Source of the DNA: a bacterium
GTDB taxonomy: Bacteria; Myxococcota_A; Bradymonadia; UBA7976; UBA1532
Direction: 5' to 3'
Assembly: GCA_030427205.1 (NCBI GenBank)
Contig: JAUHXC010000011.1
Coordinates: 236,016-275,942 of the forward strand
Length of the DNA stretch: 39,927 nucleotides
Shown: in pieces, positions 1 through 39,927 of the stretch
Position numbering within the stretch: the first letter of the stretch is position 1
Layout of the letters: the number at the start of each line of letters is the position of its first letter
The notes under the pieces: generated by a model
The model's input: the letters and a program-made list of their open reading frames with translations, nothing else
Database searches by the model: none
Told to the model about the DNA's origin: nothing
Program-made: the position numbers and the translations under genes

Positions 1-246
1 TCCGCTGCGGACACGGCCGAGCGGGCGGGAGACGCACAGACCGGGCTCGTGCTGCACGGGCTCATCGGGCACGCCACCGCCGAGTTGATGGGCAGCACGC
101 GGCATCCAGGGTGGCGGGCTGCCGCCCTCGACCTGCTCGACCCGGACGGGAAGACCGAGCCGCCCATCGGCCGGGAGGACGCCGTCCGACTCTTCGCCCT
201 CGCCCTGGGTATCGACCCGGACGCCGACGAGCCCGATGCGGGGTGA
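1..246 (+). CDS. Partial CDS (3' end), paralog of gene 5041..5478. Partner protein of the sigma-like gene downstream. Function unknown.
   Basis: Reading frame is open from position 1. Translation (…TGLVLHGLIGHATAELMGSTRHPGWRAAALDLLDPDGKTEP…LFALALGIDPDADEPDAG) is about 75% identical to the C-terminus of ORF 5041..5478. Same ATG..TGA overlap with the next gene as in the second copy. Confidence 0.5.
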   Translation, partial: SAADTAERAGDAQTGLVLHGLIGHATAELMGSTRHPGWRAAALDLLDPDGKTEPPIGREDAVRLFALALGIDPDADEPDAG

Positions 247-865
247 CGCGGTAGCACGGCGCATGCTGGCCGCCCTCCTGCGGCTGGAGGCTGAACCATG
301 GCCCGGGGGCTTGCGGGCCTACAGCGCGATGCTGGTGGCGCTATCGAGCCGCTGCGAGCAACACCGCGCGGCCAAGGGTGAGATCTACGACTGGCTTGAG
401 CGGGTGGCCGGCGGTGCCCTCGTGGTTCGCAACGAAGTGCGCCGCGAGTGTCTGCGCGACGCCTTCCACGAGGCGGTGGCCAGCATCGACGGGTTGCTGC
501 TGCACTTCCGGGCCGGGCTGCGGGATGACCGACGGCCGAACCTGCGCTCCATGCTCGTCGCCTGGATCGTGTGGCGGGCCGGCGACCTGCGCCGGTCGCT
601 CCACCAGCGCCACGATGACCGGCGCTCTCGGGGCGTAGACGCCACGCTGCACCTCGCCGTGACGCCCGTCGCCGACAACCCCGAGACCACCGTGATTACC
701 GCCGACATCGCCGCGATGCTGGCCGCTGACGGCTCGCCCGCTGCCCGTGCGCTACTGCTCGTCGGAGCCGGGTACAGCGTCGCCGAGGCCGCCCGCAGGA
801 CCGGTGCCAGCCGGCAGCAGGTGTACCGGGCTCGGGGGCTGCTCCGGGAGACTGTCGACGGGTGA
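236..865 (+). CDS. Sigma-70 region-4-like HTH protein (divergent ECF-sigma-like or LuxR-type regulator), paralog of 5464..6088.
   Basis: C-terminal ...ARALLLVGAGYSVAEAARRTGASRQQVYRARGLL is a classic sigma-70 region 4 / HTH signature. About 60-65% identical to 5464..6088 over the whole length. Its ATG at 236 overlaps the upstream stop at 244-246. Confidence 0.55.
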   Translation: MRGDAVARRMLAALLRLEAEPWPGGLRAYSAMLVALSSRCEQHRAAKGEIYDWLERVAGGALVVRNEVRRECLRDAFHEAVASIDGLLLHFRAGLRDDRRPNLRSMLVAWIVWRAGDLRRSLHQRHDDRRSRGVDATLHLAVTPVADNPETTVITADIAAMLAADGSPAARALLLVGAGYSVAEAARRTGASRQQVYRARGLLRETVDG

Positions 866-937
866 ACCGTAGGGGCACGCCGTCGCGCCTCCATCCTGAT
901 GAGCGGCAGCCGGCGGGCTCAGCCGCCACGACGGCCG

Positions 938-1000
938 TTTACACAACGCATGTGTACGCAAACAAATGTTGCGTATACACTGTCCCATACATAGGACAGG
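938..1000. promoter_or_regulatory. AT-rich regulatory island with two small palindromes: GTACGCAAACAAATGTTGCGTATAC at 954..978 and CTGTCC-N8-GGACAG at 980..999.
   Basis: Local GC drops sharply in an otherwise 70% GC sequence. The inverted repeats were read directly. The region sits between the sigma-like gene and ORF 1022. Confidence 0.3.
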
Positions 1001-1021
1001 ACGCAAGCCGCGTTTGGGGGT

Positions 1022-1627
1022 ATGGTCGGCCTCATGAAGACTTCACGCCAGATCGTATTGGATACCGAGGGTGGCACGGTCACCATCCACGGCTTGGAGG
1101 GGGCTGACGCCTGCCTTCGTGCCGCCATTGCGGTACAGGCCAGCCTCGGAACCATGCCCGTATACTTCGCTGAGCTTATCTCGGCTGCGCCGAGTGCGCC
1201 CATCCAGCCGGCCCCCGAGCCGGCGGTTCAGGAGCCTGTCTCGGGGAAAGGGGTGTCCACCGCGGACACTCCAGCGCAGGCCCCGAGTCGCCCTGCGCCC
1301 ATCCAGCCGGCACGAGAGCGCGCAGAGGCAGCGGGCCCCAGCCGCCGCAAGCGCAGTCAGCCTGTGATGCCTTTCGTCAAGAAGCTCATCCGGCAGGAGC
1401 CCAAGATGTGGCTGTCGGCTTCGGAGATCATGGAGAAGTGCGAGGGGCTGGGCTGGGAGAATATGGCGCAGAATGCGCGTGGGGCCGAGTCGGTGCGCCG
1501 GGCGCTGGATCGCGCCATAGAGCGTGGAAAGGCGCCTATTCGTCGTCGAGTCTCGCAGCACGACAACCGGACACGGCTCTACTGGCTCGGGGAGTCCGAG
1601 CCGCCGGAGTTGCCAATGCGCACGTAA
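1022..1627 (+). CDS. Hypothetical protein with a Pro/Ala-rich linker and a C-terminal possibly winged-helix-like region. GC3 is lower than in the neighbouring genes.
   Basis: ORF of 201 aa with GGGGG 5-6 nt upstream of the ATG. Atypical codon usage (many A/T-ending codons) suggests foreign origin. No recognisable family. Confidence 0.4.
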   Translation: MVGLMKTSRQIVLDTEGGTVTIHGLEGADACLRAAIAVQASLGTMPVYFAELISAAPSAPIQPAPEPAVQEPVSGKGVSTADTPAQAPSRPAPIQPARERAEAAGPSRRKRSQPVMPFVKKLIRQEPKMWLSASEIMEKCEGLGWENMAQNARGAESVRRALDRAIERGKAPIRRRVSQHDNRTRLYWLGESEPPELPMRT

Positions 1628-1820
1628 TACGCGAACGGCCCAGCGTTGCAGCGCTGGGCCGTCCTAAGAGACTGAGCTTCGCGGGTTGACCCGTGAGACC
1701 ACGCCTCAGGTAGCGCTGAAACGGTCTCACAGCATGGTGCAGGGGTCAATAGGGGCTCGCCTTATTCTCCGGTCGCAGAATCTGCGCGCCGGAGGAGAGG
1801 ATATTCCCAAGCTGAAAGTC

Positions 1821-1848
1821 GCGGGTTCGAGTCCCGTTTCCCGCTCCA
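1821..1848 (+). other. tRNA 3'-end-like fragment: T-stem GCGGG, T-loop TTCGAGT, stem CCCGT, acceptor 3' strand TTCCCGC, discriminator T, CCA. Putative integrase attachment core. No foldable 5' half was found upstream.
   Basis: GGTTCGAGTCC is a canonical T-loop, followed by 7 nt, a discriminator and CCA, then immediately by a terminator. The sequence resembles the 3' end of tmRNA/tRNA genes. The upstream 60-350 nt could not be folded into a cloverleaf or a tmRNA. Confidence 0.5.
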
Positions 1849-1852
1849 CTAA

Positions 1853-1876
1853 GCCCCCGATTTCGGGGGCTTTTTT
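1853..1876. terminator. Rho-independent terminator (GCCCCCG-ATTT-CGGGGGC-TTTTTT). Bidirectional: it also ends the convergent integrase gene.
   Basis: Perfect 7-bp GC stem, 4-nt loop and T6 run read directly. The integrase stop codon lies inside the T-run on the other strand. Confidence 0.75.
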
Positions 1877-3158
1877 ATTTCGAACCTCCTGAGCCAGTGC
1901 CCGCGGAGGGCGAGGTGTTACCGGAGGTGTTACCGCTGGTGTTACCAGCCGCCGAGGCGGCCTCGACGAGCGCGTGCATGCGGTTGACCGCGTCGAGCTT
2001 CGCCTCGGGGTGGATGCCGGCGTAGAGCGTCGTCATCTTCTCCGAGGTGTGCCCCATCTGGGCCCGCACGACCGGCCCGGCGACGCCATCTTCGACCAGG
2101 GTCGTATTGACCGTGCGCCGAATGACCTGCGGCCCGCACCGCGTCGGGATGCCCGCCGCCTTGCCCGACAGCCGCAGGATCTTCTGCAGCGACGAGCCGT
2201 GGCGGTGACCACCCGTATCGGCCGGGAAGACCAGCCCAGCCGCCAGGCCGGGGTGCTGCTCGCGAACCAACCGCATGCGATGGTCGTCGAGCACCTCCCT
2301 GATCCGGTCAGTCAGGGCGACCTCGCGGGGGTTGTCGGTCTTGGTCAACTCGACATGGCCCCGCCAGACCGCCCGGCACACGTTGATCACCCCGCGCGCC
2401 GGGTCCAGGTCCTCCCACTTCAAGGCGTACAGCTCGCCGACCCGCAGGCCAGAGAAAAAGAGCATGTACACCTCGGCGTGCCACTGCGGGTAGTCCCGCT
2501 TCACCGCGTCCAAGAGCGCGCCGATCTGCTCCGGGGTCAGGGTGACCCCCTCGCGCACGTTGCGCACCTTCGACTTCGGCGGGCTCACCCGCGTCGTCGG
2601 GTCCGGCAGGCCGAACTCGGCCGCCATGTCCCGCAGCATCGTCGCCAGCACCCGGTACCACGACCGCAGAGTCGCCTGGGCGTACGGCCGGTCGAAGCGG
2701 TTCTTCTGCTGCTGCGCCCACCCGATCCAGCCGACGACGTCGGCCCGGGTCAGCTCGTCCACCCGCAGCGAGCCGATCACCGGGACGACGAATCGCCCCA
2801 GCACGTCGGCGTAGTGCTCACGAGTGCTCGGTTTCAGCAGCGACCGCTTCGTCGCAGCCCAGGACAGTACGTAGTCGGCGACGGTAGTCGTCGCCGCCTT
2901 CGGACCGCGCCTGTGGGCTGCGCTCGGCCGGACCTCGACGGCCGGCGCTTCGTCCTCGGCCAGCTCGGCCGCCAGCTCGGCGACCAGTGCTGCTCGGGCT
3001 CGCGCCGCCTCGTCGATCGACAACTCGCTCGGCAGCGCCCGCCGCCTCGCTTTCCGTCGTCCGTCGGCGTCTCGTTGCGTGGCCTGGATCCACCAACCTC
3101 CGTTCTCGAGCCGGAACACGCCGGCATACTTCGTCTTCGTCTTTCGCATCTTCGCCAT
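1875..3158 (-). CDS. int: Tyrosine site-specific recombinase (phage-type integrase).
   Basis: 427 aa. N-terminal arm-binding-like KYAGVFRLENGGWW. C-terminal catalytic region GLRVGEL … VIRRT … MGHTSEKMTTLYAG (R…R…H…Y arrangement). Adjacent and convergent to the tRNA-like fragment. Confidence 0.9.
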   Translation of the reverse strand: MAKMRKTKTKYAGVFRLENGGWWIQATQRDADGRRKARRRALPSELSIDEAARARAALVAELAAELAEDEAPAVEVRPSAAHRRGPKAATTTVADYVLSWAATKRSLLKPSTREHYADVLGRFVVPVIGSLRVDELTRADVVGWIGWAQQQKNRFDRPYAQATLRSWYRVLATMLRDMAAEFGLPDPTTRVSPPKSKVRNVREGVTLTPEQIGALLDAVKRDYPQWHAEVYMLFFSGLRVGELYALKWEDLDPARGVINVCRAVWRGHVELTKTDNPREVALTDRIREVLDDHRMRLVREQHPGLAAGLVFPADTGGHRHGSSLQKILRLSGKAAGIPTRCGPQVIRRTVNTTLVEDGVAGPVVRAQMGHTSEKMTTLYAGIHPEAKLDAVNRMHALVEAASAAGNTSGNTSGNTSPSAGTGSGGSK

Positions 3159-3756
3159 TGACCATCTCCTCGATGGCGTCCCGGCGTCGCGCGACGACAG
3201 CGCCGGTGAGCTTAGGGTCGGGGCGGTGGCCGGCGCAACGTGTCAGGAACGCGTCGACGGTCGGGGCCCGGAAGAGCCAGCGCCCGCGGGGCCCGGCGCG
3301 GCCGTCGGGCACGAGCAGGCCCTTGGCGATCCACGACCGCACGGTGGAGGTCGACCCGGCGTGGGTGTAGGCGACGACGTCCTCGACGGTCATCCAGCGC
3401 GGAGGCTCGGAGGCGGGCATTCCGGGCACCCCGAGCCCGCCGGTTGCCCGGAATGAGGCCATCGGCTGGGGCTGTGCGAGCCCGAGGTGCTCGACGATGC
3501 TCGCCAGCATCGTCTCGGCCCGGTCGAAGGGGCCGACCGGGTCATCGGTTCGGCTACCTGCCGCCCACCACCAGCCGACCTCCCCTTCGTGGATGCGCAC
3601 GGTGGCCGCGTCCGCCCCAGCCCCTGGGCCATCCTCCTTGCCCACCCGCACCGCGTAGCCCCAACGGTCCAGGCTGAGCTGGAGTTGGTGGACGTCGAAT
3701 GCGGCCCCGGTGGTGAGGCCGGTGTCGTGCAGCCGAGCATGGGACGGACGCGCCAT
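2818..3756 (-). CDS. Fusion-type protein: N-terminal module homologous to a repeated module of the giant protein (ends in FRATGGLGVPGM), followed by an excisionase/AlpA-type HTH (MTVEDVVAYTHAGSTSTVRSWIAKGLLVPDG…GRWLFRAPTVDAFL). The 3' end is uncertain: the ORF runs about 340 nt into the integrase gene out of frame.
   Basis: ATG at 3756 with GGAGA 4 nt upstream. The segment GWWWAAGSRTDDPVGPFDRAETMLASIVEHL…FRATGGLGVPGM aligns with GWYWSRAWSGDFDGVGPFDRASAMLASLVERL…FRATGADGVPGM of the giant ORF. The HTH_17/excisionase-like motif follows. No in-frame stop before 2818. Confidence 0.5.
   Translation of the reverse strand: MARPSHARLHDTGLTTGAAFDVHQLQLSLDRWGYAVRVGKEDGPGAGADAATVRIHEGEVGWWWAAGSRTDDPVGPFDRAETMLASIVEHLGLAQPQPMASFRATGGLGVPGMPASEPPRWMTVEDVVAYTHAGSTSTVRSWIAKGLLVPDGRAGPRGRWLFRAPTVDAFLTRCAGHRPDPKLTGAVVARRRDAIEEMVNGEDAKDEDEVCRRVPARERRLVDPGHATRRRRTTESEAAGAAERVVDRRGGASPSSTGRRAGGRAGRGRSAGRRGPAERSPQARSEGGDDYRRRLRTVLGCDEAVAAETEHS
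3418..3455. repeat. 38-bp palindromic element, copy 1 (CATTCCGGGCACC-N12-GGTTGCCCGGAATG), in frame inside gene 2818..3756. On the minus strand it encodes FRATGGLGVPGM.
   Basis: Read directly. Arms are reverse complements, with one mismatch in this copy. Confidence 0.8.
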
Positions 3757-3767
3757 GCTCTCCACGA

Positions 3768-3795
3768 TACGGAGGAGAATCGATACGCGGACAAG
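3768..3795 (-). promoter_or_regulatory. Conserved 28-bp upstream motif, copy 1 (plus strand TACGGAGGAGAATCGATACGCGGACAAG), 12 nt upstream of the ATG of gene 2818..3756. Putative promoter/operator.
   Basis: Same motif at 26419..26446 and 27303..27330. Each copy is upstream of a minus-strand start codon. Confidence 0.45.
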
Positions 3796-3946
3796 CCCTT
3801 AGACCAGCTGGCAGGTCGCGGTTGGTGCTGGTTGCCATTCCGACCCACGGATCAGTCAGGATTGTGAAATCGCCATCGGGACTCCGGTCCGCCATGCTTC
3901 ACCTGAGCAGATTCTGCATCCCACCAGCAGGCACAGTGGAGGGCCT

Positions 3947-4570
3947 ATGGACTTCGACCCAGGGCAATCGGAAGCACAGCGCGGCCGACTCATCGCCGAA
4001 CGGCTTCGCCGACCCGACGTCCAAGAAGTCAGAATCCGCGCTGCTTTCGGCTCGTTTGCAATCCCTGTGGGCCCAGGTGAACCGGTCACAGCAGACGAGC
4101 ACGGTTTGGGCGAGGAGTCGGCGGCCATGGTCTCACTGCTCAACCAGTGCGAGATCACGGTTAAGGCGCTACTCCACCCCAGGAGCTACGAAGACGGTGA
4201 TGGCTTCCGCCCGTGGCGCTCATATGCGGTTGGTCTGCTCGACGCCCTGCAGAACCCGGCCTGGAGAAAGCTCGACGTCGTCTACGATCCCGAGCCGACC
4301 GACACGAACCTCATTGTCTTCGGACAGAGCGAGGCCTGGGTCGGTCTACGTTCATCGAGGAGCCGTCGCTATGAATGGACTCTTCGCAGCCAGGGTCCCG
4401 ATGTGCAGGGCTTGACCGCGGACTTCGATATGGCATTCGAGCGCAGTCTGAACCTCATCGATAGGGCGAGCAGTCGTGAAGTAAATGGGGCGAGCAGCCG
4501 TGGACAGCGGCTGCTCGACGCGCGGGCTGATCTCGTAGGACGGCTCCGCGCTCTGCTTGGAGATGGCTAG
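3947..4570 (+). CDS. Hypothetical protein (207 aa), in a lower-GC patch.
   Basis: GGAGGG RBS 6 nt upstream of the ATG. Coding-like codon periodicity. No recognisable domain. Confidence 0.6.
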   Translation: MDFDPGQSEAQRGRLIAERLRRPDVQEVRIRAAFGSFAIPVGPGEPVTADEHGLGEESAAMVSLLNQCEITVKALLHPRSYEDGDGFRPWRSYAVGLLDALQNPAWRKLDVVYDPEPTDTNLIVFGQSEAWVGLRSSRSRRYEWTLRSQGPDVQGLTADFDMAFERSLNLIDRASSREVNGASSRGQRLLDARADLVGRLRALLGDG

Positions 4571-4604
4571 CGGAACACGGTTGAAGTCCGTCTGGACCGT
4601 ATAG

Positions 4605-4871
4605 CTACTCCTCCATCGATTGATCTGGCAATGGCTCGAACAGCTCCTTCACGTCGATAAGCAGCACGGCGGCCAGCGCGCCTATTGTCCGGACGTACAC
4701 ATCGCGCTCGGGCTCGTTCAGCAGCCGCTGAATCGTGCGCGGCGAGACCCCAGCTCGTCGGGCCAGCTTGGCCGTGGAGATACCGGTCTCCTCGATACGC
4801 ATCGCCAGCCGCTTGCGGACGCGGGCCAGGGCTTCGTCGGCGATGATCTGCGGGTCGGCCATGACCCGCAT
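4605..4871 (-). CDS. XRE-family (Cro/CI-type) HTH transcriptional regulator.
   Basis: …ETGISTAKLARRAGVSPRTIQRLLN… is a typical HTH_XRE signature. Small size (88-100 aa). Divergently oriented from the sigma-like module with a palindromic operator between them. The start could also be at 4862 or 4907. Confidence 0.75.
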   Translation of the reverse strand: MRVMADPQIIADEALARVRKRLAMRIEETGISTAKLARRAGVSPRTIQRLLNEPERDVYVRTIGALAAVLLIDVKELFEPLPDQSMEE

Positions 4872-4914
4872 CGTACGCGCGGCATGATTGGCGCGATATT
4901 CCGCCAAATGTAAC

Positions 4915-4946
4915 CGCCTATCCGGTCATATATGGCCGGATAGGCG
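4915..4946. promoter_or_regulatory. 32-bp near-perfect palindrome CGCCTATCCGGTCATATATGGCCGGATAGGCG. Candidate operator in the divergent promoter region between the XRE regulator and the sigma-like module.
   Basis: 11-bp perfect arms (CGCCTATCCGG / CCGGATAGGCG) around an AT-rich core, read directly. Lies in a 170-bp intergenic region between divergent genes. Confidence 0.55.
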
Positions 4947-5040
4947 TTCACTTCGTTCGCGGTTGTCGGTAACGTGCTCTTGCCGAGGGCCCGAGCTGCC
5001 CGTTCGGGTCCACCGTCGGCGACGACAATTGGAGGACACC

Positions 5041-5478
5041 GTGACGATCGATGGTGGATCGGCGCTCGAACTGCGCCGACGGATAGGAGACGTGTATCTG
5101 GGCGACGAGCCCCCGCCCGGGACGAGTCGGGCGACCTGGTTGACGACGGCGCTGGCCCGCGAGCCCGACAACCTCGAGTTTCACGCGATGGCCCGCGACT
5201 TTCTCGCCGTGATTGTGCTGTACAGGCGCCTCGCTGCCGCGCTGGACGCGGTGGAGGACGCGCCGACCGGGCTGGTGCTGCACGGGCTCCTCGGCCACGC
5301 CACCGCGGAGTTGGTCGGCGCGACCCGGGAGCCTGGATGGCGAGCGGCTGCGCTCGACCTGCTCGACCCCGACGGCAAGACGCAGGCGCCCCTCGACCAC
5401 GACGACGCAGTCCGGCTGTTCGCCTTCGCGCTGGGCCTCGACCCTGACGCGGACGGGCCGTCCGATGCGACCCACTGA
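5041..5478 (+). CDS. Hypothetical protein, partner of the sigma-like gene and paralog of the partial CDS 1..246. Could be a cognate anti-sigma or co-regulator (inference).
   Basis: GTG at 5041 with GGAGG 8 nt upstream. C-terminal 65 aa about 75% identical to 1..246. Its stop overlaps the ATG of the next gene. Confidence 0.6.
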   Translation: MTIDGGSALELRRRIGDVYLGDEPPPGTSRATWLTTALAREPDNLEFHAMARDFLAVIVLYRRLAAALDAVEDAPTGLVLHGLLGHATAELVGATREPGWRAAALDLLDPDGKTQAPLDHDDAVRLFAFALGLDPDADGPSDATH

Positions 5479-6088
5479 CCCCGCAGCCGAGCGAATGCTG
5501 GGGGTCGTGCTTCGGTTGGAGTCCGCGCCCTGGCCGGGCGCGCTGTCGGCTTACGGAGCCAACCTGCTCGCGCTGTCGACCCGGTGTGAGCGGCCAGCGG
5601 CGAAGGCCGAGATCTATCGATGGTTCATGCGCGAGGGCGGCGGGGCGCTCGTATCTCGGCATGAAGAACGCTGCGCTGATCTCCGCGACGCCTTCCACGA
5701 GATGGTCGCCAAGATCCCGTGGATCCTGCTCCACTTCCGGGCGGGCCTCGACGCGGACCGGCGGCCGAACCTCAAGTCGATGCTGGTCAGGTGGATCGGC
5801 TGGCGGGCCAACGGCCTGTACGAGTCGCGGCAGCGGCACGCCTCCCGGCGGGCACCGTATCGGCTCAGTGATCAGCTCGCCCCCGGTGGGCCCGACATCG
5901 CTGCCCAACTCGGTGAAGTCCTCGCCCTCCTCGATGGGGCCGACCCGGTCACCCGCGCCCTGCGCCTCGTCGGCCTCGGCCACACGATCGCCGGTGCGGC
6001 CCGCCTCACGGGCGTCAGCCGCCAGAAGATCTATCGAGCCCGCTCGGCCTTGCAGGCGAAGGTCGAGGACGAGCCCGATCGGGACTGA
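5464..6088 (+). CDS. Sigma-70 region-4-like HTH protein (ECF-sigma-like or LuxR-type), paralog of 236..865.
   Basis: …RALRLVGLGHTIAGAARLTGVSRQKIYRARSALQAKVE is a region-4-type HTH. Collinear homology with 236..865. Translationally coupled to the upstream gene. Confidence 0.65.
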
Positions 6089-6102
6089 TCCAAGCCCCCG
6101 GC

Positions 6103-6957
6103 TCACTCGTCTCCATCAGCCGATTCGTCGAACGCCTCTGGCATCGGCCGGTTCCACGTCTCCAACACGAGATCGCTGACTTTCACCGCGACCGCTCCTG
6201 GGAACGGGCCCTTCGCCTGCCTGATCATCCGAGAGACGCTGCTCCTCGACGTTGGCCACTTCGTGTCCTGCGTGATCTCGGCGATCTTCGGCGCGCCGAG
6301 CCCCTTGCCCCACATGCCGAGGCAGGGGCGCATCGCGATCGTCTCCCGCATGCGGCCGACCTTGGCGAGCCGGCCGTAAGCGTTCTCGGGTTCGGCTGGA
6401 TCCATCGACGCGCTGAGCCGGGGCACGTAGCGGATGAGGTCGGCCCGTGATTTGGCTCGGTTCATCCGCTGAAGTCGAGGCCCTGCCCCTTCACCAGCGA
6501 GGCTGAGCTTCGCCAAGTGTCGCCAAGGCGCGACGAGAGGAGCAGCTTCCGCTTCGAGTGGTGGACGCTCCGCAAGGCGTTCGATGAGTTCCCGCGAGAT
6601 CTCCCGGTACGCACCCGGCCCGTCCTTGTCTACGACCTTGGCGGCCAGCTTCATGGTCCCGCGGGCGATCGCGTCGAGGATCATCACGTCGCAGTGGGTG
6701 AGGTCCGCGATGATCTCGATGCCGCATCGCGTGATCATGTCCTCGGTGATGCCCTGAATCATGCGGGACAGGTCGGTGGTCCCGTAGGTTTTGACCGGAT
6801 GCGGAAGCGGTCGCAGACACTTCGCGCAGATCTTCATCTTCGATCCGTAGCGCAGGTGCGTTTTCTTGCAGATGCGGCAGGACAGCTTTGGATCGAGATC
6901 CTTGCGCCGTTTGAGGTCCCCGCGCTTCTTCTTCGTCTTGCTGTCTGGCGGCTTCAT
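6103..6957 (-). CDS. Hypothetical protein with an N-terminal zinc-ribbon-like Cys cluster (CRICKK…CAKC). Lower GC than the surroundings.
   Basis: 284-aa ORF. CxxC…CxxC near the N-terminus. Last gene of the long minus-strand gene train. Confidence 0.55.
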   Translation of the reverse strand: MKPPDSKTKKKRGDLKRRKDLDPKLSCRICKKTHLRYGSKMKICAKCLRPLPHPVKTYGTTDLSRMIQGITEDMITRCGIEIIADLTHCDVMILDAIARGTMKLAAKVVDKDGPGAYREISRELIERLAERPPLEAEAAPLVAPWRHLAKLSLAGEGAGPRLQRMNRAKSRADLIRYVPRLSASMDPAEPENAYGRLAKVGRMRETIAMRPCLGMWGKGLGAPKIAEITQDTKWPTSRSSVSRMIRQAKGPFPGAVAVKVSDLVLETWNRPMPEAFDESADGDE

Positions 6958-7181
6958 AGGGTAGATCGTAGGGCGGCAGATCGGGCCTTTTCCGCATATT
7001 TTGCAGGCTGTTACGCGATTGACGGCACCCTGACGTCTACGGCGCCCTATGTGCCCGAATAGGATCTACCCTGTGGATCCCTCCTGACGAGACACCGAAC
7101 CCTCGGGTCGAGCCGAAATCAGGGCCTCTTCAGAACTTCGCGTGCACGAACCCGTTCGCGGCCACCGGGCTGTGGGTCCGA

Positions 7182-7964
7182 TCAGGCGATCTTGGCGATG
7201 GTGAGGTAGCTGCGGGCGAGCCCGCCGAGGCTGCCGAGCAGCTCGGTGCCGACGCCGGTGGGGTTGGTGACGAGAACCTTGAGTTGGTGCCCGACGGCGA
7301 GGGTGACGAGGTCGAGAACGTGGCCGCCGTTGCTGCTCTGTGCCGCCTGACTCTTGCTGGTCCAGGTGGCGCCGTTGTCGGTGCTGATCTGGACCTCGAG
7401 CACCATCGGGGTCGAGGCGGTGCTGACCGATGCGTGGATCTGGTAGTCGCCGGCCTCGTCGGCGGGGCAGGTGAAGACGCCGGTCGCGGTGTCGTAGCCG
7501 GCGGCGACGTTCACGTCGGCGACGTCGCAGATCAGATCGGTCGAGTCGTTGTTGTTGATGTTGATCGGCAGCGCCCCGACCGACGCGCGAACCCGCACGG
7601 CCGCGGCGGCGGGCTCACCGGCCGGGCCGGCGGGGCCCTGGCCGCTCGCGGAGTGCCAGACGATGCGGTCGGGCAAGGGCTCCTCGACGAACTCCAGGGT
7701 CACCACGCCGTCGACGACGCCCAGGCTGCACACCTGGAACGTCTGGAGCGGCCGGTTCGACGTCCGGCCGATGACCCGGGTCGAGCCCGGGTGCAGGATC
7801 ACCTCGTCGGCGGGGTCCTCGTTGAACCGGATCTGGGTGATGGGCTGGTCGGCTTCGAGGTGAGCGATCAGGCCCAGGTAGAACTTGCGGGGGCCCGCCT
7901 CCTCCTTCACTTCGGGGTAGCCCATGCGCGAGGTGGCGATGCGGTTGTGCACGTTGGATGGCAT
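7182..7964 (-). CDS. Hypothetical protein with a short collagen-like GPAGPAGEP stretch and a C-terminal jelly-roll-like (C1q/TNF-like or tail-fibre-like) region. Tentative.
   Basis: ATG at 7964 with GGAGA RBS. The composition of the C-terminal 150 aa (…NINNNDSTDL…GATWTSKSQAAQSSNG…) resembles C1q-like domains. Similarity not verifiable here. Confidence 0.5.
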   Translation of the reverse strand: MPSNVHNRIATSRMGYPEVKEEAGPRKFYLGLIAHLEADQPITQIRFNEDPADEVILHPGSTRVIGRTSNRPLQTFQVCSLGVVDGVVTLEFVEEPLPDRIVWHSASGQGPAGPAGEPAAAAVRVRASVGALPININNNDSTDLICDVADVNVAAGYDTATGVFTCPADEAGDYQIHASVSTASTPMVLEVQISTDNGATWTSKSQAAQSSNGGHVLDLVTLAVGHQLKVLVTNPTGVGTELLGSLGGLARSYLTIAKIA

Positions 7965-7981
7965 CGGAATCTCTCCAGGTG

Positions 7982-8950
7982 TCAGACCACCCCGGCGTGA
8001 GCCAGGTGGCGATCGATGCGGCTGGTGACCTTGGTCTGGACCCGGGTCCAGGCTTTGGCGTCGGCGCCGCGGTTGTAGTAGCGGCGGAACCGGTTGGGGC
8101 CGGTGTGCCACAGGCGAACGCCACGGGCGGCGTCGCGGACGGTGCCCCCGCGCTTGCGCACGAGGCGCCAGAGCTGGGCGTAGTAGTCGATGGGGACGGC
8201 GATCTCTTCGGTCGCCGACCAGTCCCACGGCTGCCAATCGGCCGGGATGGGCGGCGCCTTCAAGCCGAGGTTGTCGAGGATGGCCAACTCGCGGCCCGCG
8301 TCTCGGTTCCACTGAAAGACGCCCCACGCAGTGATGAGCGGTGCGTCGCCTCGGGGTGCGTCCACCGGCGTGCAGAGCCGTCGCCGGTTGATCTTGGTGG
8401 TCCTGCAGGCCGCGTTGAAGTTGCGGGCCGGGACCGCGAAGGTCCCCCCTTCGCCCTCGGTCTTGGCCAGATGAACCATCGTCTTGACGAAGGACTCGCC
8501 GAGACCGGTCTGGCGGGAGACGTCGGCGATCGGCGCGAGCGCAGCGCCCGGCCTCGAAGCGTTGCGCACGCGCTCTGCCTTGAAGCCAGCTGGGCGTGCC
8601 TTGAAGCGCAGGCTGTAGATCCGGTTGGTGAGGGCCAACAGGCGCTTCGAGTCGAGCCCATCTACCCGCACGACGCCCTCGGGGCCCGAGGCGATCCCGA
8701 CGAGCGTCGGCAAGCCGGACGGCCGTCGACGCTTGTGCTTCGGGCCGTAGGGCTCGCTGGCATCGGGCGTGTAGCGGATCCGGCCGGGCACGGTCCGGGT
8801 CGGCGAGGTGGGCGGGCTCGGTATGAGCCGCGGTTCTGGCGTGGAAGCAGGACCAGCGACGGCCCGCCCGAGGGCCACAGCCCCCGCAGCGATCCCGGCG
8901 GCGGTCGCGATGACCACCCGTAGCCCATCTCGCCCATTCAGACCGGACAT
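7982..8950 (-). CDS. Secreted or membrane-anchored hypothetical protein (N-terminal hydrophobic segment).
   Basis: ATG at 8950 with GGGGAG RBS. N-terminal LRVVIATAAGIAAGAVALGRAVA. No recognisable catalytic motif. Confidence 0.55.
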   Translation of the reverse strand: MSGLNGRDGLRVVIATAAGIAAGAVALGRAVAGPASTPEPRLIPSPPTSPTRTVPGRIRYTPDASEPYGPKHKRRRPSGLPTLVGIASGPEGVVRVDGLDSKRLLALTNRIYSLRFKARPAGFKAERVRNASRPGAALAPIADVSRQTGLGESFVKTMVHLAKTEGEGGTFAVPARNFNAACRTTKINRRRLCTPVDAPRGDAPLITAWGVFQWNRDAGRELAILDNLGLKAPPIPADWQPWDWSATEEIAVPIDYYAQLWRLVRKRGGTVRDAARGVRLWHTGPNRFRRYYNRGADAKAWTRVQTKVTSRIDRHLAHAGVV

Positions 8951-9294
8951 GGGCTCCCCTGCGGGATCGGCGTGCTCTCCCCCGGCTCGACCCAGGCCAC
9001 CTCCAGCGTGAAGCGGGCCTTCTTCTGCGTCTGAGCCAGAAAGACCAGCCGCTCCCCGGGCAGAGTCACCGGCAGCGCGATCATCTGCGCCGCAGGCGCC
9101 AGACCCGCCTCCCACAGCACGGTCTTGCCCGCCTGCCCCCGCAGTTCGAGCCGCCCGGCCGGTGCCGCGTCGGTGCTCGTCGAGGCCCGCGCCGACCAGT
9201 GGTAGCCGGTCGACGACACCGGGACGACGCCGACCTCGACCCAATGGTCGGCCCCCGGCGCCCCGACCCGGTCCGCGGAGATGTGCGTGCGCAC
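8938..9294 (-). CDS. Small hypothetical protein (118 aa, GTG start).
   Basis: Fits the co-directional gene train with 1-nt spacing to the upstream gene. Weak support otherwise. Confidence 0.35.
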   Translation of the reverse strand: MRTHISADRVGAPGADHWVEVGVVPVSSTGYHWSARASTSTDAAPAGRLELRGQAGKTVLWEAGLAPAAQMIALPVTLPGERLVFLAQTQKKARFTLEVAWVEPGESTPIPQGSPCPV

Positions 9295-9295
9295 G

Positions 9296-9697
9296 TCAGC
9301 ACTCCGGGTCGGCGAAGATGGTCAGCTCGACCGTGTACGGCAGCCGCCCTTCGAGCACCTGCACCACGAAGTCGAACTTCGAGCCCGCCTTGAGCTTCAT
9401 CCCGGTGAAAGCGCACGGGTCGCCCGGCCGCTCGTCGGGCGGCACCAGATGCGAGAGCGGCGGCAGCAACTCCGTGCTCTCGTCGTAGGGCGACCAGTAT
9501 GGGCTGCCATAGCCACCCGTCGACTTGAGCCCGAGCCGACACACCCGCAGCCCGGCCGGGTCGTTGGTGTACGCCCGGACGGTGCGGATGGTCATGTCGA
9601 ACGGCACCGTAAACAGCGCCTTGCCGTCGCCGTTGGCGTCGCTGGCGATCACCAGCGGGTGGGAGACGCGCGGGGGTGGGGTGTACTCGACGGTCAT
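9296..9697 (-). CDS. Hypothetical protein (133 aa).
   Basis: ATG with GGAG upstream. Coding-like composition. No family recognised. Confidence 0.5.
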   Translation of the reverse strand: MTVEYTPPPRVSHPLVIASDANGDGKALFTVPFDMTIRTVRAYTNDPAGLRVCRLGLKSTGGYGSPYWSPYDESTELLPPLSHLVPPDERPGDPCAFTGMKLKAGSKFDFVVQVLEGRLPYTVELTIFADPEC

Positions 9698-9747
9698 GGC
9701 GACAGCTCCGATGCCTTCGACAGACGATCAGCGGTGAACCACCGGGC

Positions 9748-10671
9748 TCAGGTCCCGGTGGGCTTCTGGTAGTGCTTGCCGCGCAGGCTGATGCGGATGT
9801 TGTAGGCCTTGGTCAGCTCCAGCTCGGGGTCGGGGAACTCGAGCTGCATCTCGTGCCCCTTCTCGCCGCCCTTGAGGCTGAACAGCGGCGTCGACGACCG
9901 GAACGGCGGGCCAGAGAAGCGCACCCCCAGCTCGTTGCCCCCGCCGGCGGCCGTCAGCACCCCCGTCGTCGGCGGGCACTCGGCGATCCGGGCGAGGCTG
10001 ATCATGCTCGACCCGTTGCGATCGCCCCAGCGCACCAGCGCCTCACCGATGCCCCGCAGGTCAGCGGCGTTGGGCTCGCTGCGGTCGGCCGCCTGCACCT
10101 CGATCTCGATGCCGTGGCCGATGAACGTATTGCCGTCGGGCAGCGCGCCGCCGGTGATCAGGTTGGTGCGGTGGCGGTCGATGGGCACGTCGCTGCCGTA
10201 GGACGAACCCGGGTCGTCGATGCCCTTGTGAAACGCCTTGAGGCTGCGGACGGCCTGCCCGCTCATCGAGCGGATGCTGTCGCTGAGCACGCCCTGCTTG
10301 AGCGTCAGCACGGCATAGAGCGGGGTCGGGGTCTGCACCCGGCCGACGATGTCGTTGCGGGTCACCGGCGAGCGCCGGGGCAACTTGTACGCCTTGCATG
10401 CCTGCGTGCGCGCCTGCCGCCGCTGCAAGAGCCGGCGGATGACCTGACTCATCTGCTGCCGGCCCTTGTTGGCGCGCTTGAGCTTGCGGGTGACGAGCAC
10501 GCCTCGGTTGCCGGGCAGCTTGCGCAGCATCGGGGCGAACTTCTCGGCCAGATCACCCAGGTCTTCGCTGTCGGCGTCGAGCTGGTCCATCAGCCGTTCG
10601 AGGCGGTCGATATCAGCCTGATCGGCCTCGACGATGAGCGTCAGGTCCGGGTCATAGAGATCGGGGTCCAT
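9748..10671 (-). CDS. Hypothetical protein (307 aa) with an acidic N-terminus.
   Basis: ATG at 10671 with AAGGGAGA RBS. No recognisable motifs. Confidence 0.55.
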   Translation of the reverse strand: MDPDLYDPDLTLIVEADQADIDRLERLMDQLDADSEDLGDLAEKFAPMLRKLPGNRGVLVTRKLKRANKGRQQMSQVIRRLLQRRQARTQACKAYKLPRRSPVTRNDIVGRVQTPTPLYAVLTLKQGVLSDSIRSMSGQAVRSLKAFHKGIDDPGSSYGSDVPIDRHRTNLITGGALPDGNTFIGHGIEIEVQAADRSEPNAADLRGIGEALVRWGDRNGSSMISLARIAECPPTTGVLTAAGGGNELGVRFSGPPFRSSTPLFSLKGGEKGHEMQLEFPDPELELTKAYNIRISLRGKHYQKPTGT

Positions 10672-10711
10672 GGGTCTCTCCCTTCGGTGTGGGTCATGAG
10701 CCGCGGATGGC

Positions 10712-11365
10712 TCAGTACAGGTCCTCGTCGTCGTCCAGCTCGATGAGCGCGTCGCCCTCGACTTCGAGTGCGCCGACGGTCATCGCCTCCTCCTCGGTCT
10801 CGCGGTGGGCCTCGGCCAGATTCTTGAGCTTGTCGACCGCCCCGCGGATGTCGTCGTCGATCTGGTGGTCGAGCTGCTCGAGGTCGTCGACGCCCAGCTC
10901 GCCCGGCTTCTTGCGGGTGATCGCGCCCAGGCCCTGCGTCGCCCCGCTGTCGGGCCCGCTCTCCATGAAGTAGATGATCGCCAGGGTCCACGCGGAGACC
11001 CCCGACGCTTCGAGCCCGGCCGCCTCACGGTGCTTGCCGTGGTGGCGCGCGCGGCGGGCGAGCACCCCCGTGATGACGGTGAACGCCACCATCACCATGC
11101 CCCGCGAGGTGGGGCTCAGCTTGGCCCACCACTCGGCGCTGCCTCGACGGGCCATGCCTTCGAGCAGCCCGAGCGCCGCGGCCGAGAGACCCGCGCCGGC
11201 GAGCTTGAAGCCGATGCGGGCGGCCTCGCCCATGTCATTGCCATTGGCGACCACCAGACGGGCGGTCTCCTCCTTCTTCTTCGCCGGCGCCTTGTTCTTG
11301 GGCCGTTCCAACGTGCGCGACATCGCTGTCTCCTCGTCGCTGGGGTTGACGATGGTGGTGAACAT
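10712..11365 (-). CDS. Small membrane protein (2-3 TM segments) with an acidic C-terminal tail.
   Basis: Its ATG at 11365-11363 shares one nucleotide with the stop of the giant gene (TGATG). Hydrophobic segments AARIGFKLAGAGLSAAALGLL, MVMVAFTVITGVLA, AWTLAIIYFM. Confidence 0.6.
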   Translation of the reverse strand: MFTTIVNPSDEETAMSRTLERPKNKAPAKKKEETARLVVANGNDMGEAARIGFKLAGAGLSAAALGLLEGMARRGSAEWWAKLSPTSRGMVMVAFTVITGVLARRARHHGKHREAAGLEASGVSAWTLAIIYFMESGPDSGATQGLGAITRKKPGELGVDDLEQLDHQIDDDIRGAVDKLKNLAEAHRETEEEAMTVGALEVEGDALIELDDDEDLY

Positions 11366-14300
11366 CAGCTCGCGCTCCGGTAGCGATGGCGCACGGTGCC
11401 GATGACGGTGCGGGGCACGCCCGCGGGGACTCTGCGTTCGTTTGCGGCGTAGGCGCCGGTGAGATCTCGGGCGGTGAGGACTGCCGCGACAGCGTTGGTG
11501 CCGTCGGCGGCGATGACGATGCCAGCGTCCTGGACCAGCTCGGTCGCGCGGACATGGACCGCGTCGCCGCCGACCAGCTTGCGGTGGCGGGTCGGGCCCA
11601 TGCCGTTGTTCTCGACCTTGACGATGACCACCAGCGGGATATCGGGCGGCACCTTCTTCTGGAGCGCCTGGGCCGCGCTCATGCGCCGGGTCTGGTCGAG
11701 CCAGACGAGGCGCTGCGCGTGGTCGATGCCGAGCACGAGGTAGCTGCCGATGGGGGTCTGGGGCGGAAGCTGCATACCGTCTCCGTAGGGATCGGGGGCC
11801 ATCGCCCGGCTCTGCGGTCGGCGATGCGATGGGTTCGTGCGGGTGCGCTGCATGCCCGGTCGCAACGGGCGGCCCCACCACCACTTGCTGGTGTCGTCGC
11901 GCAGCGCGTACTTGTGCTCGTCGTTGGCGGCGAGGCGCAGCCAGCGCGCCCAGCCGGCCTGGGTCGGAGGCAGCAACACCGCCCCCTCGGGGGGCTTGCC
12001 GCCGCGCCGATGTATGTAGACCTCGCCGTTGAGGTCGAAGGGGAAGCGGGTCTCGGCGGGGCCGTAGTTGCTGCCGAAGTAGCTCGCCCGGATGCTGGCG
12101 ATCTCGGCCTTGGCGGTGGCCTCGACCCGGGGCCACGCGGTCTCCAGCCATGCGGGTGCCGCGTGGGACCAGCCCATGGCCTGCCAGCCGCGGTAGGGGT
12201 TGGCGATGGTGCTCTTGACCAGCCGCTCGACGCCGTCGGTCCAGTTGTCGGCGACGTCGGCGGGCCGCGTGGGCGAGACGTCGTCGTCCGTCTTGTCGCG
12301 CGCGACGTTGGCGACCTTGTGGCCCTCCCACGAGGCGTCCCCGGCGAGGCGCAGCCAGATCATGCGGTGCGTACCCTGCCAGCCGAACCGGCCGACCTCG
12401 TACCAGTCGTCATCCCAGCGCAGCCACGAGCCGGGGAACAGCGGCGGGGTGCCTTGCCGAGCGAGGATGTCGTGCGCGCCGGCCTTTCGCGCGGCGGCGA
12501 GCAGCCCGGCCCACGGCCAGATGTCGCGGTCGATGCGGGCCACGGCGTCGAACGCGGCGTCGGCGCCGGCCAGCAGCCGCTCGGCGCGCTCGGGGTCGAC
12601 GGCGTCGCGAGCCTCGACGAGCTGGCTCGCGCCCGATTCGAGCAGCTTGATCGCCCGCGCGGCTTCATCGGCGCGGCGCTTGGCCTCGGCAGCCGCCCGC
12701 AGCTTGTCCAGGCGCTTGCGGGTCTCGTCGGGCGTACGGCTGATGAGCAGCAGCACCTCGTCGGGGCCCAGCTCGAGATCTGCTCCCGGGTTGGCGATGG
12801 CGTCCGAGCCCTCCAACAAGGCGCCCATCCAGCCCTGCTTGCCCTGGATGAGGTTGAAGCGCAGCCCGTCCATTGATCGCCGCGAGAAGTAGTAGCGGAT
12901 GGCGACGGTCGAGAGCGTATTTCCCTGCCGTACCGCCCGCCCGTTGCGCTGGTTCAGCGTCGCCGGCTCCCACGGGAGATCGGCGTGGTGGATGGCGCAG
13001 GTGCGCGTCTGAAGGTCGAGGCCCTCGTAGGCGATGCTGTTGGCGATCACCACGTCCAGCTTGCCCTCGTTGAAGCGGTCGGCGATGCGCTGTCGGGCGT
13101 CGCTGCTCTTGGCGAGCTGGCCGTTGAGTACGCCGATGCGGCTCGCCTTCAAGCCACGCTTGACCAGCGTCTCCTTGAGCCATCGGTGCCCGGCGATGGC
13201 TTGTAGGAAGACTATGTGTCCGCAGAAGGTGTTGCCGGCGATGTAATCGGCGATGGCATCGAACTTCGGGCTGTTCGGCCGGTAGCCCTGCGCCGACTTG
13301 TAGTCGAGGCCCCGGTCCATCTCGGCGTGCACGGCTACCAGACCCATGCGCGCCAACAGGCCCAGCACCTTGTTCGACTTGTCACCCCGTCGCATCGCAT
13401 CCAGCTCGGCCTCGATGCGGGTGACGTAGGTCTCGTACTTGTCTTCCTGCGCCTCGTCCATGTCGACCTCGACCAGCTCGGTCGTGGGCTCGGGCACTTC
13501 GAGGCCGATGTCGGGGGGCTGGATGAACTCGCCCCAACGCAGCAGGATCGCCTTCAGCTCGTCGAGGCGCTGGAAGCCGGTCACCGCGGGGCGCTCGCTG
13601 GCCTCCATCGTGGCGTCGATGACGAGCCGCGGTTCGATCGTCAGGAAACGGCTGATGAACGCCTCGGGGTCGTGGATCCCGTGGTCGCGCCACAGCTCGC
13701 CGTTGACGTAGCTCCACAGGTTGTAGAGTTCGAGTGGGCTGTTCTTCGCGGGCGTCGCCGAGAGCAGCACGACGAAGCCGTCGCGGGCGCGGACGTCCCG
13801 GGCCCGGGCGTCCAGATTCCACGCGCGCTTGCTCGCCGATGACTGCCCCATGAACCGCGGGATGCTGCCCTCGCGGTTCTCCGGGCTGTGCAGGCCCTTG
13901 TAGTTCTGCGCTTCGTCGACGATGAGCAGATCGACGCCCAGCTCGGACCAGCGGATGTCATCGGCCTTCCAGCTCGGCGGCAGCTCCATCATCTGCGCCA
14001 GGAAGGCCCGCACGCCCTGCTCGAGCAGCGCCTGCTGCCGCTCGGATGGGTTCGTGCGGTTGCGCGCCGTGCGCTGGGCCAGCCGGACCGACCGCTGAAG
14101 CTCGGTGGCGCCGGCCGCCAGCCGCTCGAACTCGTCGGCGGTGATCCCGGTGCGCATGAACGCTGCGGGGGTGACGAGGGCCAAGTCGTAGAGCCCTGCG
14201 GCGAACCGGCGCCACTTCACCTCGCGGTCGTCCTTGTTGTCCGGCCCGTACTTCAGCCCGCCGTGCCGGCCTGGGGTCGCCTTCTCGCCGATGGTCACTA

Positions 14301-17300
14301 CTGCGTAGTCGGGCAGCGCCTTGTGGATGTCGCGCTGCCACTTCGACACGAGGCTGTTCGGGACCAGGATCACGGGCCGGCGAGTGCCCACGTTCTGTCG
14401 GGCGAGGGCGACCGTCGCGCAGGCGGTGAACGTCTTGCCAACGCCGACCCCGTAGGCCGCGACCATGCCCCGCTGGTCCACCGCGCGCCGGGCGCCCGCG
14501 TTCTGGTGGGGGTGGGGGGTGATCTGGGCGCCCCAGCGGGCGAGACGCAGCGGGTCGCCCGAGTAGCGGCGCTGCACGAACCCGCGGTGCGCTCGGCGAT
14601 ACGCCTCGGCCACGCGGTCGCGAATGTCGGGCCGGGTCGACAGGAACGCCTTGAACCGGCGCTCGAACTCGTCGGCCTTCGCCCGCCGGACCTTGTTGAT
14701 GTCCTCCGACTTGGGCTTCTTCGGCCGGAAGACGTACTCGTCGTGGTTGATGTAGCCCAAGATCAGCCGGATGGACGACGTGTTCGCGAACCGGTCCGTG
14801 ATGTCGTCGTAGCTGTACTTCTCGCCACGAAACTGAACGACGCCGTCCTTGCGGTCGATCGCGACCGGCGTCTTCTCACCACGCCGGAAGGAGCCCAGGA
14901 ACGCGCCGATGACGCCGAGCGGGAGCCACCCGTCCCGCAGGCTGATGCGGTCGGCGATGTCGGCGAAGCTCACGTCGCCGATCGCGTCCTCCAACTCCTT
15001 CCGCTGGCTGTCGGCAACGTGCCGATAGTTGCTGGGCAGGGCTTCGAGGCGATCGAGGCGCGTCCACAGGTTGCCGGACAGGTAGTCGTCGCGCGGCAGC
15101 AGGCGGTTGGCGTCCAGGCGCCAGCCCCTGCGCAGCAGATCGTCGACGTTGGCGACCCGGTCGAGGGGCACGCCGGCCGGGTGCATCGTGAGCAGTTGCC
15201 GGGCGTCGCTCACATCCAGCGCCAACTCGGGGATTCCGACCGGCGCTTCCAGCGTCGCCAGCCGCCGGCCGAAGATCTCGGCGAAGGCGTCGAGGGCGCC
15301 GGCGAGTTCGGCGTGCAGCATCATCCGCCGGGTCGTATCCGATGCCTCATACTGCGCCACCCGCTGCGACAGGACCGCGGCGAGCTGGCCCTCGTCGGGG
15401 CCCTTCGGCGGGGCCGGCGGGGGATCGGGCTCGGTCGGCAGGCACACCGCGCACGACGGATCGGCCACGGGCGCGATCAGGTGGCGCTCGCCGTCGGCGC
15501 GCTCGATGACCGTCGGCGCTGTGCCCGCGCCGAGCAGGAGCCGGCCAGTGCGCGCGCCGTTGAGCGCCATGCGCAGCCGGGGCAACTCGAAGGACCATTG
15601 GCCGCTCGCCGATCCCGGGGCGACCCGCGCGCCGCGGAGGAGGGTGCCGTCGAGCAGGAGCCGCACGCCGTCGACCTCGAGGGCCGCCGGGCTGGTCGTC
15701 ATCTTGCGCAGCCGGTTGAAGAGCGCGCCGAGCGGCGCCGGGTCGACGGTCGCCACCGGATCGGCTGGGCGCAGCAGCTCGGCAGGGTCGGGGTAGTCGA
15801 CATCGAGCGCCCGGCCATCGGGGTCGACCACCCGCATGGGGTCATCCTCGGCGCCGTGGGCGAGTTCGATGAGGTTCTGCCCGTCGGTCGCGAGCACCAG
15901 CCCGCCGCCGACGCGGATGCCACGCAGCACGGGATCATTGGGGTCGGTGAAGAACTTCGCCCGCTCGATGGCCGCCGCCAGATCGGGCGCGACCTGGCGC
16001 TCCATCTCCACGTCGCGCAGCCCGGCCGGCAGCCCTGCCTTGCGCGGCTTGCGCGGCTTCCACGCCCGGCCACTGTCCATCTCCAGGTTCGCGAACCCAG
16101 GCGCGAGCGTCTTCTTCGGCTGCGGCTTCGCCGGGCCCTCGTCGTCGGACTCGATCGAACGGCGCGAGATGATGGGGCGTCCGGCCACTTCGACGAGCTG
16201 CTCGACGTCGCTGAAGCGCATCGGCGCGACCATGTGCCGCTCGCCGTCGGCCCGGTCGAGGACCAGCAGGTGGTTGCCCCACTCGATCCCGCGCTCGGTA
16301 TCGCGCCCGAGCACCCGCACGGTGACCGACCCCTTGGCCTTGGCGAACATCGGCCGGAGGTAGGCCCGATCGAGCTTGGTCAGCAGGTTGGCCCCGCGCG
16401 CCGGCCCGATGTGCCGCTGCAGCCGCTTGTTCGCCGCCGAGCCGGGCTCGACGTAGAGCTGCCCGTCATGCACCCGCCAGATGGGGTCGCTGGTCAGCGC
16501 CTTGTTCAGCAGCGCGTCCCGCAGCGCCTTCACGTCGGCGGTGGCGACGACCGCAGGCTCCATCTCCTCGATCCGCTGCAACAGATCGACGGTCATGTTC
16601 TGGTCGGCGGTCGGCCAGCCCTCGGCCAGCTTGCCCTTGCGATCGAGCCACTGCTGCTCGCCCCGGTGATCCGTCGGGATCTCGACCAGCCGCACCATGC
16701 TGCGCCCGATGGCCCGACCCTGCGTATGCCAGACCGTCGTCAGCAGCGGCGCTGTCTTCTGCGTGCCCGCGAACCGCACCGCCCGGCGCTGCGCGGCGGC
16801 CTTCGACTGCCGCGGCCGGCTCTCGTCGATCGGCGGCATCTTCGGCGCCGGCAGGGCGATCGGCTCCACCGGAGGCAGCAGCCCGCGGTCGTCGCGCTCG
16901 GAGACCCCGAAGCGCACCTCAGCGACCTCGACCCCGTGGCGCCGGGCGTGGCGCTCGAACGCCTCCTGAACGCGCTCGGTGACCATGTGCGGCGCGGGGT
17001 AGGCCTCCCGGACCTCGATGACCCACGGCCCACGGTGGAACCCGGCCAGGACCTGCATCGCCCCGTCGAGGTTGAGCGCCTGCGGCTGGAGTGTCGACGC
17101 ATCGAACAGCGGGATGACGTCGCTCGACCCCGCCCGCCACGCGAATACGCCTCGGCCGGGCGGCACCGTCGGCTCGCCACCCGACTGCACAGGCTCGACC
17201 GGCTGCGCCATCTCGAAGCGCAGCGCCTCCGCAAACCGCTTCACGTCGCCGGGCCCGCCGCCCGTCTTCTCCATATGCGCTGTCGCGACGGCTTGCGCCG

Positions 17301-20300
17301 CCTCCGACGGGTGGATGCCGTCGGCGACCAACTCGGCGAAGACCTCCTGCGGCGTACTCCAGTCGAGCCCGTGCATCGCGCGGCCGAGCAGGCCCGGCGT
17401 GCTGCGCACCACCTCGGCCTCGACCACCGGCGTCGACGCTCGGCTCGGCCGCGCCGGCCACCCCTTCGCTGGCCGGCGGCGGAGCTGAAGCGCGGGCGCG
17501 GCACCACCCCCGACGTCGAGGCTCGCCCCCGGCGCGAGCGCCTGCACCTTGGCGCACAGGTGCCGGTCCTCGGCGTTCGACGCGCAGAAGTCGGCGACCG
17601 AACTCTCCCACGCCATCGTCCCGTCGGGCTCGTAGCCTCGGAGCGCATCCGGGCGATCGTCCACCGGTCGGACCGACCGCGGGGTTTCGCGCAGCACCTT
17701 GCGCCCGGCGTCCGTCAGCCGCAGATGCACGGCCTTCGGCGACACCGCCACAACCCGGAGGAAGCCGGCCTGCTCCAGATCGGGCAGGTGCGCCCGCACC
17801 GGATCGTCGCCGAGCACCATCGCGCCCCACTCGTGCACCGACACTAGATCCGCGAGCGGCGGGCGCTGCATATGGGCCAGTCGGGCACCGAACTGCGGCG
17901 CGCGCACGTCGACCTTACGCGCCTTGCGCCGCCCGCGCTGGGCCTGGATCCGATCGTTCCCGGCGACCACCGCGTCCCGCCCGCGACGCAGCCGGGCGAC
18001 GTAGTCCCACACCATCTCGCGGGTGAGCCCGTCCCGCTCGAACTGCCCGGTCTGCTCGTACCGCTGCGCCTTGCGAATCGTCGCCTTCAAGCCTTCGAGG
18101 GCCTCGCGCAGCAGCTCTCGCCGGACCTTCTTCGTACGCGGGCTGCGCACGATGTCCTCGACCGCCGCTCGCCAACCGTCGGCATCGGTCAGCGGCACCG
18201 CGCCGCCCTGGAACCGCTTGCCCCGGTTGTGCGCCTCGTCGACGTCCCGCATCAGCGCCCGCAGCGTGCGGAACGACGGCGTGGCGATGGCGTCGGCGTA
18301 TGCATCGACGGATGGCATGGGCGTGTCAGCCGGCGGCTCGGCCTCGTCAACGACCCGCGGCGTGAAGTCCGGCAGGCCCGCGTACTCGCCGATGACCTCC
18401 TCACCGCCCCAGCGGCCGGACGGCTTCACTTCGCCGAGGACATGGCTCGGGTGGTCATCGAAGTAGCGCCCGCTGACGAACAGATCGTCCGGCGACGCCT
18501 TTGCGCCCGAACGCGCCCGCAAGAACACGACGTCGAGGGTCAGCCGGGCTCCGGGGAACAGCCCCGACGGCAGCCGGAAGGCCGCGAGCAGATCGGCCCG
18601 CTCGTCGACCCGGCGCCGCAGCTTCCCGTTCGATGATCCCGTCAGGAAGCCGCCGGGCACTAGGAAGGCACCGACACCGCCCGGCCGCAGCAGCGCCATG
18701 CCGCGCAGGATGAAGTACTGGTACGCCGCCTTGACCCGGAACCGGCGATCCTTGTCCTCGGTGATCTGCTCGCCGCGGGGGCCGTAGGGCGGGTTCGAGA
18801 CGATCACGTCGAAGCGGGCGTCGGGGTTCGCCTGGACCCAGCTCTCGAACGAGCCGACGTGCACCGCCGTCGAGGGCGTGGCGGTCTGTCGGAGGATGAG
18901 CGCCGACAGCGGCGCCAGCTCGACCGCGGTCCACTGCCAGTCGGGGAAGCCCGCGACATGCACGAACCGCCCGACGCCCGCCGAGGGTTCGAGGGCCTGG
19001 ATCGCCCCCGGCTTCACCAGCCGTCGAACGGCCGCGGTGATGTCGGCGCAGACCTTCCACGGCGTGTAGTACTCGTGGACCAGCGCCCGCTTGTTCGGCA
19101 GCGGGATGCCCGCCGGCCAGTCGTCGCGCACCTTGTCGATGCTCAGGCCGCCCCAGCCGCTATACTGGCGCATCCGCTGCACCTGGGCCGCGGTCGGCGT
19201 CGTTCCCGATCGCTCCAGCGCGTGTGCGAGCTGCACCGCGAGGATGTTGCCCCGCGTCCGCGCCGCGGGCGTCTCGGGGGCCTCGGGCCACTCGCTCTCG
19301 GCGCCGCCCGACGCCATTCCGGGCAACCCGTCCGATCCGGTTGCCCGGAATGGCGTGTCCGCCGACCCGTTCACCGCTGCCAGGAACCGCCGGGCTTCGG
19401 CCTCCGAGCCGAATACGAACCCGGGCACCGCGCCCCCGCGCCGATAGCGGCTGAAGTAGCCCGATGGCACCGGGCTATCCGGGTCGGCGGCCTGCTTGGC
19501 CAGCACCGTGAGGGCCTTGTACCGCTCGCGCGGCAGGCGCTCGATCAGCCGCACGGTCCAGATGTCGTGCCCGTCGCGGGTATGGCGACCGGCGATCAGC
19601 TCGAACCCCTCGGGCGTCTTTGGGGCCGTGGGGGTCGGGGCAGGCTCTCTCGTCGGCGCCGAGGGCTGTACCGCGACCGGCGCGGGCGGTCGCGGCTTGG
19701 GCTGAGCTGGCTTGGGCGTCTTGGGCGTCTTCGGCGCCTCCGCTGGCCCGCGTACCAGCCGAGGGCGTGGACCGCCGCGCCGCCGGGCCATGCGGAACGC
19801 GCGGTTCAGTACGTCCTCGGCCTTCTCCCGGGTCCCATCGGGCAAGTCCTCGACCAACCGCCGCGCCGTCTCGGCGAAGAAGGCGTCGATCACCTGATCG
19901 TTCGTCGCGCCGCGAGGAGCGACCCAGCTCATGGTCCGGTGCTTGTCGGTCCAGACCTCGAATCCGCTCTCGACCCGCTCGCGCCGGAAGCCCGACGTCA
20001 GCCGGCGCCGCAGCCCGCCGCGATCGAGCCCCCGCTTGCCCTCGCCGCGCGAGATGCGGATGGCGTCGAGCAGCCGCGCCCGCTGATCTTCATCCAGCCG
20101 CAGCCGGTAGCGACGCATCGCTGTGTTGATCGGCTCGACCGCCAGCAGGAACCCGGGGTCGGCCTCGACCGCCTCGACCTGACCAGCGGGGTTCACGTCG
20201 ACGAACTCCACCGGCAGGTGCAGTTCGAGCCCGTCGGGCAACGCGCCGATCGGGTAGACGGCCGTACCGCACACGACCCAGACACCGCGGGTCGGCCGGT

Positions 20301-23300
20301 TGAGCCGGGCCGCAGCCTCGCGGATCATCCACGCGGTGTGACCGGCCTCGGCCACCTCGGCGGGCGGCTCGCCCACGTCGACCCGCAGGGTTTGCTGATC
20401 GCCCTTGGGCATTCCGGGCAACCCGACCTCTCCGGTTGCCCGGAATGCCGGGGTCGCTGCCGGCTGGTCGTAGAGCTCGAGGGCGGCCCGCCGCGCGGCG
20501 GCGAAGCTGCGATGATCGGGGCCGACGATCTTCCAGCGGCCGCCGACCGACTGCTCGACCCGATAGGCGCCACGCTTGCCGCTCTTGCTGAACCGCACGC
20601 GCTTGTCGGGCGACGTGTAGACCGGCGGCTTCGTACCGCTGCGGGTCCACGTCTTCATCGCCGCCTGAACGTCGAAGACCGAGCGGGGTTGCGCCGCCGG
20701 ACCGTCGTTCGCGGTCAGCGCGGCGATCCGGTCGGCCAGCCACTTCTTGCGCTCACCGATGCCCTTGCCGGCGAGCGGCGCGAGCAACGTCAGCCCGAGC
20801 GCCTGCGCCGGCTTGGCCAGCAGCTCGACGTAGGCCCGCGACGCGATGACCTCGACCACGGCGCCCCGCCCAGCGAGCCGCGCGAGCGCGGGGCTCACCT
20901 GCGCGACCCACGCGGCGCGCTGCTCGCCCGTCAGGTCTTGCGCCCGCTTGTCGTACGGCTCGACGGGCTCGTCCGGCCCGACGACGCCGAGCCCGGCCGA
21001 GACGATCGCCCACGGCAAGCCTCGGGCCTCGGCGTACCGACGGCGCAGATTCCACAGCGCCCCGCGGTACAACGCCTGAGCTGCGACCGGCCCGGAGGCG
21101 ACCTTGCTCTTCACGCACCCGACGAGCACAAACGTCGGGTCAGCGGCGGACTCGGCGGCCATTCCGGGCACCCCGTCCGCTCCGGTTGCCCGGAATGCAG
21201 CACCGTCCAGGGGCAGCCGCTCGACAAGGCTCGCCAGCATCGCGCTGGCCCGGTCGAACGGCCCGACCCCGTCGAAGTCACCGGACCACGCGCGGCTCCA
21301 GTACCAGCCGTCGTCCTTGAGGTTGATGGTGACCGTGGTCTCGCCGCCGCCGTTGTGGCACGTCACCACCCGCAGTGTGGCGGTCATCGCATGGAAGACC
21401 GGGCAGCCGTGGTCGCGCAGCCGGTACTTCAGCCAGCGCAGATCGAAGCCCGACCCCTCGTTGGTGGGGGGCTCGAAGAGCGCGGTGACCAGCCGGCCGA
21501 CGGACTGCCCGATCTCCCGATCGGTGCCGGTCTGGCCGTTGTTCTCCAAGGTCCAGGCAGGCTTGCGCTGCCACCAGCGGTCGCTGATGACCTCGGCCTT
21601 AGCCAGTCGGGCGACCACCGGCGCGTCGGCCAGTGGCGAGAGGTCGATGCGGTCGCCCACCTTCGCGACGGCGAGCAGCTTGCGCATCATCCGGTGAGTC
21701 ACGGCGCTGGCGGCCCGGCCAGCGTCATCGATCTCGCCCGTACGGGGGATCGACGCCAGTGGCCCGATCTCGGCCGACGGGGGAGGTTGCCCCGTCGCCT
21801 CGACCGCCGCCCGTCGAGCAGTGGCGAACTTCTCCGGCCCCGCGTGGATGGTCCAGGTCCGGCCGGCGCCGAGTCGCAGCACGTACCACCGCTTGCCCGC
21901 GCGTAGCACCACGGTACCCCCGTCGGGCGCGATGTGGACCTTCGTCCCGTCGCTGGGGTGCACGACCGATCGGAACTCGTAGGCGTTGGCCGCCTTCGGC
22001 GCGGTCTGCCGAGGCCGCAGGGGCACGGTGTTGTCGACATAGGCCGCGTACCACCCCAGGTTCACGAGGTTGACGACCCGGGCGGCGGTCCACCGCTGCC
22101 CGCTCTGGTCGCGGAAGACGGCGCCCTCGAACTGCGCCTGCTCACCCGTCGCGGTCAGCGCCCATCGCGGGCCGTCGGGCGCGGCCACGAACAAGCGTCG
22201 CACCTTGCCGACCTCGCTCAATGTCGAGACCGGGTGCGCGTGGGGTGGGATCGACGGCGCTGGCCCCGGATGCGGCGGTGCGCCGTAGATCTCATCGGGC
22301 ACCGGCGCCGCCGGCTCGTCGACCGCCGGGATGGTCGGCGGCGGGCTCTCGGCCATCACCTCGGCCGCCCGATCCCGCGCGGCGATGTAGAGCTGGACGT
22401 CCGCTGCTGTAGCCATCGGCTGGGCCAACTGCTCGCGGGCGAAGGTGTGCACCGTTCGAGCGGCGTCATGCCGACCTTGCGCCTGCTCCTTCCTGGCGAT
22501 CCGCTCGTCGGCCCACCGGCGACCCTTCGCCGCTCGCACCTGGGCCGCGTCGAGCCAGCGCCACGCCCGCTCTCCGTCGACGGTGGTCGCCTCGAACGGG
22601 ATCGGCATGTCGTGCGTCTCGCGCATCTGCACGGTGCGCTCGACCAGTCGCTTGATCTGAGCTGGCGTCCAGCCGCACCGCTCGTTCAGCGCCGAGACCC
22701 GCACGGTGCCGGCCTCGGCCACCGCGATGAGGAACCGCCGCTGGTCGCCGTCGAGTACGTGGTCGAAGGCCGCCGCCGCCGGCCAGTGGGCGGCCAATCG
22801 CTGCGACGCTGCGGGCCCGACCGCGCGGGCCACCGCGTTCATCGGGATCAGCACGGTGCGCTCACCACGCCGCTTCGGCCGGAACCACGCTCGCCCCGTG
22901 GGCCCGTCGACCCGCCAGGGCCCGTGCCGCTCTCCGCGGCGGTCGACGATGCTCATCAGCCCGTCGTCGTGAACCTCGACGACCTCGAACCGGTTGAGGA
23001 TCTCGGTCACGAACCAGTCGCCGAGCGCCACCGTGAGCGACTCGCTCGTAGCGGTTTCGGCCTCGGCCACCGGCTCGGGCGGCTTCAGCCCCATCCACTC
23101 CCACGTCCGCTCGCCCCGTAGTCGACTCTGCTTCACCGGCAGAGGCATGCCCTTGCGCTTGAGCCCGCGCAGCCGCTTCAGCGCCCGGTCGATCGCCTCG
23201 ACCGACCACCCCAGCCGCTCCGTCAGGTCCGACTCGGTGGCGAAGTTCAGGTCGGCGAAGGCGATCATCAGCCGCCGCAGCTCCGCATCGAGCCAGCCAC

Positions 23301-24174
23301 CGAAGCGCCGTACGTCGAACCAGTACAGCGCCAGCCGCCGGGGGTCGTCGTCGGTGAGGGCCTTCGCGGTGGGATTGACGGGCACGAACTCGGCGCGCCG
23401 GTCGAGCAGTCGCGGCCGGAACCATGCGTGCTCGGCGCCAACGGTCCACGGTCCGATCCGACCGCCGCGGCCGTCGCCGACGTGCACCCGGTCATCGCGG
23501 TGCACCTCGAGCACGACGTAGGTGTCGAAGTCGGCGGTCACCAGCCGATCGCCGTCCTGCAGGCCTTCCCATCCGCGCCAGCGCCACGACGGGCGACCGC
23601 TCGACTTGCCCTCGATGAACGGCACCCGGACGCCGACCTTGAACGCCCAATCGACGACCGCCTTGGCGATGTGGCCGATCGCGCTGTCGCGCTTGAGGCC
23701 AAACGCCTTCAGCGCCTTCGCCTGGGTGAGCGCCCGCTTGCTCTCCTGAACCAGCGCCAAGAACCGCCGACCCCGCGCCGGCAGGTCGTCGAGCGGCACC
23801 GGAGAGCCCACGGGTTCAGCCGACTGGCTCGGCCGCCGCGGAGCGGGGCTCTTCGTCGCCGCCGGCTTCCTTGTCGTGCGGGTCTTCTTCGCCGCCGGCT
23901 TCTTCGCTGCGCGGGTCTTCTTCGCCGTGCTCGGCGCCACCTCCCGCGCGCAGCTCGGCACCGCCTGATCGGTCTTCCGATACCGTCCGGCGCCGACTTC
24001 CTCGATCGCCCCGCGGGCCACCATCTGCGACGCCATCCGCCGGGTATGCCCCGCGTACCGGTGGCACGCGCTCGCTTGCAGCTCATCGAGGCTGAACACC
24101 TCGGCGACCCGGCTCAGCACCTCGCGCTGGCGCACGGTCGGCGCCCGCTTCGCGGTCTTCGATCGACGGCTCAT
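11365..24174 (-). CDS. Giant multidomain protein (about 4269 aa). N-terminal basic, histone-H1-like tract; repeated approx 100-aa modules (…VVEVH…GPW…AWFRP…); three modules ending in FRATG-x3-(L/V)PGM; N6-adenine DNA methyltransferase domain; C-terminal SNF2-family helicase. Methylase-helicase type protein as found in phage and plasmid anti-restriction proteins.
   Basis: MTase motif I EPSAGVGRF and motif IV VIVSNPPYG. Helicase motifs I AAYGVGVGKTFTA, II LLIVDEAQNY, III LLSATPAKNSPLELYNLW, VI QRNGRAVRQG. Likely ATG at 24174 overlapping the stop of the upstream gene (ATGA). The long antisense ORFs on the plus strand are interpreted as shadows of this gene. Confidence 0.85.
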   Translation of the reverse strand: MSRRSKTAKRAPTVRQREVLSRVAEVFSLDELQASACHRYAGHTRRMASQMVARGAIEEVGAGRYRKTDQAVPSCAREVAPSTAKKTRAAKKPAAKKTRTTRKPAATKSPAPRRPSQSAEPVGSPVPLDDLPARGRRFLALVQESKRALTQAKALKAFGLKRDSAIGHIAKAVVDWAFKVGVRVPFIEGKSSGRPSWRWRGWEGLQDGDRLVTADFDTYVVLEVHRDDRVHVGDGRGGRIGPWTVGAEHAWFRPRLLDRRAEFVPVNPTAKALTDDDPRRLALYWFDVRRFGGWLDAELRRLMIAFADLNFATESDLTERLGWSVEAIDRALKRLRGLKRKGMPLPVKQSRLRGERTWEWMGLKPPEPVAEAETATSESLTVALGDWFVTEILNRFEVVEVHDDGLMSIVDRRGERHGPWRVDGPTGRAWFRPKRRGERTVLIPMNAVARAVGPAASQRLAAHWPAAAAFDHVLDGDQRRFLIAVAEAGTVRVSALNERCGWTPAQIKRLVERTVQMRETHDMPIPFEATTVDGERAWRWLDAAQVRAAKGRRWADERIARKEQAQGRHDAARTVHTFAREQLAQPMATAADVQLYIAARDRAAEVMAESPPPTIPAVDEPAAPVPDEIYGAPPHPGPAPSIPPHAHPVSTLSEVGKVRRLFVAAPDGPRWALTATGEQAQFEGAVFRDQSGQRWTAARVVNLVNLGWYAAYVDNTVPLRPRQTAPKAANAYEFRSVVHPSDGTKVHIAPDGGTVVLRAGKRWYVLRLGAGRTWTIHAGPEKFATARRAAVEATGQPPPSAEIGPLASIPRTGEIDDAGRAASAVTHRMMRKLLAVAKVGDRIDLSPLADAPVVARLAKAEVISDRWWQRKPAWTLENNGQTGTDREIGQSVGRLVTALFEPPTNEGSGFDLRWLKYRLRDHGCPVFHAMTATLRVVTCHNGGGETTVTINLKDDGWYWSRAWSGDFDGVGPFDRASAMLASLVERLPLDGAAFRATGADGVPGMAAESAADPTFVLVGCVKSKVASGPVAAQALYRGALWNLRRRYAEARGLPWAIVSAGLGVVGPDEPVEPYDKRAQDLTGEQRAAWVAQVSPALARLAGRGAVVEVIASRAYVELLAKPAQALGLTLLAPLAGKGIGERKKWLADRIAALTANDGPAAQPRSVFDVQAAMKTWTRSGTKPPVYTSPDKRVRFSKSGKRGAYRVEQSVGGRWKIVGPDHRSFAAARRAALELYDQPAATPAFRATGEVGLPGMPKGDQQTLRVDVGEPPAEVAEAGHTAWMIREAAARLNRPTRGVWVVCGTAVYPIGALPDGLELHLPVEFVDVNPAGQVEAVEADPGFLLAVEPINTAMRRYRLRLDEDQRARLLDAIRISRGEGKRGLDRGGLRRRLTSGFRRERVESGFEVWTDKHRTMSWVAPRGATNDQVIDAFFAETARRLVEDLPDGTREKAEDVLNRAFRMARRRGGPRPRLVRGPAEAPKTPKTPKPAQPKPRPPAPVAVQPSAPTREPAPTPTAPKTPEGFELIAGRHTRDGHDIWTVRLIERLPRERYKALTVLAKQAADPDSPVPSGYFSRYRRGGAVPGFVFGSEAEARRFLAAVNGSADTPFRATGSDGLPGMASGGAESEWPEAPETPAARTRGNILAVQLAHALERSGTTPTAAQVQRMRQYSGWGGLSIDKVRDDWPAGIPLPNKRALVHEYYTPWKVCADITAAVRRLVKPGAIQALEPSAGVGRFVHVAGFPDWQWTAVELAPLSALILRQTATPSTAVHVGSFESWVQANPDARFDVIVSNPPYGPRGEQITEDKDRRFRVKAAYQYFILRGMALLRPGGVGAFLVPGGFLTGSSNGKLRRRVDERADLLAAFRLPSGLFPGARLTLDVVFLRARSGAKASPDDLFVSGRYFDDHPSHVLGEVKPSGRWGGEEVIGEYAGLPDFTPRVVDEAEPPADTPMPSVDAYADAIATPSFRTLRALMRDVDEAHNRGKRFQGGAVPLTDADGWRAAVEDIVRSPRTKKVRRELLREALEGLKATIRKAQRYEQTGQFERDGLTREMVWDYVARLRRGRDAVVAGNDRIQAQRGRRKARKVDVRAPQFGARLAHMQRPPLADLVSVHEWGAMVLGDDPVRAHLPDLEQAGFLRVVAVSPKAVHLRLTDAGRKVLRETPRSVRPVDDRPDALRGYEPDGTMAWESSVADFCASNAEDRHLCAKVQALAPGASLDVGGGAAPALQLRRRPAKGWPARPSRASTPVVEAEVVRSTPGLLGRAMHGLDWSTPQEVFAELVADGIHPSEAAQAVATAHMEKTGGGPGDVKRFAEALRFEMAQPVEPVQSGGEPTVPPGRGVFAWRAGSSDVIPLFDASTLQPQALNLDGAMQVLAGFHRGPWVIEVREAYPAPHMVTERVQEAFERHARRHGVEVAEVRFGVSERDDRGLLPPVEPIALPAPKMPPIDESRPRQSKAAAQRRAVRFAGTQKTAPLLTTVWHTQGRAIGRSMVRLVEIPTDHRGEQQWLDRKGKLAEGWPTADQNMTVDLLQRIEEMEPAVVATADVKALRDALLNKALTSDPIWRVHDGQLYVEPGSAANKRLQRHIGPARGANLLTKLDRAYLRPMFAKAKGSVTVRVLGRDTERGIEWGNHLLVLDRADGERHMVAPMRFSDVEQLVEVAGRPIISRRSIESDDEGPAKPQPKKTLAPGFANLEMDSGRAWKPRKPRKAGLPAGLRDVEMERQVAPDLAAAIERAKFFTDPNDPVLRGIRVGGGLVLATDGQNLIELAHGAEDDPMRVVDPDGRALDVDYPDPAELLRPADPVATVDPAPLGALFNRLRKMTTSPAALEVDGVRLLLDGTLLRGARVAPGSASGQWSFELPRLRMALNGARTGRLLLGAGTAPTVIERADGERHLIAPVADPSCAVCLPTEPDPPPAPPKGPDEGQLAAVLSQRVAQYEASDTTRRMMLHAELAGALDAFAEIFGRRLATLEAPVGIPELALDVSDARQLLTMHPAGVPLDRVANVDDLLRRGWRLDANRLLPRDDYLSGNLWTRLDRLEALPSNYRHVADSQRKELEDAIGDVSFADIADRISLRDGWLPLGVIGAFLGSFRRGEKTPVAIDRKDGVVQFRGEKYSYDDITDRFANTSSIRLILGYINHDEYVFRPKKPKSEDINKVRRAKADEFERRFKAFLSTRPDIRDRVAEAYRRAHRGFVQRRYSGDPLRLARWGAQITPHPHQNAGARRAVDQRGMVAAYGVGVGKTFTACATVALARQNVGTRRPVILVPNSLVSKWQRDIHKALPDYAVVTIGEKATPGRHGGLKYGPDNKDDREVKWRRFAAGLYDLALVTPAAFMRTGITADEFERLAAGATELQRSVRLAQRTARNRTNPSERQQALLEQGVRAFLAQMMELPPSWKADDIRWSELGVDLLIVDEAQNYKGLHSPENREGSIPRFMGQSSASKRAWNLDARARDVRARDGFVVLLSATPAKNSPLELYNLWSYVNGELWRDHGIHDPEAFISRFLTIEPRLVIDATMEASERPAVTGFQRLDELKAILLRWGEFIQPPDIGLEVPEPTTELVEVDMDEAQEDKYETYVTRIEAELDAMRRGDKSNKVLGLLARMGLVAVHAEMDRGLDYKSAQGYRPNSPKFDAIADYIAGNTFCGHIVFLQAIAGHRWLKETLVKRGLKASRIGVLNGQLAKSSDARQRIADRFNEGKLDVVIANSIAYEGLDLQTRTCAIHHADLPWEPATLNQRNGRAVRQGNTLSTVAIRYYFSRRSMDGLRFNLIQGKQGWMGALLEGSDAIANPGADLELGPDEVLLLISRTPDETRKRLDKLRAAAEAKRRADEAARAIKLLESGASQLVEARDAVDPERAERLLAGADAAFDAVARIDRDIWPWAGLLAAARKAGAHDILARQGTPPLFPGSWLRWDDDWYEVGRFGWQGTHRMIWLRLAGDASWEGHKVANVARDKTDDDVSPTRPADVADNWTDGVERLVKSTIANPYRGWQAMGWSHAAPAWLETAWPRVEATAKAEIASIRASYFGSNYGPAETRFPFDLNGEVYIHRRGGKPPEGAVLLPPTQAGWARWLRLAANDEHKYALRDDTSKWWWGRPLRPGMQRTRTNPSHRRPQSRAMAPDPYGDGMQLPPQTPIGSYLVLGIDHAQRLVWLDQTRRMSAAQALQKKVPPDIPLVVIVKVENNGMGPTRHRKLVGGDAVHVRATELVQDAGIVIAADGTNAVAAVLTARDLTGAYAANERRVPAGVPRTVIGTVRHRYRSAS
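19315..19352. repeat. 38-bp palindromic element, copy 2 (CATTCCGGGCAAC-N12-GTTGCCCGGAATG), in frame in the giant gene, encoding FRATGSDGLPGM.
   Basis: Read directly. 13-14 bp perfect arms. Confidence 0.8.
20410..20447. repeat. 38-bp palindromic element, copy 3, in frame in the giant gene, encoding FRATGEVGLPGM.
   Basis: Read directly. Perfect arms. Confidence 0.8.
21160..21197. repeat. 38-bp palindromic element, copy 4, in frame in the giant gene, encoding FRATGADGVPGM.
   Basis: Read directly. One arm mismatch (GTG for TTG), the same as in copy 1. Confidence 0.8.
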
Positions 24175-24745
24175 CGCAGGATCCCGTGGGCATTGATGGT
24201 GAAGTTGCTCGGCCCGCGCTCGATCTGCCCGGCCACCAGCCGCGGCCCCGGCCGGTCGAACGGATGGCGCCACCATGCGTCGGTCGAGCCCTTGCGGGTG
24301 TCGTAGACGATCGCGTCGATCACGCCCGCCGGGCTCTCGGGCGCCACCCCGCCCTCGGCGACCAGCCACAGCTCGTCCATGACCGCCGACGTCACGAGCC
24401 ACACCGGCCCACCGCGCGGCTCGACCTCGACCCCGCCCCGCAGCTCGATGCGCACCAGCCGGCCCAGCTCGACCAGATCGCCCGGCGCCCCGTCCGGCCG
24501 CCGCACCGCGCGCTCACCGCCCGGCTCCAAGCCCCAATGCAGCAACCGCCACGTCTCCTCGACCGGCTGGCGCACCTCGACCGACTCGACCGCCGCCTCG
24601 ATCCCGGCGACCGCCGCCCGGACTCCGGCCCCCACGAGCCGCAGCCCATCGCCGCGCTCGACCCGCACCGCGCCCTCGGGCACCAGCTCAGTGCCGTCGA
24701 CGAGGCGCAGCCGGACCAGCTCGCCGATATCGGTCCAGCGCGCCA
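24171..24745 (-). CDS. Hypothetical protein (191 aa), translationally coupled to the giant gene.
   Basis: ATG at 24745 overlaps the upstream stop (ATGA). Its stop overlaps the giant-gene ATG (ATGA). The longer N-terminal extension in the ORF track is Arg/Gly-rich and overlaps a better ORF, so it was discarded. Confidence 0.5.
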
Positions 24746-25243
24746 TCAGCTCAGCCGCCGCCGCAGCAACTCGACGCCGGTTGCGACCCCGAGCGCGGCC
24801 AGCAGCCACCCCCACGACGGACCGTCGTCGGCGACCGCGTCCACCAGCTTGCCGAGCTTGCGCCGTACCGCCGGGTCGTCGGTCTTGCGCGCCTCCTCGG
24901 CCACTGTCTGCGCGAACAGCCGCCGTGCCTCGACCAGCCGGGCCTCCTCGTTCGAGATCCACGCCCCGATCGTCGCGACGGTCACCACGACAGCCCCGCC
25001 GACCACGAGGTGCGGCAGCGCCCCGAGCGGCACCCTGTTCGGCAGCTTGTTGACCCCGCCGAGGAAGTGCTCGATGACCTCGTAGATCCAGCCGCGCACC
25101 TTGAGCACGAGCTTGCGCTTGGTCTCGATCGCCGCCGAGTCGACCTTCCCGTGCCGCGCCAACTGCAACCAGCCGACCGCCACCCGATCGAGCCGCTGCG
25201 CCCACCCCCACGCCTGCCGGCGCCACGAGTCCTGCCAGCTCAC
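24746..25243 (-). CDS. Small membrane protein (165 aa, two hydrophobic segments).
   Basis: ATGA overlap with the upstream gene. Hydrophobic segments PHLVVGGAVVVTVATIGAWI and WGWLLAALGVATGV. Confidence 0.55.
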   Translation of the reverse strand: MSWQDSWRRQAWGWAQRLDRVAVGWLQLARHGKVDSAAIETKRKLVLKVRGWIYEVIEHFLGGVNKLPNRVPLGALPHLVVGGAVVVTVATIGAWISNEEARLVEARRLFAQTVAEEARKTDDPAVRRKLGKLVDAVADDGPSWGWLLAALGVATGVELLRRRLS

Positions 25244-25890
25244 TTGATCACGCGCTGCGCCGCCTTGGCGGCCTTCGCCGCGTAAGCCACGGTGCCCGCC
25301 GCCAGCAGTCCGCCGCCGGCCATCAGCAGCTTGCGGCGCTTCTCGGCCTTCGCCTTGTTGAGCCGTCGCCGGACCAGCGCCTGCTGATTGCGCAGATCGA
25401 CGATCTTCTGCTCCAGCTCGGCCATCTCCTGGCGCCGCCGGCTCTCAGCCTGTCGCTGCCGCGACCGCTCGCGGATCTTCTCCTCGCGCTGCCGCTCCCG
25501 CTCTCTCGCCCGGCGCTCTCGCTCCAGCTCGCTCTGGAGCTTGTTCGCCCGGCTGCGCTCCCGCTGCGCGCTCTGCTGCGCCTGCTTCGACTTGCGCCGC
25601 GAGGGCCCCGTCAGCTCCTTCAGGATCGCCTTGCCGCCGTCGATGATGTCCGAGATGAACCCGACCTCGCCGTCGTCGAACCCGTCGTCATCGAGATCGA
25701 AGTCGTCCAGCTCGATGCCGGCCAGGTCGTCGTCGTCGAGCCAATCGACCCCCGACGCGCCGACGTGCTCCAACTCGCCGAGATCGCCCTCGGGCTCGTC
25801 GAGCACCTCGTCGTACAGCTCGTCCAGCCGCCCGTCGCCGACGTGGTTGAGCGCCCCCAGATCATCGTGGCAGTCGCAATCGCGCTTCAT
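25240..25890 (-). CDS. Acidic / charged coiled-coil protein with a C-terminal transmembrane anchor (tail-anchored).
   Basis: ATG at 25890 with AGGAG 8 nt upstream. Asp/Glu-rich N-terminal half, an R/E-rich helical region, C-terminal LLMAGGGLLAAGTVAYAA. Confidence 0.55.
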   Translation of the reverse strand: MKRDCDCHDDLGALNHVGDGRLDELYDEVLDEPEGDLGELEHVGASGVDWLDDDDLAGIELDDFDLDDDGFDDGEVGFISDIIDGGKAILKELTGPSRRKSKQAQQSAQRERSRANKLQSELERERRARERERQREEKIRERSRQRQAESRRRQEMAELEQKIVDLRNQQALVRRRLNKAKAEKRRKLLMAGGGLLAAGTVAYAAKAAKAAQRVIK

Positions 25891-25901
25891 CTCAGCCGCT
25901 C

Positions 25902-26408
25902 CTATCGAATGGTCAGGCCGCGCCGCATGGCGTCCGCCGGCGACTGCCCGAAGGTGATCGAGGGGTGCACCGTCTCGGCGTCGATCCACGCCCCGCCGAG
26001 GTGAACCTGCGTCCAGATGTGGAAGGCTCGCCCCGGCGTCCGCACGCCGATGTCGACGTGGTAGCGTCCCGCCGAATCCAGCCGCAGCAGCGCCCCCCGG
26101 GCGGGCAGCGCGACGGTCATGAACAGCGCCAGCAGCAGCGTGTGCTGGTCATCGCAGTCGCCCATCAGCCGCCGAATCGTCGTCGCCGGGGTCTGGATCT
26201 GCTCGCCCAGCTCGGGCTGGAAGACGATCCGCTGGTGCACGAATCCCCACAGCGCGCGGGCCGTCTCGTCCCGCTGGTTGCCGTCGACGCCCGGGATGAC
26301 CTCGGCGAGCACGTCGCGCCACATGGGGTGGAGCGCATACCGCCGAGCCAGCGCACGGCAGCGGCGGCGGGTCAGGTCGGGGCTTCGTCCGGGGAGTCGC
26401 CAGTACAT
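25902..26408 (-). CDS. Transglutaminase-like cysteine peptidase superfamily protein (tentative).
   Basis: Motif IRRLMGDCDDQHTLLLALF (core-type Cys) followed by downstream His (YHVD) and Asp (WIDAE) candidates. 168 aa. The 28-bp conserved motif lies 11 nt upstream of its ATG. Confidence 0.5.
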   Translation of the reverse strand: MYWRLPGRSPDLTRRRCRALARRYALHPMWRDVLAEVIPGVDGNQRDETARALWGFVHQRIVFQPELGEQIQTPATTIRRLMGDCDDQHTLLLALFMTVALPARGALLRLDSAGRYHVDIGVRTPGRAFHIWTQVHLGGAWIDAETVHPSITFGQSPADAMRRGLTIR

Positions 26409-26418
26409 GTGGCGAGCC

Positions 26419-26446
26419 TACGGACGGGAATCGATACGCGGACCAG
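26419..26446 (-). promoter_or_regulatory. Conserved 28-bp upstream motif, copy 2 (TACGGACGGGAATCGATACGCGGACCAG), 11 nt upstream of the ATG at 26408.
   Basis: 25/28 identical to copy 1. Same distance to the start codon as copy 1. Confidence 0.45.
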
Positions 26447-26482
26447 ACCAAAAATCGGGGGTCCGCGATTTTTCTCGGCGGG

Positions 26483-27268
26483 CTACTTCTTGGTGAACCG
26501 CTCGGCGGTCTTGCCCAGCACGTCGAGCGCCTGATCCATCTGGAGGATCGCGTCCAGCGGCGAGAACTCGTTGTCGTCGGCCCGCTGCTTGAGGTCGGCG
26601 GCGATGCCTTTCGTGCGCATCACCTCGGCCTGCAACTCGCTGAGCTGGTCTTCGAGCTGGATCACCCGCTCGTCCCGCGCCTCGAGCCGCGAGCTGAGCG
26701 AGGCCATCGTCACCTCGGCCTTGTGCGCCTGCTCCTTGGCCGCGTCGAGCTGCTCTCGCATCAGCTTCACCTCGGTCTCGGCCCGCTCGCGGATCGCGAG
26801 CAGCATCGACTCGTGGTGCTTGCGCTCGGCCTCCAACTGCCCGTTGTGCGCCTTGCGCTCGGCCTCCAACTGCTCGTCGAAGCGCTTGCGCTCCTCCATC
26901 ATGCTCTTCTCGACTCGGGCGTGCGCCGTCATCGCGTCCCGCGCCTGCTGCTGATAGACGCCCATGATCTGGAACGCCGGGGTCGCCGAGCTGCTGCTGC
27001 GCCGGCTCGGGCGCAGATTCCAGTCCTTGCGGGTGATCATCCGCTTCGTACGCGGGTGCCGGGCCAGCACCCGATACCGCCCGGGGCGGATGATCCGCTC
27101 CGACAGCTCGCGCACGCCCTCGGTCACCAGCAACTGGATGAGCGTGTCCTCGTGGTCGTACGCCGGGCGCCAGTCGTGGCCGTCCAGCTCGTAGACGTCC
27201 AGCAGCGCGCAGGCCACCTCGGTGTCGAGCAGCGGGGCGTACTGCGGTTCGATGTCTTCGGTCATCAT
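26483..27268 (-). CDS. Coiled-coil hypothetical protein (261 aa). First gene of the minus-strand train.
   Basis: ATGATG start with GGAGG RBS. Long heptad-like charged region (…EERKRFDEQLEAERKAHNGQLEAERKHHE…). Confidence 0.55.
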   Translation of the reverse strand: MMTEDIEPQYAPLLDTEVACALLDVYELDGHDWRPAYDHEDTLIQLLVTEGVRELSERIIRPGRYRVLARHPRTKRMITRKDWNLRPSRRSSSSATPAFQIMGVYQQQARDAMTAHARVEKSMMEERKRFDEQLEAERKAHNGQLEAERKHHESMLLAIRERAETEVKLMREQLDAAKEQAHKAEVTMASLSSRLEARDERVIQLEDQLSELQAEVMRTKGIAADLKQRADDNEFSPLDAILQMDQALDVLGKTAERFTKK

Positions 27269-27302
27269 CGGAGGGTCCTCCGTCGTCGTGTACCGCCCAC
27301 CG

Positions 27303-27330
27303 TACGGACGCGAATCGAGACGCGGACCAG
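27303..27330 (-). promoter_or_regulatory. Conserved 28-bp upstream motif, copy 3 (TACGGACGCGAATCGAGACGCGGACCAG), 35 nt upstream of the ATG at 27268.
   Basis: 25-26/28 identical to the other copies. Confidence 0.45.
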
Positions 27331-27389
27331 CACAAAATCAGCGCAAATCGACGATTCTCGGGCGGTTCGGCCCGAACGCCTCAGCCAAG

Positions 27390-27600
27390 CGTGAGTCGAG
27401 CCCGCGCAGTGAGCCACGCGGTGGTCCAGGCCCGCCTCGTGGAGACGGCCCTGCCGCCGAGCCTCGTGGTGCTCCAGGCCCGGACCCGAGGCCCGATCCA
27501 CGGGGTCTTCCTCGCGGTGGTCCTGGCCCGGAGCCTGGGGTCGACCCTGGGGGTGAGCCTCACGGTGAGCCTGGGGCGGGAGGCCGCCGATTCCAGCGTT
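27390..27600. repeat. Degenerate short-period (about 9 nt) GC-rich tandem repeat tract (CCTCGTGG / CCCGG / GGCCC units) in the intergenic region between the element-like gene train and the chromosomal lipoprotein gene.
   Basis: Read directly. Translation in one frame gives a collagen-like PRG/GPG low-complexity string. No RBS or start context supports a CDS. Confidence 0.4.
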
Positions 27601-27777
27601 CGGCGCTCCCGAAACGGGTAGAGCAGCCCCCTCCATCGGGACTCGTCGTAGGTGACCTGGGATTGAGGAATTGCGGGTTGTTTGTCAGGATGAGCCACTG
27701 TCGGCGCTCCGAAACGCCGAACCTGTTAGTCCGAACGGCGAGCGGCCGGCTCGGTCTGGTGTCAGGAGGCGGTTTAC

Positions 27778-28854
27778 ATGCTCCGACTGTGTGTCGCGGT
27801 CTTCACCTTCGGGCTGCTCGCCTGCGACATGCCCGTGATGGGCGCACCCGCGGACGGTGGTGGACGAGACGGCGATATGGCGTTGGCGCCCGATGGGGGT
27901 GCACCACCCGTCGGAGATCTGCGCATCAACCAGATGCAGATGAGGGCCACGGTCAACAGCTACCACGAGTTCGTCTTCGATCAGGACCCGGCCGTGGCGT
28001 GGCGCCACCCGGACGTCAACGTGCAGGCCGAAGAGCAGGGCATCCGGGTCTTCGACTTCGACATCTCCGGTGATCGACAGTCGTGGTTCGACCTCCACCC
28101 GGCGACCCACGAGTTCCCGTTCGACCACGCCAACAACTGCGGATGGCGGATCAGCGATAACGAACTCTACTCCGGGGATCTGGGGATGTGCCTGCGCGAT
28201 CTCCAGGGCTGGTGCGACGCCAACCCTGAGCACCCGCTGCTCGTTCTGCTGATCGGCGAGACCGATACCGGCGATCGGCCTCCTCAGATGATCTGGCAGC
28301 TCGACGACCTGGAGTCTTCGATACAGATTGGCCTCAGCCGTGATCGGCTGCTGGTGCCGGCCGACGTCCGCGGCGAACACGCGACCCTGTGGGACGCGAT
28401 TCAGGCGGACGGATGGCCGACGGTCGACGAGACCCGAGGTAAGGTCATGATCGTGCTCAACGATCGGGGGCCGATGCGGTTCGCCTACTTGATGAACGGC
28501 GGGCTCGATCCGGCTGATCCGCTGATGTTCGTGGCCGGCGACCCCGAGATCGCGGGTCAGGATGGGGTCGGCGACGAGGTGTTCTTCAGCTTCGAGCCGA
28601 CCGAGACCTACGACTTCGAGACCGACATGGCACGGATCGAGCAAATGGGCGATCTCATCCGGCGAGGCTTCCTGGTCCACGCGATCACTGACGACCCGGA
28701 CAAGGCCGAGGTGCTGCGCGGCGCAGGCGTGCACTTCGTCGGCACCCGCTTCCCCGACGCAGTGTTCGGACCCGTCGACGGCAGCCCGACGCTGTGCAAC
28801 CCGGAGACCGCCCCGGATTGGTGTCTGGACGAGATGTTCGAACCGCGTCGTTGA
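27778..28854 (+). CDS. Lipoprotein, paralog of 34199..35257. Tentatively a PLC-like phosphodiesterase (PI-PLC X-domain-like) fold. Function unverified.
   Basis: AGGAGG RBS. Signal peptide plus lipobox LLAC. Conserved block QMRATVNSYHEF…IRVFDFDI… shared with its paralog. Confidence 0.6.
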   Translation: MLRLCVAVFTFGLLACDMPVMGAPADGGGRDGDMALAPDGGAPPVGDLRINQMQMRATVNSYHEFVFDQDPAVAWRHPDVNVQAEEQGIRVFDFDISGDRQSWFDLHPATHEFPFDHANNCGWRISDNELYSGDLGMCLRDLQGWCDANPEHPLLVLLIGETDTGDRPPQMIWQLDDLESSIQIGLSRDRLLVPADVRGEHATLWDAIQADGWPTVDETRGKVMIVLNDRGPMRFAYLMNGGLDPADPLMFVAGDPEIAGQDGVGDEVFFSFEPTETYDFETDMARIEQMGDLIRRGFLVHAITDDPDKAEVLRGAGVHFVGTRFPDAVFGPVDGSPTLCNPETAPDWCLDEMFEPRR

Positions 28855-28859
28855 TACGG

Positions 28860-30797
28860 CTACTGCGGTGGGGCGCAGAGCCCGCCCCGGCTCGCCTCGA
28901 CGCGCTCGAAGTCCACGACGACCGGCAACCACCACGCTTCGCACTCAGCCTCACACGGCCCGGCCAACTCAGCCGGCTGCGCGCAGTCCAGGCGCGAGCA
29001 GGCCAGCTGTTTGACCGCGGCCCGATCACCGCCGCGAACGAACGGCAGCAAGGTGTCTTGCTCTACGATGAAGCGCTGGCCGAGCACGAGGCGGCCGTCC
29101 ATACGATAGCCCTCGGTCGCGGTCTCCATCCGGTCAGCGCAAACGGAGCCGAAGTCGCGATACTCCCCCTGCCAGAGCAGCTCGATCGGGCTGCCCTCAA
29201 CGGCGAAGGATAGACGCTCGCCGGGATCGATCGCGGGCGCGCCCAGCCACCACTGCTCGTCACCCGAGAATACGGCCTGACCGACCTCGACCGGGGGGCC
29301 TTCGTAGGCCAGCGGGTGACGTGCGAGCGCGATGTCCTCTCCGGTCATGGCCTGCTCAACGATCGCTTGCAGCAGATCGCCCTGAGTGGGCTCAGAGTTG
29401 TCGCCGTCGATACACACCCGCGTCGCCCGATAGACCCGATCGCCGACCGCGTCGCGCACGGCACGATATCCGGTCGTCGACGCGTGGCATCGCGCGTACG
29501 TACGGGGGTCGACGCTCGCATCGTACGGAACCGGAGCGGTCTCGACCGACGTTCGCGCGCAGCGCACGCCGAGTTCAGCAGAGCGCGCCGAGGGGTCCAA
29601 AGCGACGTTGCGGTCGCCGGCCTCGCCCGCCGGGCTGTAGAGGCTGCGCCCACGCGCCAATCGGAGCGCGCGCTCCCCCATGTTCGTCTCGGCCTCCTCC
29701 CACGGGCCGCTCTGGGTGAGGGCCGCACATGTCGCCCTGTCCAGCGAGTCGGCCAGCCACTCGTCGGCGTTTCCGAACAGGTGGTGGAATTGGCGGGGAT
29801 CCGGCAGCACCTCGGTGCCGATCGGGACCGCGCCCTCCAGGCCGTCGACGCGGTCCAGCGCCAGTTCCTCGGGCCAGTCGAAGCACTCGGCGACCATCGG
29901 CGCGGAGCCGACCGTGTCGAACCACTCCCCGCAGACATCCGTCCGGGTGAACAGCCCGCGGTCCACATCGACCATCGCCTCGACCCGCGCCCGCTCGATC
30001 ATCGTCGGCAGCCGGCCGCCGACGGCTTGGCACGCCTCGTACGCCTCGCACCACGATACGCCGGTGATCGGCAGCGCCTCCGCGTCGGTGTCGTCGGCGC
30101 ACAGCTCGGCGCAGCGCGGTTGTTCGCGCCCTTCACAGGTGCAGCGGAGCACCTTGTCGCGGTACATCGCCCGGCTCATCTCGGTGGTCATCAGTTCGAA
30201 GTCGTGCTCGATCTGCGCAGTGCAGCTGTGTCCGCAGGCGTCGCGGACCTCGACGGCGGTGAAATAGCAGCTCCGATCCACGCGGTCGCGGCAGTTGGTC
30301 GAGCGCCCCGGCACCAGGATCCAGTCCGGCTCCAGCGGCGGGTCGCCGATCACCTGCTCGACGGGCTCGACGACATCTTCGCCAACAGGTGGCGCCACCG
30401 GGTCCTCGGCGGGCGGTATCGGGACCGACGCCACCGGCGCGCACACGTAGCCCCGCACGACCGGGCCGAGCGCCGGGTCGAAGTCCGTATCGCCGACATA
30501 GACGCAGTCGACGTCGACCCCGGCCTCGAAGCCGATGCAGGTCCGCCCCGAACCCCCACAGTGGATGCGGGTGCTGTAGTTGCATTCCCCTTCGACGCAG
30601 CTGACCCCAGCCCCACACGCGTTGCCGCACACCCCGCAGTGCTGCGAGTCGGTGGGCAAGTGGGCCTCGACCTTGGCCCCGACGGCGTTCCGGCAGAGTC
30701 GCCACTCCTGCATACGGTGGATGTCGAATTGGGGCGTGTAGAACGCATCGCAGCCGCTGACGCTCAGGCACGCCGCGATGACGAGCAGAAGACGCAT
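28860..30797 (-). CDS. Cys-rich lipoprotein with an FGE-sulfatase (formylglycine-generating-enzyme-like, DUF323) domain.
   Basis: Signal peptide with lipobox VSGC. N-terminal CxxC-rich region. HLFGNADEWLAD resembles the GN(V)WEW FGE-domain motif. Proteins of this type are abundant in myxobacteria. Confidence 0.65.
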   Translation of the reverse strand: MRLLLVIAACLSVSGCDAFYTPQFDIHRMQEWRLCRNAVGAKVEAHLPTDSQHCGVCGNACGAGVSCVEGECNYSTRIHCGGSGRTCIGFEAGVDVDCVYVGDTDFDPALGPVVRGYVCAPVASVPIPPAEDPVAPPVGEDVVEPVEQVIGDPPLEPDWILVPGRSTNCRDRVDRSCYFTAVEVRDACGHSCTAQIEHDFELMTTEMSRAMYRDKVLRCTCEGREQPRCAELCADDTDAEALPITGVSWCEAYEACQAVGGRLPTMIERARVEAMVDVDRGLFTRTDVCGEWFDTVGSAPMVAECFDWPEELALDRVDGLEGAVPIGTEVLPDPRQFHHLFGNADEWLADSLDRATCAALTQSGPWEEAETNMGERALRLARGRSLYSPAGEAGDRNVALDPSARSAELGVRCARTSVETAPVPYDASVDPRTYARCHASTTGYRAVRDAVGDRVYRATRVCIDGDNSEPTQGDLLQAIVEQAMTGEDIALARHPLAYEGPPVEVGQAVFSGDEQWWLGAPAIDPGERLSFAVEGSPIELLWQGEYRDFGSVCADRMETATEGYRMDGRLVLGQRFIVEQDTLLPFVRGGDRAAVKQLACSRLDCAQPAELAGPCEAECEAWWLPVVVDFERVEASRGGLCAPPQ

Positions 30798-30965
30798 GAG
30801 GACACCCCGGGTTCCAGTGGCAGGAGCGAGGCTATCACCCGGGTGATGGTCACGCCAGAGACCTGCCCGCGAAGGCCCACCGATCCAGGAGTTCGCCCTT
30901 GCCTGAGACGGTGACCGGTGCTCTCTTGGCGGTCGGCATCAGCGCCGAATCTGACAGGAGGCCCG

Positions 30966-32693
30966 ATGGATCGCCCCGGTTTGCCGCATCTCGCGCTGCT
31001 GCTCACCGTCGTACTCGGCGTGAGTGCCCGCGCCGATACAGCCGAGACGTGCGCGCCGCTCGAGGATGCCGGTGCACAAGCGCCGGTCTACGCCCTGTTG
31101 TACGGCTACCCCCACGCGACCGACCGCCCGCAGATGCCGCCACTGACCATGGTCGCTCACGATCTGCGGCACATGGACCGGTTCTTTGCGGCGCTGGGTC
31201 CGCTCAAGCGCTGGATCCACGCCGAGGATGACCCGGGCCTCTACCACCCGTTCGGGCCCGAGCGGCGCGAGCCGACGTGGAGGGCGCTGTCGAGCACGAT
31301 CGCCGAGATGGTCACCACGCTCGACGCGGCGGACCACGAGACCCGGCCTCAGGTGTACCTGTACTTCGTCGGCCACGGGGACCAGCCGGACAGCGCGGTG
31401 ATGTCCCGGGGCGAGCTGTATGCCCGGCCCGATCCCGAACGCACCGGGCCCGGACACGATGGGGTGATCGACGCGCGCCTCTTCTCCGAGCGCATCCTGC
31501 GCCCACTGGCCGATCGGGCCGATGTGCATCTCATCGTGGACGCCTGCCAGAGCTTCTACCTGCTCTCGACCCGCGGCCCGGTGGTCAGCGGCCGGACCAA
31601 GCACACGATCGCCGCCGAGCAGCTGATCGAGCCGTTCACCGAGAGCCTGCCCACCGTTGGTGCGCTCCTGGCCACCGACGGCACCGCCGAGCTGACGTGG
31701 GAGGACAACCGATACGGGGGCCTGTTCAGCCACGCGGTGCGCTCGGCGGCGATCGGACCGGCCGACATCGACAAGGACGGCGTGGTGACCTACGGCGAGA
31801 TGCACCAGGTCGTCGGTTGGATCCTGGCCGGCTCGGGCAGCGGCATCCGCCCGGCGACCGCGCCGCCCGGCATGGAGCGGAGCGCGCCGTTCATCGACTG
31901 GCGCCGAGCACCGGCGGCCCGAGTCTGCGTCACGCCCAACGTGCCCGGCCGGCAGGTCATCGGGACTTCGGCCGGGACCTTCGCCACGGTCCACGCGCCC
32001 CCGGGCCCTCACCGGCTCTATCTCGCCGATGGGTTGATGTACCGCTTCGAACGTGAGGGTCCGCCTTTCGAATTTGCCGCGAGCACCGGCCCGCTCGACC
32101 TGAGCGGTCAGACGCCGCCCGACCTTCGGGGCGAGTCGTATATCGAGCCCTTCATCCGGCCCATCATCCCCGAGCTGCTCGGTGAGCCTCCGCTGGCGCC
32201 GCCCTTCGTGCCCGGCTGGTACTACGGTGTCGGCGTCGTCGGGCACTTCGCCGGCATGATCCTGGCGCTCCCGGACGCCGAGTTCGGGCTCGACTTCCGC
32301 GGTCGGCTGGGCCGCGGCATGCACCGCGGGCTGCTCGACGTGGGGATCAGCCGCCGGGATCACGAGTACCGCATCGCCGACGGCGGGGAAGCGCTGGACC
32401 CGATCTTTGGCGTGATCGGCACGCGGTTGGGCTACGCCTACTTGATCAGCCGGGAAGGCTGGGAGATCGACGCCGGGCTGGTCGGCGGGATCGAGTGGAT
32501 GTTGAGTCGGCGGTGGGAGAATGCGTGGCTGCCCGACGCGGCGTTGCACGCCAGCGCTATCCGGCCGCTGGACGGCGGGAAGTGGTCGTTGCGGCTGGAT
32601 CTGCGAGCCGGCGCGCTGCTGCTGGCCGGTGACGTGATCGAACCCTTCGTCCAAGTCGGATTCGGCGCGGACTACGAAGCCCTGTTCGAGTAG
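30966..32693 (+). CDS. Secreted clan-CD cysteine peptidase-like protein (caspase/legumain/gingipain-type His-Gly … Ala-Cys dyad) with a C-terminal domain of unknown function.
   Basis: GGAGG RBS before the ATG at 30966. Signal peptide MDRPGLPHLALLLTVVLGVSARA. Motifs YLYFVGHGDQ and HLIVDACQSFYL follow the beta-strand-His-Gly / beta-strand-Ala-Cys arrangement of clan CD peptidases. Confidence 0.55.
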   Translation: MDRPGLPHLALLLTVVLGVSARADTAETCAPLEDAGAQAPVYALLYGYPHATDRPQMPPLTMVAHDLRHMDRFFAALGPLKRWIHAEDDPGLYHPFGPERREPTWRALSSTIAEMVTTLDAADHETRPQVYLYFVGHGDQPDSAVMSRGELYARPDPERTGPGHDGVIDARLFSERILRPLADRADVHLIVDACQSFYLLSTRGPVVSGRTKHTIAAEQLIEPFTESLPTVGALLATDGTAELTWEDNRYGGLFSHAVRSAAIGPADIDKDGVVTYGEMHQVVGWILAGSGSGIRPATAPPGMERSAPFIDWRRAPAARVCVTPNVPGRQVIGTSAGTFATVHAPPGPHRLYLADGLMYRFEREGPPFEFAASTGPLDLSGQTPPDLRGESYIEPFIRPIIPELLGEPPLAPPFVPGWYYGVGVVGHFAGMILALPDAEFGLDFRGRLGRGMHRGLLDVGISRRDHEYRIADGGEALDPIFGVIGTRLGYAYLISREGWEIDAGLVGGIEWMLSRRWENAWLPDAALHASAIRPLDGGKWSLRLDLRAGALLLAGDVIEPFVQVGFGADYEALFE

Positions 32694-32826
32694 TCCTCGC
32701 CAAGACGTGGTGCACATCGAGCCGGTGGTGCCGACGGTCGGGCGGTGTTGGACTGGACTACGGGGGGCTCATCGAATAGGTCGGTAGACGTCGCGTCGCT
32801 GGCCCGCTGCTTCGGGAGGAATCGAT

Positions 32827-33423
32827 ATGCGCGCCTTGCTGGCCCTGATTATCATCGCGCCCACCTGGGCGGTCGCCGAGCCCTGCGAGAAGCTGATCAC
32901 CGCCATCTGCCCCGACACGGTCAAGCGGACGAAGTGCGTCGAGTTCGTCGCCGAGCGCATCGTGATCGCCAACGAGAAGGCGCTCACAGTAGAGGAACGA
33001 GCGGGCTGGTGTGCGGCCAAACTCGCGGATCCGGGTGCTGTTGACGAATACGCGGGCATGATGCTGATCGCCGACAAGATCCCGCTTGAGCTGACCGTCA
33101 CGGTGAAGGCGACGAAGGCCGACGGCAAGCCGTGGGACGCGGCGGGCGGCGCCCCAGACCTCGCTGCCTGCTTTACGATCGACAGCGAGACGGGTTGTCT
33201 GCCCAAGGGAACATCTCCCGAGCGCGTCAAGTCGCCAGCCTGCCCCGACTCGCTGACCTGCACGTTCAAGGTCAACGCTCGTCGGGGCGCTCAGGTCCTC
33301 GTCGAGGTGGTTGACGTCGACGCGATGTCGAATGACTCGGCGGGTCGATGCACGATCGCTACCGACAGAGTAGACGCAATATGCACATCAAGCCTTAGGG
33401 CAGAAGTGAGAAAGGCGAAGTAG
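32827..33423 (+). CDS. Small secreted Cys-containing hypothetical protein (198 aa).
   Basis: GGGAGG RBS. Signal peptide …APTWAVA-EP. Lower GC at its 3' end. Confidence 0.55.
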   Translation: MRALLALIIIAPTWAVAEPCEKLITAICPDTVKRTKCVEFVAERIVIANEKALTVEERAGWCAAKLADPGAVDEYAGMMLIADKIPLELTVTVKATKADGKPWDAAGGAPDLAACFTIDSETGCLPKGTSPERVKSPACPDSLTCTFKVNARRGAQVLVEVVDVDAMSNDSAGRCTIATDRVDAICTSSLRAEVRKAK

Positions 33424-33524
33424 TACGTCGGACATCTACTGCTACCGAATGGGCATTCCTACCTCGACTTGCTGGCGGCTGATGTCTTGACGACACACCT
33501 CTTTCAGGTTGACCGATTCCGGCC

Positions 33525-34196
33525 GTGGGCCCCTCGATCACGGTGCGCGTCAACAACCACGCACGATGCGTTCATGAGCCGGCGGGGCAGCGACCGGTCC
33601 GTGAGATGAACGGGCAGCAGGTCTTCCGCGCGACCGCTGTCTGCGTAGATGTGCCGCTGCCGTCAGCCGAACGCCGTGCTCTGGCCGCAGACTTCAAGAA
33701 GCTGGTCATTGATGAGCACGTAGCTCTCGCACGCTTGACCCAGGTGACGGGCGAAGCGGTCGGACTAGGACTCGCTCGCTTCACGGCGGATGAGCAGTGG
33801 TGGATCGGCAATCCGGCTGAGGGGCAGGGCGACGTTCTCCATGTCCTCGGCGATCTTCTTCCTCGGGGGGTGGAGTGGCGCGAGGAGTCGATCAGCATCG
33901 GGGATCATTGTCGTGAGCCGATGAGCACCCTCGACGCGGCAACCGATGGCCGCTTGCAGCGCCGGGAGGTCTTCATCCTTGGTCGTCGGGACCTGCGCGC
34001 CGTCTGGCAGACCGCGCCGAGTGACATCGGCTCGTTCGCCTGCGCGCACCTTGAATGCAGCCACGATTTCGATGGGGACTGCGCGGCATCATGCAATTCG
34101 TGGCGCGTCCCATTGGCCATCACCTTCGAGCGCGCCGAGCCATTCGATAGGGCGGCGATGTGTGACGCGTCGACGGCCAACCCCGCGGAGCGGTGA
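33525..34196 (+). CDS. Standalone paralog of the C-terminal approx 200-aa domain of the FGE-domain lipoprotein 28860..30797. Start uncertain.
   Basis: …FTADEQWWIGNPAEGQGDV… and …FACAHLECSHDFDGDCAASCNSWRVPLAITFERAEP… align with …FSGDEQWWLGAPAIDPGER… and …LACSRLDCAQPAELAGPCEAECEAWWLPVVVDFERVEA… of 28860..30797. Confidence 0.45.
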   Translation: MGPSITVRVNNHARCVHEPAGQRPVREMNGQQVFRATAVCVDVPLPSAERRALAADFKKLVIDEHVALARLTQVTGEAVGLGLARFTADEQWWIGNPAEGQGDVLHVLGDLLPRGVEWREESISIGDHCREPMSTLDAATDGRLQRREVFILGRRDLRAVWQTAPSDIGSFACAHLECSHDFDGDCAASCNSWRVPLAITFERAEPFDRAAMCDASTANPAER

Positions 34197-34198
34197 GT

Positions 34199-35257
34199 TT
34201 ACAGCCGCTCGGGCTCGATGTCGGCCGGGTCGCAGTCGGCGGGCCCCGTCAGCGGGTTGCAGGTGATCGGCTGGTCCGCAACGGGCCAGAGCCGCTGCGG
34301 AAAACGGGTACCGACCATGTGCGCGCCCGCCTCGAGGAACTCGTTGGCCGTCATCGGATCATCCGTGATCGCGTGGACGAGGTAGCCCGACCGGGCCAAC
34401 GCGGTCATCTCGGGCACCGCCGCTTGGTCGGTCTCGAAGCCGAACCGCTCATCGGGCTCGAACGTGAAGATGACCTCGTCAGCGGTCGCGGGATCATCTG
34501 CGGCGTCGGGATCACCAATGACGAACAGCAACCGCTCGGCGGGATCGAGGCCACCTTCCAACAGGTACTGGACACGGGGCACCCCACGATCGTTGAGCAC
34601 GAAGAGGAACTTCTCGCGGGTCGCCTCGACCGTCGGCCAACCGACGCACTGGACGGCGGCCCGAAGCGACGGGAAGTCGCCCCGGACATCGGCCGGGGTG
34701 AGGATTCGATCACGCCCGACGCCGGCGATGATCTCGCGCTCGATATCGTCGAGCTGCACTTGGAGCGCGGGCAGCCGACCTTCGATGATGTGGGTCTCCC
34801 CAACGAGCACGATCACCAGTGGATGATCCGGCGTCGCTACGCTCCAGTCGCGGAGCTGCCACAAGCACCCACGAAAACCGCCGCAGTGGCTCTCGTCGTC
34901 GCCCGGGTGCTCTGTGGTCTGCGGGCTCAGGTCGATGAAGCTCGCACGGTCAGCGGCGAGGTCGAAGTCGAACTGCCGTATACCCTGCAGCGCGGCCTGC
35001 TCATCGAGGGGCAGGTGGCGATAGGCGATCTCTGGCCGCTCATCGTCGCGGAAGTCGTGGTAGCTGTTGACGGTCCCGCGCATCTGGAGGTGGTTGAGCC
35101 GCAGCCCATCGTCGCGGCATTCGGGCAGGTTTGCGTCCGAGATCGGCCCCGGCCCCCCATCGTGGAGCGGGTCGCCGTCCATCATCATGTCGGTCATCTC
35201 GGGGACGCAGCCGGACACGACGAAGCTGACCATGATCATCATCGCGCGCCACAGCAT
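34199..35257 (-). CDS. Lipoprotein, paralog of 27778..28854 (tentative PLC-like phosphodiesterase fold).
   Basis: AGGAGG RBS. Lipobox VSGC. Collinear with 27778..28854 (QMRGTVNSYHDF, IRQFDFDL, LVHAITDDP, VGTRFP). Confidence 0.6.
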   Translation of the reverse strand: MLWRAMMIMVSFVVSGCVPEMTDMMMDGDPLHDGGPGPISDANLPECRDDGLRLNHLQMRGTVNSYHDFRDDERPEIAYRHLPLDEQAALQGIRQFDFDLAADRASFIDLSPQTTEHPGDDESHCGGFRGCLWQLRDWSVATPDHPLVIVLVGETHIIEGRLPALQVQLDDIEREIIAGVGRDRILTPADVRGDFPSLRAAVQCVGWPTVEATREKFLFVLNDRGVPRVQYLLEGGLDPAERLLFVIGDPDAADDPATADEVIFTFEPDERFGFETDQAAVPEMTALARSGYLVHAITDDPMTANEFLEAGAHMVGTRFPQRLWPVADQPITCNPLTGPADCDPADIEPERL

Positions 35258-35439
35258 CGACCGGCCTCCTGGTTGCGCGTCAGGCTAGGCCAGTTTAGAG
35301 GATGGGGCCAAGAGCGGTTGACGGGAGCCGGTATCGTCTGACGTTGGCACATACGAGTTGGGCTGGTGGGCCGACGGGGTCAACCTCGGTTGGCTCGGAT
35401 GGGCCGAAGAGGACCGGGAATGTTGCTCCTCCCGGGTGC

Positions 35440-36348
35440 TCAGTCCATCTGACAGCCCGCAGTCAACGCCCCGCTGCTCTTGTGTCGATACTCGAACGTG
35501 ACGTGGTTCACCCCATAGCGCGCCTTCAGCGCGTCGCGGAGGCTGTCACCGATCCGGGTCGCGGTCGCGAGTTCCTCGACGTCGAGGGTAAGGACTGCCG
35601 TGAGCACCGGCTGTCCGTCATCGAGCGCCCAGACGTGGAAGTCTCCCACAGACTCCACTTGTTCATGATCCAAGAGCATGCTCCTCGCGGCAGATACGTC
35701 CAGGTCCGCGGGCGCCCGTTGCAGCAGAATTCGGACGGTGTCGCGCAACAGCGGCCAACTGCCCACCATGATGAGGAGCGCGATCACCAGACTGGCTACC
35801 GGATCTGCCAACGGCGCCCCGAACCAGCCGACAGCGATCGCCGACACGATGGCCGCAACGGACCCGAGCGCGTCCGATAGCAGGTGAAGCATGGCCCCAC
35901 GGGTATTGACGGATTGATCGCGGCTGCGAGCCAGATACCACGCGCTGCCGAGATTCACGGCCAAGCCGGCGATGCCGGTCCAGAGAACCGCCGTTGATTC
36001 GAGGTCGGGCGGGTCCTCGAAGCGGTCCACGGCCTCCAGGCCGATCAGCACGACAATTACGATCAAGCTGATGCCGTTGGCGAGACCACCGAGAACCGGC
36101 GCTCGTCGCAGGCCGAAAGTATAGGTATCGGATGGACGCCGCGAAGCGAGCTTGATCGCGATCAGGGCGACGATGAGCGCGCCGACATCGGACACCATGT
36201 GCCCGGCGTCCGAGAGCAGTGCGAGAGAGTTCGTGTAGAAGCCGACTGCAGCTTCCAGAATGAGGAAGCCCGCATTGAGTACGATAGCCACCCACAGTGC
36301 TCGCGCCGGCGTGGGACCATGATCGTGACTGGCATGGTCGTGGCTCAT
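35440..36348 (-). CDS. czcD: Cation diffusion facilitator family metal efflux transporter (CzcD-like).
   Basis: His-rich N-terminus MSHDHASHDHG. Six TM segments with the SDAGHM / HLLSDALGS signature. C-terminal cytoplasmic domain. 4-nt overlap with the upstream gene. Confidence 0.85.
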   Translation of the reverse strand: MSHDHASHDHGPTPARALWVAIVLNAGFLILEAAVGFYTNSLALLSDAGHMVSDVGALIVALIAIKLASRRPSDTYTFGLRRAPVLGGLANGISLIVIVVLIGLEAVDRFEDPPDLESTAVLWTGIAGLAVNLGSAWYLARSRDQSVNTRGAMLHLLSDALGSVAAIVSAIAVGWFGAPLADPVASLVIALLIMVGSWPLLRDTVRILLQRAPADLDVSAARSMLLDHEQVESVGDFHVWALDDGQPVLTAVLTLDVEELATATRIGDSLRDALKARYGVNHVTFEYRHKSSGALTAGCQMD

Positions 36349-36988
36349 CGTATTTCTCGGAGCGCGTCGCTGTCGGTCGTGGGCCGAGCGACGACATAGC
36401 CGAGCGGGAACAGGCCGGACATCTTTTCAGCGTGCGTCACCTCGAATCCGGCACCCGTGATCGCCTGCTCCAGCGCAGCGAGACCGAAACGGGTATGAGC
36501 GACGAATGGCGAGATGAGGCTGAGCGACCGGGAGAGCGTGCGCCGGAAGCCATCGACGCCATGCAGGAACGTCGGCGCCACCAGCACGCCATCGTCGCGC
36601 AGCACGCGGCGGAACTCGGCGAGTGCACGGGTCGGCTCGTCCATGACGTGCAGGGCGTTGGCGCAGAAGACAGCGTCGAAGCTGGCATCCGGCGCATCGA
36701 GGGCGTAGGCGCTCATCACCGCACACTCCACCTTCCCGAGACCCGCTTCTGTGATGCGTTGCCGGAGCCGTTCGACCATCGCGGGTGAGATGTCCGTCGC
36801 GACGAGATGATCAGCTACCCGCGCGAGTTCGATCGTGAACTGCCCGGTGCCGGCTGCGATCTCCAGTACCCGGCCGCCGGCCGGGATGTCGGTCGCGAGG
36901 CGCTCACGCACGCGCCCGTAGCTCGTGTCGAAGAGCCGCACGATGGTGTCGTAGCGGCCCGCGAGTCGATCCCATATCCGTGCCTCGG

Positions 36989-36992
<4 letters not shown>
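36345..36992 (-). CDS. Class I SAM-dependent methyltransferase (Methyltransf_11/25-like).
   Basis: Motif I VLEIAAGTGQFT. Acidic loop VATDISPAM. Motif FDAVFCANALHVMDEP. Overlaps both neighbours by 4 nt (ATGA). Confidence 0.8.

Positions 36993-39927
<2,935 letters not shown>

Follow-up and report, generated by a model that had tools for sequence, protein, structure and literature searches.

The locus raises the question why two related two-gene modules flank an integrase region, and what kind of regulator they encode. By the window we mean the whole analysed stretch of 39,927 nucleotides, which carries both modules near its left end. Copy A is cut by the window start: A1 (1..246, plus strand, GC3 0.88) comprises the C-terminal 81 codons of a small partner protein whose start codon lies outside the window. 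It is followed by A2 (236..865, plus strand), which encodes a sigma-like/HTH protein of 209 amino acids and whose ATG overlaps the A1 stop by 11 nt. Copy B consists of B1 (5041..5478, plus strand), encoding a helical orphan partner protein of 145 amino acids from a GTG start with GGAGGA ahead of it, and B2 (5465..6088, plus strand; the start had previously been placed at 5464), encoding a divergent ECF-sigma-like protein of 207 amino acids, with an ATG that overlaps the B1 stop by 14 nt.

The initial annotation had described the two modules as collinear paralogs, which was borne out by BLASTP and DNA alignment. A2 and B2 share 53% identity over 206 amino acids (E 5e-62), and the partial A1 shares 79% with the C-terminus of B1 over 68 amino acids (E 4e-37), or 73% over 78 amino acids by Smith-Waterman alignment. 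At the DNA level, the copies are 70% identical over about 830 columns; a repeat search of the window returned a 210-nt copy shared between them at 80%, and coding-type GC3 periodicity is present in A1 and A2 as well as in B1 and B2. The large pair (52–55%) falls short of the protein identity of 60–75% given earlier, and the gene overlaps, said to be identical, are similar but of different length (11 nt at 236..246 versus 14 nt at 5465..5478).

As regards the nature of the larger protein, B2 has six helices in its N-terminal part, which a disordered linker connects to a C-terminal HTH of four helices; the recognition helix of this HTH hardly varies within the family. A2 matched Pfam HTH_29 (E 1.4e-6) and, weakly, Sigma70_ECF (residues 123–205 to profile positions 90–177). 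Among 39 family members, Sigma70_ECF (PF07638) matched 17, over profile positions of about 80–180 and at or near the gathering score of 21.1 bits, which two of them just exceeded. Sigma70_r4_2 matched 16 members, the best with an E-value of 8.4e-4 under the gathering score, and Pfam Sigma70_r2 matched none; the HTH_29, HTH_23, HTH_28 and HTH_7 models matched more members. The NCBIfam model with most matches was TIGR02937 (22 of 39, all below the cut-off of 42.9); its best match, a sub-threshold one to P0091 (28.5 bits, E 1e-6), aligned residues 65–198 with profile positions 26–162 of 165. B2 of the window itself returned no sigma match at E 1 or better.

A comparison of the family with nine real ECF sigma factors by local hhalign scored 33.7 (P 1.8e-4), with 100 aligned columns that extend from region 2.3 to region 4.2, against 10.9 ± 1.4 for column-shuffled and 22.2 ± 2.8 (maximum 31.4) for block-shuffled controls; global alignment with the ECF profile gave a P of 4.8e-6. 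Both greedy and global hhalign paired RDAFHE of B2 with VVQEAF of RpoE, and PNLKSMLVRWIGWRA with SAFYTWLYRIAVNTA. The top Foldseek matches were mostly sigma factors in RNAP complexes; the structure searches do not confirm an ECF sigma identity. Judged from these profile comparisons, B2 resembles an ECF sigma factor that has diverged very far. It is similar to ECF (group IV) sigma-70 factors with an anti-sigma factor in its size of about 200 amino acids, in a two-domain helical build with a disordered linker, in collinear though sub-threshold matches to TIGR02937 and PF07638 together with the hhalign agreement, and in its apparent co-transcription with a small partner, B1. The partner itself displays neither an anti-sigma domain fold nor an HxxxCxxC zinc motif and remains an orphan helix bundle without anti-sigma features. 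The previous description as a sigma/anti-sigma-like pair finds no support for its anti-sigma part, and the remark that the small protein has no recognisable family still holds.

Between the copies we confirmed the tRNA 3′ fragment, integrase, xis-like gene and XRE gene annotated before, and added two ORFs (1022..1627 and 3947..4570). The integrase (1875..3158, minus strand, 427 amino acids) is a tyrosine recombinase in which both the catalytic domain and the N-terminal SAM-like domain were detected (Pfam Phage_integrase PF00589, E 2.8e-19; PF14659, E 4.5e-5; phrog_1, E 9.7e-56). Its gene is overlapped by about 340 nt by the xis-like gene (2818..3756, minus strand), an HTH_17/excisionase type matching HTH_17 and phrog_66. 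The following ORF, orf207 (3947..4570, plus strand), has a weak coding signal, no Pfam or PHROG family and no counterpart in the related locus L015, and its gene call is uncertain. Divergent from B1-B2 lies a candidate repressor gene of the XRE family (4605..4907, minus strand) for a protein of 88–100 amino acids, in which Pfam identified a Cro/C1-type HTH (HTH_26, E 1e-8; HTH_3, E 1.8e-5) and no peptidase domain. The interval between XRE and B1 contains a near-perfect palindrome of 32 bp (4915..4946) with 16-nt arms and one mismatch, a candidate operator. In other module variants, this interval holds repeated half-sites or palindromes specific to the variant.

A 28-bp motif occurs in three exact copies in the window, against 0 expected, and each copy heads a minus-strand unit. 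The first (3768..3795, minus strand, reading CTTGTCCGCGTATCGATTCTCCTCCGTA) ends 11 nt ahead of the xis-like ATG and is kept at the same position in L015. The second (26419..26446, minus strand) ends 10 nt ahead of the ATG at 26408 and heads a long block of minus-strand genes reaching to about 6103, and the third (27303..27330, minus strand) precedes the ATG at 27268 by 34 nt, a stretch that includes GGAGGA. Relative to two of the start codons, the motif spans about -39 to -12. A scan of 1..7200 gave no promoter of the sigma-70 consensus. The motif is a candidate promoter of the form TGGTCC-N17-CGTA. SigW-type ECF promoters read TGAAAC-N16-CGTA, which the candidate resembles.

The same layout could be explained if B2 were not a sigma factor but a dimeric HTH protein that forms, together with B1, a heteromeric master activator of the SetCD/AcaCD/FlhDC kind under a cI/XRE-type repressor and binds dyad-symmetric 28-bp sites overlapping promoters. 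In SXT-R391 ICEs, the SetR repressor is encoded divergently from the operon of the two-subunit activator SetCD, which turns on xis/int and element operons (PMC4542580), and the candidate repressor gene of the window is likewise divergent from a two-gene operon. Unlike in those ICEs, the XRE protein lacks the S24 autoproteolysis domain, and the window yielded no conjugation genes. However, the collinear similarity to the ECF models and profile reaches past the HTH into regions 2.1–2.4, and the motif lies across the interval from -35 to -10, not further upstream where an activator would bind. Furthermore, Pfam revealed no FlhD or FlhC domain in A1, A2, B1 or B2 (E ≤0.1) nor in the family members (E ≤1). 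We consider this explanation possible, if on the unlikely side.

Why the module is present twice is best approached from the att core (1804..1848, plus strand), which covers the last 45 nt of tRNA-Gly(CCC), anticodon loop through CCA, and lacks the 5′ half; Rfam detected just a T-arm fragment here. An intact tRNA-Gly(CCC) at locus L004 of a related MAG ends in exactly these 45 nt, and divergence begins directly 5′ of the core. As a homologous integrase (43% identical to that of the window) abuts the intact tRNA-Gly in L004, the core in the window is the junction of two element arms. A terminator-like hairpin with a T-run (1851..1876, plus strand) directly follows the core, and a similar hairpin is found 3′ of tRNA-Gly in L004. 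To the left of the core, about 940 nt away, lies copy A; orf201 (1022..1627, plus strand), between A2 and the core, shows a moderate GC3 signal and no Pfam, PHROG or PADLOC family, and probably closes the left-hand arm as its last gene.

Integrative elements are documented to accrete in tandem at att sites (PMC5704250). As in the arrays of CIMEs, IMEs and ICEs at tRNA or tmRNA genes, an internal core of the target 3′ end here separates two related arms, with the integrase to the right of it and, to the left, copy A of the module. In contrast to such arrays, a single junction is visible. Within the 39.9 kb of the window, ARAGORN detected no intact tRNA, the 45-nt core has no second copy, and the outer att sites of an array (an intact tRNA bounding one side, a further core the other) are missing, as is an integrase or remnant for each unit; these features, including any integrase that belongs to the left-hand element, may lie outside, and a search for a contig extending the window found none.

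The phylogeny of both copies, proposed as a check in the initial annotation, placed them in separate clades: A2 groups with L012, and B2 with P0001 and L015, so that A2 and B2 are not sisters. Copy A is 94.8% identical to L012 at the DNA level (96% between A1 and its L012 counterpart P0026), and the L015 proteins are 96% (B2) and 99% (integrase) identical to those of the window. Because the copies belong to different clades and each has closer relatives elsewhere, the pair did not arise by recent local duplication. Two related integrative elements adjoining at one tRNA site are the most likely explanation for module copies on both sides of the core and integrase. Of the two origins suggested before, tandem elements at a tRNA site or duplication within one element, the core junction and the heterotypic arms favour the first, whose outer att sites are not seen in the window.

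Alternatively, both modules could belong to one composite element. The core would then be the attP-type junction of a form that is excised, circular or concatemeric, or the internal site of an old composite now moving as one, and copy A would be the far-end module of that element and an ancient paralog within it. A core between two element arms has the appearance of attP, the missing second core and intact tRNA fit such a form, the modules lie near element or island ends in L008 and L004, and composite tandems can transfer as one unit (PMC5704250). This is unlikely nonetheless: copies that are 53% identical and belong to different clades each have a far closer relative in other samples and another context, the right part of the window contains chromosomal-looking genes, e.g. 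for a cation efflux protein and a methyltransferase, and the B-type element in L004 integrates with a module at its integrase end only.

The family is very rare: among 5.8 billion proteins, 17 belong to it, and 80 clusters were counted in 1.84 billion representatives. Its conserved unit is a triad of XRE (minus strand) and B1 and B2 (plus strand), found in L004, L006/L013, L008, L012 and L015 and, with a diverged partner, in L005 and L007; the XRE gene occupies the same position in every related locus, and four module copies occur in one MAG. The cargo beside the module comprises NACHT-FGE-sulfatase proteins, one of them with TCAD9, in L005, a TIR-kinase-FGE-sulfatase protein in L013, GCHY1/QueD/QueC genes in L015, and a 4345-aa MTase/SNF2 protein with DrmD- and BrxH-like matches in the window. 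As this cargo is variable and defence-like, the triad might mainly be a portable regulator or sensor of neighbouring conflict and defence genes rather than an excision switch, the duplication then reflecting two cargo islands side by side. We regard this as improbable, given the motif copy directly ahead of the xis-like/int unit and its retention in L015, the linkage to integrase and tRNA in L004 and the window, and the absence of PADLOC models matching B1 or B2.

That copy A belongs to a conserved host housekeeping operon without any link to mobile elements, the case that had been named as refuting an element origin, is scarcely credible: L012 does carry its A-type module among UbiB, Nramp and IF-2B family genes without an integrase, but A2 is interrupted there within its 3′ end and an IS1-like gene lies nearby, copy A of the window lies close to an att core lacking the tRNA 5′ half, and a fixed host operon is largely refuted by how rare the family is, by its several copies in one MAG and by the different context at each locus.

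Taken together, we give an even chance to a reading in which copy B is the switch of a tRNA-Gly(CCC) element, with XRE setting the off-state and B2 activating the 28-bp promoters, and copy A stems from a second element joined by tandem accretion. The short XRE repressor would bind operators between XRE and B1 and keep the divergent, coupled B1-B2 operon off; once repression is lifted, B2 would be made jointly with B1, its obligate partner, either inhibitor or co-factor. B2, in this reading a very divergent ECF-type sigma-like protein whose sigma-2-like helices are joined by a linker to a sigma-4-like HTH and which has about 65 additional amino acids as an N-terminal extension, would then switch on the element-specific TGGTCC-N17-CGTA promoters that head the xis-like/int unit and the minus-strand block of about 21 kb. 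Copy A would be the module of a second, heterotypic element or its remnant, whose right arm, A1-A2-orf201, abuts the same 45-nt core. The data show the paralogy, the core junction, the synteny of the triad, how rare the family is, the separate clades and where the motif lies, whereas repression by XRE, activation by B2, its sigma function, the part played by B1, and how far the left-hand element extends and whether it has an integrase are inferences.

This switch and the tandem junction compare with known kinds, namely tandem accretion, SetR/SetCD and Xre/Xpf of PBSX. Work on PBSX by McDonnell and colleagues in 1994 reportedly placed the Xre repressor above the positive factor Xpf for late genes. 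Xre/Xpf (Pcf) shares with the proposed switch an element-encoded XRE-type repressor over a sigma-like factor of group IV (sigma-2 plus sigma-4). Xpf is listed as a group IV sigma factor linked to PBSX, a defective prophage of Bacillus subtilis (PMC10141391). In contrast to PBSX, B2 shows no detectable close homology, carries the N-terminal extension and has a coupled, presumably obligate upstream partner, and the element comes from a high-GC uncultured lineage. It also differs in phage content: neither terminase, portal, capsid nor tail genes were detected among the scanned ORFs (Pfam, PHROGs), phage records matched the DNA of 1..8000 in just two short stretches, and IMG/VR contained no relatives of the module or integrase.

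If B2 is a working sigma factor, it would represent a very rare, deep-branching ECF-like lineage of unusual architecture which, with its orphan partner, controls mobile islands, and a self-contained transcription circuit would be added to the known ways in which integrative elements decide to excise. If it is only an HTH activator, the triad would be an unremarkable regulatory module in an element family that has been sampled sparsely. One can speculate further, with less confidence, that B1-B2 is an undescribed partner-dependent ECF sigma branch with an N-terminal extension, acting as master switch of lineage-restricted tRNA-integrating islands with defence-type cargo. As the recognition helix is nearly invariant, heterotypic modules in tandem could each activate the 28-bp promoters of the other, much like helper and satellite; the tandem junction is a natural setting for testing such cross-talk between heterotypic switches. 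In addition, the conserved, recombining XRE/B1/B2 cassette marks islands with NLR-like, TIR, DNA-modification and giant methylase-helicase cargo in this lineage, and could be used to find them.

Comparison with the related loci also bears on two details of the sequence. The similarity between L012 and copy A stops at 829, just upstream of the spacer that follows A2 (866..1021), which has a lower GC content and short inverted repeats as read from the sequence. Since the GTG at 3765 is replaced by GTC in L015, the conserved start of the xis-like gene is probably the ATG at 3756.

The stretch has a GC content of 65-74%, and GC3 periodicity backed the genes at 1..246 (+), 236..865 (+), 1875..3158 (−), 4605..4871/4907 (−), 5041..5478 (+) and 5465..6088 (+). 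Copy A (A1, 1..246; A2, 236..865) and copy B (B1, 5041..5478; B2, 5465..6088) each pair a small orphan helical partner protein with a sigma-like protein downstream; the start of B2, initially placed at 5464, was corrected by one base. A2 and B2 share 53% identity over 206 aa (E 5e-62), and A1, of which 81 codons lie inside the window, is 79% identical to the C-terminus of B1 over 68 aa (E 4e-37). At the DNA level the copies are 70% identical across about 830 columns, and in both of them the downstream ATG sits within the upstream gene, with an overlap of 11 nt in copy A and 14 nt in copy B. Because of these protein and DNA identities and the like ATG overlaps, the paralogy proposed in the initial annotation is real and far above chance. 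The sigma-like proteins fall below the amino acid identity of 60-75% given there.

Proteins of this kind were found in small numbers, with 17 relatives of B2 among 5.8 billion proteins, 19 relatives of B1, and 80 clusters at E <= 1e-3 when 1.84 billion representatives were searched exhaustively with a profile. A divergent XRE gene precedes the pair wherever a locus includes enough flanking DNA. At locus L005 the partner is too diverged and was missed by tblastn; a 168-aa ORF there carries a B1-like '...HPAWRAEVLDLL...' motif and overlaps the next start codon. At locus L007 tblastn detected no B1 partner. The XRE/B1 intergenic regions contain palindromes or triplicated half-sites which differ by variant, namely a 32-bp palindrome in the window (4915..4946), CTACCGGTAGAC-type repeats in loci L012 and L015 and TACAGGTAGATCAT-type repeats in locus L004. 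Such variant-specific repeats are the pattern expected of candidate operators. The metagenome-assembled genome (MAG) GCA_030426085.1 has four module copies on four contigs, one of them with an in-frame stop: the B2-family copy on contig 25 (L013 10425-11111; SAP*PRAQ) is listed in the annotation as a truncated protein of 174 aa. Decay is under way in at least one of this MAG's four copies.

In A2 and B2, Pfam recognised only a C-terminal HTH (HTH_29, HTH_23, HTH_7), together with a weak Sigma70_ECF match in A2. Among 39 diverse family members, 17 matched Sigma70_ECF and 16 Sigma70_r4_2, and the Sigma70_ECF matches span profile positions from about 80-90 to 180, beyond the HTH alone. The NCBIfam family matched by most members (22/39) was the general ECF model TIGR02937, in single collinear stretches; residues 65-198 of member P0091, for example, align to positions 26-162 of 165 (E 1e-6) with 28.5 bits as against a curated cut-off of 42.9 bits. 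No curated sigma threshold was reached by the B2 family, except that two members lie just over the 21.1-bit gathering score of Sigma70_ECF. When the family was compared by hhalign with a profile built from nine bona fide ECF sigmas (E. coli K-12 RpoE and eight annotated plasmid genes), the local alignment covered 100 columns between regions 2.3 and 4.2 and scored 33.7 (P 1.8e-4), against 10.9 ± 1.4 for column-shuffled controls and 22.2 ± 2.8 (maximum 31.4) for block-shuffled controls with the HTH intact. In global mode P was 4.8e-6, with the 'RDAFHE' helix of the family aligned to sigma region 2.1/2.2; against the single RpoE sequence the hhalign probability was 0.6%. Also speaking against a sigma identity, the 80 profile hits included no canonical ECF sigma, and PDB sequence searches with two profiles returned generic HTH proteins only. 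The AF2 model of B2 (pLDDT 84.8) has six helices joined by a disordered linker (131-142) to a C-terminal domain of four helices, and its Foldseek list is made up mostly of sigma factors, but with E about 1. On balance we lean towards B2 being a very divergent, N-terminally extended derivative of the ECF sigmas, and consider retained sigma-factor activity somewhat less likely than this origin. For B1, an identity as an ImmA-type metalloprotease or a Cro-like protein was dropped, as it lacks an HExxH motif and an HTH and matches no Pfam family. PADLOC made no defence-system assignment for B1, B2, orf201 (1022..1627, +), orf207 (3947..4570, +) or orf284.

Candidate targets of B2 are marked by a 28-bp motif (CTGGTCCGCGTATCGATTCCCGTCCGTA on the minus strand), which occurs three times where none is expected, each copy heading a minus-strand unit. 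The first copy (3768..3795) lies upstream of the integrase, with 11 nt between its end and the conserved ATG of the xis-like gene, and is kept in L015 at the xis position. The second (26419..26446) is followed after 10 nt by the ATG (26408) of the first gene in a block that reaches down to 6103 and includes a gene for a 4345-aa protein, and the third (27303..27330) after 34 nt by an ATG at 27268. Read as TGGTCC-N17-CGTA, the motif is similar to ECF promoters; a scan of 1..7200 for sigma-70 consensus promoters found none. The motif is conserved over its full length and partly dyad-symmetric around TCGA, and the corresponding site of L004 is occupied by a perfect 18-bp palindrome, a symmetry that would suit the target of a dimeric HTH protein. 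Before its stop, the xis-like ORF itself overlaps about 340 nt of the integrase gene in a different frame (2818-3158), which is either a true long overlap or the result of a frameshift or mis-called end.

ARAGORN detected no tRNA in the window, and between the two gene pairs Rfam reported just a T-arm-like fragment (1820..1837) followed by a terminator-like hairpin. In L004, which derives from MAG GCA_030426085.1, an intact tRNA-Gly(CCC) directly adjoins an integrase 43% identical to that of the window. Alignment showed that window positions 1804..1848 equal the 3' 45 nt of this tRNA exactly, from the anticodon loop to CCA, and that the two loci are wholly unlike 5' of position 1804. The window therefore carries an att core without the 5' half of the tRNA, with the integrase arm to its right and A1, A2 and orf201 to its left. 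When an element has integrated at a plus-strand tRNA gene, its left junction is recognised by the intact tRNA and its right junction by a 3' core alone. A core of the latter kind with an integrase arm immediately after it arises through tandem accretion, in which the reconstituted tRNA of a resident element receives a further one (PMC5704250). The same arrangement would be seen at an attP-type junction, whether of a composite or of an excised form. No second copy of the core was found in the 39.9-kb window or in L004, L005, L008 and L012, and no intact tRNA in the 39.9 kb. Towards extension to the left, an exact-protein look-up of A2 yielded nothing, as did exact matching of 43 nt of DNA to viral and metagenome contigs, and profile-guided scans of such contigs gave no relatives.

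An origin of the two pairs by duplication within one element was offered initially beside tandem integration. An NJ tree places A2 and B2 in different clades, A2 with the L012 protein on an early branch and B2 with P0001 and L015 in another. A 3-residue insertion is common to A1, P0026, P0027, P0031, P0034 and P0036 and missing from the B1 group. Copy A is 94.8% identical to L012 DNA across 1..829, and the similarity breaks off sharply within the last 12 codons of A2 (L012 6889/window 829). As the window A2 keeps the family-typical C-terminus (YRARxxL), L012 is the rearranged copy. Beyond its breakpoint L012 has an atypical C-terminus (YRKRIQITDLGE) and, about 0.8 kb downstream, an IS1-like gene; no integrase lies near the breakpoint.

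L015 (1975-3489) was compared with window 4605-6088 and L012 5403-6922. It resembles the window in its integrase (99%), xis-like gene (90%) and B2 (96%), and the A-type locus L012 in XRE, operators and the N-terminal ~60 aa of B1; the remainder of its B1 is nearly identical to window copy B. Since L015 mixes window-like and L012-like parts, it is a recombinant module, and the modules recombine as phage immunity regions do. The clade split, the insertion and the L012 and L015 identities argue against a recent duplication in place and favour two modules that would have been acquired independently. In L015 a GCHY1-HTH/QueD/QueC cassette is inserted after B2. L004 10703-12424 and window 30918-32693 encode homologous ~575-590-aa proteins without a Pfam family (73% aa identity); that of L004 lies directly after B2 and convergent to it, that of the window about 25 kb from B2 in the opposite relative orientation, which implies that the two elements differ by a large insertion and an inversion.

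In the best-supported model, the XRE repressor would keep the divergent B1-B2 operon off, while the sigma-like B2, together with B1, would turn on the xis/int unit and the main operon from their 28-bp promoters. Copy A would serve as the homologous switch in an adjacent heterotypic element, or in what remains of one, within a tandem array. The known systems that come closest are Xre/Xpf of PBSX (PMC10141391), ECF sigma/anti-sigma pairs, SetR/SetCD of SXT (PMC4542580) and the tandem accretion of integrative elements (PMC5704250). In contrast to these, the sigma-like family described here is extremely divergent and rare and has an N-terminal extension, its orphan partner is encoded upstream of the sigma-like gene, and two heterotypic switches stand on either side of one att core at a distance of 5 kb.

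A prophage identity was rejected, as Pfam and PHROGs showed no structural genes among the ORFs scanned and phage records matched the DNA of 1..8000 at no more than two short stretches, one of them tRNA-like. No relatives of the module or integrase were found in IMG/VR. The cargo beside the module is variable and of conflict type. In the window, the 4345-aa ORF (11365-24402, −; GC3 0.90) combines DUF6884, an Eco57I/N6-adenine methylase and an SNF2 helicase with Helicase_C, and PADLOC matched it to DrmD, BrxH and mad2. L005 (3888-11153) encodes two NACHT-FGE-sulfatase proteins, one with TCAD9, L013 (11230-13764) a TIR-kinase-FGE-sulfatase protein, and L015 carries GCHY1, QueD and QueC genes. The genes next to the module in L005 and L013 are NLR-like, and the module appears to travel with conflict-system cargo.

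No right end of the element was recognisable in the window. Just past the last 28-bp motif, three 48-nt tandem repeat units (CCTCGTGGTGCTCCAGGCCCGG...) occupy 27414-27579, where the motif-driven block may give way to cargo-like or host-like genes of PI-PLC-like, FGE-sulfatase, cation efflux and methyltransferase type. A palindrome of ~38 nt, CATTCCGGGCAACC-N10-GGTTGCCCGGAATG, occurs in four copies (3408-3465, 19305-19362, 20400-20457 and 21150-21207), all inside minus-strand coding sequence of the xis-like and 4345-aa genes. In frame it encodes the repeated peptide F-R-A-T-G-x-x-G-[LV]-P-G-M, which follows a repeated GPFDRA..MLAS.VE domain. It could be a hairpin or binding site at the DNA level, because its codons are self-complementary, or a protein linker motif.

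Follow-up and report, generated by a model that had tools for sequence, protein, structure and literature searches.

The window, that is the whole stretch of 39,927 nucleotides that was analysed, has a G+C content of 69% and carries, at positions 1804 to 1848 of its forward strand, an exact 45-nt copy of positions 32 to 76 of a tRNA-Gly(CCC) gene, without the 5' half. This fragment, to which we refer as the att core, reads TTCCCAAGCTGAAAGTCGCGGGTTCGAGTCCCGTTTCCCGCTCCA, beginning with TTCCCAAGCTGAAAGTC and ending in CCA, and comprises the anticodon loop TTCCCAA (with CCC at positions 34 to 36), the 3' strand of the anticodon stem, the variable loop, the T-arm, the acceptor strand, the discriminator and the CCA end. 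An earlier note on this DNA had recognised a tRNA 3' portion at 1821 to 1848, and direct reading agrees: this part, GCGGGTTCGAGTCCCGTTTCCCGCTCCA, consists of the T-stem and loop, a 7-nt acceptor strand, the discriminator T (U in the RNA) and CCA. The identity extends further left, to 1804, giving 45 nt instead of the 28 originally noted, and of the two origins then considered, tRNA and tmRNA, only the former stands. A tmRNA, also in its two-piece form, was ruled out as a candidate, the sequence being that of tRNA-Gly(CCC) with a discriminator U and no tmRNA model scoring.

The last 45 nt of the intact tRNA-Gly(CCC) genes in five genomes (L011-L015), among them two Myxococcota MAGs (L014 and L015), match 1804-1848 exactly, as does the intact tRNA-Gly(CCC) gene of a further homologous locus, L022, over the same 45 nt. 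A chance match is excluded, as none of 100 shuffles yielded the fragment at up to 3 mismatches. Together with the G+C content, the exact tRNA identity makes it probable that the DNA comes from a member of the Myxococcota. There is no synteny between the window and the flanks of the tRNA-Gly(CCC) genes in the two Myxococcota MAGs, an exact 47-nt search of the JGI metagenomes gave no match, and the GTDB representative genomes do not contain the locus of the window itself. Directly 5' of the core, the window has GGATA where the tRNA gene has TCAGC, so that the anticodon stem lacks its 5' partner and cannot form. In line with this, and with the previous observation that no 5' half can be folded upstream, ARAGORN finds neither a tRNA nor a tmRNA over the entire 39.9-kb window, and Rfam returns no match in it at the gathering score; at a relaxed threshold (E ≤ 10), its sole match is an 18-nt T-arm hit to the tmRNA model, at 11 bits (cut-off 47), and no tRNA is matched. 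The second direct-repeat copy of the 3' end, which the earlier note had proposed to look for, is not present in the window, where a search of both strands with the 28-mer and with a 22-mer from the left part of the fragment gave no further occurrence (none is expected by chance). A degenerate second fragment at 1679-1694, about 140 nt upstream, was considered and rejected, its alignment score of 20 lying within a window background that reaches 27.

Terminator, short repeats and integrase

The core is followed by an intrinsic terminator (1851-1882, forward strand), supplied by the element, whose hairpin (1851-1872) has nine pairs, seven of them G-C, and runs into TTTTTTATTT. The stop codon of a convergent integrase gene, TAA (the complement of 1875-1877), sits within the T-run; both the strong hairpin and this placement of the stop codon had been described before, and the sequence bears them out. 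Abutting the integrase stop codon, the terminator would serve to end a regenerated tRNA. Of 16 related loci, 15 show an equivalent hairpin and T-run behind the tRNA end; the stem sequences differ (e.g., GCCCTGG/CCAGGGC versus GCCCAGG/CCTGGGC).

Three perfect GGTGTTACC repeats with 12-bp spacing, at 1914-1946, lie inside the integrase ORF, in its 3' tail (peptide GNTSGNTSGNTS). We regard them as putative arm-type integrase-binding sites, forming the P' arm of the site. Homologs carry a repeated 8-10-mer of their own at the same place, and analogous repeats are found in all relatives examined. GGTGTTACC occurs nowhere else in the window: there is no copy to the left of the core (1-1803) at up to one mismatch and no pair elsewhere in the 39.9 kb, and the left flank holds no 12-bp-spaced repeat pair of any sequence. 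The arm repeat of the L022 type (GTCCCGGTTT), tried as a candidate for this flank, is absent from it.

The integrase itself (1875-3158, reverse strand, 427 aa) combines a PF00589 domain (70 bits against a cut-off of 27.1, residues 207-380) with a SAM-like N-terminal domain, which confirms the convergent tyrosine integrase previously proposed to adjoin the fragment. The residues R239 (Arg-I), K273 (Lys), R347 (Arg-II), H370 (His-II) and Y379 (the tyrosine nucleophile) are invariant in 18 homologs, and all of them except K273 sit in motifs that pair with the active-site motifs of XerD and XerA in alignments to PDB entries; on our reading of these aligned motifs, R239, R347, H370 and Y379 would each have a numbered equivalent in the XerD active site. 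The first catalytic histidine, that of the His-x-x-Arg motif, is absent, and Q344, near-invariant across the integrase clade, aligns there with respect to XerD, XerA and IntI4. This position varies among tyrosine recombinases, and Q344 is therefore no bar to membership in PF00589. No Pfam arm-binding domain was detected in the protein.

The clade is rare, with 26 homologs at E ≤ 1e-10 among 5.8 billion proteins, and the integrase shares at most 29% identity with any phage record. DNA near-identical to that of the window was found neither in the phage collection (50,697 records) nor in the plasmid collection searched. A near-identical integrase (reported at 100% identity, with differing flanking DNA) lies on a 1.5-kb Logan contig (L018) that ends inside the fragment.

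Regulatory genes, left flank and cargo

We assign the DNA on the integrase side of the core to an integrative element, element B. Upstream of the integrase, an ORF at 2818-3765 contains a xis-like winged-helix segment (3235-3396, reverse strand), which is conserved directly upstream of the integrase in L001, L005, L007 and L019-L022. Its match to HTH_17 (E = 2e-4, 21.9 bits) stays under the cut-off of 27, so that the xis-like gene suspected earlier is plausible while the Pfam threshold is not reached; judging from sequence, it is probably a recombination directionality factor. The XRE regulator noted at the same time is confirmed as a Cro/C1-type repressor (4605-4907, reverse strand; HTH_26 with E = 1e-8, and HTH_3), and it occupies the same position in L022 and L025-L028. 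It is followed by a module of two forward-strand genes (4888-6088), 3.4 kb inside element B, which we call X (ORF 4888-5478, with a probable start near 5040) and Y (5465-6088), the latter with a C-terminal HTH and a weak resemblance to ECF sigma factors. The arrangement XRE-X-Y is conserved in L022, L023 and L025-L033, and the X-Y pair always adjoins an XRE repressor. It is a module restricted to islands of this kind, where it takes the integrase side (L022, L025-L028); in L025-L028 it stands beside BREX-like cargo.

A diverged second copy of this module opens the window (1-865, forward strand), with X' (1-246, truncated where the window begins) and Y' (236-865) sharing 79% and 53% amino-acid identity with X and Y, respectively. 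The two copies are collinear at a constant offset of 5226, with 80% nucleotide identity over 210 nt; with the X protein of L022, X' shares 81% identity. Between this module and the core lie a forward-strand gene, Z (1022-1627), without a match in Pfam, PHROG or NCBIfam, a hairpin (1635-1662) and the 141-nt non-coding left flank of the core. The X'-Y' module appears to belong to a neighbouring element, element A, of which the stretch 1022-1803 would form the right end.

The minimum visible span of element B, 3768-27333 (reverse strand), is bracketed by copies of a 31-nt element-specific, promoter-like repeat (family D5; 3768-3798, 26419-26449 and 27303-27333), each upstream of a leftward gene. 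Its most prominent cargo is an ORF of 4345 aa (11365-24402, reverse strand, GC3 0.90) with DUF6884, N6-adenine methylase and SNF2 helicase domains, the methylase and helicase domains being of generic type. Among the ORFs tested in element B we recognised no virion or packaging, conjugation, mobilisation or known defence-system genes, and PHROG and Pfam gave only a weak C1q-like match and one PHROG of unknown function, neither of them structural. The genes beyond 27333 look chromosomal and include two PI-PLC-like genes, an FGE-sulfatase-like gene, a methyltransferase and an AcrB-family pump. The gene content and the 31-nt repeat that ends at 27333 lend partial support to an element reaching to roughly 27.4 kb, as first suggested, but neither an att repeat nor an arm-site pair marks that end: BLAST and Rfam at a relaxed threshold found no att copy or tRNA remnant at 27.25-27.8 kb. 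In addition, a gene at 30918-32693 has 77% DNA identity to the gene directly beside the X-Y module in L022, in opposite orientation. Because of this gene and the missing att copy, 27.4 kb can serve only as a tentative right limit of element B. Its far end, which would be expected to show a GGTGTTACC pair and another copy of the 45 nt, is absent from the window, and the element is therefore either longer than 38 kb or truncated. A 591-aa gene is absent from IMG/VR, and a palindrome is absent both from the 118 fetched loci and from IMG/VR.

Att states in homologous loci and the nature of the junction

In homologous contigs collected from ENA/Logan, IMG/VR and JGI, the geometry is constant, with the 3' end of the integrase gene facing that of the tRNA sequence and a hairpin terminator and short repeats between them. 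Two states can be told apart, both represented by integrase homologs of 35-55% identity. In the first, seen in at least 10 distinct loci, an intact tRNA gene stands beside the integrase; it is mostly a tRNA-Gly, of the GCC type in L005 and of the CCC type in L007/L009, L022, L043, L044 and L048, with tRNA-Val in L035, tRNA-Arg in L051 and L063, and tRNA-Ala in L056. This is the integrated left junction, attL, and in the four loci of this state examined for it (L005, L007, L022 and L035) the repeat of the integrase side is missing beyond the tRNA. In the second state, seen in seven loci, of which four are IMG/VR viral contigs, the tRNA is represented by a 3' fragment that begins with the anticodon loop, and the cognate P' repeat recurs upstream of it as a pair with 11-12 bp spacing, at about -117/-105 relative to the start of the core in L034, L036, L037, L040, L042 and L046 and at -103/-91 in L066. 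By its sequence features this is the element's own attP, with putative arm-type repeats on both arms in all seven genuine cases; that of L046 lies inside a 458-kb contig.

The window resembles neither state. It has the fragment without an intact tRNA, and is therefore not a simple attL, and it lacks a cognate repeat on the left, so that the site is not an attP either. The DNA to the left of 1804 is not the tRNA 5' half and, with no GGTGTTACC in it, not element B's own P arm; as the flank has no recognisable arm-site pair, a P arm there would have to be decayed or that of another type of integrase. Two sets of relatives have a comparable junction. Among the relatives whose sequence continues past the core, L021 is the closest; its integrase shares 75% identity with that of the window, and it has the same 45-nt fragment and GGTGTCACC/GGTGTTACC repeats on the integrase side, while its left flank carries a 12-bp-spaced pair of GTCCCGGTTT, the P' repeat found beside the different integrase of L022. 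Since the left-flank pair is of the L022 type, L021 is a junction of two element types. In L001-L004, from four samples and with 53% identity, the fragment likewise has a non-cognate left flank. The state of a single element is exemplified by L022, in which EF-P and a 1563-aa gene are followed by the intact tRNA-Gly(CCC), the integrase, a xis-like gene, a 288-aa gene, XRE, X and Y, the X-Y module lying 4.8 kb from the tRNA with the integrase between them.

Judging from this one junction, we consider it probable that 1804-1946 is an internal chimeric att site ('attI') in a tandem array that two integrative elements have formed at a tRNA-Gly(CCC) gene. In each element, a copy of positions 32-76 of the tRNA, bordered by arm-type integrase sites, would make up the attP. 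The integrase would act on the chromosomal tRNA gene by strand exchange in its anticodon-loop region; the gene would be rebuilt from the host 5' part and the element's 3' part and terminator, and the original 3' part would come to lie at the far end. If another element then entered the same tRNA, a bare 3' fragment would be left between the two elements, flanked on the left by the P-arm side of the first and on the right by the P' arm and integrase of the second. Accordingly placed, element B would comprise the terminator, the arm-type repeats, the integrase, the xis-like gene, XRE, X-Y and the cargo, and the right end of a related element A would comprise X', Y' and Z. That diverged copies of one switch module flank an att core on both sides is in keeping with two adjacent, related elements. 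The reading draws on the identity of the fragment, the duplicated left module and the lack of a P arm of element B on the left, as observed in the window, and on the att geometry observed in the family. We infer the presence of an intact tRNA-Gly gene and of the integrase of element A beyond the left window edge, as well as the order of insertion and the activity of the sites.

The fragment identity and the geometry of the homologs uphold the earlier proposal of an att-type fragment left by integrase-mediated insertion at a mobile-element junction. That proposal had allowed for either a left border or an internal junction of tandem elements; integrase-side borders in homologs carry an intact tRNA, and here X'-Y' DNA stands in place of the 5' half, which favours the internal junction over a simple left border.

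Other histories could produce a bare fragment. Element B may have inserted alone, with the tRNA 5' half lost later through a deletion, insertion or rearrangement that was not site-specific, leaving a dead, decayed island. This would account for the fact that no integrase of a left-hand element is visible in the window, that the left flank is without a recognisable arm-site pair and that B's far att site is missing from the window, as expected of a decaying island; that such islands erode is seen in L022, where the X-Y module runs into another gene without an att copy. We nevertheless hold this course of events to be unlikely, as the break falls exactly at tRNA position 32, where identity begins in the genuine attPs and in L021, and as the left DNA is itself of island type, with its X'-Y' module. 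We regard it as very unlikely that an element not integrated through this site, being either free or carried in a larger replicon by another route, has its attP here, such that both flanks belong to one element. The combination of fragment, terminator, arm repeats and convergent integrase does give it the look of an attP, as in the seven related loci, several of them viral contigs, and L046 provides an example of a genuine attP within a long contig (458 kb). Yet the cognate pair, lacking in the window, stands about 90-117 nt upstream of the core in 7 of 7 genuine attPs, one element would need two diverged X-Y modules, and the right third of the window has genes of chromosomal type (the AcrB-family pump, the methyltransferase and the FGE-sulfatase-like gene).

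A misassembly, in which two copies of the 45-nt repeat were confused and the left flank of the one joined to the right flank of the other, would be in keeping with the observation that short-read contigs with such integrases often stop inside the tRNA (L018, L006, L008, L010), and hence that the repeat breaks assembly graphs. At 45 nt, though, the repeat is below ordinary read length, and the same type of hybrid junction was assembled independently in L021 and in the four samples of L001-L004, so we rate an artefact as highly improbable. To a working tRNA or tmRNA gene with an overlooked 5' part we give practically no credence: the perfect T-arm, acceptor strand and CCA followed by a terminator are what such a gene would offer, but ARAGORN and Rfam find none, the bases before 1804 cannot pair with the 3' strand of the anticodon stem and, as to a tmRNA, the sequence is tRNA-Gly(CCC).

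Beyond the chimeric att site itself, it is conceivable, and we put it forward tentatively, as rather doubtful, that the junction represents an undescribed, Myxococcota-associated family of islands targeting tRNA-Gly. Such a family would be characterised by a rare integrase clade with Gln at the first His, a rigid layout of the attP, in which the pair on the P arm stands ~105-117 nt upstream and the P' triplet overlaps the tail of the integrase, and an XRE-X-Y switch in which the sigma-like Y might drive the promoter-like motif, with a short regulatory element accreted to an island of at least 25 kb that bears the 4345-aa methylase-helicase.

Insertion of islands at tRNA genes is a well-known mode, and our understanding of it is unchanged by this locus. 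What the locus adds is a precise boundary coordinate, 1804, for one edge of a mobile island, with mobile DNA on both sides, which aids the annotation of the genome; it also identifies tRNA-Gly(CCC) as a hot spot at which a rare integrase clade inserts. Asking whether the P' repeat recurs ~105-117 nt upstream of the core separates attPs, attLs and chimeric junctions from sequence alone, and this arm-repeat test may be reusable for the integrase family.

Comparison with known systems

Islander lists 125 tandem arrays among 3919 islands, and an anticodon-centred attP is its commonest class (PMC4383910). The locus is like the class 'A' tDNA islands of that survey in that a tyrosine integrase adjoins the target, a bare 3' fragment marks the junction, and the element brings along the 3' part of the tRNA, from its anticodon loop onwards, by which the gene is rebuilt (PMC4383910). 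As in the Islander definition of an island, a fragment in the correct orientation is accompanied by an integrase (1804-1848 on the forward and 1875-3158 on the reverse strand), whereas the intact tDNA and second fragment that bound a full Islander island are not in the window. The integrase clade also sets it apart from class 'A', being rare and at most 29% identical to phage records.

Chimeric internal att sites ('attI') have been described in accreted elements (PMC5704250), and the locus is like the resulting arrays of the form attL-element1-attI-element2-attR (ICESt1/CIME, IME_Sag2603_tRNAlys) in having a bare target fragment between related, diverged elements, with the left side from one element and the integrase-bearing right side from another (PMC5704250). 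Unlike in arrays of the ICESt1/CIME type, a single junction is seen and the ORFs tested include no conjugation or mobilisation genes.

With the heterobivalent attP of lambda-type systems, the family shares short repeats on both arms (in its genuine attPs), a putative xis-like gene upstream of the integrase and an integrase transcribed towards att; at the window, the P' repeats of such a site are present and the cognate repeats of the P side absent. It differs from the lambda type in the lack of a Pfam arm-binding domain, in the Gln in place of the first catalytic His and in the P' repeats within the tail of the integrase ORF. An att site that overlaps the 3' end of the integrase gene is also found in the myxobacterial phage Mx8, which targets a tRNA gene. 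The core of Mx8 is internal to int, with the consequence that integration changes the C-terminus of Int, and the phage uses a tRNA-Asp; in the present case it is the arm repeats alone that reach into the tail of the ORF, and a tRNA-Gly is targeted.

Repeat sequences embedded in coding regions

The integrase gene of the island (element B; 1875-3158, minus strand) contains the arm-type repeats, the inferred integrase-binding sites, within its own reading frame. Since the frame crosses these repeats, the C-terminal tail of the protein (region 1875-1960) reads GNTSGNTSGNTS, translated from the GGTAACACC repeats. Tails resembling it are found in the integrase homologs P0002-P0004 and P0010; given this similarity, the repeat peptide probably arises only incidentally, from conservation of the DNA sites.

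A 38-nt palindrome, CATTCCGGGCA[A/C]CC-N10-GGTTGCCCGGAATG, of which no copy is expected by chance, occurs four times in the window (3418-3455, 19315-19352, 20410-20447 and 21160-21197), once in the ORF containing the xis-like segment and three times in a giant ORF. Each copy is translated, in frame, from the minus strand as the peptide FRATGxxG[L/V]PGM. The copies use the codons GCA, TTG and GGA, which would be expected to be disfavoured in a genome of 69% G+C; their use is a hint that the DNA itself, instead of or besides the peptide, is under constraint. The palindrome was found neither in 118 related loci nor in IMG/VR. The giant ORF itself is a single frame encoding 4345 aa (11365-24402, minus strand; GC3 of 0.90) and encompassing DUF6884, Eco57I-like N6-adenine methylase and SNF2 helicase domains, separated by long stretches for which no match to anything was found.

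Putative regulation and genes in the right part of the window

A conserved promoter-like motif, reading TTTTGgnCTGGTCCGCGTaTCGATTCnCGTCCGTA on the minus strand, directly precedes three of the element's leftward genes (3768-3798, 26419-26449 and 27303-27333). Regulator Y, which belongs to the element's own X-Y gene pair and weakly resembles ECF-sigma factors (E = 0.008), may act on this motif.

Further to the right, a gene encoding 591 residues, whose family is not known (30918-32693, plus strand), shares 77% DNA identity with the gene adjoining the X-Y module in the MAG GCA_030426085.1 (locus L022; 11118-12852, minus strand). Its orientation relative to the tRNA is inverted between the two loci, and no att copy was found between Y and the counterpart in L022; the gene may be cargo of the island or the mark of a rearrangement. 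Two PI-PLC-like genes (27778-28854, plus strand; 34199-35257, minus strand), inverted paralogues with about 53% amino-acid identity, bound a stretch of lower G+C (62-66%).

att sites in other loci

In the 458-kb metagenome contig Ga0209212_1000010 (L046), a genuine attP, composed of a tRNA-Gly fragment flanked on both arms by cognate ACTCCCAA repeats, lies internally, at about 11.1-11.7 kb of the locus; with its attP so placed, an element of this integrase family is carried by a large replicon without use of that att site. The identical 45-nt 3' part of tRNA-Gly(CCC) also occurs in a Desulfovibrionaceae MAG (L017, 3935-3979), where no tRNA was called; the presence of this bare fragment in an unrelated lineage suggests that other elements target the same tRNA-Gly(CCC) site.

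Follow-up and report, generated by a model that had tools for sequence, protein, structure and literature searches.

A 38-base quasi-palindromic element repeated in frame in a giant polyvalent-type protein gene and a xis-like gene

A 38-base palindrome recurs four times within coding sequence in the 39,927-nt stretch of DNA analysed here (the window), and there is good support for selection on its nucleotides, or at least for their constraint, in excess of that required by the peptide it encodes. A search with the pattern CATTCCGGGCAAC-N12-GTTGCCCGGAATG, allowing up to three mismatches, returned exactly four matches (Table 1), each with either no mismatch or one, compared to none in 100 dinucleotide shuffles. 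When the 13-mer arm alone was used at up to two mismatches, the eight arms of these four palindromes were the only matches in the window, and no decayed copies or solitary arms were found there. The four copies share one minus-strand frame, in which they encode FRATG-xx-G(L/V)PGM. Pattern search and translation thus confirm the in-frame palindromes that a preliminary description of this DNA had reported.

The anatomy of the element could be refined. The inverted arms, originally described as 13–14 bp around a centre of 10–12 bp, are 16 nt long and enclose a variable 6-nt spacer; a single G.G mismatch, at positions 15/24, is present in every copy. In two copies (19311–19356 and 20408–20449), the symmetry reaches past the 38-bp core. 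The arms are identical at 31–32 of 32 positions among all copies, while the spacers differ in all four (CGGGCT, ATCGGA, AGAGGT and AGCGGA), mostly position by position. The flanks are unrelated at the DNA level, with sharp boundaries, and do not show the identity that a segmental duplication would have left. The G.G mismatch is the product of two Gly codons. Each encoded peptide comprises 12–13 residues, is rich in Gly and Pro, and lies in a flexible linker. AlphaFold single-sequence models had a mean pLDDT of 39 and 38.5, too poor to use, and their agreement with a location of the motifs in coil is weak.

Table 1. Positions in the window of the palindrome copies and of the genes and modules around them.
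Feature	Position	Strand	Description
Palindrome copy, xis-like gene	3418..3455	-	Encodes (S)FRATGGLGVPGM; HTH_17 match 7 residues further on; right arm with GTG, giving an A.G stem mismatch
Palindrome copy 3, giant gene	19311..19356 (core 19315-19352)	-	Perfect 18-bp arms; encodes (P)FRATGSDGLPGM
Palindrome copy 2, giant gene	20408..20449 (core 20410-20447)	-	Encodes (A)FRATGEVGLPGM; preceded by an unrelated small module
Palindrome copy 1, giant gene	21160..21197	-	Encodes (A)FRATGADGVPGM; DUF6884 10 residues on; GTG variant as in the xis-like copy
Giant polyvalent-type protein gene	11365..24177	-	4270 aa from ATG 24177
DUF6884 (Pfam), giant gene	20734-21129		
N6 methylase/Eco57I (Pfam), giant gene	~18514-18900		
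SNF2-type helicase (Pfam), giant gene	~12871-14511		
xis-like gene	3160..3765	-	N-terminal module paralogous to giant module 1, then palindrome, then HTH_17/excisionase-like domain
Module 1 paralogue, xis-like gene	3456..3618	-	Homology to giant 21198-21351 stops at the palindrome
Module 1, giant gene	21198..21351	-	Paralogue of 3456-3618
Tyrosine integrase	1875..3158	-	260 bp downstream of the xis-like palindrome copy; generic Phage_integrase family match; candidate reader, no link to the palindrome

All four copies lie inside the ORFs of just two genes. For the giant gene, ATG 24177 is the most probable start, as in the relative L007, which gives 4270 aa for the protein in place of the 4269 aa first stated; counted from the first GTG, the ORF has 4345 aa. 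The protein combines DUF6884, an N6 methylase/Eco57I match and an SNF2 helicase, with an integrase gene adjoining, which is the composition of a polyvalent protein. Its module 3 shows homology to a plasmid-borne “PLxRFG domain-containing protein”; an NCBIfam scan of the giant protein returned no PLxRFG family. The frame of the xis-like gene stays free of stops until 2818. A homologous module of about 60 aa had been described next to every copy. Such a module does precede the palindrome in the xis-like gene and at 21160 (51% identity over 71 aa), but the other two copies follow unrelated domains. Copy 3 is located in a hypervariable linker with a “GRHTRDGH...GAVPGFVF” module on one side and the methylase region on the other. 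The copies separate functional units: a module from DUF6884, a module from the methylase-helicase, and a module from the HTH domain.

The codons GCA, GGA and TTG, used in the arms and noted earlier as rare, account for 4.9% of Ala, 7.2% of Gly and 8.8% of Leu codons, respectively, among the 9565 codons of the window, and the codon choice given the peptide has a probability of P ~1e-6 per copy. The codon preceding Phe is always NCA (TCA, CCA, GCA and GCA), while the residue varies (S, P, A and A) and third-position A amounts to 4.8% in these genes. All 60 of the 60 pairs in the stems are Watson–Crick, with no G.U, and 12 third-position A's are kept even though G would be synonymous, compatible with RNA wobble and favoured by the codon bias (joint P ~6e-12, an equilibrium figure in which copies are treated as independent). 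Strict Watson–Crick symmetry is thus held against codon bias. Together with the invariant arms, these features support selection, or at least constraint, on the nucleotides and not on the peptide alone, as proposed earlier. In a pairwise comparison, the xis-like and giant copy 1 palindromes have the GTG variant in common and identical arms, but only 51% amino acid identity in the module upstream. Codons at identical residues are the same in 9/9 cases in the arms and 17/25 in the module, a difference for which the test gives only P ~0.03. Between L007 and the window, the 13 codons of copy 1 show no synonymous changes, compared to ~1.35 expected, a relative too close to gauge conservation. In this frame, third codon positions pair with second positions, so that a need for complementarity also freezes the peptide, and DNA and peptide consequently look co-conserved. 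The element is a clean case from nature in which palindromy in a single frame locks synonymous sites, an effect that can mimic peptide conservation.

The motif is confined to one small lineage and is not a feature of the protein family. L007, a 94%-identical relative (6% nucleotide divergence), is colinear with the window through copy 1 and keeps this copy except for a change of ATG to ATA, by which Met becomes Ile and the terminal stem pair is lost. Copy 1 is also kept in L008, likewise except for ATG>ATA; these are two independent Logan assemblies. An internal start codon at the terminal ATG is contradicted by this change in L007. In the syntenic relatives L013 and L014 (53–64% protein identity in aligned blocks), both the palindrome and the peptide are absent. 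The orthologous proteins P0031 and P0121 have no motif at the same junction, the linker at junction 3 varies between 21, 31 and 40 aa, and the motif is also absent from a distant Acinetobacter homologue of module 3. The peptide is therefore dispensable for the function of the protein. None of the homologues found carries the peptide with freely varying codons and no palindrome; the L012 and L016 sequences stop short of the motif region. A degenerate DNA pattern at the peptide level, TTYMGNGCNACNGG-N7-GGNNTNCCNGGNATG, was searched against 596 Gb of GTDB representative genomes, JGI metagenomes and IMG/VR. It gave one, four and zero matches, respectively, and no true element: all five were chance matches, since none is palindromic and each lies either outside the frame or in an unrelated gene (one is a histidine-kinase motif). 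A relaxed arm pattern matched once in IMG/VR, in a P-loop, also by chance. At the protein level, the xis-like protein had no homologue among 5.8 billion proteins, a profile built from module 1 and the motif returned nothing at E<=10 from the same set, and a search with residues 960–1720 of the giant protein returned DUF6884 matches only.

We tentatively favour the possibility that this is a lineage-specific quasi-palindromic DNA element that a symmetric protein recognizes in duplex or cruciform form, and that the peptide is a tolerated passenger. Copies of it would have entered the linker-coding DNA of one integrative element at four places, each copy being translated as a Gly/Pro-rich linker peptide that the proteins could tolerate. 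We infer that it would act as DNA, either as duplex or as an extruded cruciform or hairpin, bound by a dimer; its 16-6-16 geometry is that of recombinase-type core sites or of similar sites bound by dimers. A protein of the integrative element itself is presumably the reader, and candidates are the integrase, the Xis-like HTH protein, a Cro-like HTH protein (4605–4907) and winged-helix-like modules in the N-terminal part of the giant protein. Symmetric binding sites tolerated in ORFs have precedents: the iterons of the lambda ori lie in the linker-coding part of gene O, the centromere sites of N15 are dispersed, and parS sites occur inside genes. The present copies resemble the lambda sites in being linker-coding and the N15 sites in being dispersed over one element. 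Those sites, however, have known readers (O, SopB and ParB) and are clustered or shorter, whereas there is no recognizable Rep or Par protein here. If the arms are indeed read as DNA by a protein, this would be a clear instance of a nucleic-acid signal overlying the DNA that encodes the linkers of a giant anti-host “polyvalent” protein, and it might offer a handle on the gain and loss of modules in such proteins.

Several observations count against a DNA element. No reader protein was picked out, and the remaining ORFs of the element had no family matches. No copies or half-sites were found in the window in intergenic DNA, in promoters, or near the element ends or the integrase, the places in which one would look for operators or att sites. 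Full invariance of 16-bp half-sites is more than most operator families show, the G.G mismatch and the constant frame hint at some constraint at the peptide level, and recent copying retains some probability. A link to att sites was considered and rejected: there are no half-sites by the integrase or the element ends, and the repeats between the ends were uninformative.

An unlikely alternative to the DNA element is a selfish or neutral mini-insertion without function, recently copied to places where an in-frame insert of 12 residues is harmless, either by an unspecified copy mechanism or by short-patch gene conversion. Such insertions have a precedent in the Rickettsia palindromic elements (RPEs), palindromic repeats reportedly described by Ogata and colleagues in 2000 in frame within protein-coding genes. 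RPEs are 100–150 bp long, are present in dozens of copies genome-wide, including non-coding DNA, and decay over time. The likeness lies in palindromic DNA that is translated in frame as a tolerated extra peptide and in the existence of homologues free of the insert, as found here. The element described here, however, measures 38 bp and is present in four copies in one mobile element, none of them decayed and all with invariant arms. Restriction to one lineage, with absence from L013, L014 and the 596 Gb searched, speaks for a mini-insertion, as do the sharp boundaries, the lack of decayed copies, the codons atypical of the host and the location in linkers of variable length. On the other hand, the only four copies all fall within two genes, intergenic DNA is free of them although an insertion would cost least there, and recent copying does not explain invariant arms combined with four different spacers. 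One copy is older than the split from the relative at 6% nucleotide divergence, and the variant common to the xis-like and giant copy 1 palindromes adjoins modules that have since diverged to 51% identity. If the element is merely a tolerated insertion, it is a curiosity of one small lineage.

The palindromes might instead act as mRNA hairpins, with stems of 14–18 bp in the xis-like mRNA and the 13-kb mRNA of the giant gene. Such stems would make ribosomes pause between domains, stop exonucleases or label sites of processing, but we consider this quite improbable. The predicted stems are very stable (58-nt segments fold at -30.6 to -43.2 kcal/mol), with z = -6.5, -6.2 and -3.7 in three copies, and each copy is located within a transcribed coding region directly after a domain. 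In the fourth copy, however, z = -1.6. An RNA stem would tolerate G.U pairs, yet none of the 12 synonymous wobble-compatible A-to-G changes has occurred, and for this reason the plain mRNA hairpin of the preliminary description is not supported. Furthermore, the stems are identical and provide no covariation, the A.G mismatch in two copies is uncompensated, and the terminal pair is lost in L007. No Rfam family reached the gathering threshold in the window, where only generic hairpins matched below it. An intrinsic terminator was also rejected, since there is no U-tract and no terminator-like site in 18800–21700.

Equally improbable, in our estimate, is selection on the peptide motif FRATGxxG(L/V)PGM itself, as a polyprotein cleavage site or docking peptide, with palindromy secondary and due, for example, to quasi-palindrome template-switch correction. 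All copies share one frame, the two Gly codons are kept despite breaking the palindrome, and the sites separate functional units. A study of the polyvalent proteins of phages and conjugative elements proposes that these are processed into units (PMC5512222), and a transglutaminase-fold (papain-like) gene is present in the same gene cluster. However, selection on the peptide leaves the codon-level invariance and the NCA under a variable residue unexplained. P0031 and P0121 are without the motif even though the L013 and L014 loci retain the Transglut_core gene, and a conserved cleavage site, as previously suggested, is consequently not supported. The absence of the motif from the Acinetobacter homologue and from any protein in the profile search, the change of Met to Ile in L007, and the lack of a metallopeptidase match in domain searches of the giant protein likewise argue against this explanation.

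A far less probable explanation is that the palindromes are heterospecific recombination sites, with identical arms and different 6-bp spacers, through which related co-resident elements would swap in-frame domain cassettes of their polyvalent proteins while intramolecular deletion is prevented. Such an arrangement would explain why the homology between the xis-like and giant genes stops exactly at a palindrome, and recombinase-mediated cassette exchange would then have a counterpart in nature. Among known systems, loxP, FRT and dif are core sites of tyrosine recombinases, and sfx of the R64 shufflon and gix of phage Mu are recombination sites within ORFs. Like the former, the element consists of inverted arms around a short spacer (asymmetric and of 6–8 bp there; 16-6-16 with one mismatch here), and like the latter it preserves the frame inside coding sequence, next to a tyrosine integrase gene. 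The arms are longer (16 bp), however, and sites that share no spacer should not recombine with one another. The segments all run in one orientation within a single ORF, none of the relatives showed a rearrangement, and the element ends lack half-sites. Shufflon- or integron-like cassettes, as first envisaged, are not supported, since the spacers all differ, the blocks of the giant protein that are specific to this lineage, as judged by comparison with P0031 and P0121, have edges that do not coincide with the palindromes, and the one comparable relative is colinear. Integron attC sites are 57–141 nt long, with outer R''/R' boxes (RYYYAAC/GTTRRRY), L boxes and an IntI integrase. The element is not an attC site: it is 38 nt long, CAAC/GTTG adjoin the spacer and not the base of the stem, and the integrase is a generic Phage_integrase. 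Chance or an assembly artefact is refuted by the absence of matches in the shuffles and by the same copy in two independent assemblies.

Two further classes of repeat were rejected on anatomy. A CRISPR-like repeat is one. The other is the REP/BIME class, extragenic palindromes in which one end bears a conserved tag, GTAG or CGTC (PMC3733652). REP/BIME elements are numerous and associated with a RAYT transposase. As in that class, the element is a repeated, imperfect, G+C-rich palindrome of 20–40 bp, but it is intragenic, has only four copies in the window and lacks a conserved tag (CGTC follows only the 19315 copy). No RAYT-like gene or Y1 transposase was matched among the ORFs scanned in the 40-kb window. 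For polyvalent proteins, a repeated nucleotide element at linkers is not described in the searched text of the study cited above (PMC5512222). In other respects the host gene resembles this class: it encodes a giant multidomain protein in which numerous small modules accompany a methylase and an SNF2 helicase, and its module content varies among relatives.

The palindrome pattern matched the window exactly four times, at the positions given in the preliminary description (0–1 mismatch each), and had no match in 100 dinucleotide-preserving shuffles of the window. Beyond the eight arms, nothing in the window matched the 13-mer at ≤2 mismatches. When the window and the related loci were scanned position by position, the four copies scored 31–32 of 32 arm positions, while the background reached at most 22/32, with no intermediate scores; the scan thus revealed neither decayed copies nor single arms. 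All copies share a minus-strand frame, as had been described, and each translates as F-R-A-T-G-x-x-G-(L/V)-P-G-M. The inverted arms are also real, but folding and direct pairing showed that the symmetry goes deeper inward than first described. The coding-strand unit is CATTCCGGGCAACCGG-N6-CGGGTTGCCCGGAATG, with 16-nt arms, a 6-nt spacer and one invariant G.G mismatch at positions 15/24. The spacers differ in all four copies (CGGGCT, ATCGGA, AGAGGT and AGCGGA). Position 27 is G rather than T in the xis-like gene and in giant copy 1, resulting in Val instead of Leu and an uncompensated A.G mismatch. Pairing continues into the flanks of giant copy 3 (18 perfect pairs, 19311-19356), and giant copy 2 extends outward to 19-nt arms that are 95% complementary (20408-20449). 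Read from the coordinates, third codon positions pair with second and first with first, so that any requirement for complementarity freezes the encoded peptide too.

Features of the window, with coordinates in nucleotides
Feature	Coordinates	Strand	Remarks
Palindrome, xis copy	3418-3455	minus	in xis-like ORF
Palindrome, giant copy 3	19315-19352	minus	in giant ORF
Palindrome, giant copy 2	20410-20447	minus	in giant ORF
Palindrome, giant copy 1	21160-21197	minus	in giant ORF
Giant ORF	11365-24402	minus	polyvalent-type protein; 4345 codons from first GTG
xis-like ORF	2818-3765	minus	starts at 3765; HTH_17/excisionase-like domain; just upstream of integrase
Tyrosine integrase	1875-3158	minus	just downstream of xis-like ORF
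≈35-nt direct repeat	3768-3802, 26419-26453, 27303-27337		core GAATCGA[T/G]ACGCGGAC
42-bp near-perfect palindrome	4910-4951		GTAACCGCCTATCCGGTCATA/TATGGCCGGATAGGCGTTCAC
Cro/C1-type HTH gene	4605-4907	minus	divergent from next ORF
ORF	4888-5478	plus	
28-bp palindrome	1635-1662		ACGGCCCAGCGTTG/CAGCGCTGGGCCGT
ORF	1022-1627	plus	
210-nt direct repeat	24-233, 5250-5459		80% identity
Transglutaminase-core (papain-fold) gene	25902-26408	minus	upstream of giant gene
Three 48-nt tandem repeats	27414-27579		right edge of element
Small high-GC3 ORF	27391-27621	plus	overlaps tandem repeats
PI-PLC-C1 paralogues	27778-28854, 34199-35257	plus, minus	host flank, inverted
Host flank	36989-39868		further interval of the host flank

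By comparison with a relative, the giant gene more likely starts at the ATG at 24177, which would give a protein of 4270 aa. All four copies had been placed at the edge of a homologous module of about 60 residues. Only the xis copy and the first giant copy fit this description (51% identity over 71 aa); their homology stops at the palindrome, with unrelated sequences beyond it, and the other two copies are preceded by different domains. All copies come shortly ahead of the next recognisable unit: the xis copy lies 7 residues ahead of the HTH, giant copy 1 lies 10 residues ahead of DUF6884, and giant copy 3 lies 10 residues ahead of a conserved WPxAPE block that leads into the methylase. AlphaFold single-sequence models had mean pLDDT values of 39 and 38.5, too low to inform the context of the palindrome. 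The xis-like ORF is not present in the protein collection. It meets no stop codon before 2818 and so continues for ≈340 nt inside the integrase ORF, in a different frame. Around 3240 the GC3 signal changes frame, which may point to a genuine overlap, to a frameshift or to an indel introduced by sequencing.

The arms are constrained at the nucleotide level. Measured against 9565 codons from the window genes, the arm codons are rare, as had been pointed out (GCA, 4.9% of Ala; GGA, 7.2% of Gly; TTG, 8.8% of Leu), and their probability, given the peptide, is ≈1e-6 per copy. The codon ahead of the Phe is TCA, CCA, GCA or GCA: the residue varies (S, P, A, A), while the C and A, which pair with the TG of the ATG, are fixed, and just 4.8% of the third positions of these genes have an A. 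Over the four copies, 60 of 60 stem pairs are Watson–Crick and none is G.U. At twelve third positions an A is kept where a change to G would be synonymous, compatible with RNA wobble and strongly preferred given the codon bias. (The joint probability of ≈6e-12 assumes independent copies at equilibrium, an independence that is overstated because of shared ancestry.) The lack of G.U and the retained A's argue that DNA complementarity or the exact sequence is constrained, not the peptide or mRNA stem stability alone. In the sole independent pairwise test, of the xis copy against giant copy 1, the arms share the codon at 9/9 identical residues and the adjacent module at 17/25 (P ≈ 0.03). The rare codons, the fixed CA and the Watson–Crick pairing all support the earlier proposal of selection, or at least of constraint, on nucleotides beyond the peptide.

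A degenerate pattern representing all codings of FRATGxxGxPGM, which also catches the palindrome in any context, gave no matches in IMG/VR, one in 596 Gb of GTDB representative genomes and four in JGI metagenomes. All five are put down to chance, as they lack the palindrome and fall out of frame or in unrelated genes; one of them is an in-frame histidine-kinase motif. A relaxed arm pattern gave a single chance match in IMG/VR, in a P-loop gene. Protein searches returned no homologues of the xis-like protein, and a profile of the N-terminal module shared by the giant and xis-like genes, plus the motif, returned nothing. Because these scans and searches were nearly empty, the element family is very narrow, comprising the window strain and a few metagenomic relatives.

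The related loci (L007, L008, L012, L013 and L014) were found through exact-protein look-ups. L007 and L008 (Logan, 94% nucleotide identity) extend to giant copy 1, which is identical to that in the window except for the final base (ATG to ATA, Met to Ile); the ATA in L007 contradicts the idea that translation also begins internally, at this terminal codon. Over 13 codons there are no synonymous changes against ≈1.35 expected, a divergence too low to test conservation. L012 (ENA, 87% nucleotide identity) ends short of the motif region. L013 (ENA; giant-protein orthologue P0031) and L014 (NCBI GCA_020632735.1; P0121) are syntenic relatives with 46–64% protein identity in aligned blocks, and neither contains the palindrome or a comparable hairpin repeat. 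The junction homologous to giant copy 3 is a hypervariable linker of 21, 31 and 40 residues, with FRATG...PGM in the window alone, and the region bearing giant copies 1 and 2 is missing entirely from P0031 and P0121. The motif is also absent from a distant homologue of the module preceding giant copy 3 ('GRHTRDGH...GAVPGFVF'), an Acinetobacter plasmid 'PLxRFG domain-containing protein', and upstream in the closest DUF6884 homologue. Residues 83-548, 730-1510 and 1942-2337 of the giant protein have no counterpart in P0031/P0121; these blocks show that the protein gains and loses modules rapidly. Their edges do not coincide with the palindromes. In L013 the giant gene (3404-12164) is called as two overlapping ORFs (1944 aa and 989 aa), perhaps owing to a frameshift. 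The L014 product (2898-9467) has 2189 aa vs. 4270 in the window and may be truncated, as its sequence breaks off within the conserved helicase block.

Fixed, complementary arms, a spacer free in sequence and fixed in length, and a peptide that is dispensable in the orthologues together look like a site for a symmetric protein. We tentatively rank this reading first. Such a protein would read the arms, which are kept strictly complementary as DNA and fixed in sequence. The constraint itself is shown, and the reading protein and the function are inferred. Recombinase-type core sites or other dimer sites have this 16-6-16 geometry. Counting against a DNA-level site, no reader protein was identifiable among the element ORFs scanned, there are no palindrome sites in the regulatory DNA of the window, and the invariant G.G mismatch, which arises from two Gly codons, suggests some peptide-level constraint. 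In-frame palindromic repeats within genes are already known in the form of RPEs, and a recently copied, neutral insertion of this type is an unlikely but not negligible source of the four copies. Less probable still is an mRNA hairpin, which is at odds with the missing G.U pairs and with the wobble-compatible A to G changes not taken. We give about the same low credence to a peptide site, for example for a protease, with the palindromy secondary; this agrees with the proposal that polyvalent proteins undergo processing (PMC5512222), but the orthologues dispense with the peptide. That the palindromes are heterospecific recombination sites at which related elements exchange in-frame cassettes is very improbable.

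Recombination or binding sites within ORFs are already known, and symmetric sites occur in coding DNA, including that for linkers: the lambda ori iterons in gene O, gix and sfx, and the dispersed N15 centromeres. No Rfam RNA family matched the palindrome, no terminator-like or promoter-like site was detected at it, its length and box layout do not fit an integron attC, and kinship with att half-sites was rejected. Nor is it REP-like: REP elements have a conserved GTAG or CGTC tag (PMC3733652), whereas this palindrome is intragenic, present in only four copies and without such a tag. A short, perfectly conserved palindrome dispersed in linkers of a polyvalent protein and in an excisionase-like gene fits none of the families tested. 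As an oddity it is well documented, its constraint at the nucleotide level is real, and it is limited to one small lineage.

Other repeats were found in the window. On the minus strand, the ≈35-nt repeat directly precedes the xis-like, transglutaminase-like and 261-aa genes and is probably a common promoter, operator or leader of the element; an exact search for its core in the related loci gave no matches. The 42-bp palindrome separates the divergent Cro/C1-type gene from the ORF at 4888 and is likely the operator of the element's switch region. The 28-bp palindrome, between the ORF at 1022 and the integrase 3' end, may terminate transcription from both sides or belong to an attachment site. 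A gene paralogous to the ORF at 4888 is cut by the window's left end, and the 210-nt repeat suggests either a second related element or continuation of the element to the left. The transglutaminase-core gene keeps its place upstream of the giant gene in all related elements (L012, L013 and L014), and its product may be the family's processing protease or an effector. The tandem repeats are bordered by the 261-aa gene and the first PI-PLC gene. The gene content of the host flank, with an FGE-sulfatase-domain protein, an AcrB-type RND pump and the two PI-PLC-C1 paralogues, suggests a high-GC host of Gram-negative type. In this flank, the PI-PLC-C1 pair forms a 158-nt inverted repeat with 70% complementarity.

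What the first reader, a model, noticed from the sequence alone, without database searches (positions are those of the whole stretch)
6103..27268. An approx 21 kb uninterrupted co-directional gene train with pervasive start/stop overlaps and almost no recognisable protein families
Thirteen consecutive minus-strand genes run from 27268 down to 6103. Junctions are ATGA or TGATG overlaps or gaps of less than 50 nt. Apart from the MTase/helicase domains and a tentative transglutaminase-like protease, the products are small membrane, tail-anchored, coiled-coil, secreted and C1q-like proteins with no assignable function. No relaxase, T4SS ATPase, capsid or terminase was recognised. The system therefore matches neither a standard conjugative element nor a standard prophage. 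It may be a novel defence/anti-defence or DNA-transfer-associated module carried by the integrase-bearing element.
Basis: inference. Interest (0 to 1): 0.65.

Follow-up and report, generated by a model that had tools for sequence, protein, structure and literature searches.

The report
Virus-like gene module with giant anti-restriction gene
The 21-kb gene train is real and is a rare, deeply conserved module of an integrating mobile element in myxobacteria-like bacteria; it most likely builds a tailless, membrane-containing virus-like particle, and a giant DarB-like methylase-helicase gene has been added to it.

Summary
Thirteen co-directional minus-strand genes run from 27268 to 6103. Ten of the 12 junctions are overlaps or gaps of 50 nt or less; the other two gaps are 74 and 224 nt.

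Pfam, PHROGs, NCBIfam and PADLOC recognise only three products: the giant (N6-adenine methylase plus SNF2 helicase, DarB-like), g2 (transglutaminase-like cysteine protease with an invariant Cys-His-Asp triad) and g12 (collagen stalk plus C1q head).

The train is conserved as a unit in about ten metagenome or MAG contigs, at least one labelled Myxococcales. It is very rare: 18 g8 homologues among 5.8 billion proteins, one species among 185,579 reference genomes, and none in IMG/VR.

Distant relatives (g8 about 30% identical) keep the same small-gene order but lack the giant. Its slot holds a 190-250-aa very basic protein. The small genes are therefore the core and the giant is an accessory.

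My best reading (about 45%) is the structural module of a new temperate, non-tailed, ATPase-less virus-like element that carries a polyvalent anti-restriction protein. The fold evidence is suggestive, not decisive.

The parts
26483..27268 (-). g1: 261-aa coiled-coil protein, first gene of the train. It has an SD sequence (GGAGGA) and a 33-nt internal repeat.
   Evidence: Positional equivalents of 233-316 aa occur in L005, L007, L009, L011, L012 and L014. Sequence similarity is weak (27-32% in the closer relatives).
25902..26408 (-). g2: 168-aa transglutaminase-like (papain-fold) cysteine protease. It is the most conserved small protein of the train and a candidate maturation or processing protease.
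   Evidence: Pfam Transglut_core 1.9e-7, 31.7 bits against a cut-off of 23. C85/H130/D143 are invariant in 10 members down to 38% identity. It is present in every train examined.
25240..25890 (-). g3: 216-aa protein with an acidic N-terminus, a basic coiled coil and a C-terminal hydrophobic anchor.
   Evidence: Sequence inspection. Homologues of 36-38% identity in L005 and L007.
24746..25243 (-). g4: 165-aa membrane protein (one hydrophobic span, residues 71-98). Its GTG start overlaps the g3 stop.
   Evidence: 59-62% identical in L005, L006 and L007.
24171..24746 (-). g5: 191-aa soluble protein. The conserved core is the C-terminal ~130 aa.
   Evidence: 12 homologues in 5.8e9 proteins. Orthologues lie directly upstream of the giant or of its small substitute in all loci.
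11365..24174 (-). Giant 4269-aa polyvalent protein, an accessory insert in the train. Order of regions: conserved N-terminal wHTH-like ~80 aa; a Lys/Ala-rich basic tract (pI 11.4); repeated small modules; DUF6884 (1016-1147); N6-adenine methylase (1637-1915, with the NPPY motif); an unknown middle region; SNF2/DEAD helicase (3025-3800); and a conserved C-terminal ~120 aa.
   Evidence: Pfam. PHROG DarB-like antirestriction 3e-82 and phrog_11801 2e-160. tblastn to DarB-like proteins of Bordetella phage PHB04, Bcep22-like phages and plasmid SNF2 proteins. The N- and C-termini are conserved among the giants of L001, L004, L005 and L006.
10712..11365 (-). g7: 217-aa protein with Gly/Ala-rich hydrophobic segments and an acidic C-terminus (probable membrane protein).
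   Evidence: Orthologues in L001, L004, L005, L006, L011 and L014.
9748..10671 (-). g8: 307-aa protein and candidate major capsid protein. It has an acidic helix (pI 4.1), a very basic helix (pI 12.0) and a highly conserved C-terminal single jelly-roll domain (residues ~105-307).
9296..9697 (-). g9: 133-aa protein that appears beta-rich from its sequence, ending in an invariant Cys. Candidate minor capsid or vertex protein.
   Evidence: Conserved in L001, L004, L011 and L014 at 33-66% identity. No fold was obtained. No PDB or hhalign match.
8938..9294 (-). g10: 118-aa protein that appears beta-rich from its sequence. Candidate minor capsid or vertex protein.
   Evidence: Conserved in L001, L004 and L011. 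No match.
7982..8950 (-). g11: 322-aa protein with an N-terminal Gly/Ala-rich signal-anchor and a conserved C-terminal domain. Invariant residues include E165, ITAWG-FQWNRDA and DAAR-VRLWH. Suspected muralytic (lysozyme/transglycosylase-like) enzyme; this is by eye only.
   Evidence: Alignment A4. No Pfam, PHROG or PDB sequence match. The function is an inference.
7182..7964 (-). g12: 260-aa trimeric fibre or spike. It has a conserved N-terminal domain, a collagen-like GXY stalk (short here, 8-12 triplets in relatives) and a C-terminal C1q/TNF-like head.
   Evidence: The profile hits C1q domains (cerebellin 8e-7, adiponectin 2e-4, caprin-2 2e-4) and collagen. Relatives hit Pfam Collagen, C1q and BclA_C, and tail-fibre PHROGs.
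6103..6957 (-). g13: 284-aa basic protein with an N-terminal CxxC...CxxC zinc ribbon, separated from g12 by 224 nt. Only the zinc-ribbon part is conserved.
   Evidence: The N-terminal 70 aa match 112-116-aa genes at the end of the trains of L004 and L011. L001 shows no g13 match and has an integrase straight after g12.
27303..27333 (-). Copy 1 of a 31-nt motif (core GTCCGCGTMTCGATTC...TCCGTA), 35 nt upstream of the g1 start. Candidate promoter or operator. Copies 2 and 3 are at 26419-26449 (upstream of g2) and 3768-3798 (upstream of the Xis-like ORF).
   Evidence: (3 exact core matches; 0.14 expected by chance). Not found in the related loci.
5213..6088 (+). Divergent 291-aa regulator with a C-terminal HTH. 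It is distantly ECF-sigma-like and is a paralogue of the gene at 89-865.
   Evidence: Pfam HTH_29/HTH_23. The L004 homologue passes Sigma70_ECF (28.4 bits against a cut-off of 21.1). Repeat D1.
4605..4907 (-). Small XRE/Cro-CI-type HTH gene (candidate lysogeny or regulation switch).
   Evidence: tblastn of the 84-aa HTH gene that precedes g1 in L007: 47% identity over 57 aa, E 1e-6, at 4632-4790. L007 Pfam HTH_26/HTH_31.
2818..3765 (-). Excisionase-like HTH_17 protein. Its N-terminal module and FRATGxxGxPGM linker are shared with the giant. The 3' ~340 nt overlap the integrase ORF and are probably not translated in this frame.
   Evidence: Pfam HTH_17 and PHROG 66 excisionase. Repeats D3/D9..
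1875..3158 (-). Tyrosine integrase (427 aa).
   Evidence: Pfam Phage_integrase 2.8e-19. 33-36% identical to the integrases next to the train in L001.
1808..1880 (+). tRNA/tmRNA-like 3' fragment (T-arm plus acceptor 3' strand plus CCA, 1821-1849) followed by a GC hairpin and T-run. It abuts the integrase stop and is a probable att junction.
   Evidence: Sequence. Weak tmRNA 3'-end match. No complete tRNA or tmRNA. No second copy in the window.

Best explanation
The train is the morphogenetic (structural) module of a previously undescribed, rare, temperate virus-like element of Myxococcota-type bacteria. The element makes a tailless, probably membrane-containing particle.

Proposed parts (inferred unless marked shown):
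- g8 supplies a single jelly-roll capsid protein (fold shown by prediction). Its acidic and basic N-terminal helices face the interior.
- g9 and g10 are minor or vertex proteins.
- g12 is a trimeric collagen-stalk/C1q-head receptor-binding fibre (domains shown).
- g11 is a membrane-anchored wall-degrading enzyme used at entry or exit.
- g2 is an active papain-fold protease that processes virion proteins (catalytic triad shown).
- g1 (coiled coil), g3, g4 and g7 are scaffold or membrane proteins.
- The slot between g5 and g7 ancestrally encodes a small, very basic protein (pI 10.5-12) that condenses the DNA.

In the window's lineage this slot is occupied by a 4269-aa polyvalent DarB-like methylase-helicase. 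It keeps a basic N-terminal tract and a conserved C-terminal handle. I propose that it is packaged with the genome and delivered into the next host, where it protects the incoming DNA from restriction.

A tyrosine integrase, an excisionase-like protein, an XRE repressor and an ECF-like regulator provide lysogeny and control. A shared 31-nt motif precedes three transcription units. No packaging ATPase is needed if the genome is enclosed as a nucleoprotein, as in the archaeal Portogloboviridae.
For: 1. Synteny. The same order (coiled-coil, Transglut_core, two membrane proteins, g5, [giant or small basic protein], g7, g8, g9, g10, g11, g12, Zn-ribbon) recurs in L001-L007, L009, L011, L012/13 and L014. 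g8 identity falls to ~30% across these loci. Such order conservation at that divergence is typical of viral structural modules (established knowledge).

3. g12. It has collagen plus a C1q head. By my own knowledge this matches the architecture of the PRD1 P5 spike and of phage fibres.

4. g2. The catalytic triad is invariant.

5. Mobility. Integrases lie beside the train in three loci. There is a tRNA-like att fragment next to int. tRNA-Leu abuts the L011 train. The element is found in only 1 of 185,579 species genomes.

6. Polyvalent proteins. The giant is DarB-like. L014 carries a separate 1135-aa ddrB-ParB protein. Such proteins are delivered with DNA by phages or conjugative elements (PMC5512222).

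7. Precedent. SPV1 has an SJR MCP, an inner membrane, a nucleoprotein core, a ~20-kb circular genome, and no recognisable replication proteins or packaging ATPase (PMC8459092, PMC8812541).

8. Variable flank. The region upstream of g1 carries typical mobile-element cargo, for example an AAA_21 ATPase plus an HNH protein in L009.
Against: - No fold was obtained for g5, g9, g10 or g11.
- No replication initiator or packaging ATPase was found.
- There is no hit in IMG/VR or in GenBank phages. No circular or virome contig was seen.
- The second att copy was not found in the window, so the element's limits are unknown.
- The small basic protein and the giant are only positionally equivalent. HMM search shows no homology, and hhalign of the C-termini is collinear but weak (P 0.034).
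- All relatives come from MAGs or metagenomes, so there is no evidence of particles.
Confidence: 0.45

Rival explanations
1. The train is the cargo of an integrative island, a multi-gene anti-defence or defence module, and builds no particle. On this view the small proteins are membrane or periplasmic accessory factors of the methylase-helicase, or an independent conflict system.
For: The giant has MTase and SNF2 domains with partial matches to DrmD, BrxH and ZorD helicases. Neighbouring cargo in relatives includes an AAA_21 ATPase plus an HNH protein (L009). A PI-PLC / FGE-sulfatase / caspase-like trio lies next to g1 in the window and in L007.
Against: The small-gene train persists without the giant. 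There are no PADLOC hits for any small gene. The DrmD match covers about 115 aa at 71 bits against a cut-off of 610. The jelly-roll, collagen-C1q fibre and protease set is not typical of known defence systems.
Confidence: 0.17
2. The train encodes a novel envelope-spanning DNA- or protein-transfer (conjugation- or secretion-like) apparatus that exports the polyvalent protein with DNA.
For: About 40% of polyvalent proteins are in conjugative elements (PMC5512222). The train has several membrane proteins (g3, g4, g7) and a possible wall hydrolase, g11. A Replic_Relax gene lies near the L009 element.
Against: There is no VirB4/VirD4/FtsK-type ATPase, relaxase or pilin, and no Walker A motif outside the helicase. 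The Replic_Relax gene is outside the train, on the opposite strand, and seen in only one locus. A conserved jelly-roll protein and a C1q fibre are not known T4SS parts.
Confidence: 0.12
3. The train encodes a cellular, non-mobile structure, such as a surface nap or fibre, a spore-coat-like layer or a protein compartment. BclA is an example of a collagen-C1q surface protein. On this view the train merely lies in a variable genome region.
For: g12 relatives hit BclA_C and Collagen. L011 shows host-like genes (OmpA, a methyltransferase and a Ser/Thr kinase) beginning ~0.5 kb beyond the last train gene, with no integrase in the 6.6 kb fetched on that side. Jelly-rolls are common in cellular proteins (PMC8812541).
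Against: The distribution is extremely patchy. Integrases are adjacent in three loci, and tRNA adjacency is seen in L011. Polyvalent anti-restriction proteins are inserted in or beside the train. Lysogeny-type regulators are present.
Confidence: 0.1
4. The element is a satellite that hijacks a helper (tailed) phage. It contributes only decoration, fibre and anti-restriction proteins.
Against: Twelve conserved structural-looking genes are many for a satellite. No capsid-size redirecting, terminase small-subunit or portal-related genes were found. The tail-fibre PHROG hits may be largely driven by the collagen repeats (my assessment).
Confidence: 0.08

Closest known systems
Portogloboviridae (Sulfolobus polyhedral virus 1)
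   Different: The host is archaeal. There is no sequence similarity. SPV1 is not known to integrate and has no polyvalent giant, no collagen-C1q fibre and no transglutaminase-like protease. The similarity is at the level of fold and architecture only.
Helvetiavirae / Matsushitaviridae (Thermus phage P23-77 group) and DJR phages (Tectiviridae, Corticoviridae)
   Different: Those viruses have two SJR MCPs or a DJR MCP, plus an FtsK/HerA packaging ATPase. Neither was found here. g8 is a single ~200-aa jelly-roll, and no ATPase is present.
DarB of phage P1 and 'polyvalent proteins' (Iyer, Burroughs, Anand, de Souza, Aravind 2017, PMC5512222)
   Same: The giant combines an N6-adenine MTase, an SNF2 helicase and further modules in one polypeptide. 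PHROG labels it DarB-like antirestriction. It is 22-30% identical to DarB-like proteins of tailed phages.
   Different: It is twice the size of P1 DarB. It is embedded in a non-terminase, non-T4SS context. The paper states that phages with polyvalent proteins belong to the portal-terminase class, so this context would be a new one.
DISARM / BREX helicase-methylase defence systems
   Same: They contain SNF2-type helicase and N6-MTase domains.
   Different: Matches are restricted to the generic helicase C-terminal lobe and lie far below the family cut-offs. No DrmA/B/C, BrxA/B/C/L or PglZ partners are present.

Membership tests
Tailed prophage (Caudoviricetes) | Terminase large subunit, portal and HK97-fold major capsid protein | tested here: not met
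   No Pfam, PHROG or NCBIfam hit in any of the 13 products or in 55 relatives. g8 is a jelly-roll, not an HK97 fold.
T4SS integrative conjugative element | Relaxase, VirB4-type ATPase and type IV coupling protein | tested here: not met
   No such domains. No Walker A motif outside the giant's helicase.
Polyvalent / DarB-like anti-restriction proteins | Several conflict-related enzymatic domains (here N6-adenine MTase with NPPY, and an SNF2 helicase with motifs I-III) in one very large polypeptide | tested here: met
   Pfam Eco57I, N6_Mtase, SNF2-rel_dom, Helicase_C and DUF6884. PHROG 10089 DarB-like 3e-82. SNPPYG, GVGVGKT, DEAQ and SATP are visible in the sequence.
Polyvalent / DarB-like anti-restriction proteins | Packaged in the virion or transferred with DNA into the recipient, where it protects against restriction | not testable with these tools
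   Needs virion proteomics and restriction-evasion assays.
Portogloboviridae-like viruses | Single jelly-roll major capsid protein | tested here: inconclusive
Portogloboviridae-like viruses | Second SJR penton protein, inner membrane with subcapsomer proteins, and a nucleoprotein core | not tested
   g9 and g10 (appear beta-rich), g3/g4/g7 (hydrophobic segments) and the basic-protein slot are candidates only.
Bamfordvirae / Helvetiavirae (DJR or two-SJR viruses) | DJR MCP or two vertical SJR MCPs, plus an FtsK/HerA packaging ATPase | tested here: not met
   g8 has a single ~200-aa jelly-roll. There is no ATPase. g9 and g10 show no profile similarity to g8.
DISARM / BREX defence | Full-length DrmD or BrxH-type helicase with partner genes (DrmA/B/C, or BrxA/B/C/PglZ) | tested here: not met
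   NCBIfam DrmD scores 71 bits against a cut-off of 610 over 115 aa. No partner genes were found.
Transglutaminase-like cysteine proteases (g2) | Cys-His-Asp catalytic triad in the Transglut_core fold | tested here: met
   The Pfam hit is above the gathering score. C85, H130 and D143 are invariant.
C1q/TNF-like collagen-stalked fibres (g12) | GXY collagen repeats followed by a C1q-type jelly-roll head | tested here: met
   Profile against PDB: cerebellin 8e-7, adiponectin, caprin-2 and collagen peptides. GXY tracts of variable length are seen in alignment A5. Relatives hit Pfam Collagen, C1q and BclA_C.

The most novel reading that the evidence does not exclude
These elements would be the first bacterial representatives of a portoglobovirus-like grade of viruses: a single-jelly-roll capsid, an inner membrane, a genome enclosed as nucleoprotein and no packaging ATPase. 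They would be temperate in Myxococcota. Their DNA-condensing protein slot would have been expanded into a 3000-4900-aa polyvalent methylase-helicase that travels inside the particle. That would add a new virus family or higher taxon, give polyvalent proteins a third delivery context beside portal-terminase phages and T4SS elements, and provide a bacterial counterpart to the 'ancestral SJR virus' state postulated for Helvetiavirae (PMC8812541).
Probability: 0.3. Interest if true: 0.9.

Novelty: new variant of a known kind. Interest (0 to 1): 0.68.

Why it matters
If the reading is right, this is an unrecognised lineage of tailless bacterial viruses. It is invisible to current virus-detection pipelines: no IMG/VR hit and no PHROG hits except collagen-repeat/tail-fibre and unannotated PHROG matches in relatives of the train proteins.

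It would bear on how jelly-roll-capsid dsDNA viruses arose and on whether ATPase-less nucleoprotein packaging exists in bacteria. It would also show that giant DarB-like anti-restriction proteins are recruited by non-tailed elements.

Even if the particle hypothesis fails, the work defines a conserved 12-gene module of unknown machinery. The module has a clear core-versus-accessory structure and a tractable set of predictions.

Tried and rejected
- **Sequence searches for g8.** tblastn against GenBank phages found nothing. The IMG/VR scan found nothing.
- **Family libraries.** PHROG and Pfam scans of 41 g8-family members and 55 train proteins of relatives gave only collagen, C1q, coiled-coil and tail-fibre hits, plus one unidentified member matching the unannotated phrog_29525 at 5.8e-19.
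- **PDB sequence-profile searches.** Searches for g8, g9, g10 and g11 found nothing meaningful.
- **Profile comparison within the train.** hhalign of g9 against g8 and of g10 against g9 showed no relationship.
- **Small basic slot protein versus the giant.** HMM search was not significant. hhalign of the C-termini was collinear but weak (P 0.034).
- **att sites.** The search for att direct repeats and a second tRNA-fragment copy found none in the window.
- **The 38-nt palindrome.** A metagenome scan returned 121 hits, none coding FRATG...PGM, so these are chance hairpins and the palindrome is specific to this element.
- **Promoters, terminators and RNAs.** The sigma-70 promoter and terminator scans found nothing. 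Rfam found nothing at gathering thresholds.
- **Mx-alpha prophage idea.** The one paper checked mentions none of the six gene terms searched (helicase, methyltransferase, capsid, transglutaminase, integrase, terminase), so this was left untested.
- **g11 as a lytic transglycosylase.** This rests on motif resemblance by eye only and is not claimed.

Full report
**1. Observation**

The window is about 70% GC, so raw ORF lists are noisy. Third-position GC frame analysis and a start-codon scan define 13 consecutive minus-strand genes from 27268 to 6103.

Four junctions are ATGA, GTGA or TGATG overlaps, and one is a 13-nt overlap. Five junctions are gaps of 1-50 nt. Two are larger: 74 nt between g1 and g2, and 224 nt between g12 and g13. 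The description is therefore correct apart from those two junctions.

Four profile libraries (Pfam, PHROGs, NCBIfam, PADLOC) recognise only three products:
- the giant: DUF6884, Eco57I/N6_Mtase, SNF2/Helicase_C, and PHROG 'DarB-like antirestriction'
- g2: Transglut_core, above the Pfam cut-off
- g12: C1q, weakly

**2. Surroundings**

On the low-coordinate side of the train lie:
- a divergent HTH regulator at 5213-6088, whose relative in L004 passes the ECF-sigma model
- a small XRE-type HTH at about 4632-4790
- an HTH_17 excisionase-like ORF
- a tyrosine integrase at 1875-3158

Immediately beyond the integrase stop lies a tRNA/tmRNA-like 3' fragment (1821-1849) followed by a terminator hairpin. 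There is no complete tRNA or tmRNA gene. This is the signature of an att junction. A second copy was not found in the window, so the other boundary is unresolved.

On the high-coordinate side of g1 lie PI-PLC, FGE-sulfatase-domain and caspase-like genes. Beyond them are a second PI-PLC gene (34199-35257) and then CDF, methyltransferase and AcrB genes.

**3. Conservation**

g8 has only 18 homologues among 5.8 billion clustered proteins. It has 36 among 1.84 billion 50%-identity representatives. It has no hit in IMG/VR, and it occurs in a single species among 185,579 GTDB representatives. One relative is annotated as a Myxococcales MAG.

Wherever a contig is long enough, the whole train is syntenic.
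- L005 and L007 show g1-g5, with g2 80% identical; L005 continues through the giant to g7 and g8. L006 shows g4, g5, the giant and g7.
- L001-L003 and L004 show giant-g7-g8-g9-g10-g11-g12.
- Integrases lie next to the train in L001 (after g12) and in L009 (before g1).

**4. Core versus accessory**

Three distant g8 relatives (26-30% identity) sit in the same gene order: L011, L012/13 and L014. That order is a coiled-coil protein, a 168-172-aa Transglut_core protein, membrane proteins, a g5-like protein, g7, g8, g9, g10, g11, g12 and a Zn-ribbon gene. None of the three has a giant.

In the giant's slot they encode a 188-253-aa protein of pI 10.5-12. In L012 it is rich in Ala/Lys/Pro tracts.

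The giants of the window, L001, L005 and L006 share a conserved N-terminal ~80 aa followed by a basic low-complexity tract. These four and L004 also share a conserved C-terminal ~120 aa. The middle is variable.

Homology between the small basic proteins and the giant's termini is not demonstrated. HMM search is not significant, and profile-profile alignment is collinear with P 0.034.

L014 carries a separate 1135-aa ddrB-ParB protein divergently upstream. DarB-like helicase-methylases also occur in tailed phages and plasmids without these small genes. The association between giant and train is therefore facultative in both directions. The small-gene train is the conserved machine.

**5. What the small genes look like**

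*g8.* It has an acidic helix, a very basic helix (pI 12.0) and a strongly conserved C-terminal ~200 aa. With a 45-sequence alignment, AlphaFold2 models residues 101-307 at pLDDT 92.6 and pTM 0.89 as an eight-stranded beta-sandwich.

*g12.* It has a conserved N-terminal domain, a GXY collagen stalk of variable length and a C1q head. This is a trimeric fibre.

*g2.* It has an invariant Cys-His-Asp triad.

*Others.*
- g3, g4 and g7 carry hydrophobic segments.
- g11 has a Gly/Ala-rich signal anchor and an invariant Glu plus a W-G-x-F-Q-W-N motif. I suspect, but could not show, that it is muralytic.
- g9 and g10 are small and appear beta-rich from their sequences; their fold is unknown.
- No P-loop ATPase exists outside the giant's helicase.

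**6. Interpretation**

The gene set comprises a jelly-roll protein, two small proteins that appear beta-rich, a wall-enzyme candidate, a collagen-C1q fibre, a cysteine protease, a coiled-coil protein, several membrane proteins and a basic DNA-binding slot. Lysogeny genes and an att remnant lie alongside. This is best explained as the structural module of a temperate, tailless, membrane-containing virus-like element.

The nearest functional analogue is Portogloboviridae. That family has an SJR MCP, an inner membrane, a nucleoprotein core, no recognisable packaging ATPase or replication proteins, and a ~20-kb genome (PMC8459092, PMC8812541).

The giant fits the 'polyvalent protein' concept: multi-domain proteins that are packaged and delivered with the DNA to counter host defences (PMC5512222). 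That paper found them only in T4SS elements, portal-terminase phages and contexts without distinguishing features. A jelly-roll element would therefore be a new context.

Steps shown by tool results:
- gene structure
- conservation and rarity
- core/accessory split
- g8 fold
- g12 domains
- g2 triad
- giant's domains
- integrase/att adjacency

Steps inferred:
- particle formation
- roles of g1, g3-g5, g7 and g9-g11
- packaging of the giant
- nucleoprotein-type encapsidation

**7. Rivals**

- A particle-less defence or anti-defence island (0.17) is weakened by the giant-less trains and the lack of any defence-family hits.
- A novel conjugation or secretion apparatus (0.12) lacks any ATPase or relaxase.
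- A cellular surface or compartment structure (0.10) conflicts with the extreme patchiness and the integrase and tRNA contexts.
- A helper-dependent satellite (0.08) is possible but unsupported.

**8. Verdict**

The finding is real and more interesting than a generic 'hypothetical operon'. It is a rare, deeply conserved 12-gene module with a capsid-like jelly-roll protein, into which a 4269-aa DarB-like polyvalent protein has been inserted.

I rate it a new variant of a known kind (integrated virus-like elements with jelly-roll capsids). Interest is 0.68 and confidence in the specific mechanism is about 0.45.

Noticed in passing
window 3768-3798, 26419-26449, 27303-27333: A 31-nt motif (minus strand: ...GTCCGCGT(A/C)TCGATTCnCnTCCGTA) occurs three times. 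Each copy lies 3-35 nt upstream of a start codon: the Xis-like ORF, g2 and g1. The 16-nt core matches exactly 3 times against 0.14 expected. It is not found in related loci. It may be a promoter or operator shared by three transcription units, possibly read by the element's ECF-like regulator.
   Followed up: partly
window 3418-3455, 19315-19352, 20410-20449, 21160-21198: A 38-nt DNA palindrome (CATTCCGGGCAMCCCG-N6-CCGGTTGCCCGGAATG) lies in-frame in coding sequence, three times in the giant and once in the excisionase-like ORF. Each copy encodes the linker peptide FRATGxxG(L/V)PGM after a small module. The arms are nearly identical at the DNA level while the flanks diverge. It is absent from the giants of L001, L005 and L006. 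A metagenome scan gave only chance hairpins. It may be a recombination or domain-shuffling site, or a protein-binding site.
   Followed up: partly
window 1808-1880 and 1912-1946: A tRNA/tmRNA-like 3' fragment (T-arm plus acceptor plus CCA) with a terminator hairpin abuts the integrase stop. No full tRNA or tmRNA is present and no second copy lies in the window. Inside the last codons of the integrase there is a 12-nt tandem repeat, GAGGTGTTACCG x2.9, which may be arm-type binding sites.
   Followed up: partly
window 1-865 vs 4888-6088: Two paralogous plus-strand HTH/ECF-like genes (89-865 and 5213-6088) share 80% identity over 210 nt at 24-233 and 5250-5459. Each is preceded by an overlapping ORF in another frame. 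This suggests a second, related or degenerate element to the left of the att fragment (tandem integration).
   Followed up: no
window 27778-32693 and 34199-35257; L007 1121-6028: A trio of PI-PLC-like, FGE-sulfatase-domain and caspase-like proteins lies directly upstream of g1 in both the window and L007, at only 35-39% identity. The window has a second, inverted PI-PLC paralogue, and L001 has a PI-PLC gene beyond its integrases. The trio may be conserved cargo (a conflict or toxin module) rather than host flank.
   Followed up: partly
window 27414-27600: Degenerate ~24/48-nt periodic repeats (units like GGGCCWGGASCACCRCGAGG) lie in the 509-nt non-coding region upstream of g1. TRF does not call them. 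They could be iterons or a regulator-binding array.
   Followed up: no
L009 5386-8978; L014 343-4887: The flank upstream of g1 is variable and carries conflict-type cargo. In L009 it holds an integrase, then a 471-aa AAA_21/AAA_15 ATPase, then a 245-aa HNH protein (by my own recollection, a Septu-like pair). In L014 it holds a divergent operon with a 1135-aa ddrB-ParB polyvalent protein. A Replic_Relax gene lies beyond the L009 integrase.
   Followed up: no
window 2818-3158: The excisionase-like ORF overlaps the integrase ORF by ~340 nt in another frame, and its C-terminal third is Arg/Gly-rich junk-like sequence. This may be a frameshift, an Xis-Int fusion, or mis-extension of the ORF.
   Followed up: no
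L011 11148-11231: tRNA-Leu(CAA) lies ~190 nt beyond the last train gene of the giant-less relative, with its 3' end facing the element. This is consistent with tRNA-targeted integration.
   Followed up: partly
window 23843-23927 and 26818-26893: There are two 33-nt in-frame tandem repeats. One encodes the Lys/Ala-rich basic tract at the giant's N-terminus. The other encodes a duplicated LEAERK heptad-like segment in the g1 coiled coil.
   Followed up: no

Follow-up and report, generated by a model that had tools for sequence, protein, structure and literature searches.

Polyvalent proteins that combine a methyltransferase (MTase) with an SNF2 motor are widespread phage and plasmid weapons against host restriction. 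DarB of phage P1, to our knowledge the only polyvalent MTase-SNF2 protein with experimental study behind it, is packaged in the phage head; it needs DarA/Hdf-type partners and shields DNA in cis from type I restriction. The class of which it is the archetype was described by Iyer, Burroughs, Anand, de Souza and Aravind in 2017 as the polyvalent LPD36 - adenine MTase - SWI2/SNF2 dyad (PMC5512222). Its members are encoded by mobile elements and run from LPD36, with its GxGU motif, through an NPPY gamma-class MTase to an SNF2 ATPase, the MTase and helicase being nearly always directly fused. They carry many unrelated accessory domains, some of which also occur as stand-alone proteins (PMC5512222).

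We analysed a stretch of 39,927 nucleotides (the window) from a bacterium of the Myxococcota_A lineage (assembly GCA_030427205.1, contig JAUHXC010000011.1), which contains a gene for a giant protein with the same order of MTase and SNF2 ATPase, preceded by a candidate LPD36-like domain, likewise on a mobile element and likewise with many accessory domains (Table 1). The protein differs from the published class in having a ~1000-aa insert between MTase and helicase that includes a predicted DnaN-like region, whereas the survey mentions no clamp domain (PMC5512222). Its accessory set (a wHTH array and DUF6884) also differs, no MPTase-type peptidase of the sort often carried by polyvalent proteins was found in it, and its element gives no evident sign of delivery by virion or T4SS. 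Two features are unusual: the insert, modelled as sliding-clamp-like, and four copies of a 38-bp palindrome in linkers, three of them in the giant gene.

Table 1. Features of the giant gene and its surroundings, by position in the window (aa, residues of the giant protein)
Feature	Position	Strand	Residues or basis
tRNA-like 3' fragment (T-arm, acceptor, CCA), then terminator hairpin	1818..1848	+	read from sequence
Tyrosine integrase	1875..3158	-	Pfam Phage_integrase 2.8e-19
Xis-like ORF: Trp-rich N-terminal domain, palindrome-encoded linker, HTH_17	2818..3756	-	Pfam HTH_17 E 2e-4, below threshold
Fourth palindrome copy, SFRATGGLGVPGM	3418..3455	.	linker of Xis-like ORF
Conserved downstream genes (307, 133, 118, 322, 260 aa)	7182..10671	-	synteny with L002, L005-L007, L009-L012
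Downstream gene, 217 aa; start overlaps giant-gene stop (TGATG)	10712..11365	-	conserved in L002
Giant gene	11365..24174	-	4269 codons + stop, one open frame
C-terminal region	11368..12774	-	aa 3801-4269; family-conserved to aa ~4105, then clade-specific tail
Pre-helicase region and SNF2-type ATPase	12775..15177	-	aa 3000-3800; Pfam ResIII, SNF2-rel_dom, Helicase_C
Probable DnaN (beta sliding clamp)-like region	15370..17166	-	aa 2337-2935, conserved insert part; AF2 + Foldseek
First part of MTase-helicase insert	17167..18324	-	aa 1951-2336; sub-domains also stand-alone small proteins
Candidate LPD36-like helical domain (GWGG = GxGU motif) and gamma-class N6-adenine MTase	18325..19272	-	aa 1635-1950; Pfam Eco57I + N6_Mtase
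Palindrome copy, PFRATGSDGLPGM	19315..19352	.	aa ~1610-1621; 18-nt arms, 100% complementary
Small domain, AGRHTRDGHDIWTV...GFVFGSEAEARRF	19354..19608	-	aa 1523-1607; phrog_15406 1e-14, phrog_11358 1e-13
Palindrome copy, AFRATGEVGLPGM	20410..20447	.	aa ~1245-1256; 19-nt arms, 95% complementary
DUF6884 (PF21818) domain, YaaA-like 'cantaloupe' fold	20734..21129	-	aa 1016-1147; Pfam 97.4 bits, cut-off 30, 1e-27
Palindrome copy, AFRATGADGVPGM	21160..21197	.	aa ~995-1006
Small Trp-rich domain	21196..21432	-	aa ~915-993; also N-terminal domain of Xis-like protein
Module shared with L002 orthologue	21991..22533	-	aa 548-728; 48% identity to L002 residues 161-345
A-B-A-B-A array: three wHTH-like (A), two beta-rich 'VVEVH..GPW..AWFRP' (B) modules	22540..23787	-	aa ~130-545; window-specific
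Lys/Ala/Pro-rich histone-H1-like basic tract (AKKP-type)	23800..23928	-	aa ~83-125; read from sequence
N-terminal wHTH-like domain	23935..24174	-	aa 1-80; kept in all orthologues
Upstream gene; stop overlaps giant-gene ATG (ATGA)	24171..24575	-	start 24575 or 24746; conserved in L002, L004
Transglutaminase-core (papain-like) protein, 168 aa	25902..26408	-	Pfam Transglut_core 1.9e-7

A DarB-like core and its relatives

By its sequence, the giant protein is a polyvalent protein of DarB-like type and a member of the LPD36-MTase-SNF2 dyad class, and its basic classification is of a kind already known. Pfam profiles placed Eco57I and N6_Mtase at aa 1759-1887 (37.5 bits, cut-off 25.3, and 32.6 bits, cut-off 20.4, respectively), ResIII at aa 3222-3292, SNF2-rel_dom at aa 3469-3603 (30.9 bits, cut-off 24.9) and Helicase_C at aa 3654-3751 (44.9 bits). 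The MTase motifs EPSAGVGRF and SNPPYG and the SNF2 motifs GVGKT (Walker A, with lysine K3247), DEAQ, SATP and QRNGR were all intact in the translation. The core (aa 1635-1950 plus 3000-4105) is shown by its predicted domains to couple a gamma-class N6-adenine methyltransferase to an SNF2-type DNA translocase, both intact, bearing out the methylase-helicase fusion proposed in a first-pass annotation of this DNA; a ParB-like domain, for which that annotation had also suggested looking, was not found in the giant protein by Pfam profile searches. 'YSGWGGLS' at aa ~1671, in a family-conserved region, fits LPD36 as published, a comparison made with its description only.

A DarB-like, anti-restriction type had been suggested as well, and searches of phage and plasmid sequences agreed. 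The giant protein matched phrog_11801 (2e-160), phrog_1685 (4e-127) and phrog_10089, 'DarB-like antirestriction' (3e-82); phrog_10089 aligns with it in three stretches, and homology with P1 DarB is of the dyad only. By tblastn, annotated DarB-like or PLxRFG proteins were matched in 146 phage records, Burkholderia, Klebsiella and Thermus phages among them, and 2143 plasmid records were matched. Bcep22 gp75 and its relatives in DC1, BcepIL02 and BcepMigl ('DarB-like antirestriction'), together with Klebsiella 'PLxRFG domain-containing' proteins, have giant size and the same MTase-helicase core (tblastn, 23-26% identity over ~40% of the query). Identity with the Bcep22-type proteins does not, however, extend beyond the dyad, and the modules in the N-terminal and middle parts are unrelated; those proteins lie among tailed-phage structural genes, and for the DC1 homologue the annotation gives a lytic transglycosylase domain.

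Closer relatives occur in MAGs and genomes of Myxococcota. The helicase region is 45% identical to that of more than 100 proteins of ~1700 aa (P0003-P0120), which share 43-47% identity with the giant protein and align only to aa 1635-1950 (MTase, 43-46%) and 3000-4105 (helicase and C-terminal region). These too are encoded in integrase-bearing islands, with three paralogues in one 9.4-Mb genome. Unlike the giant protein, they have no counterpart of the N-terminal 1630 aa, of the ~1000-aa insert in the middle or of the C-terminal tail, which is clade-specific and common to P0001 and P0081, and their neighbour genes are not homologous to those in the window. A scan of genome contigs found only one distant helicase.

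The closest relatives are encoded by operons beside integrases at nine other loci (L002, L004, L005-L007 and L009-L012), on contigs from metagenomes and MAGs. Gene order is the same as here: the transglutaminase-core gene, small genes, the giant gene, genes for 217-241, ~305, ~137, ~118, ~320-350 and ~270 aa, and the integrase. The transglutaminase-core gene is the operon's most conserved, with 78-80% identity in L002 and L004. Most orthologues of the giant protein have ~3000 aa (2930-3020) and align to aa 1-78 and 1488-4268, with 52-66% identity over the latter stretch, including the DnaN-like insert. By this comparison the addition specific to the window is aa ~80-1488, which comprises the basic tract, the wHTH/beta-module array, DUF6884 and other modules; the orthologues are without it, save for one module in L002.

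The first-pass annotation considered that a protein of this size would be unusual, which did not hold. Bcep22 gp75, annotated at 47950..61758, has 4602 aa, the profile of PHROG 10089 has 4647 positions, and one related element (L012; GCA_030426085.1, JAUHYW010000071.1) carries an orthologue of 4921 aa. Thus, 4269 aa is not exceptional, and the size series of ~1700, 3000, 4269 and 4921 aa shows module accretion in action.

Modules around the core

The lineage is shown to have added modules round the core that are predicted to be directed at DNA: a wHTH at the N-terminus, a basic tether, the wHTH-like (three) and beta (two) modules of the array, and DUF6884. The N-terminus is 57-64% identical to those of the L002, L004 and L005 orthologues and has a weak Pfam match to AbiEi_4 (E = 0.0066). 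Where the basic tract sits, the orthologues carry unrelated KG-rich low-complexity linkers. In the array that follows, aa 181-361 repeat as aa 342-541 (~35% identity, E = 6e-18), self-comparison of fragments by BLAST paired 250-360 with 429-540 (35% identity, E = 6e-18), and aa 477-516 match MarR_2 weakly. The histone-H1-like tract and a PKTPKTPKP linker (aa ~1481) were present as first annotated. The repeats reported for an N-terminal region of ~1900 aa are likewise real, but the region before the MTase module is ~1630 aa long and only partly repetitive.

DUF6884 carries the CxxxK motif described for its family (PMC11701544) as CVKSK (aa 1020-1024) and an LSAxxG-like motif as VSAGLG (aa 1058-1063). 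This region also matches phrog_5935 and PADLOC PDC-M57A, and is predicted to be a YaaA-like, base-flipping DNA binder. The small Trp-rich domain has a counterpart in the Xis-like ORF, visible as a nucleotide repeat (3482-3543 and 21212-21273, 82%). Large phage proteins contain the domain at aa 1523-1607, as do all orthologues (its conservation was seen in L002, L004 and L005).

Between MTase and helicase lie ~1000 aa. The first part of this insert also exists outside the giant protein: in an exhaustive HMMER search, proteins of 63-375 aa (P0124-P0133) matched aa ~2180-2320. The second part probably contains a DnaN-like clamp region, according to structure prediction. DnaN protomers form rings and have three domains, each made of two beta-alpha-beta-beta-beta units. 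A low-confidence AF2 model of aa 2337-2935 built from three sequences had a mean pLDDT of 57, with blocks at 70-85, and a beta-alpha-beta-beta-beta x2 pattern seen twice; an internal repeat (2633-2652 and 2884-2903) was found in the region, and a disordered linker with LAPGFxxLEM-type motifs interrupts it. All 50 of the top 50 Foldseek matches of the model in the PDB were DnaN (E = 4e-7 to 3e-5), with TM of only 0.2-0.3. A profile search of PDB sequences with the insert found nothing to bear out the resemblance, and a metagenome scan with the insert alignment gave no matches. A word-index search with the middle insert also gave none; true relatives exist, so this null is uninformative. The N-terminus of P0081 was considered as a further clamp-like domain and rejected (hhalign against the insert profile, probability 0.3). 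If the model is right, the probable sliding-clamp-like module between methylase and motor would be new in this clade, and would suggest topological tethering to DNA or the hijacking of clamp-binding host factors.

A 38-bp palindrome in the linkers

Three FRATG motifs (aa ~996, ~1246 and ~1611) had been read as the ends of protein modules. The motifs are present, but they are a DNA palindrome and not a module ending: the "FRATGxxG(L/V)PGM" linkers are the in-frame translation of the 38-bp sequence CATTCCGGGCAACCGG-N6-CGGGkTGCCCGGAATG. The palindrome is sharply bounded, is written with rare codons and is conserved at nucleotide level among its four copies, all four of which belong to a single element and are read in the same frame. 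As RNA, the copy at aa ~1245-1256 would fold with -44.3 kcal/mol (z = -6.3) and that at aa ~1610-1621 with -48.3 kcal/mol (z = -5.9). The hairpins are not intrinsic terminators, because no T-run follows them on either strand. Target-site duplications were not visible at the copies. The palindrome was absent from all relatives, including the orthologous operons and, in these, the position homologous to the aa ~1610-1621 copy, and exact-pattern scans of viral and JGI metagenome contigs gave 0 matches.

We suggest, tentatively, that the palindrome is selected or propagated at nucleotide level, confined to the element, and serves either as a cis-acting site or as a recombinogenic joint. As a site, its 16-6-16 geometry would be like that of a recombinase core or dimer operator, with the integrase, the Xis-like protein or the wHTH array as candidate binders; it does resemble protein-binding or recombinase core sites with 16-bp arms. 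As a joint, it may have let the giant gene gain modules and exchange them with the Xis-like gene. Similarly short, bounded palindromic DNA, repeated in coding sequence and translated in frame to give a tolerated peptide at inter-domain positions, is known as Rickettsia palindromic elements and bacterial MITEs (PMC10969869). Here, in contrast, the repeat has only 38 bp, all four copies share one frame and one element, and no target-site duplications are seen. Either way, the palindrome offers a testable lead, which may reveal by what means such proteins recognise their own DNA or gain modules; if the suggestion is true, it would show how polyvalent proteins grow, or how such a protein comes to be targeted to the DNA of its own element.

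The element and the role of the giant protein

The giant gene takes up half of a ~26-kb integrated element that also carries genes for an integrase and an Xis-like protein and the 3' fragment of a tRNA, and it overlaps its neighbours at both ends (ATGA upstream, TGATG downstream), so that its assigned location and its tight coupling were both upheld. The tRNA-like fragment beside the integrase gene is probably an att remnant, judging from its sequence and position. It is unique in the window, where neither a complete tRNA nor a second att copy was found, and has a weak match to a tmRNA T-arm; on comparison it was rejected as the tRNA-Pro that adjoins the L003 element. The Xis-like ORF runs at its 3' end into the integrase ORF, and this end is probably coding only in part. 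The element also has a Cro/CI-type HTH gene. The 260-aa downstream protein combines a stretch resembling collagen with a C1q-like domain (E = 0.004 for C1q, short of the Pfam threshold), and PHROG and PADLOC searches of the conserved downstream genes gave no matches. Pfam and PHROG searches of the element recognised no genes for virion parts, a T4SS, a relaxase or packaging, and no DarA-like neighbour of the giant gene was detected. Rfam found no family in the window, and nothing nearly identical to this DNA turned up among plasmids and phages by megablast. The elements form a compact integrative family in Myxococcota-like bacteria without a recognisable mode of transfer, and the earlier proposal of an 'injected or transferred' protein stays conjectural for an element that has no recognisable virion or conjugation genes.

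We think it reasonably probable that the giant protein is a DarB-like polyvalent protein of the dyad class, carried by a ~26-kb integrase-bearing element and acting on the element's own DNA. By analogy with P1 DarB, and with what Iyer et al. (2017, PMC5512222) argue for the class, it would act on that DNA when newly present in a cell; the translocase would carry the methylase along the duplex, and adenines would be modified ahead of host restriction. The extra DNA-binding and clamp-like modules would tether the protein to its DNA or else engage factors of the host's DNA repair or replication. The tight translational coupling with conserved small genes, including that for the transglutaminase-core protein, suggests that the giant protein is made, and possibly processed, together with their products.

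Rather unlikely, in our view, is that the giant protein is instead the element's machine for DNA transactions, a motor for replication, segregation, packaging or transfer and not an anti-restriction effector. No less doubtfully, the wHTH array would then read sites in the element, the clamp-like region would encircle DNA, SNF2 would give force and the palindromes would be the cis-acting sites. No NTPase other than the giant protein was recognisable in the element, half of which its gene occupies; searches there found neither a replication initiator nor a terminase, an FtsK/TraB-like protein or a relaxase; and several wHTH modules, a DnaN-like predicted fold and four element-specific palindromes conserved at nucleotide level would all suit such a role. 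However, the MTase-SNF2 dyad is known from anti-restriction and not from replication or packaging, and many of the element's genes have no detectable homology, so functions that seem missing may be merely unrecognised. Orthologous elements without the palindromes and the wHTH array keep the same operon, so a conserved mechanism cannot depend on these features.

It seems to us improbable that the giant protein serves the host cell in defence or exclusion (as an R-M-like, DISARM-like, BREX-like or Type ISP-like system), in which case the MTase would mark self and SNF2 would sense or attack foreign DNA. Integrative elements commonly carry defence genes, the DUF6884 match (PDC-M57A) is a PADLOC candidate, and PADLOC and NCBIfam gave partial matches to DrmD, BrxHI/II, ZorD and MTase_I over the helicase C-domain and the MTase core. 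The DrmD match, however, reached 71.4 bits against a curated cut-off of 610 and covered only ~115 residues (aa 3654-3768). DISARM pairs the SNF2 helicase DrmD with the MTase DrmMI, and its partners are DrmA, DrmB (DUF1998) and DrmC (PLD). In neither the protein nor its neighbours was a DrmA, DrmB, DrmC, PglZ, BrxC, nuclease or PLD domain found, and the best full-length relatives are DarB-like proteins of phages and plasmids. DISARM and BREX membership were both rejected on these grounds. Pfam, NCBIfam, PADLOC and PDB sequence searches detected no nuclease family in the giant protein, though a divergent one may lie in its unassigned regions. A single-polypeptide R-M enzyme (Type ISP or Type IIG, Eco57I-like), which would carry a nuclease domain (Mrr or PD-(D/E)xK) together with a target-recognition domain, was rejected as these searches detected no nuclease domain.

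The open frame extends further upstream (listed as 11365..24402, minus strand, 4345 aa if begun at GTG); counted from the ATG at 24174, the protein has 4269 aa. This ATG is backed by the conserved N-terminus of the orthologues (M..R..RAPTVRQREVL), and GC3 of the in-frame extension upstream is 0.53, compared with 0.90 within the gene (GC1/2/3, 0.73/0.52/0.90). In 55 of 55 sliding windows of 150 codons, GC3 lay between 0.87 and 0.95 and was the highest of the codon positions, so nothing points to a concealed frameshift, and orthologues are collinear with the giant protein in a single frame over aa 1488-4268. The single uninterrupted 12.8-kb gene first described therefore holds. That the frame is an artefact, whether through chimeric assembly or through fused genes or pseudogenes whose continuity is only apparent, is most improbable: high-GC DNA does give long spurious ORFs (such as one of 1319 aa on the opposite strand, 13888..17847) and the L002 orthologue is broken into two by a frameshift, but the GC3 signal and collinearity span the gene as described, the catalytic motifs are intact, and intact orthologues of 3013-3020 and 4921 aa exist. 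An identical 4269-aa product has already been called in the NCBI annotation.

A DarB-type methylase-helicase protein

Sequence comparison places the giant protein in the 'DNA methylase-helicase dyad' of polyvalent proteins (PMC5512222). It is thus of a known kind, and the first-pass annotation, which described the gene accurately overall, was right to call it DarB-type. In PHROGs it matched phrog_11801, 'DNA methyltransferase' (2e-160), phrog_1685 (4e-127) and the 4647-position 'DarB-like antirestriction' profile phrog_10089 (3e-82). By tblastn, aa 1500-4269 matched 2143 plasmid records and 146 phage records; the latter, mostly annotated as DarB-like, included Burkholderia phages Bcep22, DC1, BcepIL02 and BcepMigl, Klebsiella 'PLxRFG' proteins and Thermus phage Lalka8. 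What stands out moderately is a probable clamp-like insert and linkers encoded by a palindrome, in a small element that cannot be classified.

By analogy with phage P1 DarB, and following the comparison made by Iyer et al., we infer an anti-restriction role, in which the protein would methylate the element's DNA processively so that this DNA escapes restriction when entering a new cell. It is an attractive alternative that the protein is the element's DNA-transaction machine, because it is the only recognisable NTPase there; nothing in the element was recognisable as a capsid, terminase, tail, T4SS, relaxase or replication-initiator gene, or as a second NTPase. A defence function is disfavoured, as tests for DISARM, BREX or R-M membership failed: defence-system models matched the protein only in part (DrmD reached 71 bits, where the curated cut-off is 610, over only ~115 residues), and no DISARM, BREX or R-M partners were found in the neighbourhood of the gene.

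The minus-strand frame is open over 11365-24402 and encodes 4269 residues from the ATG at 24174. This start is supported by the N-terminus shared among orthologues (M..R..(R)APTVRQREVL), by GC3 of 0.53 in the in-frame extension upstream vs 0.90 in the gene, and by an ATGA overlap with the stop of the upstream gene. That overlap had been noted from the sequence, as had a TGATG overlap between the giant gene's stop and the start of the conserved 217-aa gene downstream; both are present. In 55 of 55 sliding windows of 150 codons, GC3 was at least 0.87 and exceeded the GC of both other codon positions, and orthologues were collinear with the protein in one frame across aa 1488-4268; the uninterrupted frame is therefore neither a high-GC artefact nor a fusion of pseudogenes. 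An identical 4269-aa product has already been called, without a name, as a gene at NCBI and is the sole member of its 90% identity cluster.

Growth of the protein by accretion of DNA-directed modules

The gene encodes a real, intact LPD36-like/MTase/SNF2 polyvalent protein, carried on an integrase-bearing element and built through accretion of DNA-directed modules. Pfam, judged against gathering scores, confirmed the methylase and SNF2 helicase domains proposed earlier (Table), and all the catalytic motifs then listed were intact in the translation. A ParB-like domain, also put forward for search, was not detected, nor was a nuclease or peptidase, by Pfam, NCBIfam, PADLOC and PDB sequence searches. 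Immediately upstream of the MTase, 'YSGWGGLS' fits as a candidate for the GxGU motif of LPD36, the constant N-terminal partner of dyad methylases (Iyer et al., PMC5512222).

The size of ~4.3 k residues had been thought unusual, wrongly: Bcep22 gp75 (annotated 47950..61758) has 4602 aa. Within the clade, orthologues have 2930 aa in L002 (the closest metagenomic orthologue), 3013-3020 aa in four others (L005, L006, L009, L011) and 4921 aa in L012 (1-8649; GCA_030426085.1, JAUHYW010000071.1), a related element. The comparison with this last protein covers its C-terminal 2770 aa, beyond an N-terminal part of ~2150 aa; they share 52-59% identity with aa 1628-4268. The L002 orthologue is broken into ORFs of 1944 and 989 aa by a frameshift that falls right at the Walker A motif of the helicase (9195-9238); the gene is a pseudogene or the assembly is wrong here. 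More distant is a set of over 100 proteins of ~1700 aa, chiefly from Myxococcota or 'Deltaproteobacteria' MAGs; their similarity (43-47% identity) is limited to aa 1635-1950 and 3000-4105.

With the orthologues of ~3000 aa the similarity covers aa 1-78 and 1488-4268, and aa ~80-1488 are therefore an addition specific to the window, lying between a conserved N-terminal domain and a small pre-MTase domain; orthologues have a KG-rich low-complexity linker in its place. At the N-terminus, a wHTH-like domain (aa 1-80) is conserved and is followed by a basic tract of AKKP type. The repeated N-terminal modules first noticed by eye were resolved by fragment self-comparison and alignment, over aa ~130-545, into three wHTH-like modules separated by two beta-rich 'VVEVH..GPW..AWFRP' modules. 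Further on, DUF6884 (97 bits vs a cut-off of 30) retains its CxxxK and LSAxxG-like motifs; Pfam curators relate this family to the DNA-binding protein YaaA and predict that it flips bases at lesions (PMC11701544), in keeping with the other accessory modules, which are likewise directed at DNA. The small domain at aa 1523-1607 matches phrog_15406 and phrog_11358, profiles of very large phage proteins.

Features of the giant protein (aa) and of the element (nt of the window)
Feature	Position	Remark
DUF6884	aa 1016-1147	Pfam E 1e-27
Eco57I / N6_Mtase	aa 1759-1887	Pfam, exceeds gathering scores
ResIII	aa 3222-3292	Pfam E 0.0015, under cut-off
SNF2-rel_dom	aa 3469-3603	Pfam, exceeds gathering score
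Helicase_C	aa 3654-3751	Pfam, exceeds gathering score
tRNA-like 3' fragment (T-arm, acceptor, CCA), then GC-rich hairpin and T-run terminator	1818-1874	directly beside integrase stop codon
Tyrosine integrase	1875-3158	left of operon
Xis-like HTH_17 ORF		left of operon, near integrase
Cro/CI-type HTH	4605-4907	left of operon
38-bp palindrome, four copies	3418-3455, 19315-19352, 20410-20447, 21160-21197	
31-nt repeat, three copies	3768-3798, 26419-26449, 27303-27333	minus-strand TTGTCCGCGTATCGATTCnCnTCCGTA
260-aa product	7182-7964 (-)	last operon gene

The insert between methylase and helicase

In this clade ~1000 aa separate the MTase from the helicase. An exhaustive HMMER search of 1.84 billion representative proteins returned only 13 matches to aa 1950-3000, two of them strong and both orthologues; the others were small proteins (63-375 aa) that stand alone and align with short sub-domains. 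Two such sub-domains at 17230-17640 (aa ~2180-2320) have stand-alone homologues of 63-159 aa elsewhere (database proteins P0124-P0131), consistent with small effectors having been fused into the polyvalent protein.

The AlphaFold2 model for aa 2337-2935, which drew on three sequences and reached a mean pLDDT of only 57 with blocks at 70-85, contains two beta-alpha-beta-beta-beta x2 domains, with a 'DGERH(M/L)(V/I)AP' strand recurring at the end of each. All of its top 50 Foldseek matches in the PDB were DnaN beta sliding clamps (E 4e-7 to 3e-5, probability 1.00, TM 0.2-0.3). We regard this predicted likeness as a fold-level lead and not as demonstrated clamp membership, because sequence profiles did not see DnaN. 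A 2017 survey of 131 polyvalent-protein domains mentions no clamp (PMC5512222). The DnaN-like region is interrupted by a disordered linker holding two to three repeats of 'LAPGFxxLEM(E/D)' or 'LPAGLxxVEME' (~15960-16110, aa ~2688-2727); these are conserved across orthologues (L004, L005) and may be short linear docking or cleavage motifs.

The palindrome and the element

The 'FRATG...GLPGM' endings, first read as protein-module ends, are instead translations of a 38-bp palindrome, CATTCCGGGCAACCGG-N6-CGGG(G/T)TGCCCGGAATG (also written CATTCCGGGCAACCGG-N6-CGGGkTGCCCGGAATG), with eight half-sites observed vs 0.8 expected by chance. All copies are translated in one frame, FRATGxxG(L/V)PGM, in linkers between domains, and two genes carry them: the fourth lies outside the giant gene, beside the integrase, in the linker of the Xis-like ORF, which has a Trp-rich domain in common with the giant protein (aa ~915-993). 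In this unit it is the nucleotide sequence that is conserved. Conservation ends sharply at its edges, and its arms use codons rare in the giant gene (GCA, 4.6% of Ala; GGA, 6.2% of Gly; TTG, 8% of Leu); the peptide motif therefore arises as a by-product of an element at the DNA level. In the codon just before the unit, even the wobble base is always A, and the probability of the codon set given the peptide is ~6e-5 per copy. Two copies form perfect or near-perfect stems of 18-19 bp (RNA -44 and -48 kcal/mol, z ~ -6). The unit was absent from nine of nine related loci, including the homologous linker before the MTase, and exact-pattern scans of viral and JGI metagenome collections returned none. 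The palindrome may act as a protein-binding or recombinase-core-like site, mark a recombination joint, or be an in-frame mini-repeat or an mRNA structure.

The minus-strand operon, from ~26.4 kb to ~7.2 kb, encodes a transglutaminase-core protein (78-80% identical in relatives), three small proteins, the giant protein and products of 217, 307, 133, 118, 322 and 260 aa; all its genes are syntenic in L002 and part of them in L004-L012. By sequence, the 260-aa product resembles fibre or receptor-binding proteins, with a collagen-like stretch, GPAGPAGEP, that precedes a beta domain of C1q/TNF type (Pfam C1q E 0.004, sub-threshold; the L012 homologue has a weak Collagen match). The 31-nt repeat precedes three minus-strand transcription units, ending 15-45 nt before the first codons of the Xis-like, transglutaminase-core and 261-aa genes. 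It is probably a promoter or operator that these units of the element share; related loci showed no copy.

At the left end, ARAGORN found no complete tRNA or tmRNA at the tRNA-like fragment, and the window holds no second copy of it. The Xis-like and integrase ORFs overlap by ~340 nt in different frames (2818-3158), and the Arg/Gly-rich tail of the former looks non-coding; either its end or the integrase start may differ from the ORF limits. Two HTH paralogues, one left of the tRNA fragment (89..865, +) and one inside the element (5213..6088, +), share 80% nucleotide identity over 210 nt (24-233 vs 5250-5459), which suggests a second, related element or remnant abutting this one. Right of ~27.7 kb the genes look like ordinary chromosomal ones (PI-PLC, FGE-sulfatase, a caspase-like protein, cation efflux, AcrB). 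An AcrB-type transporter/SAM-methyltransferase/cation-efflux neighbourhood is common to 35440-39868 and to positions 1-4653 of L003, where it adjoins an MTase-SNF2 island with an unrelated operon, in a 9.4-Mb genome that encodes three paralogous ~1600-aa dyad proteins.
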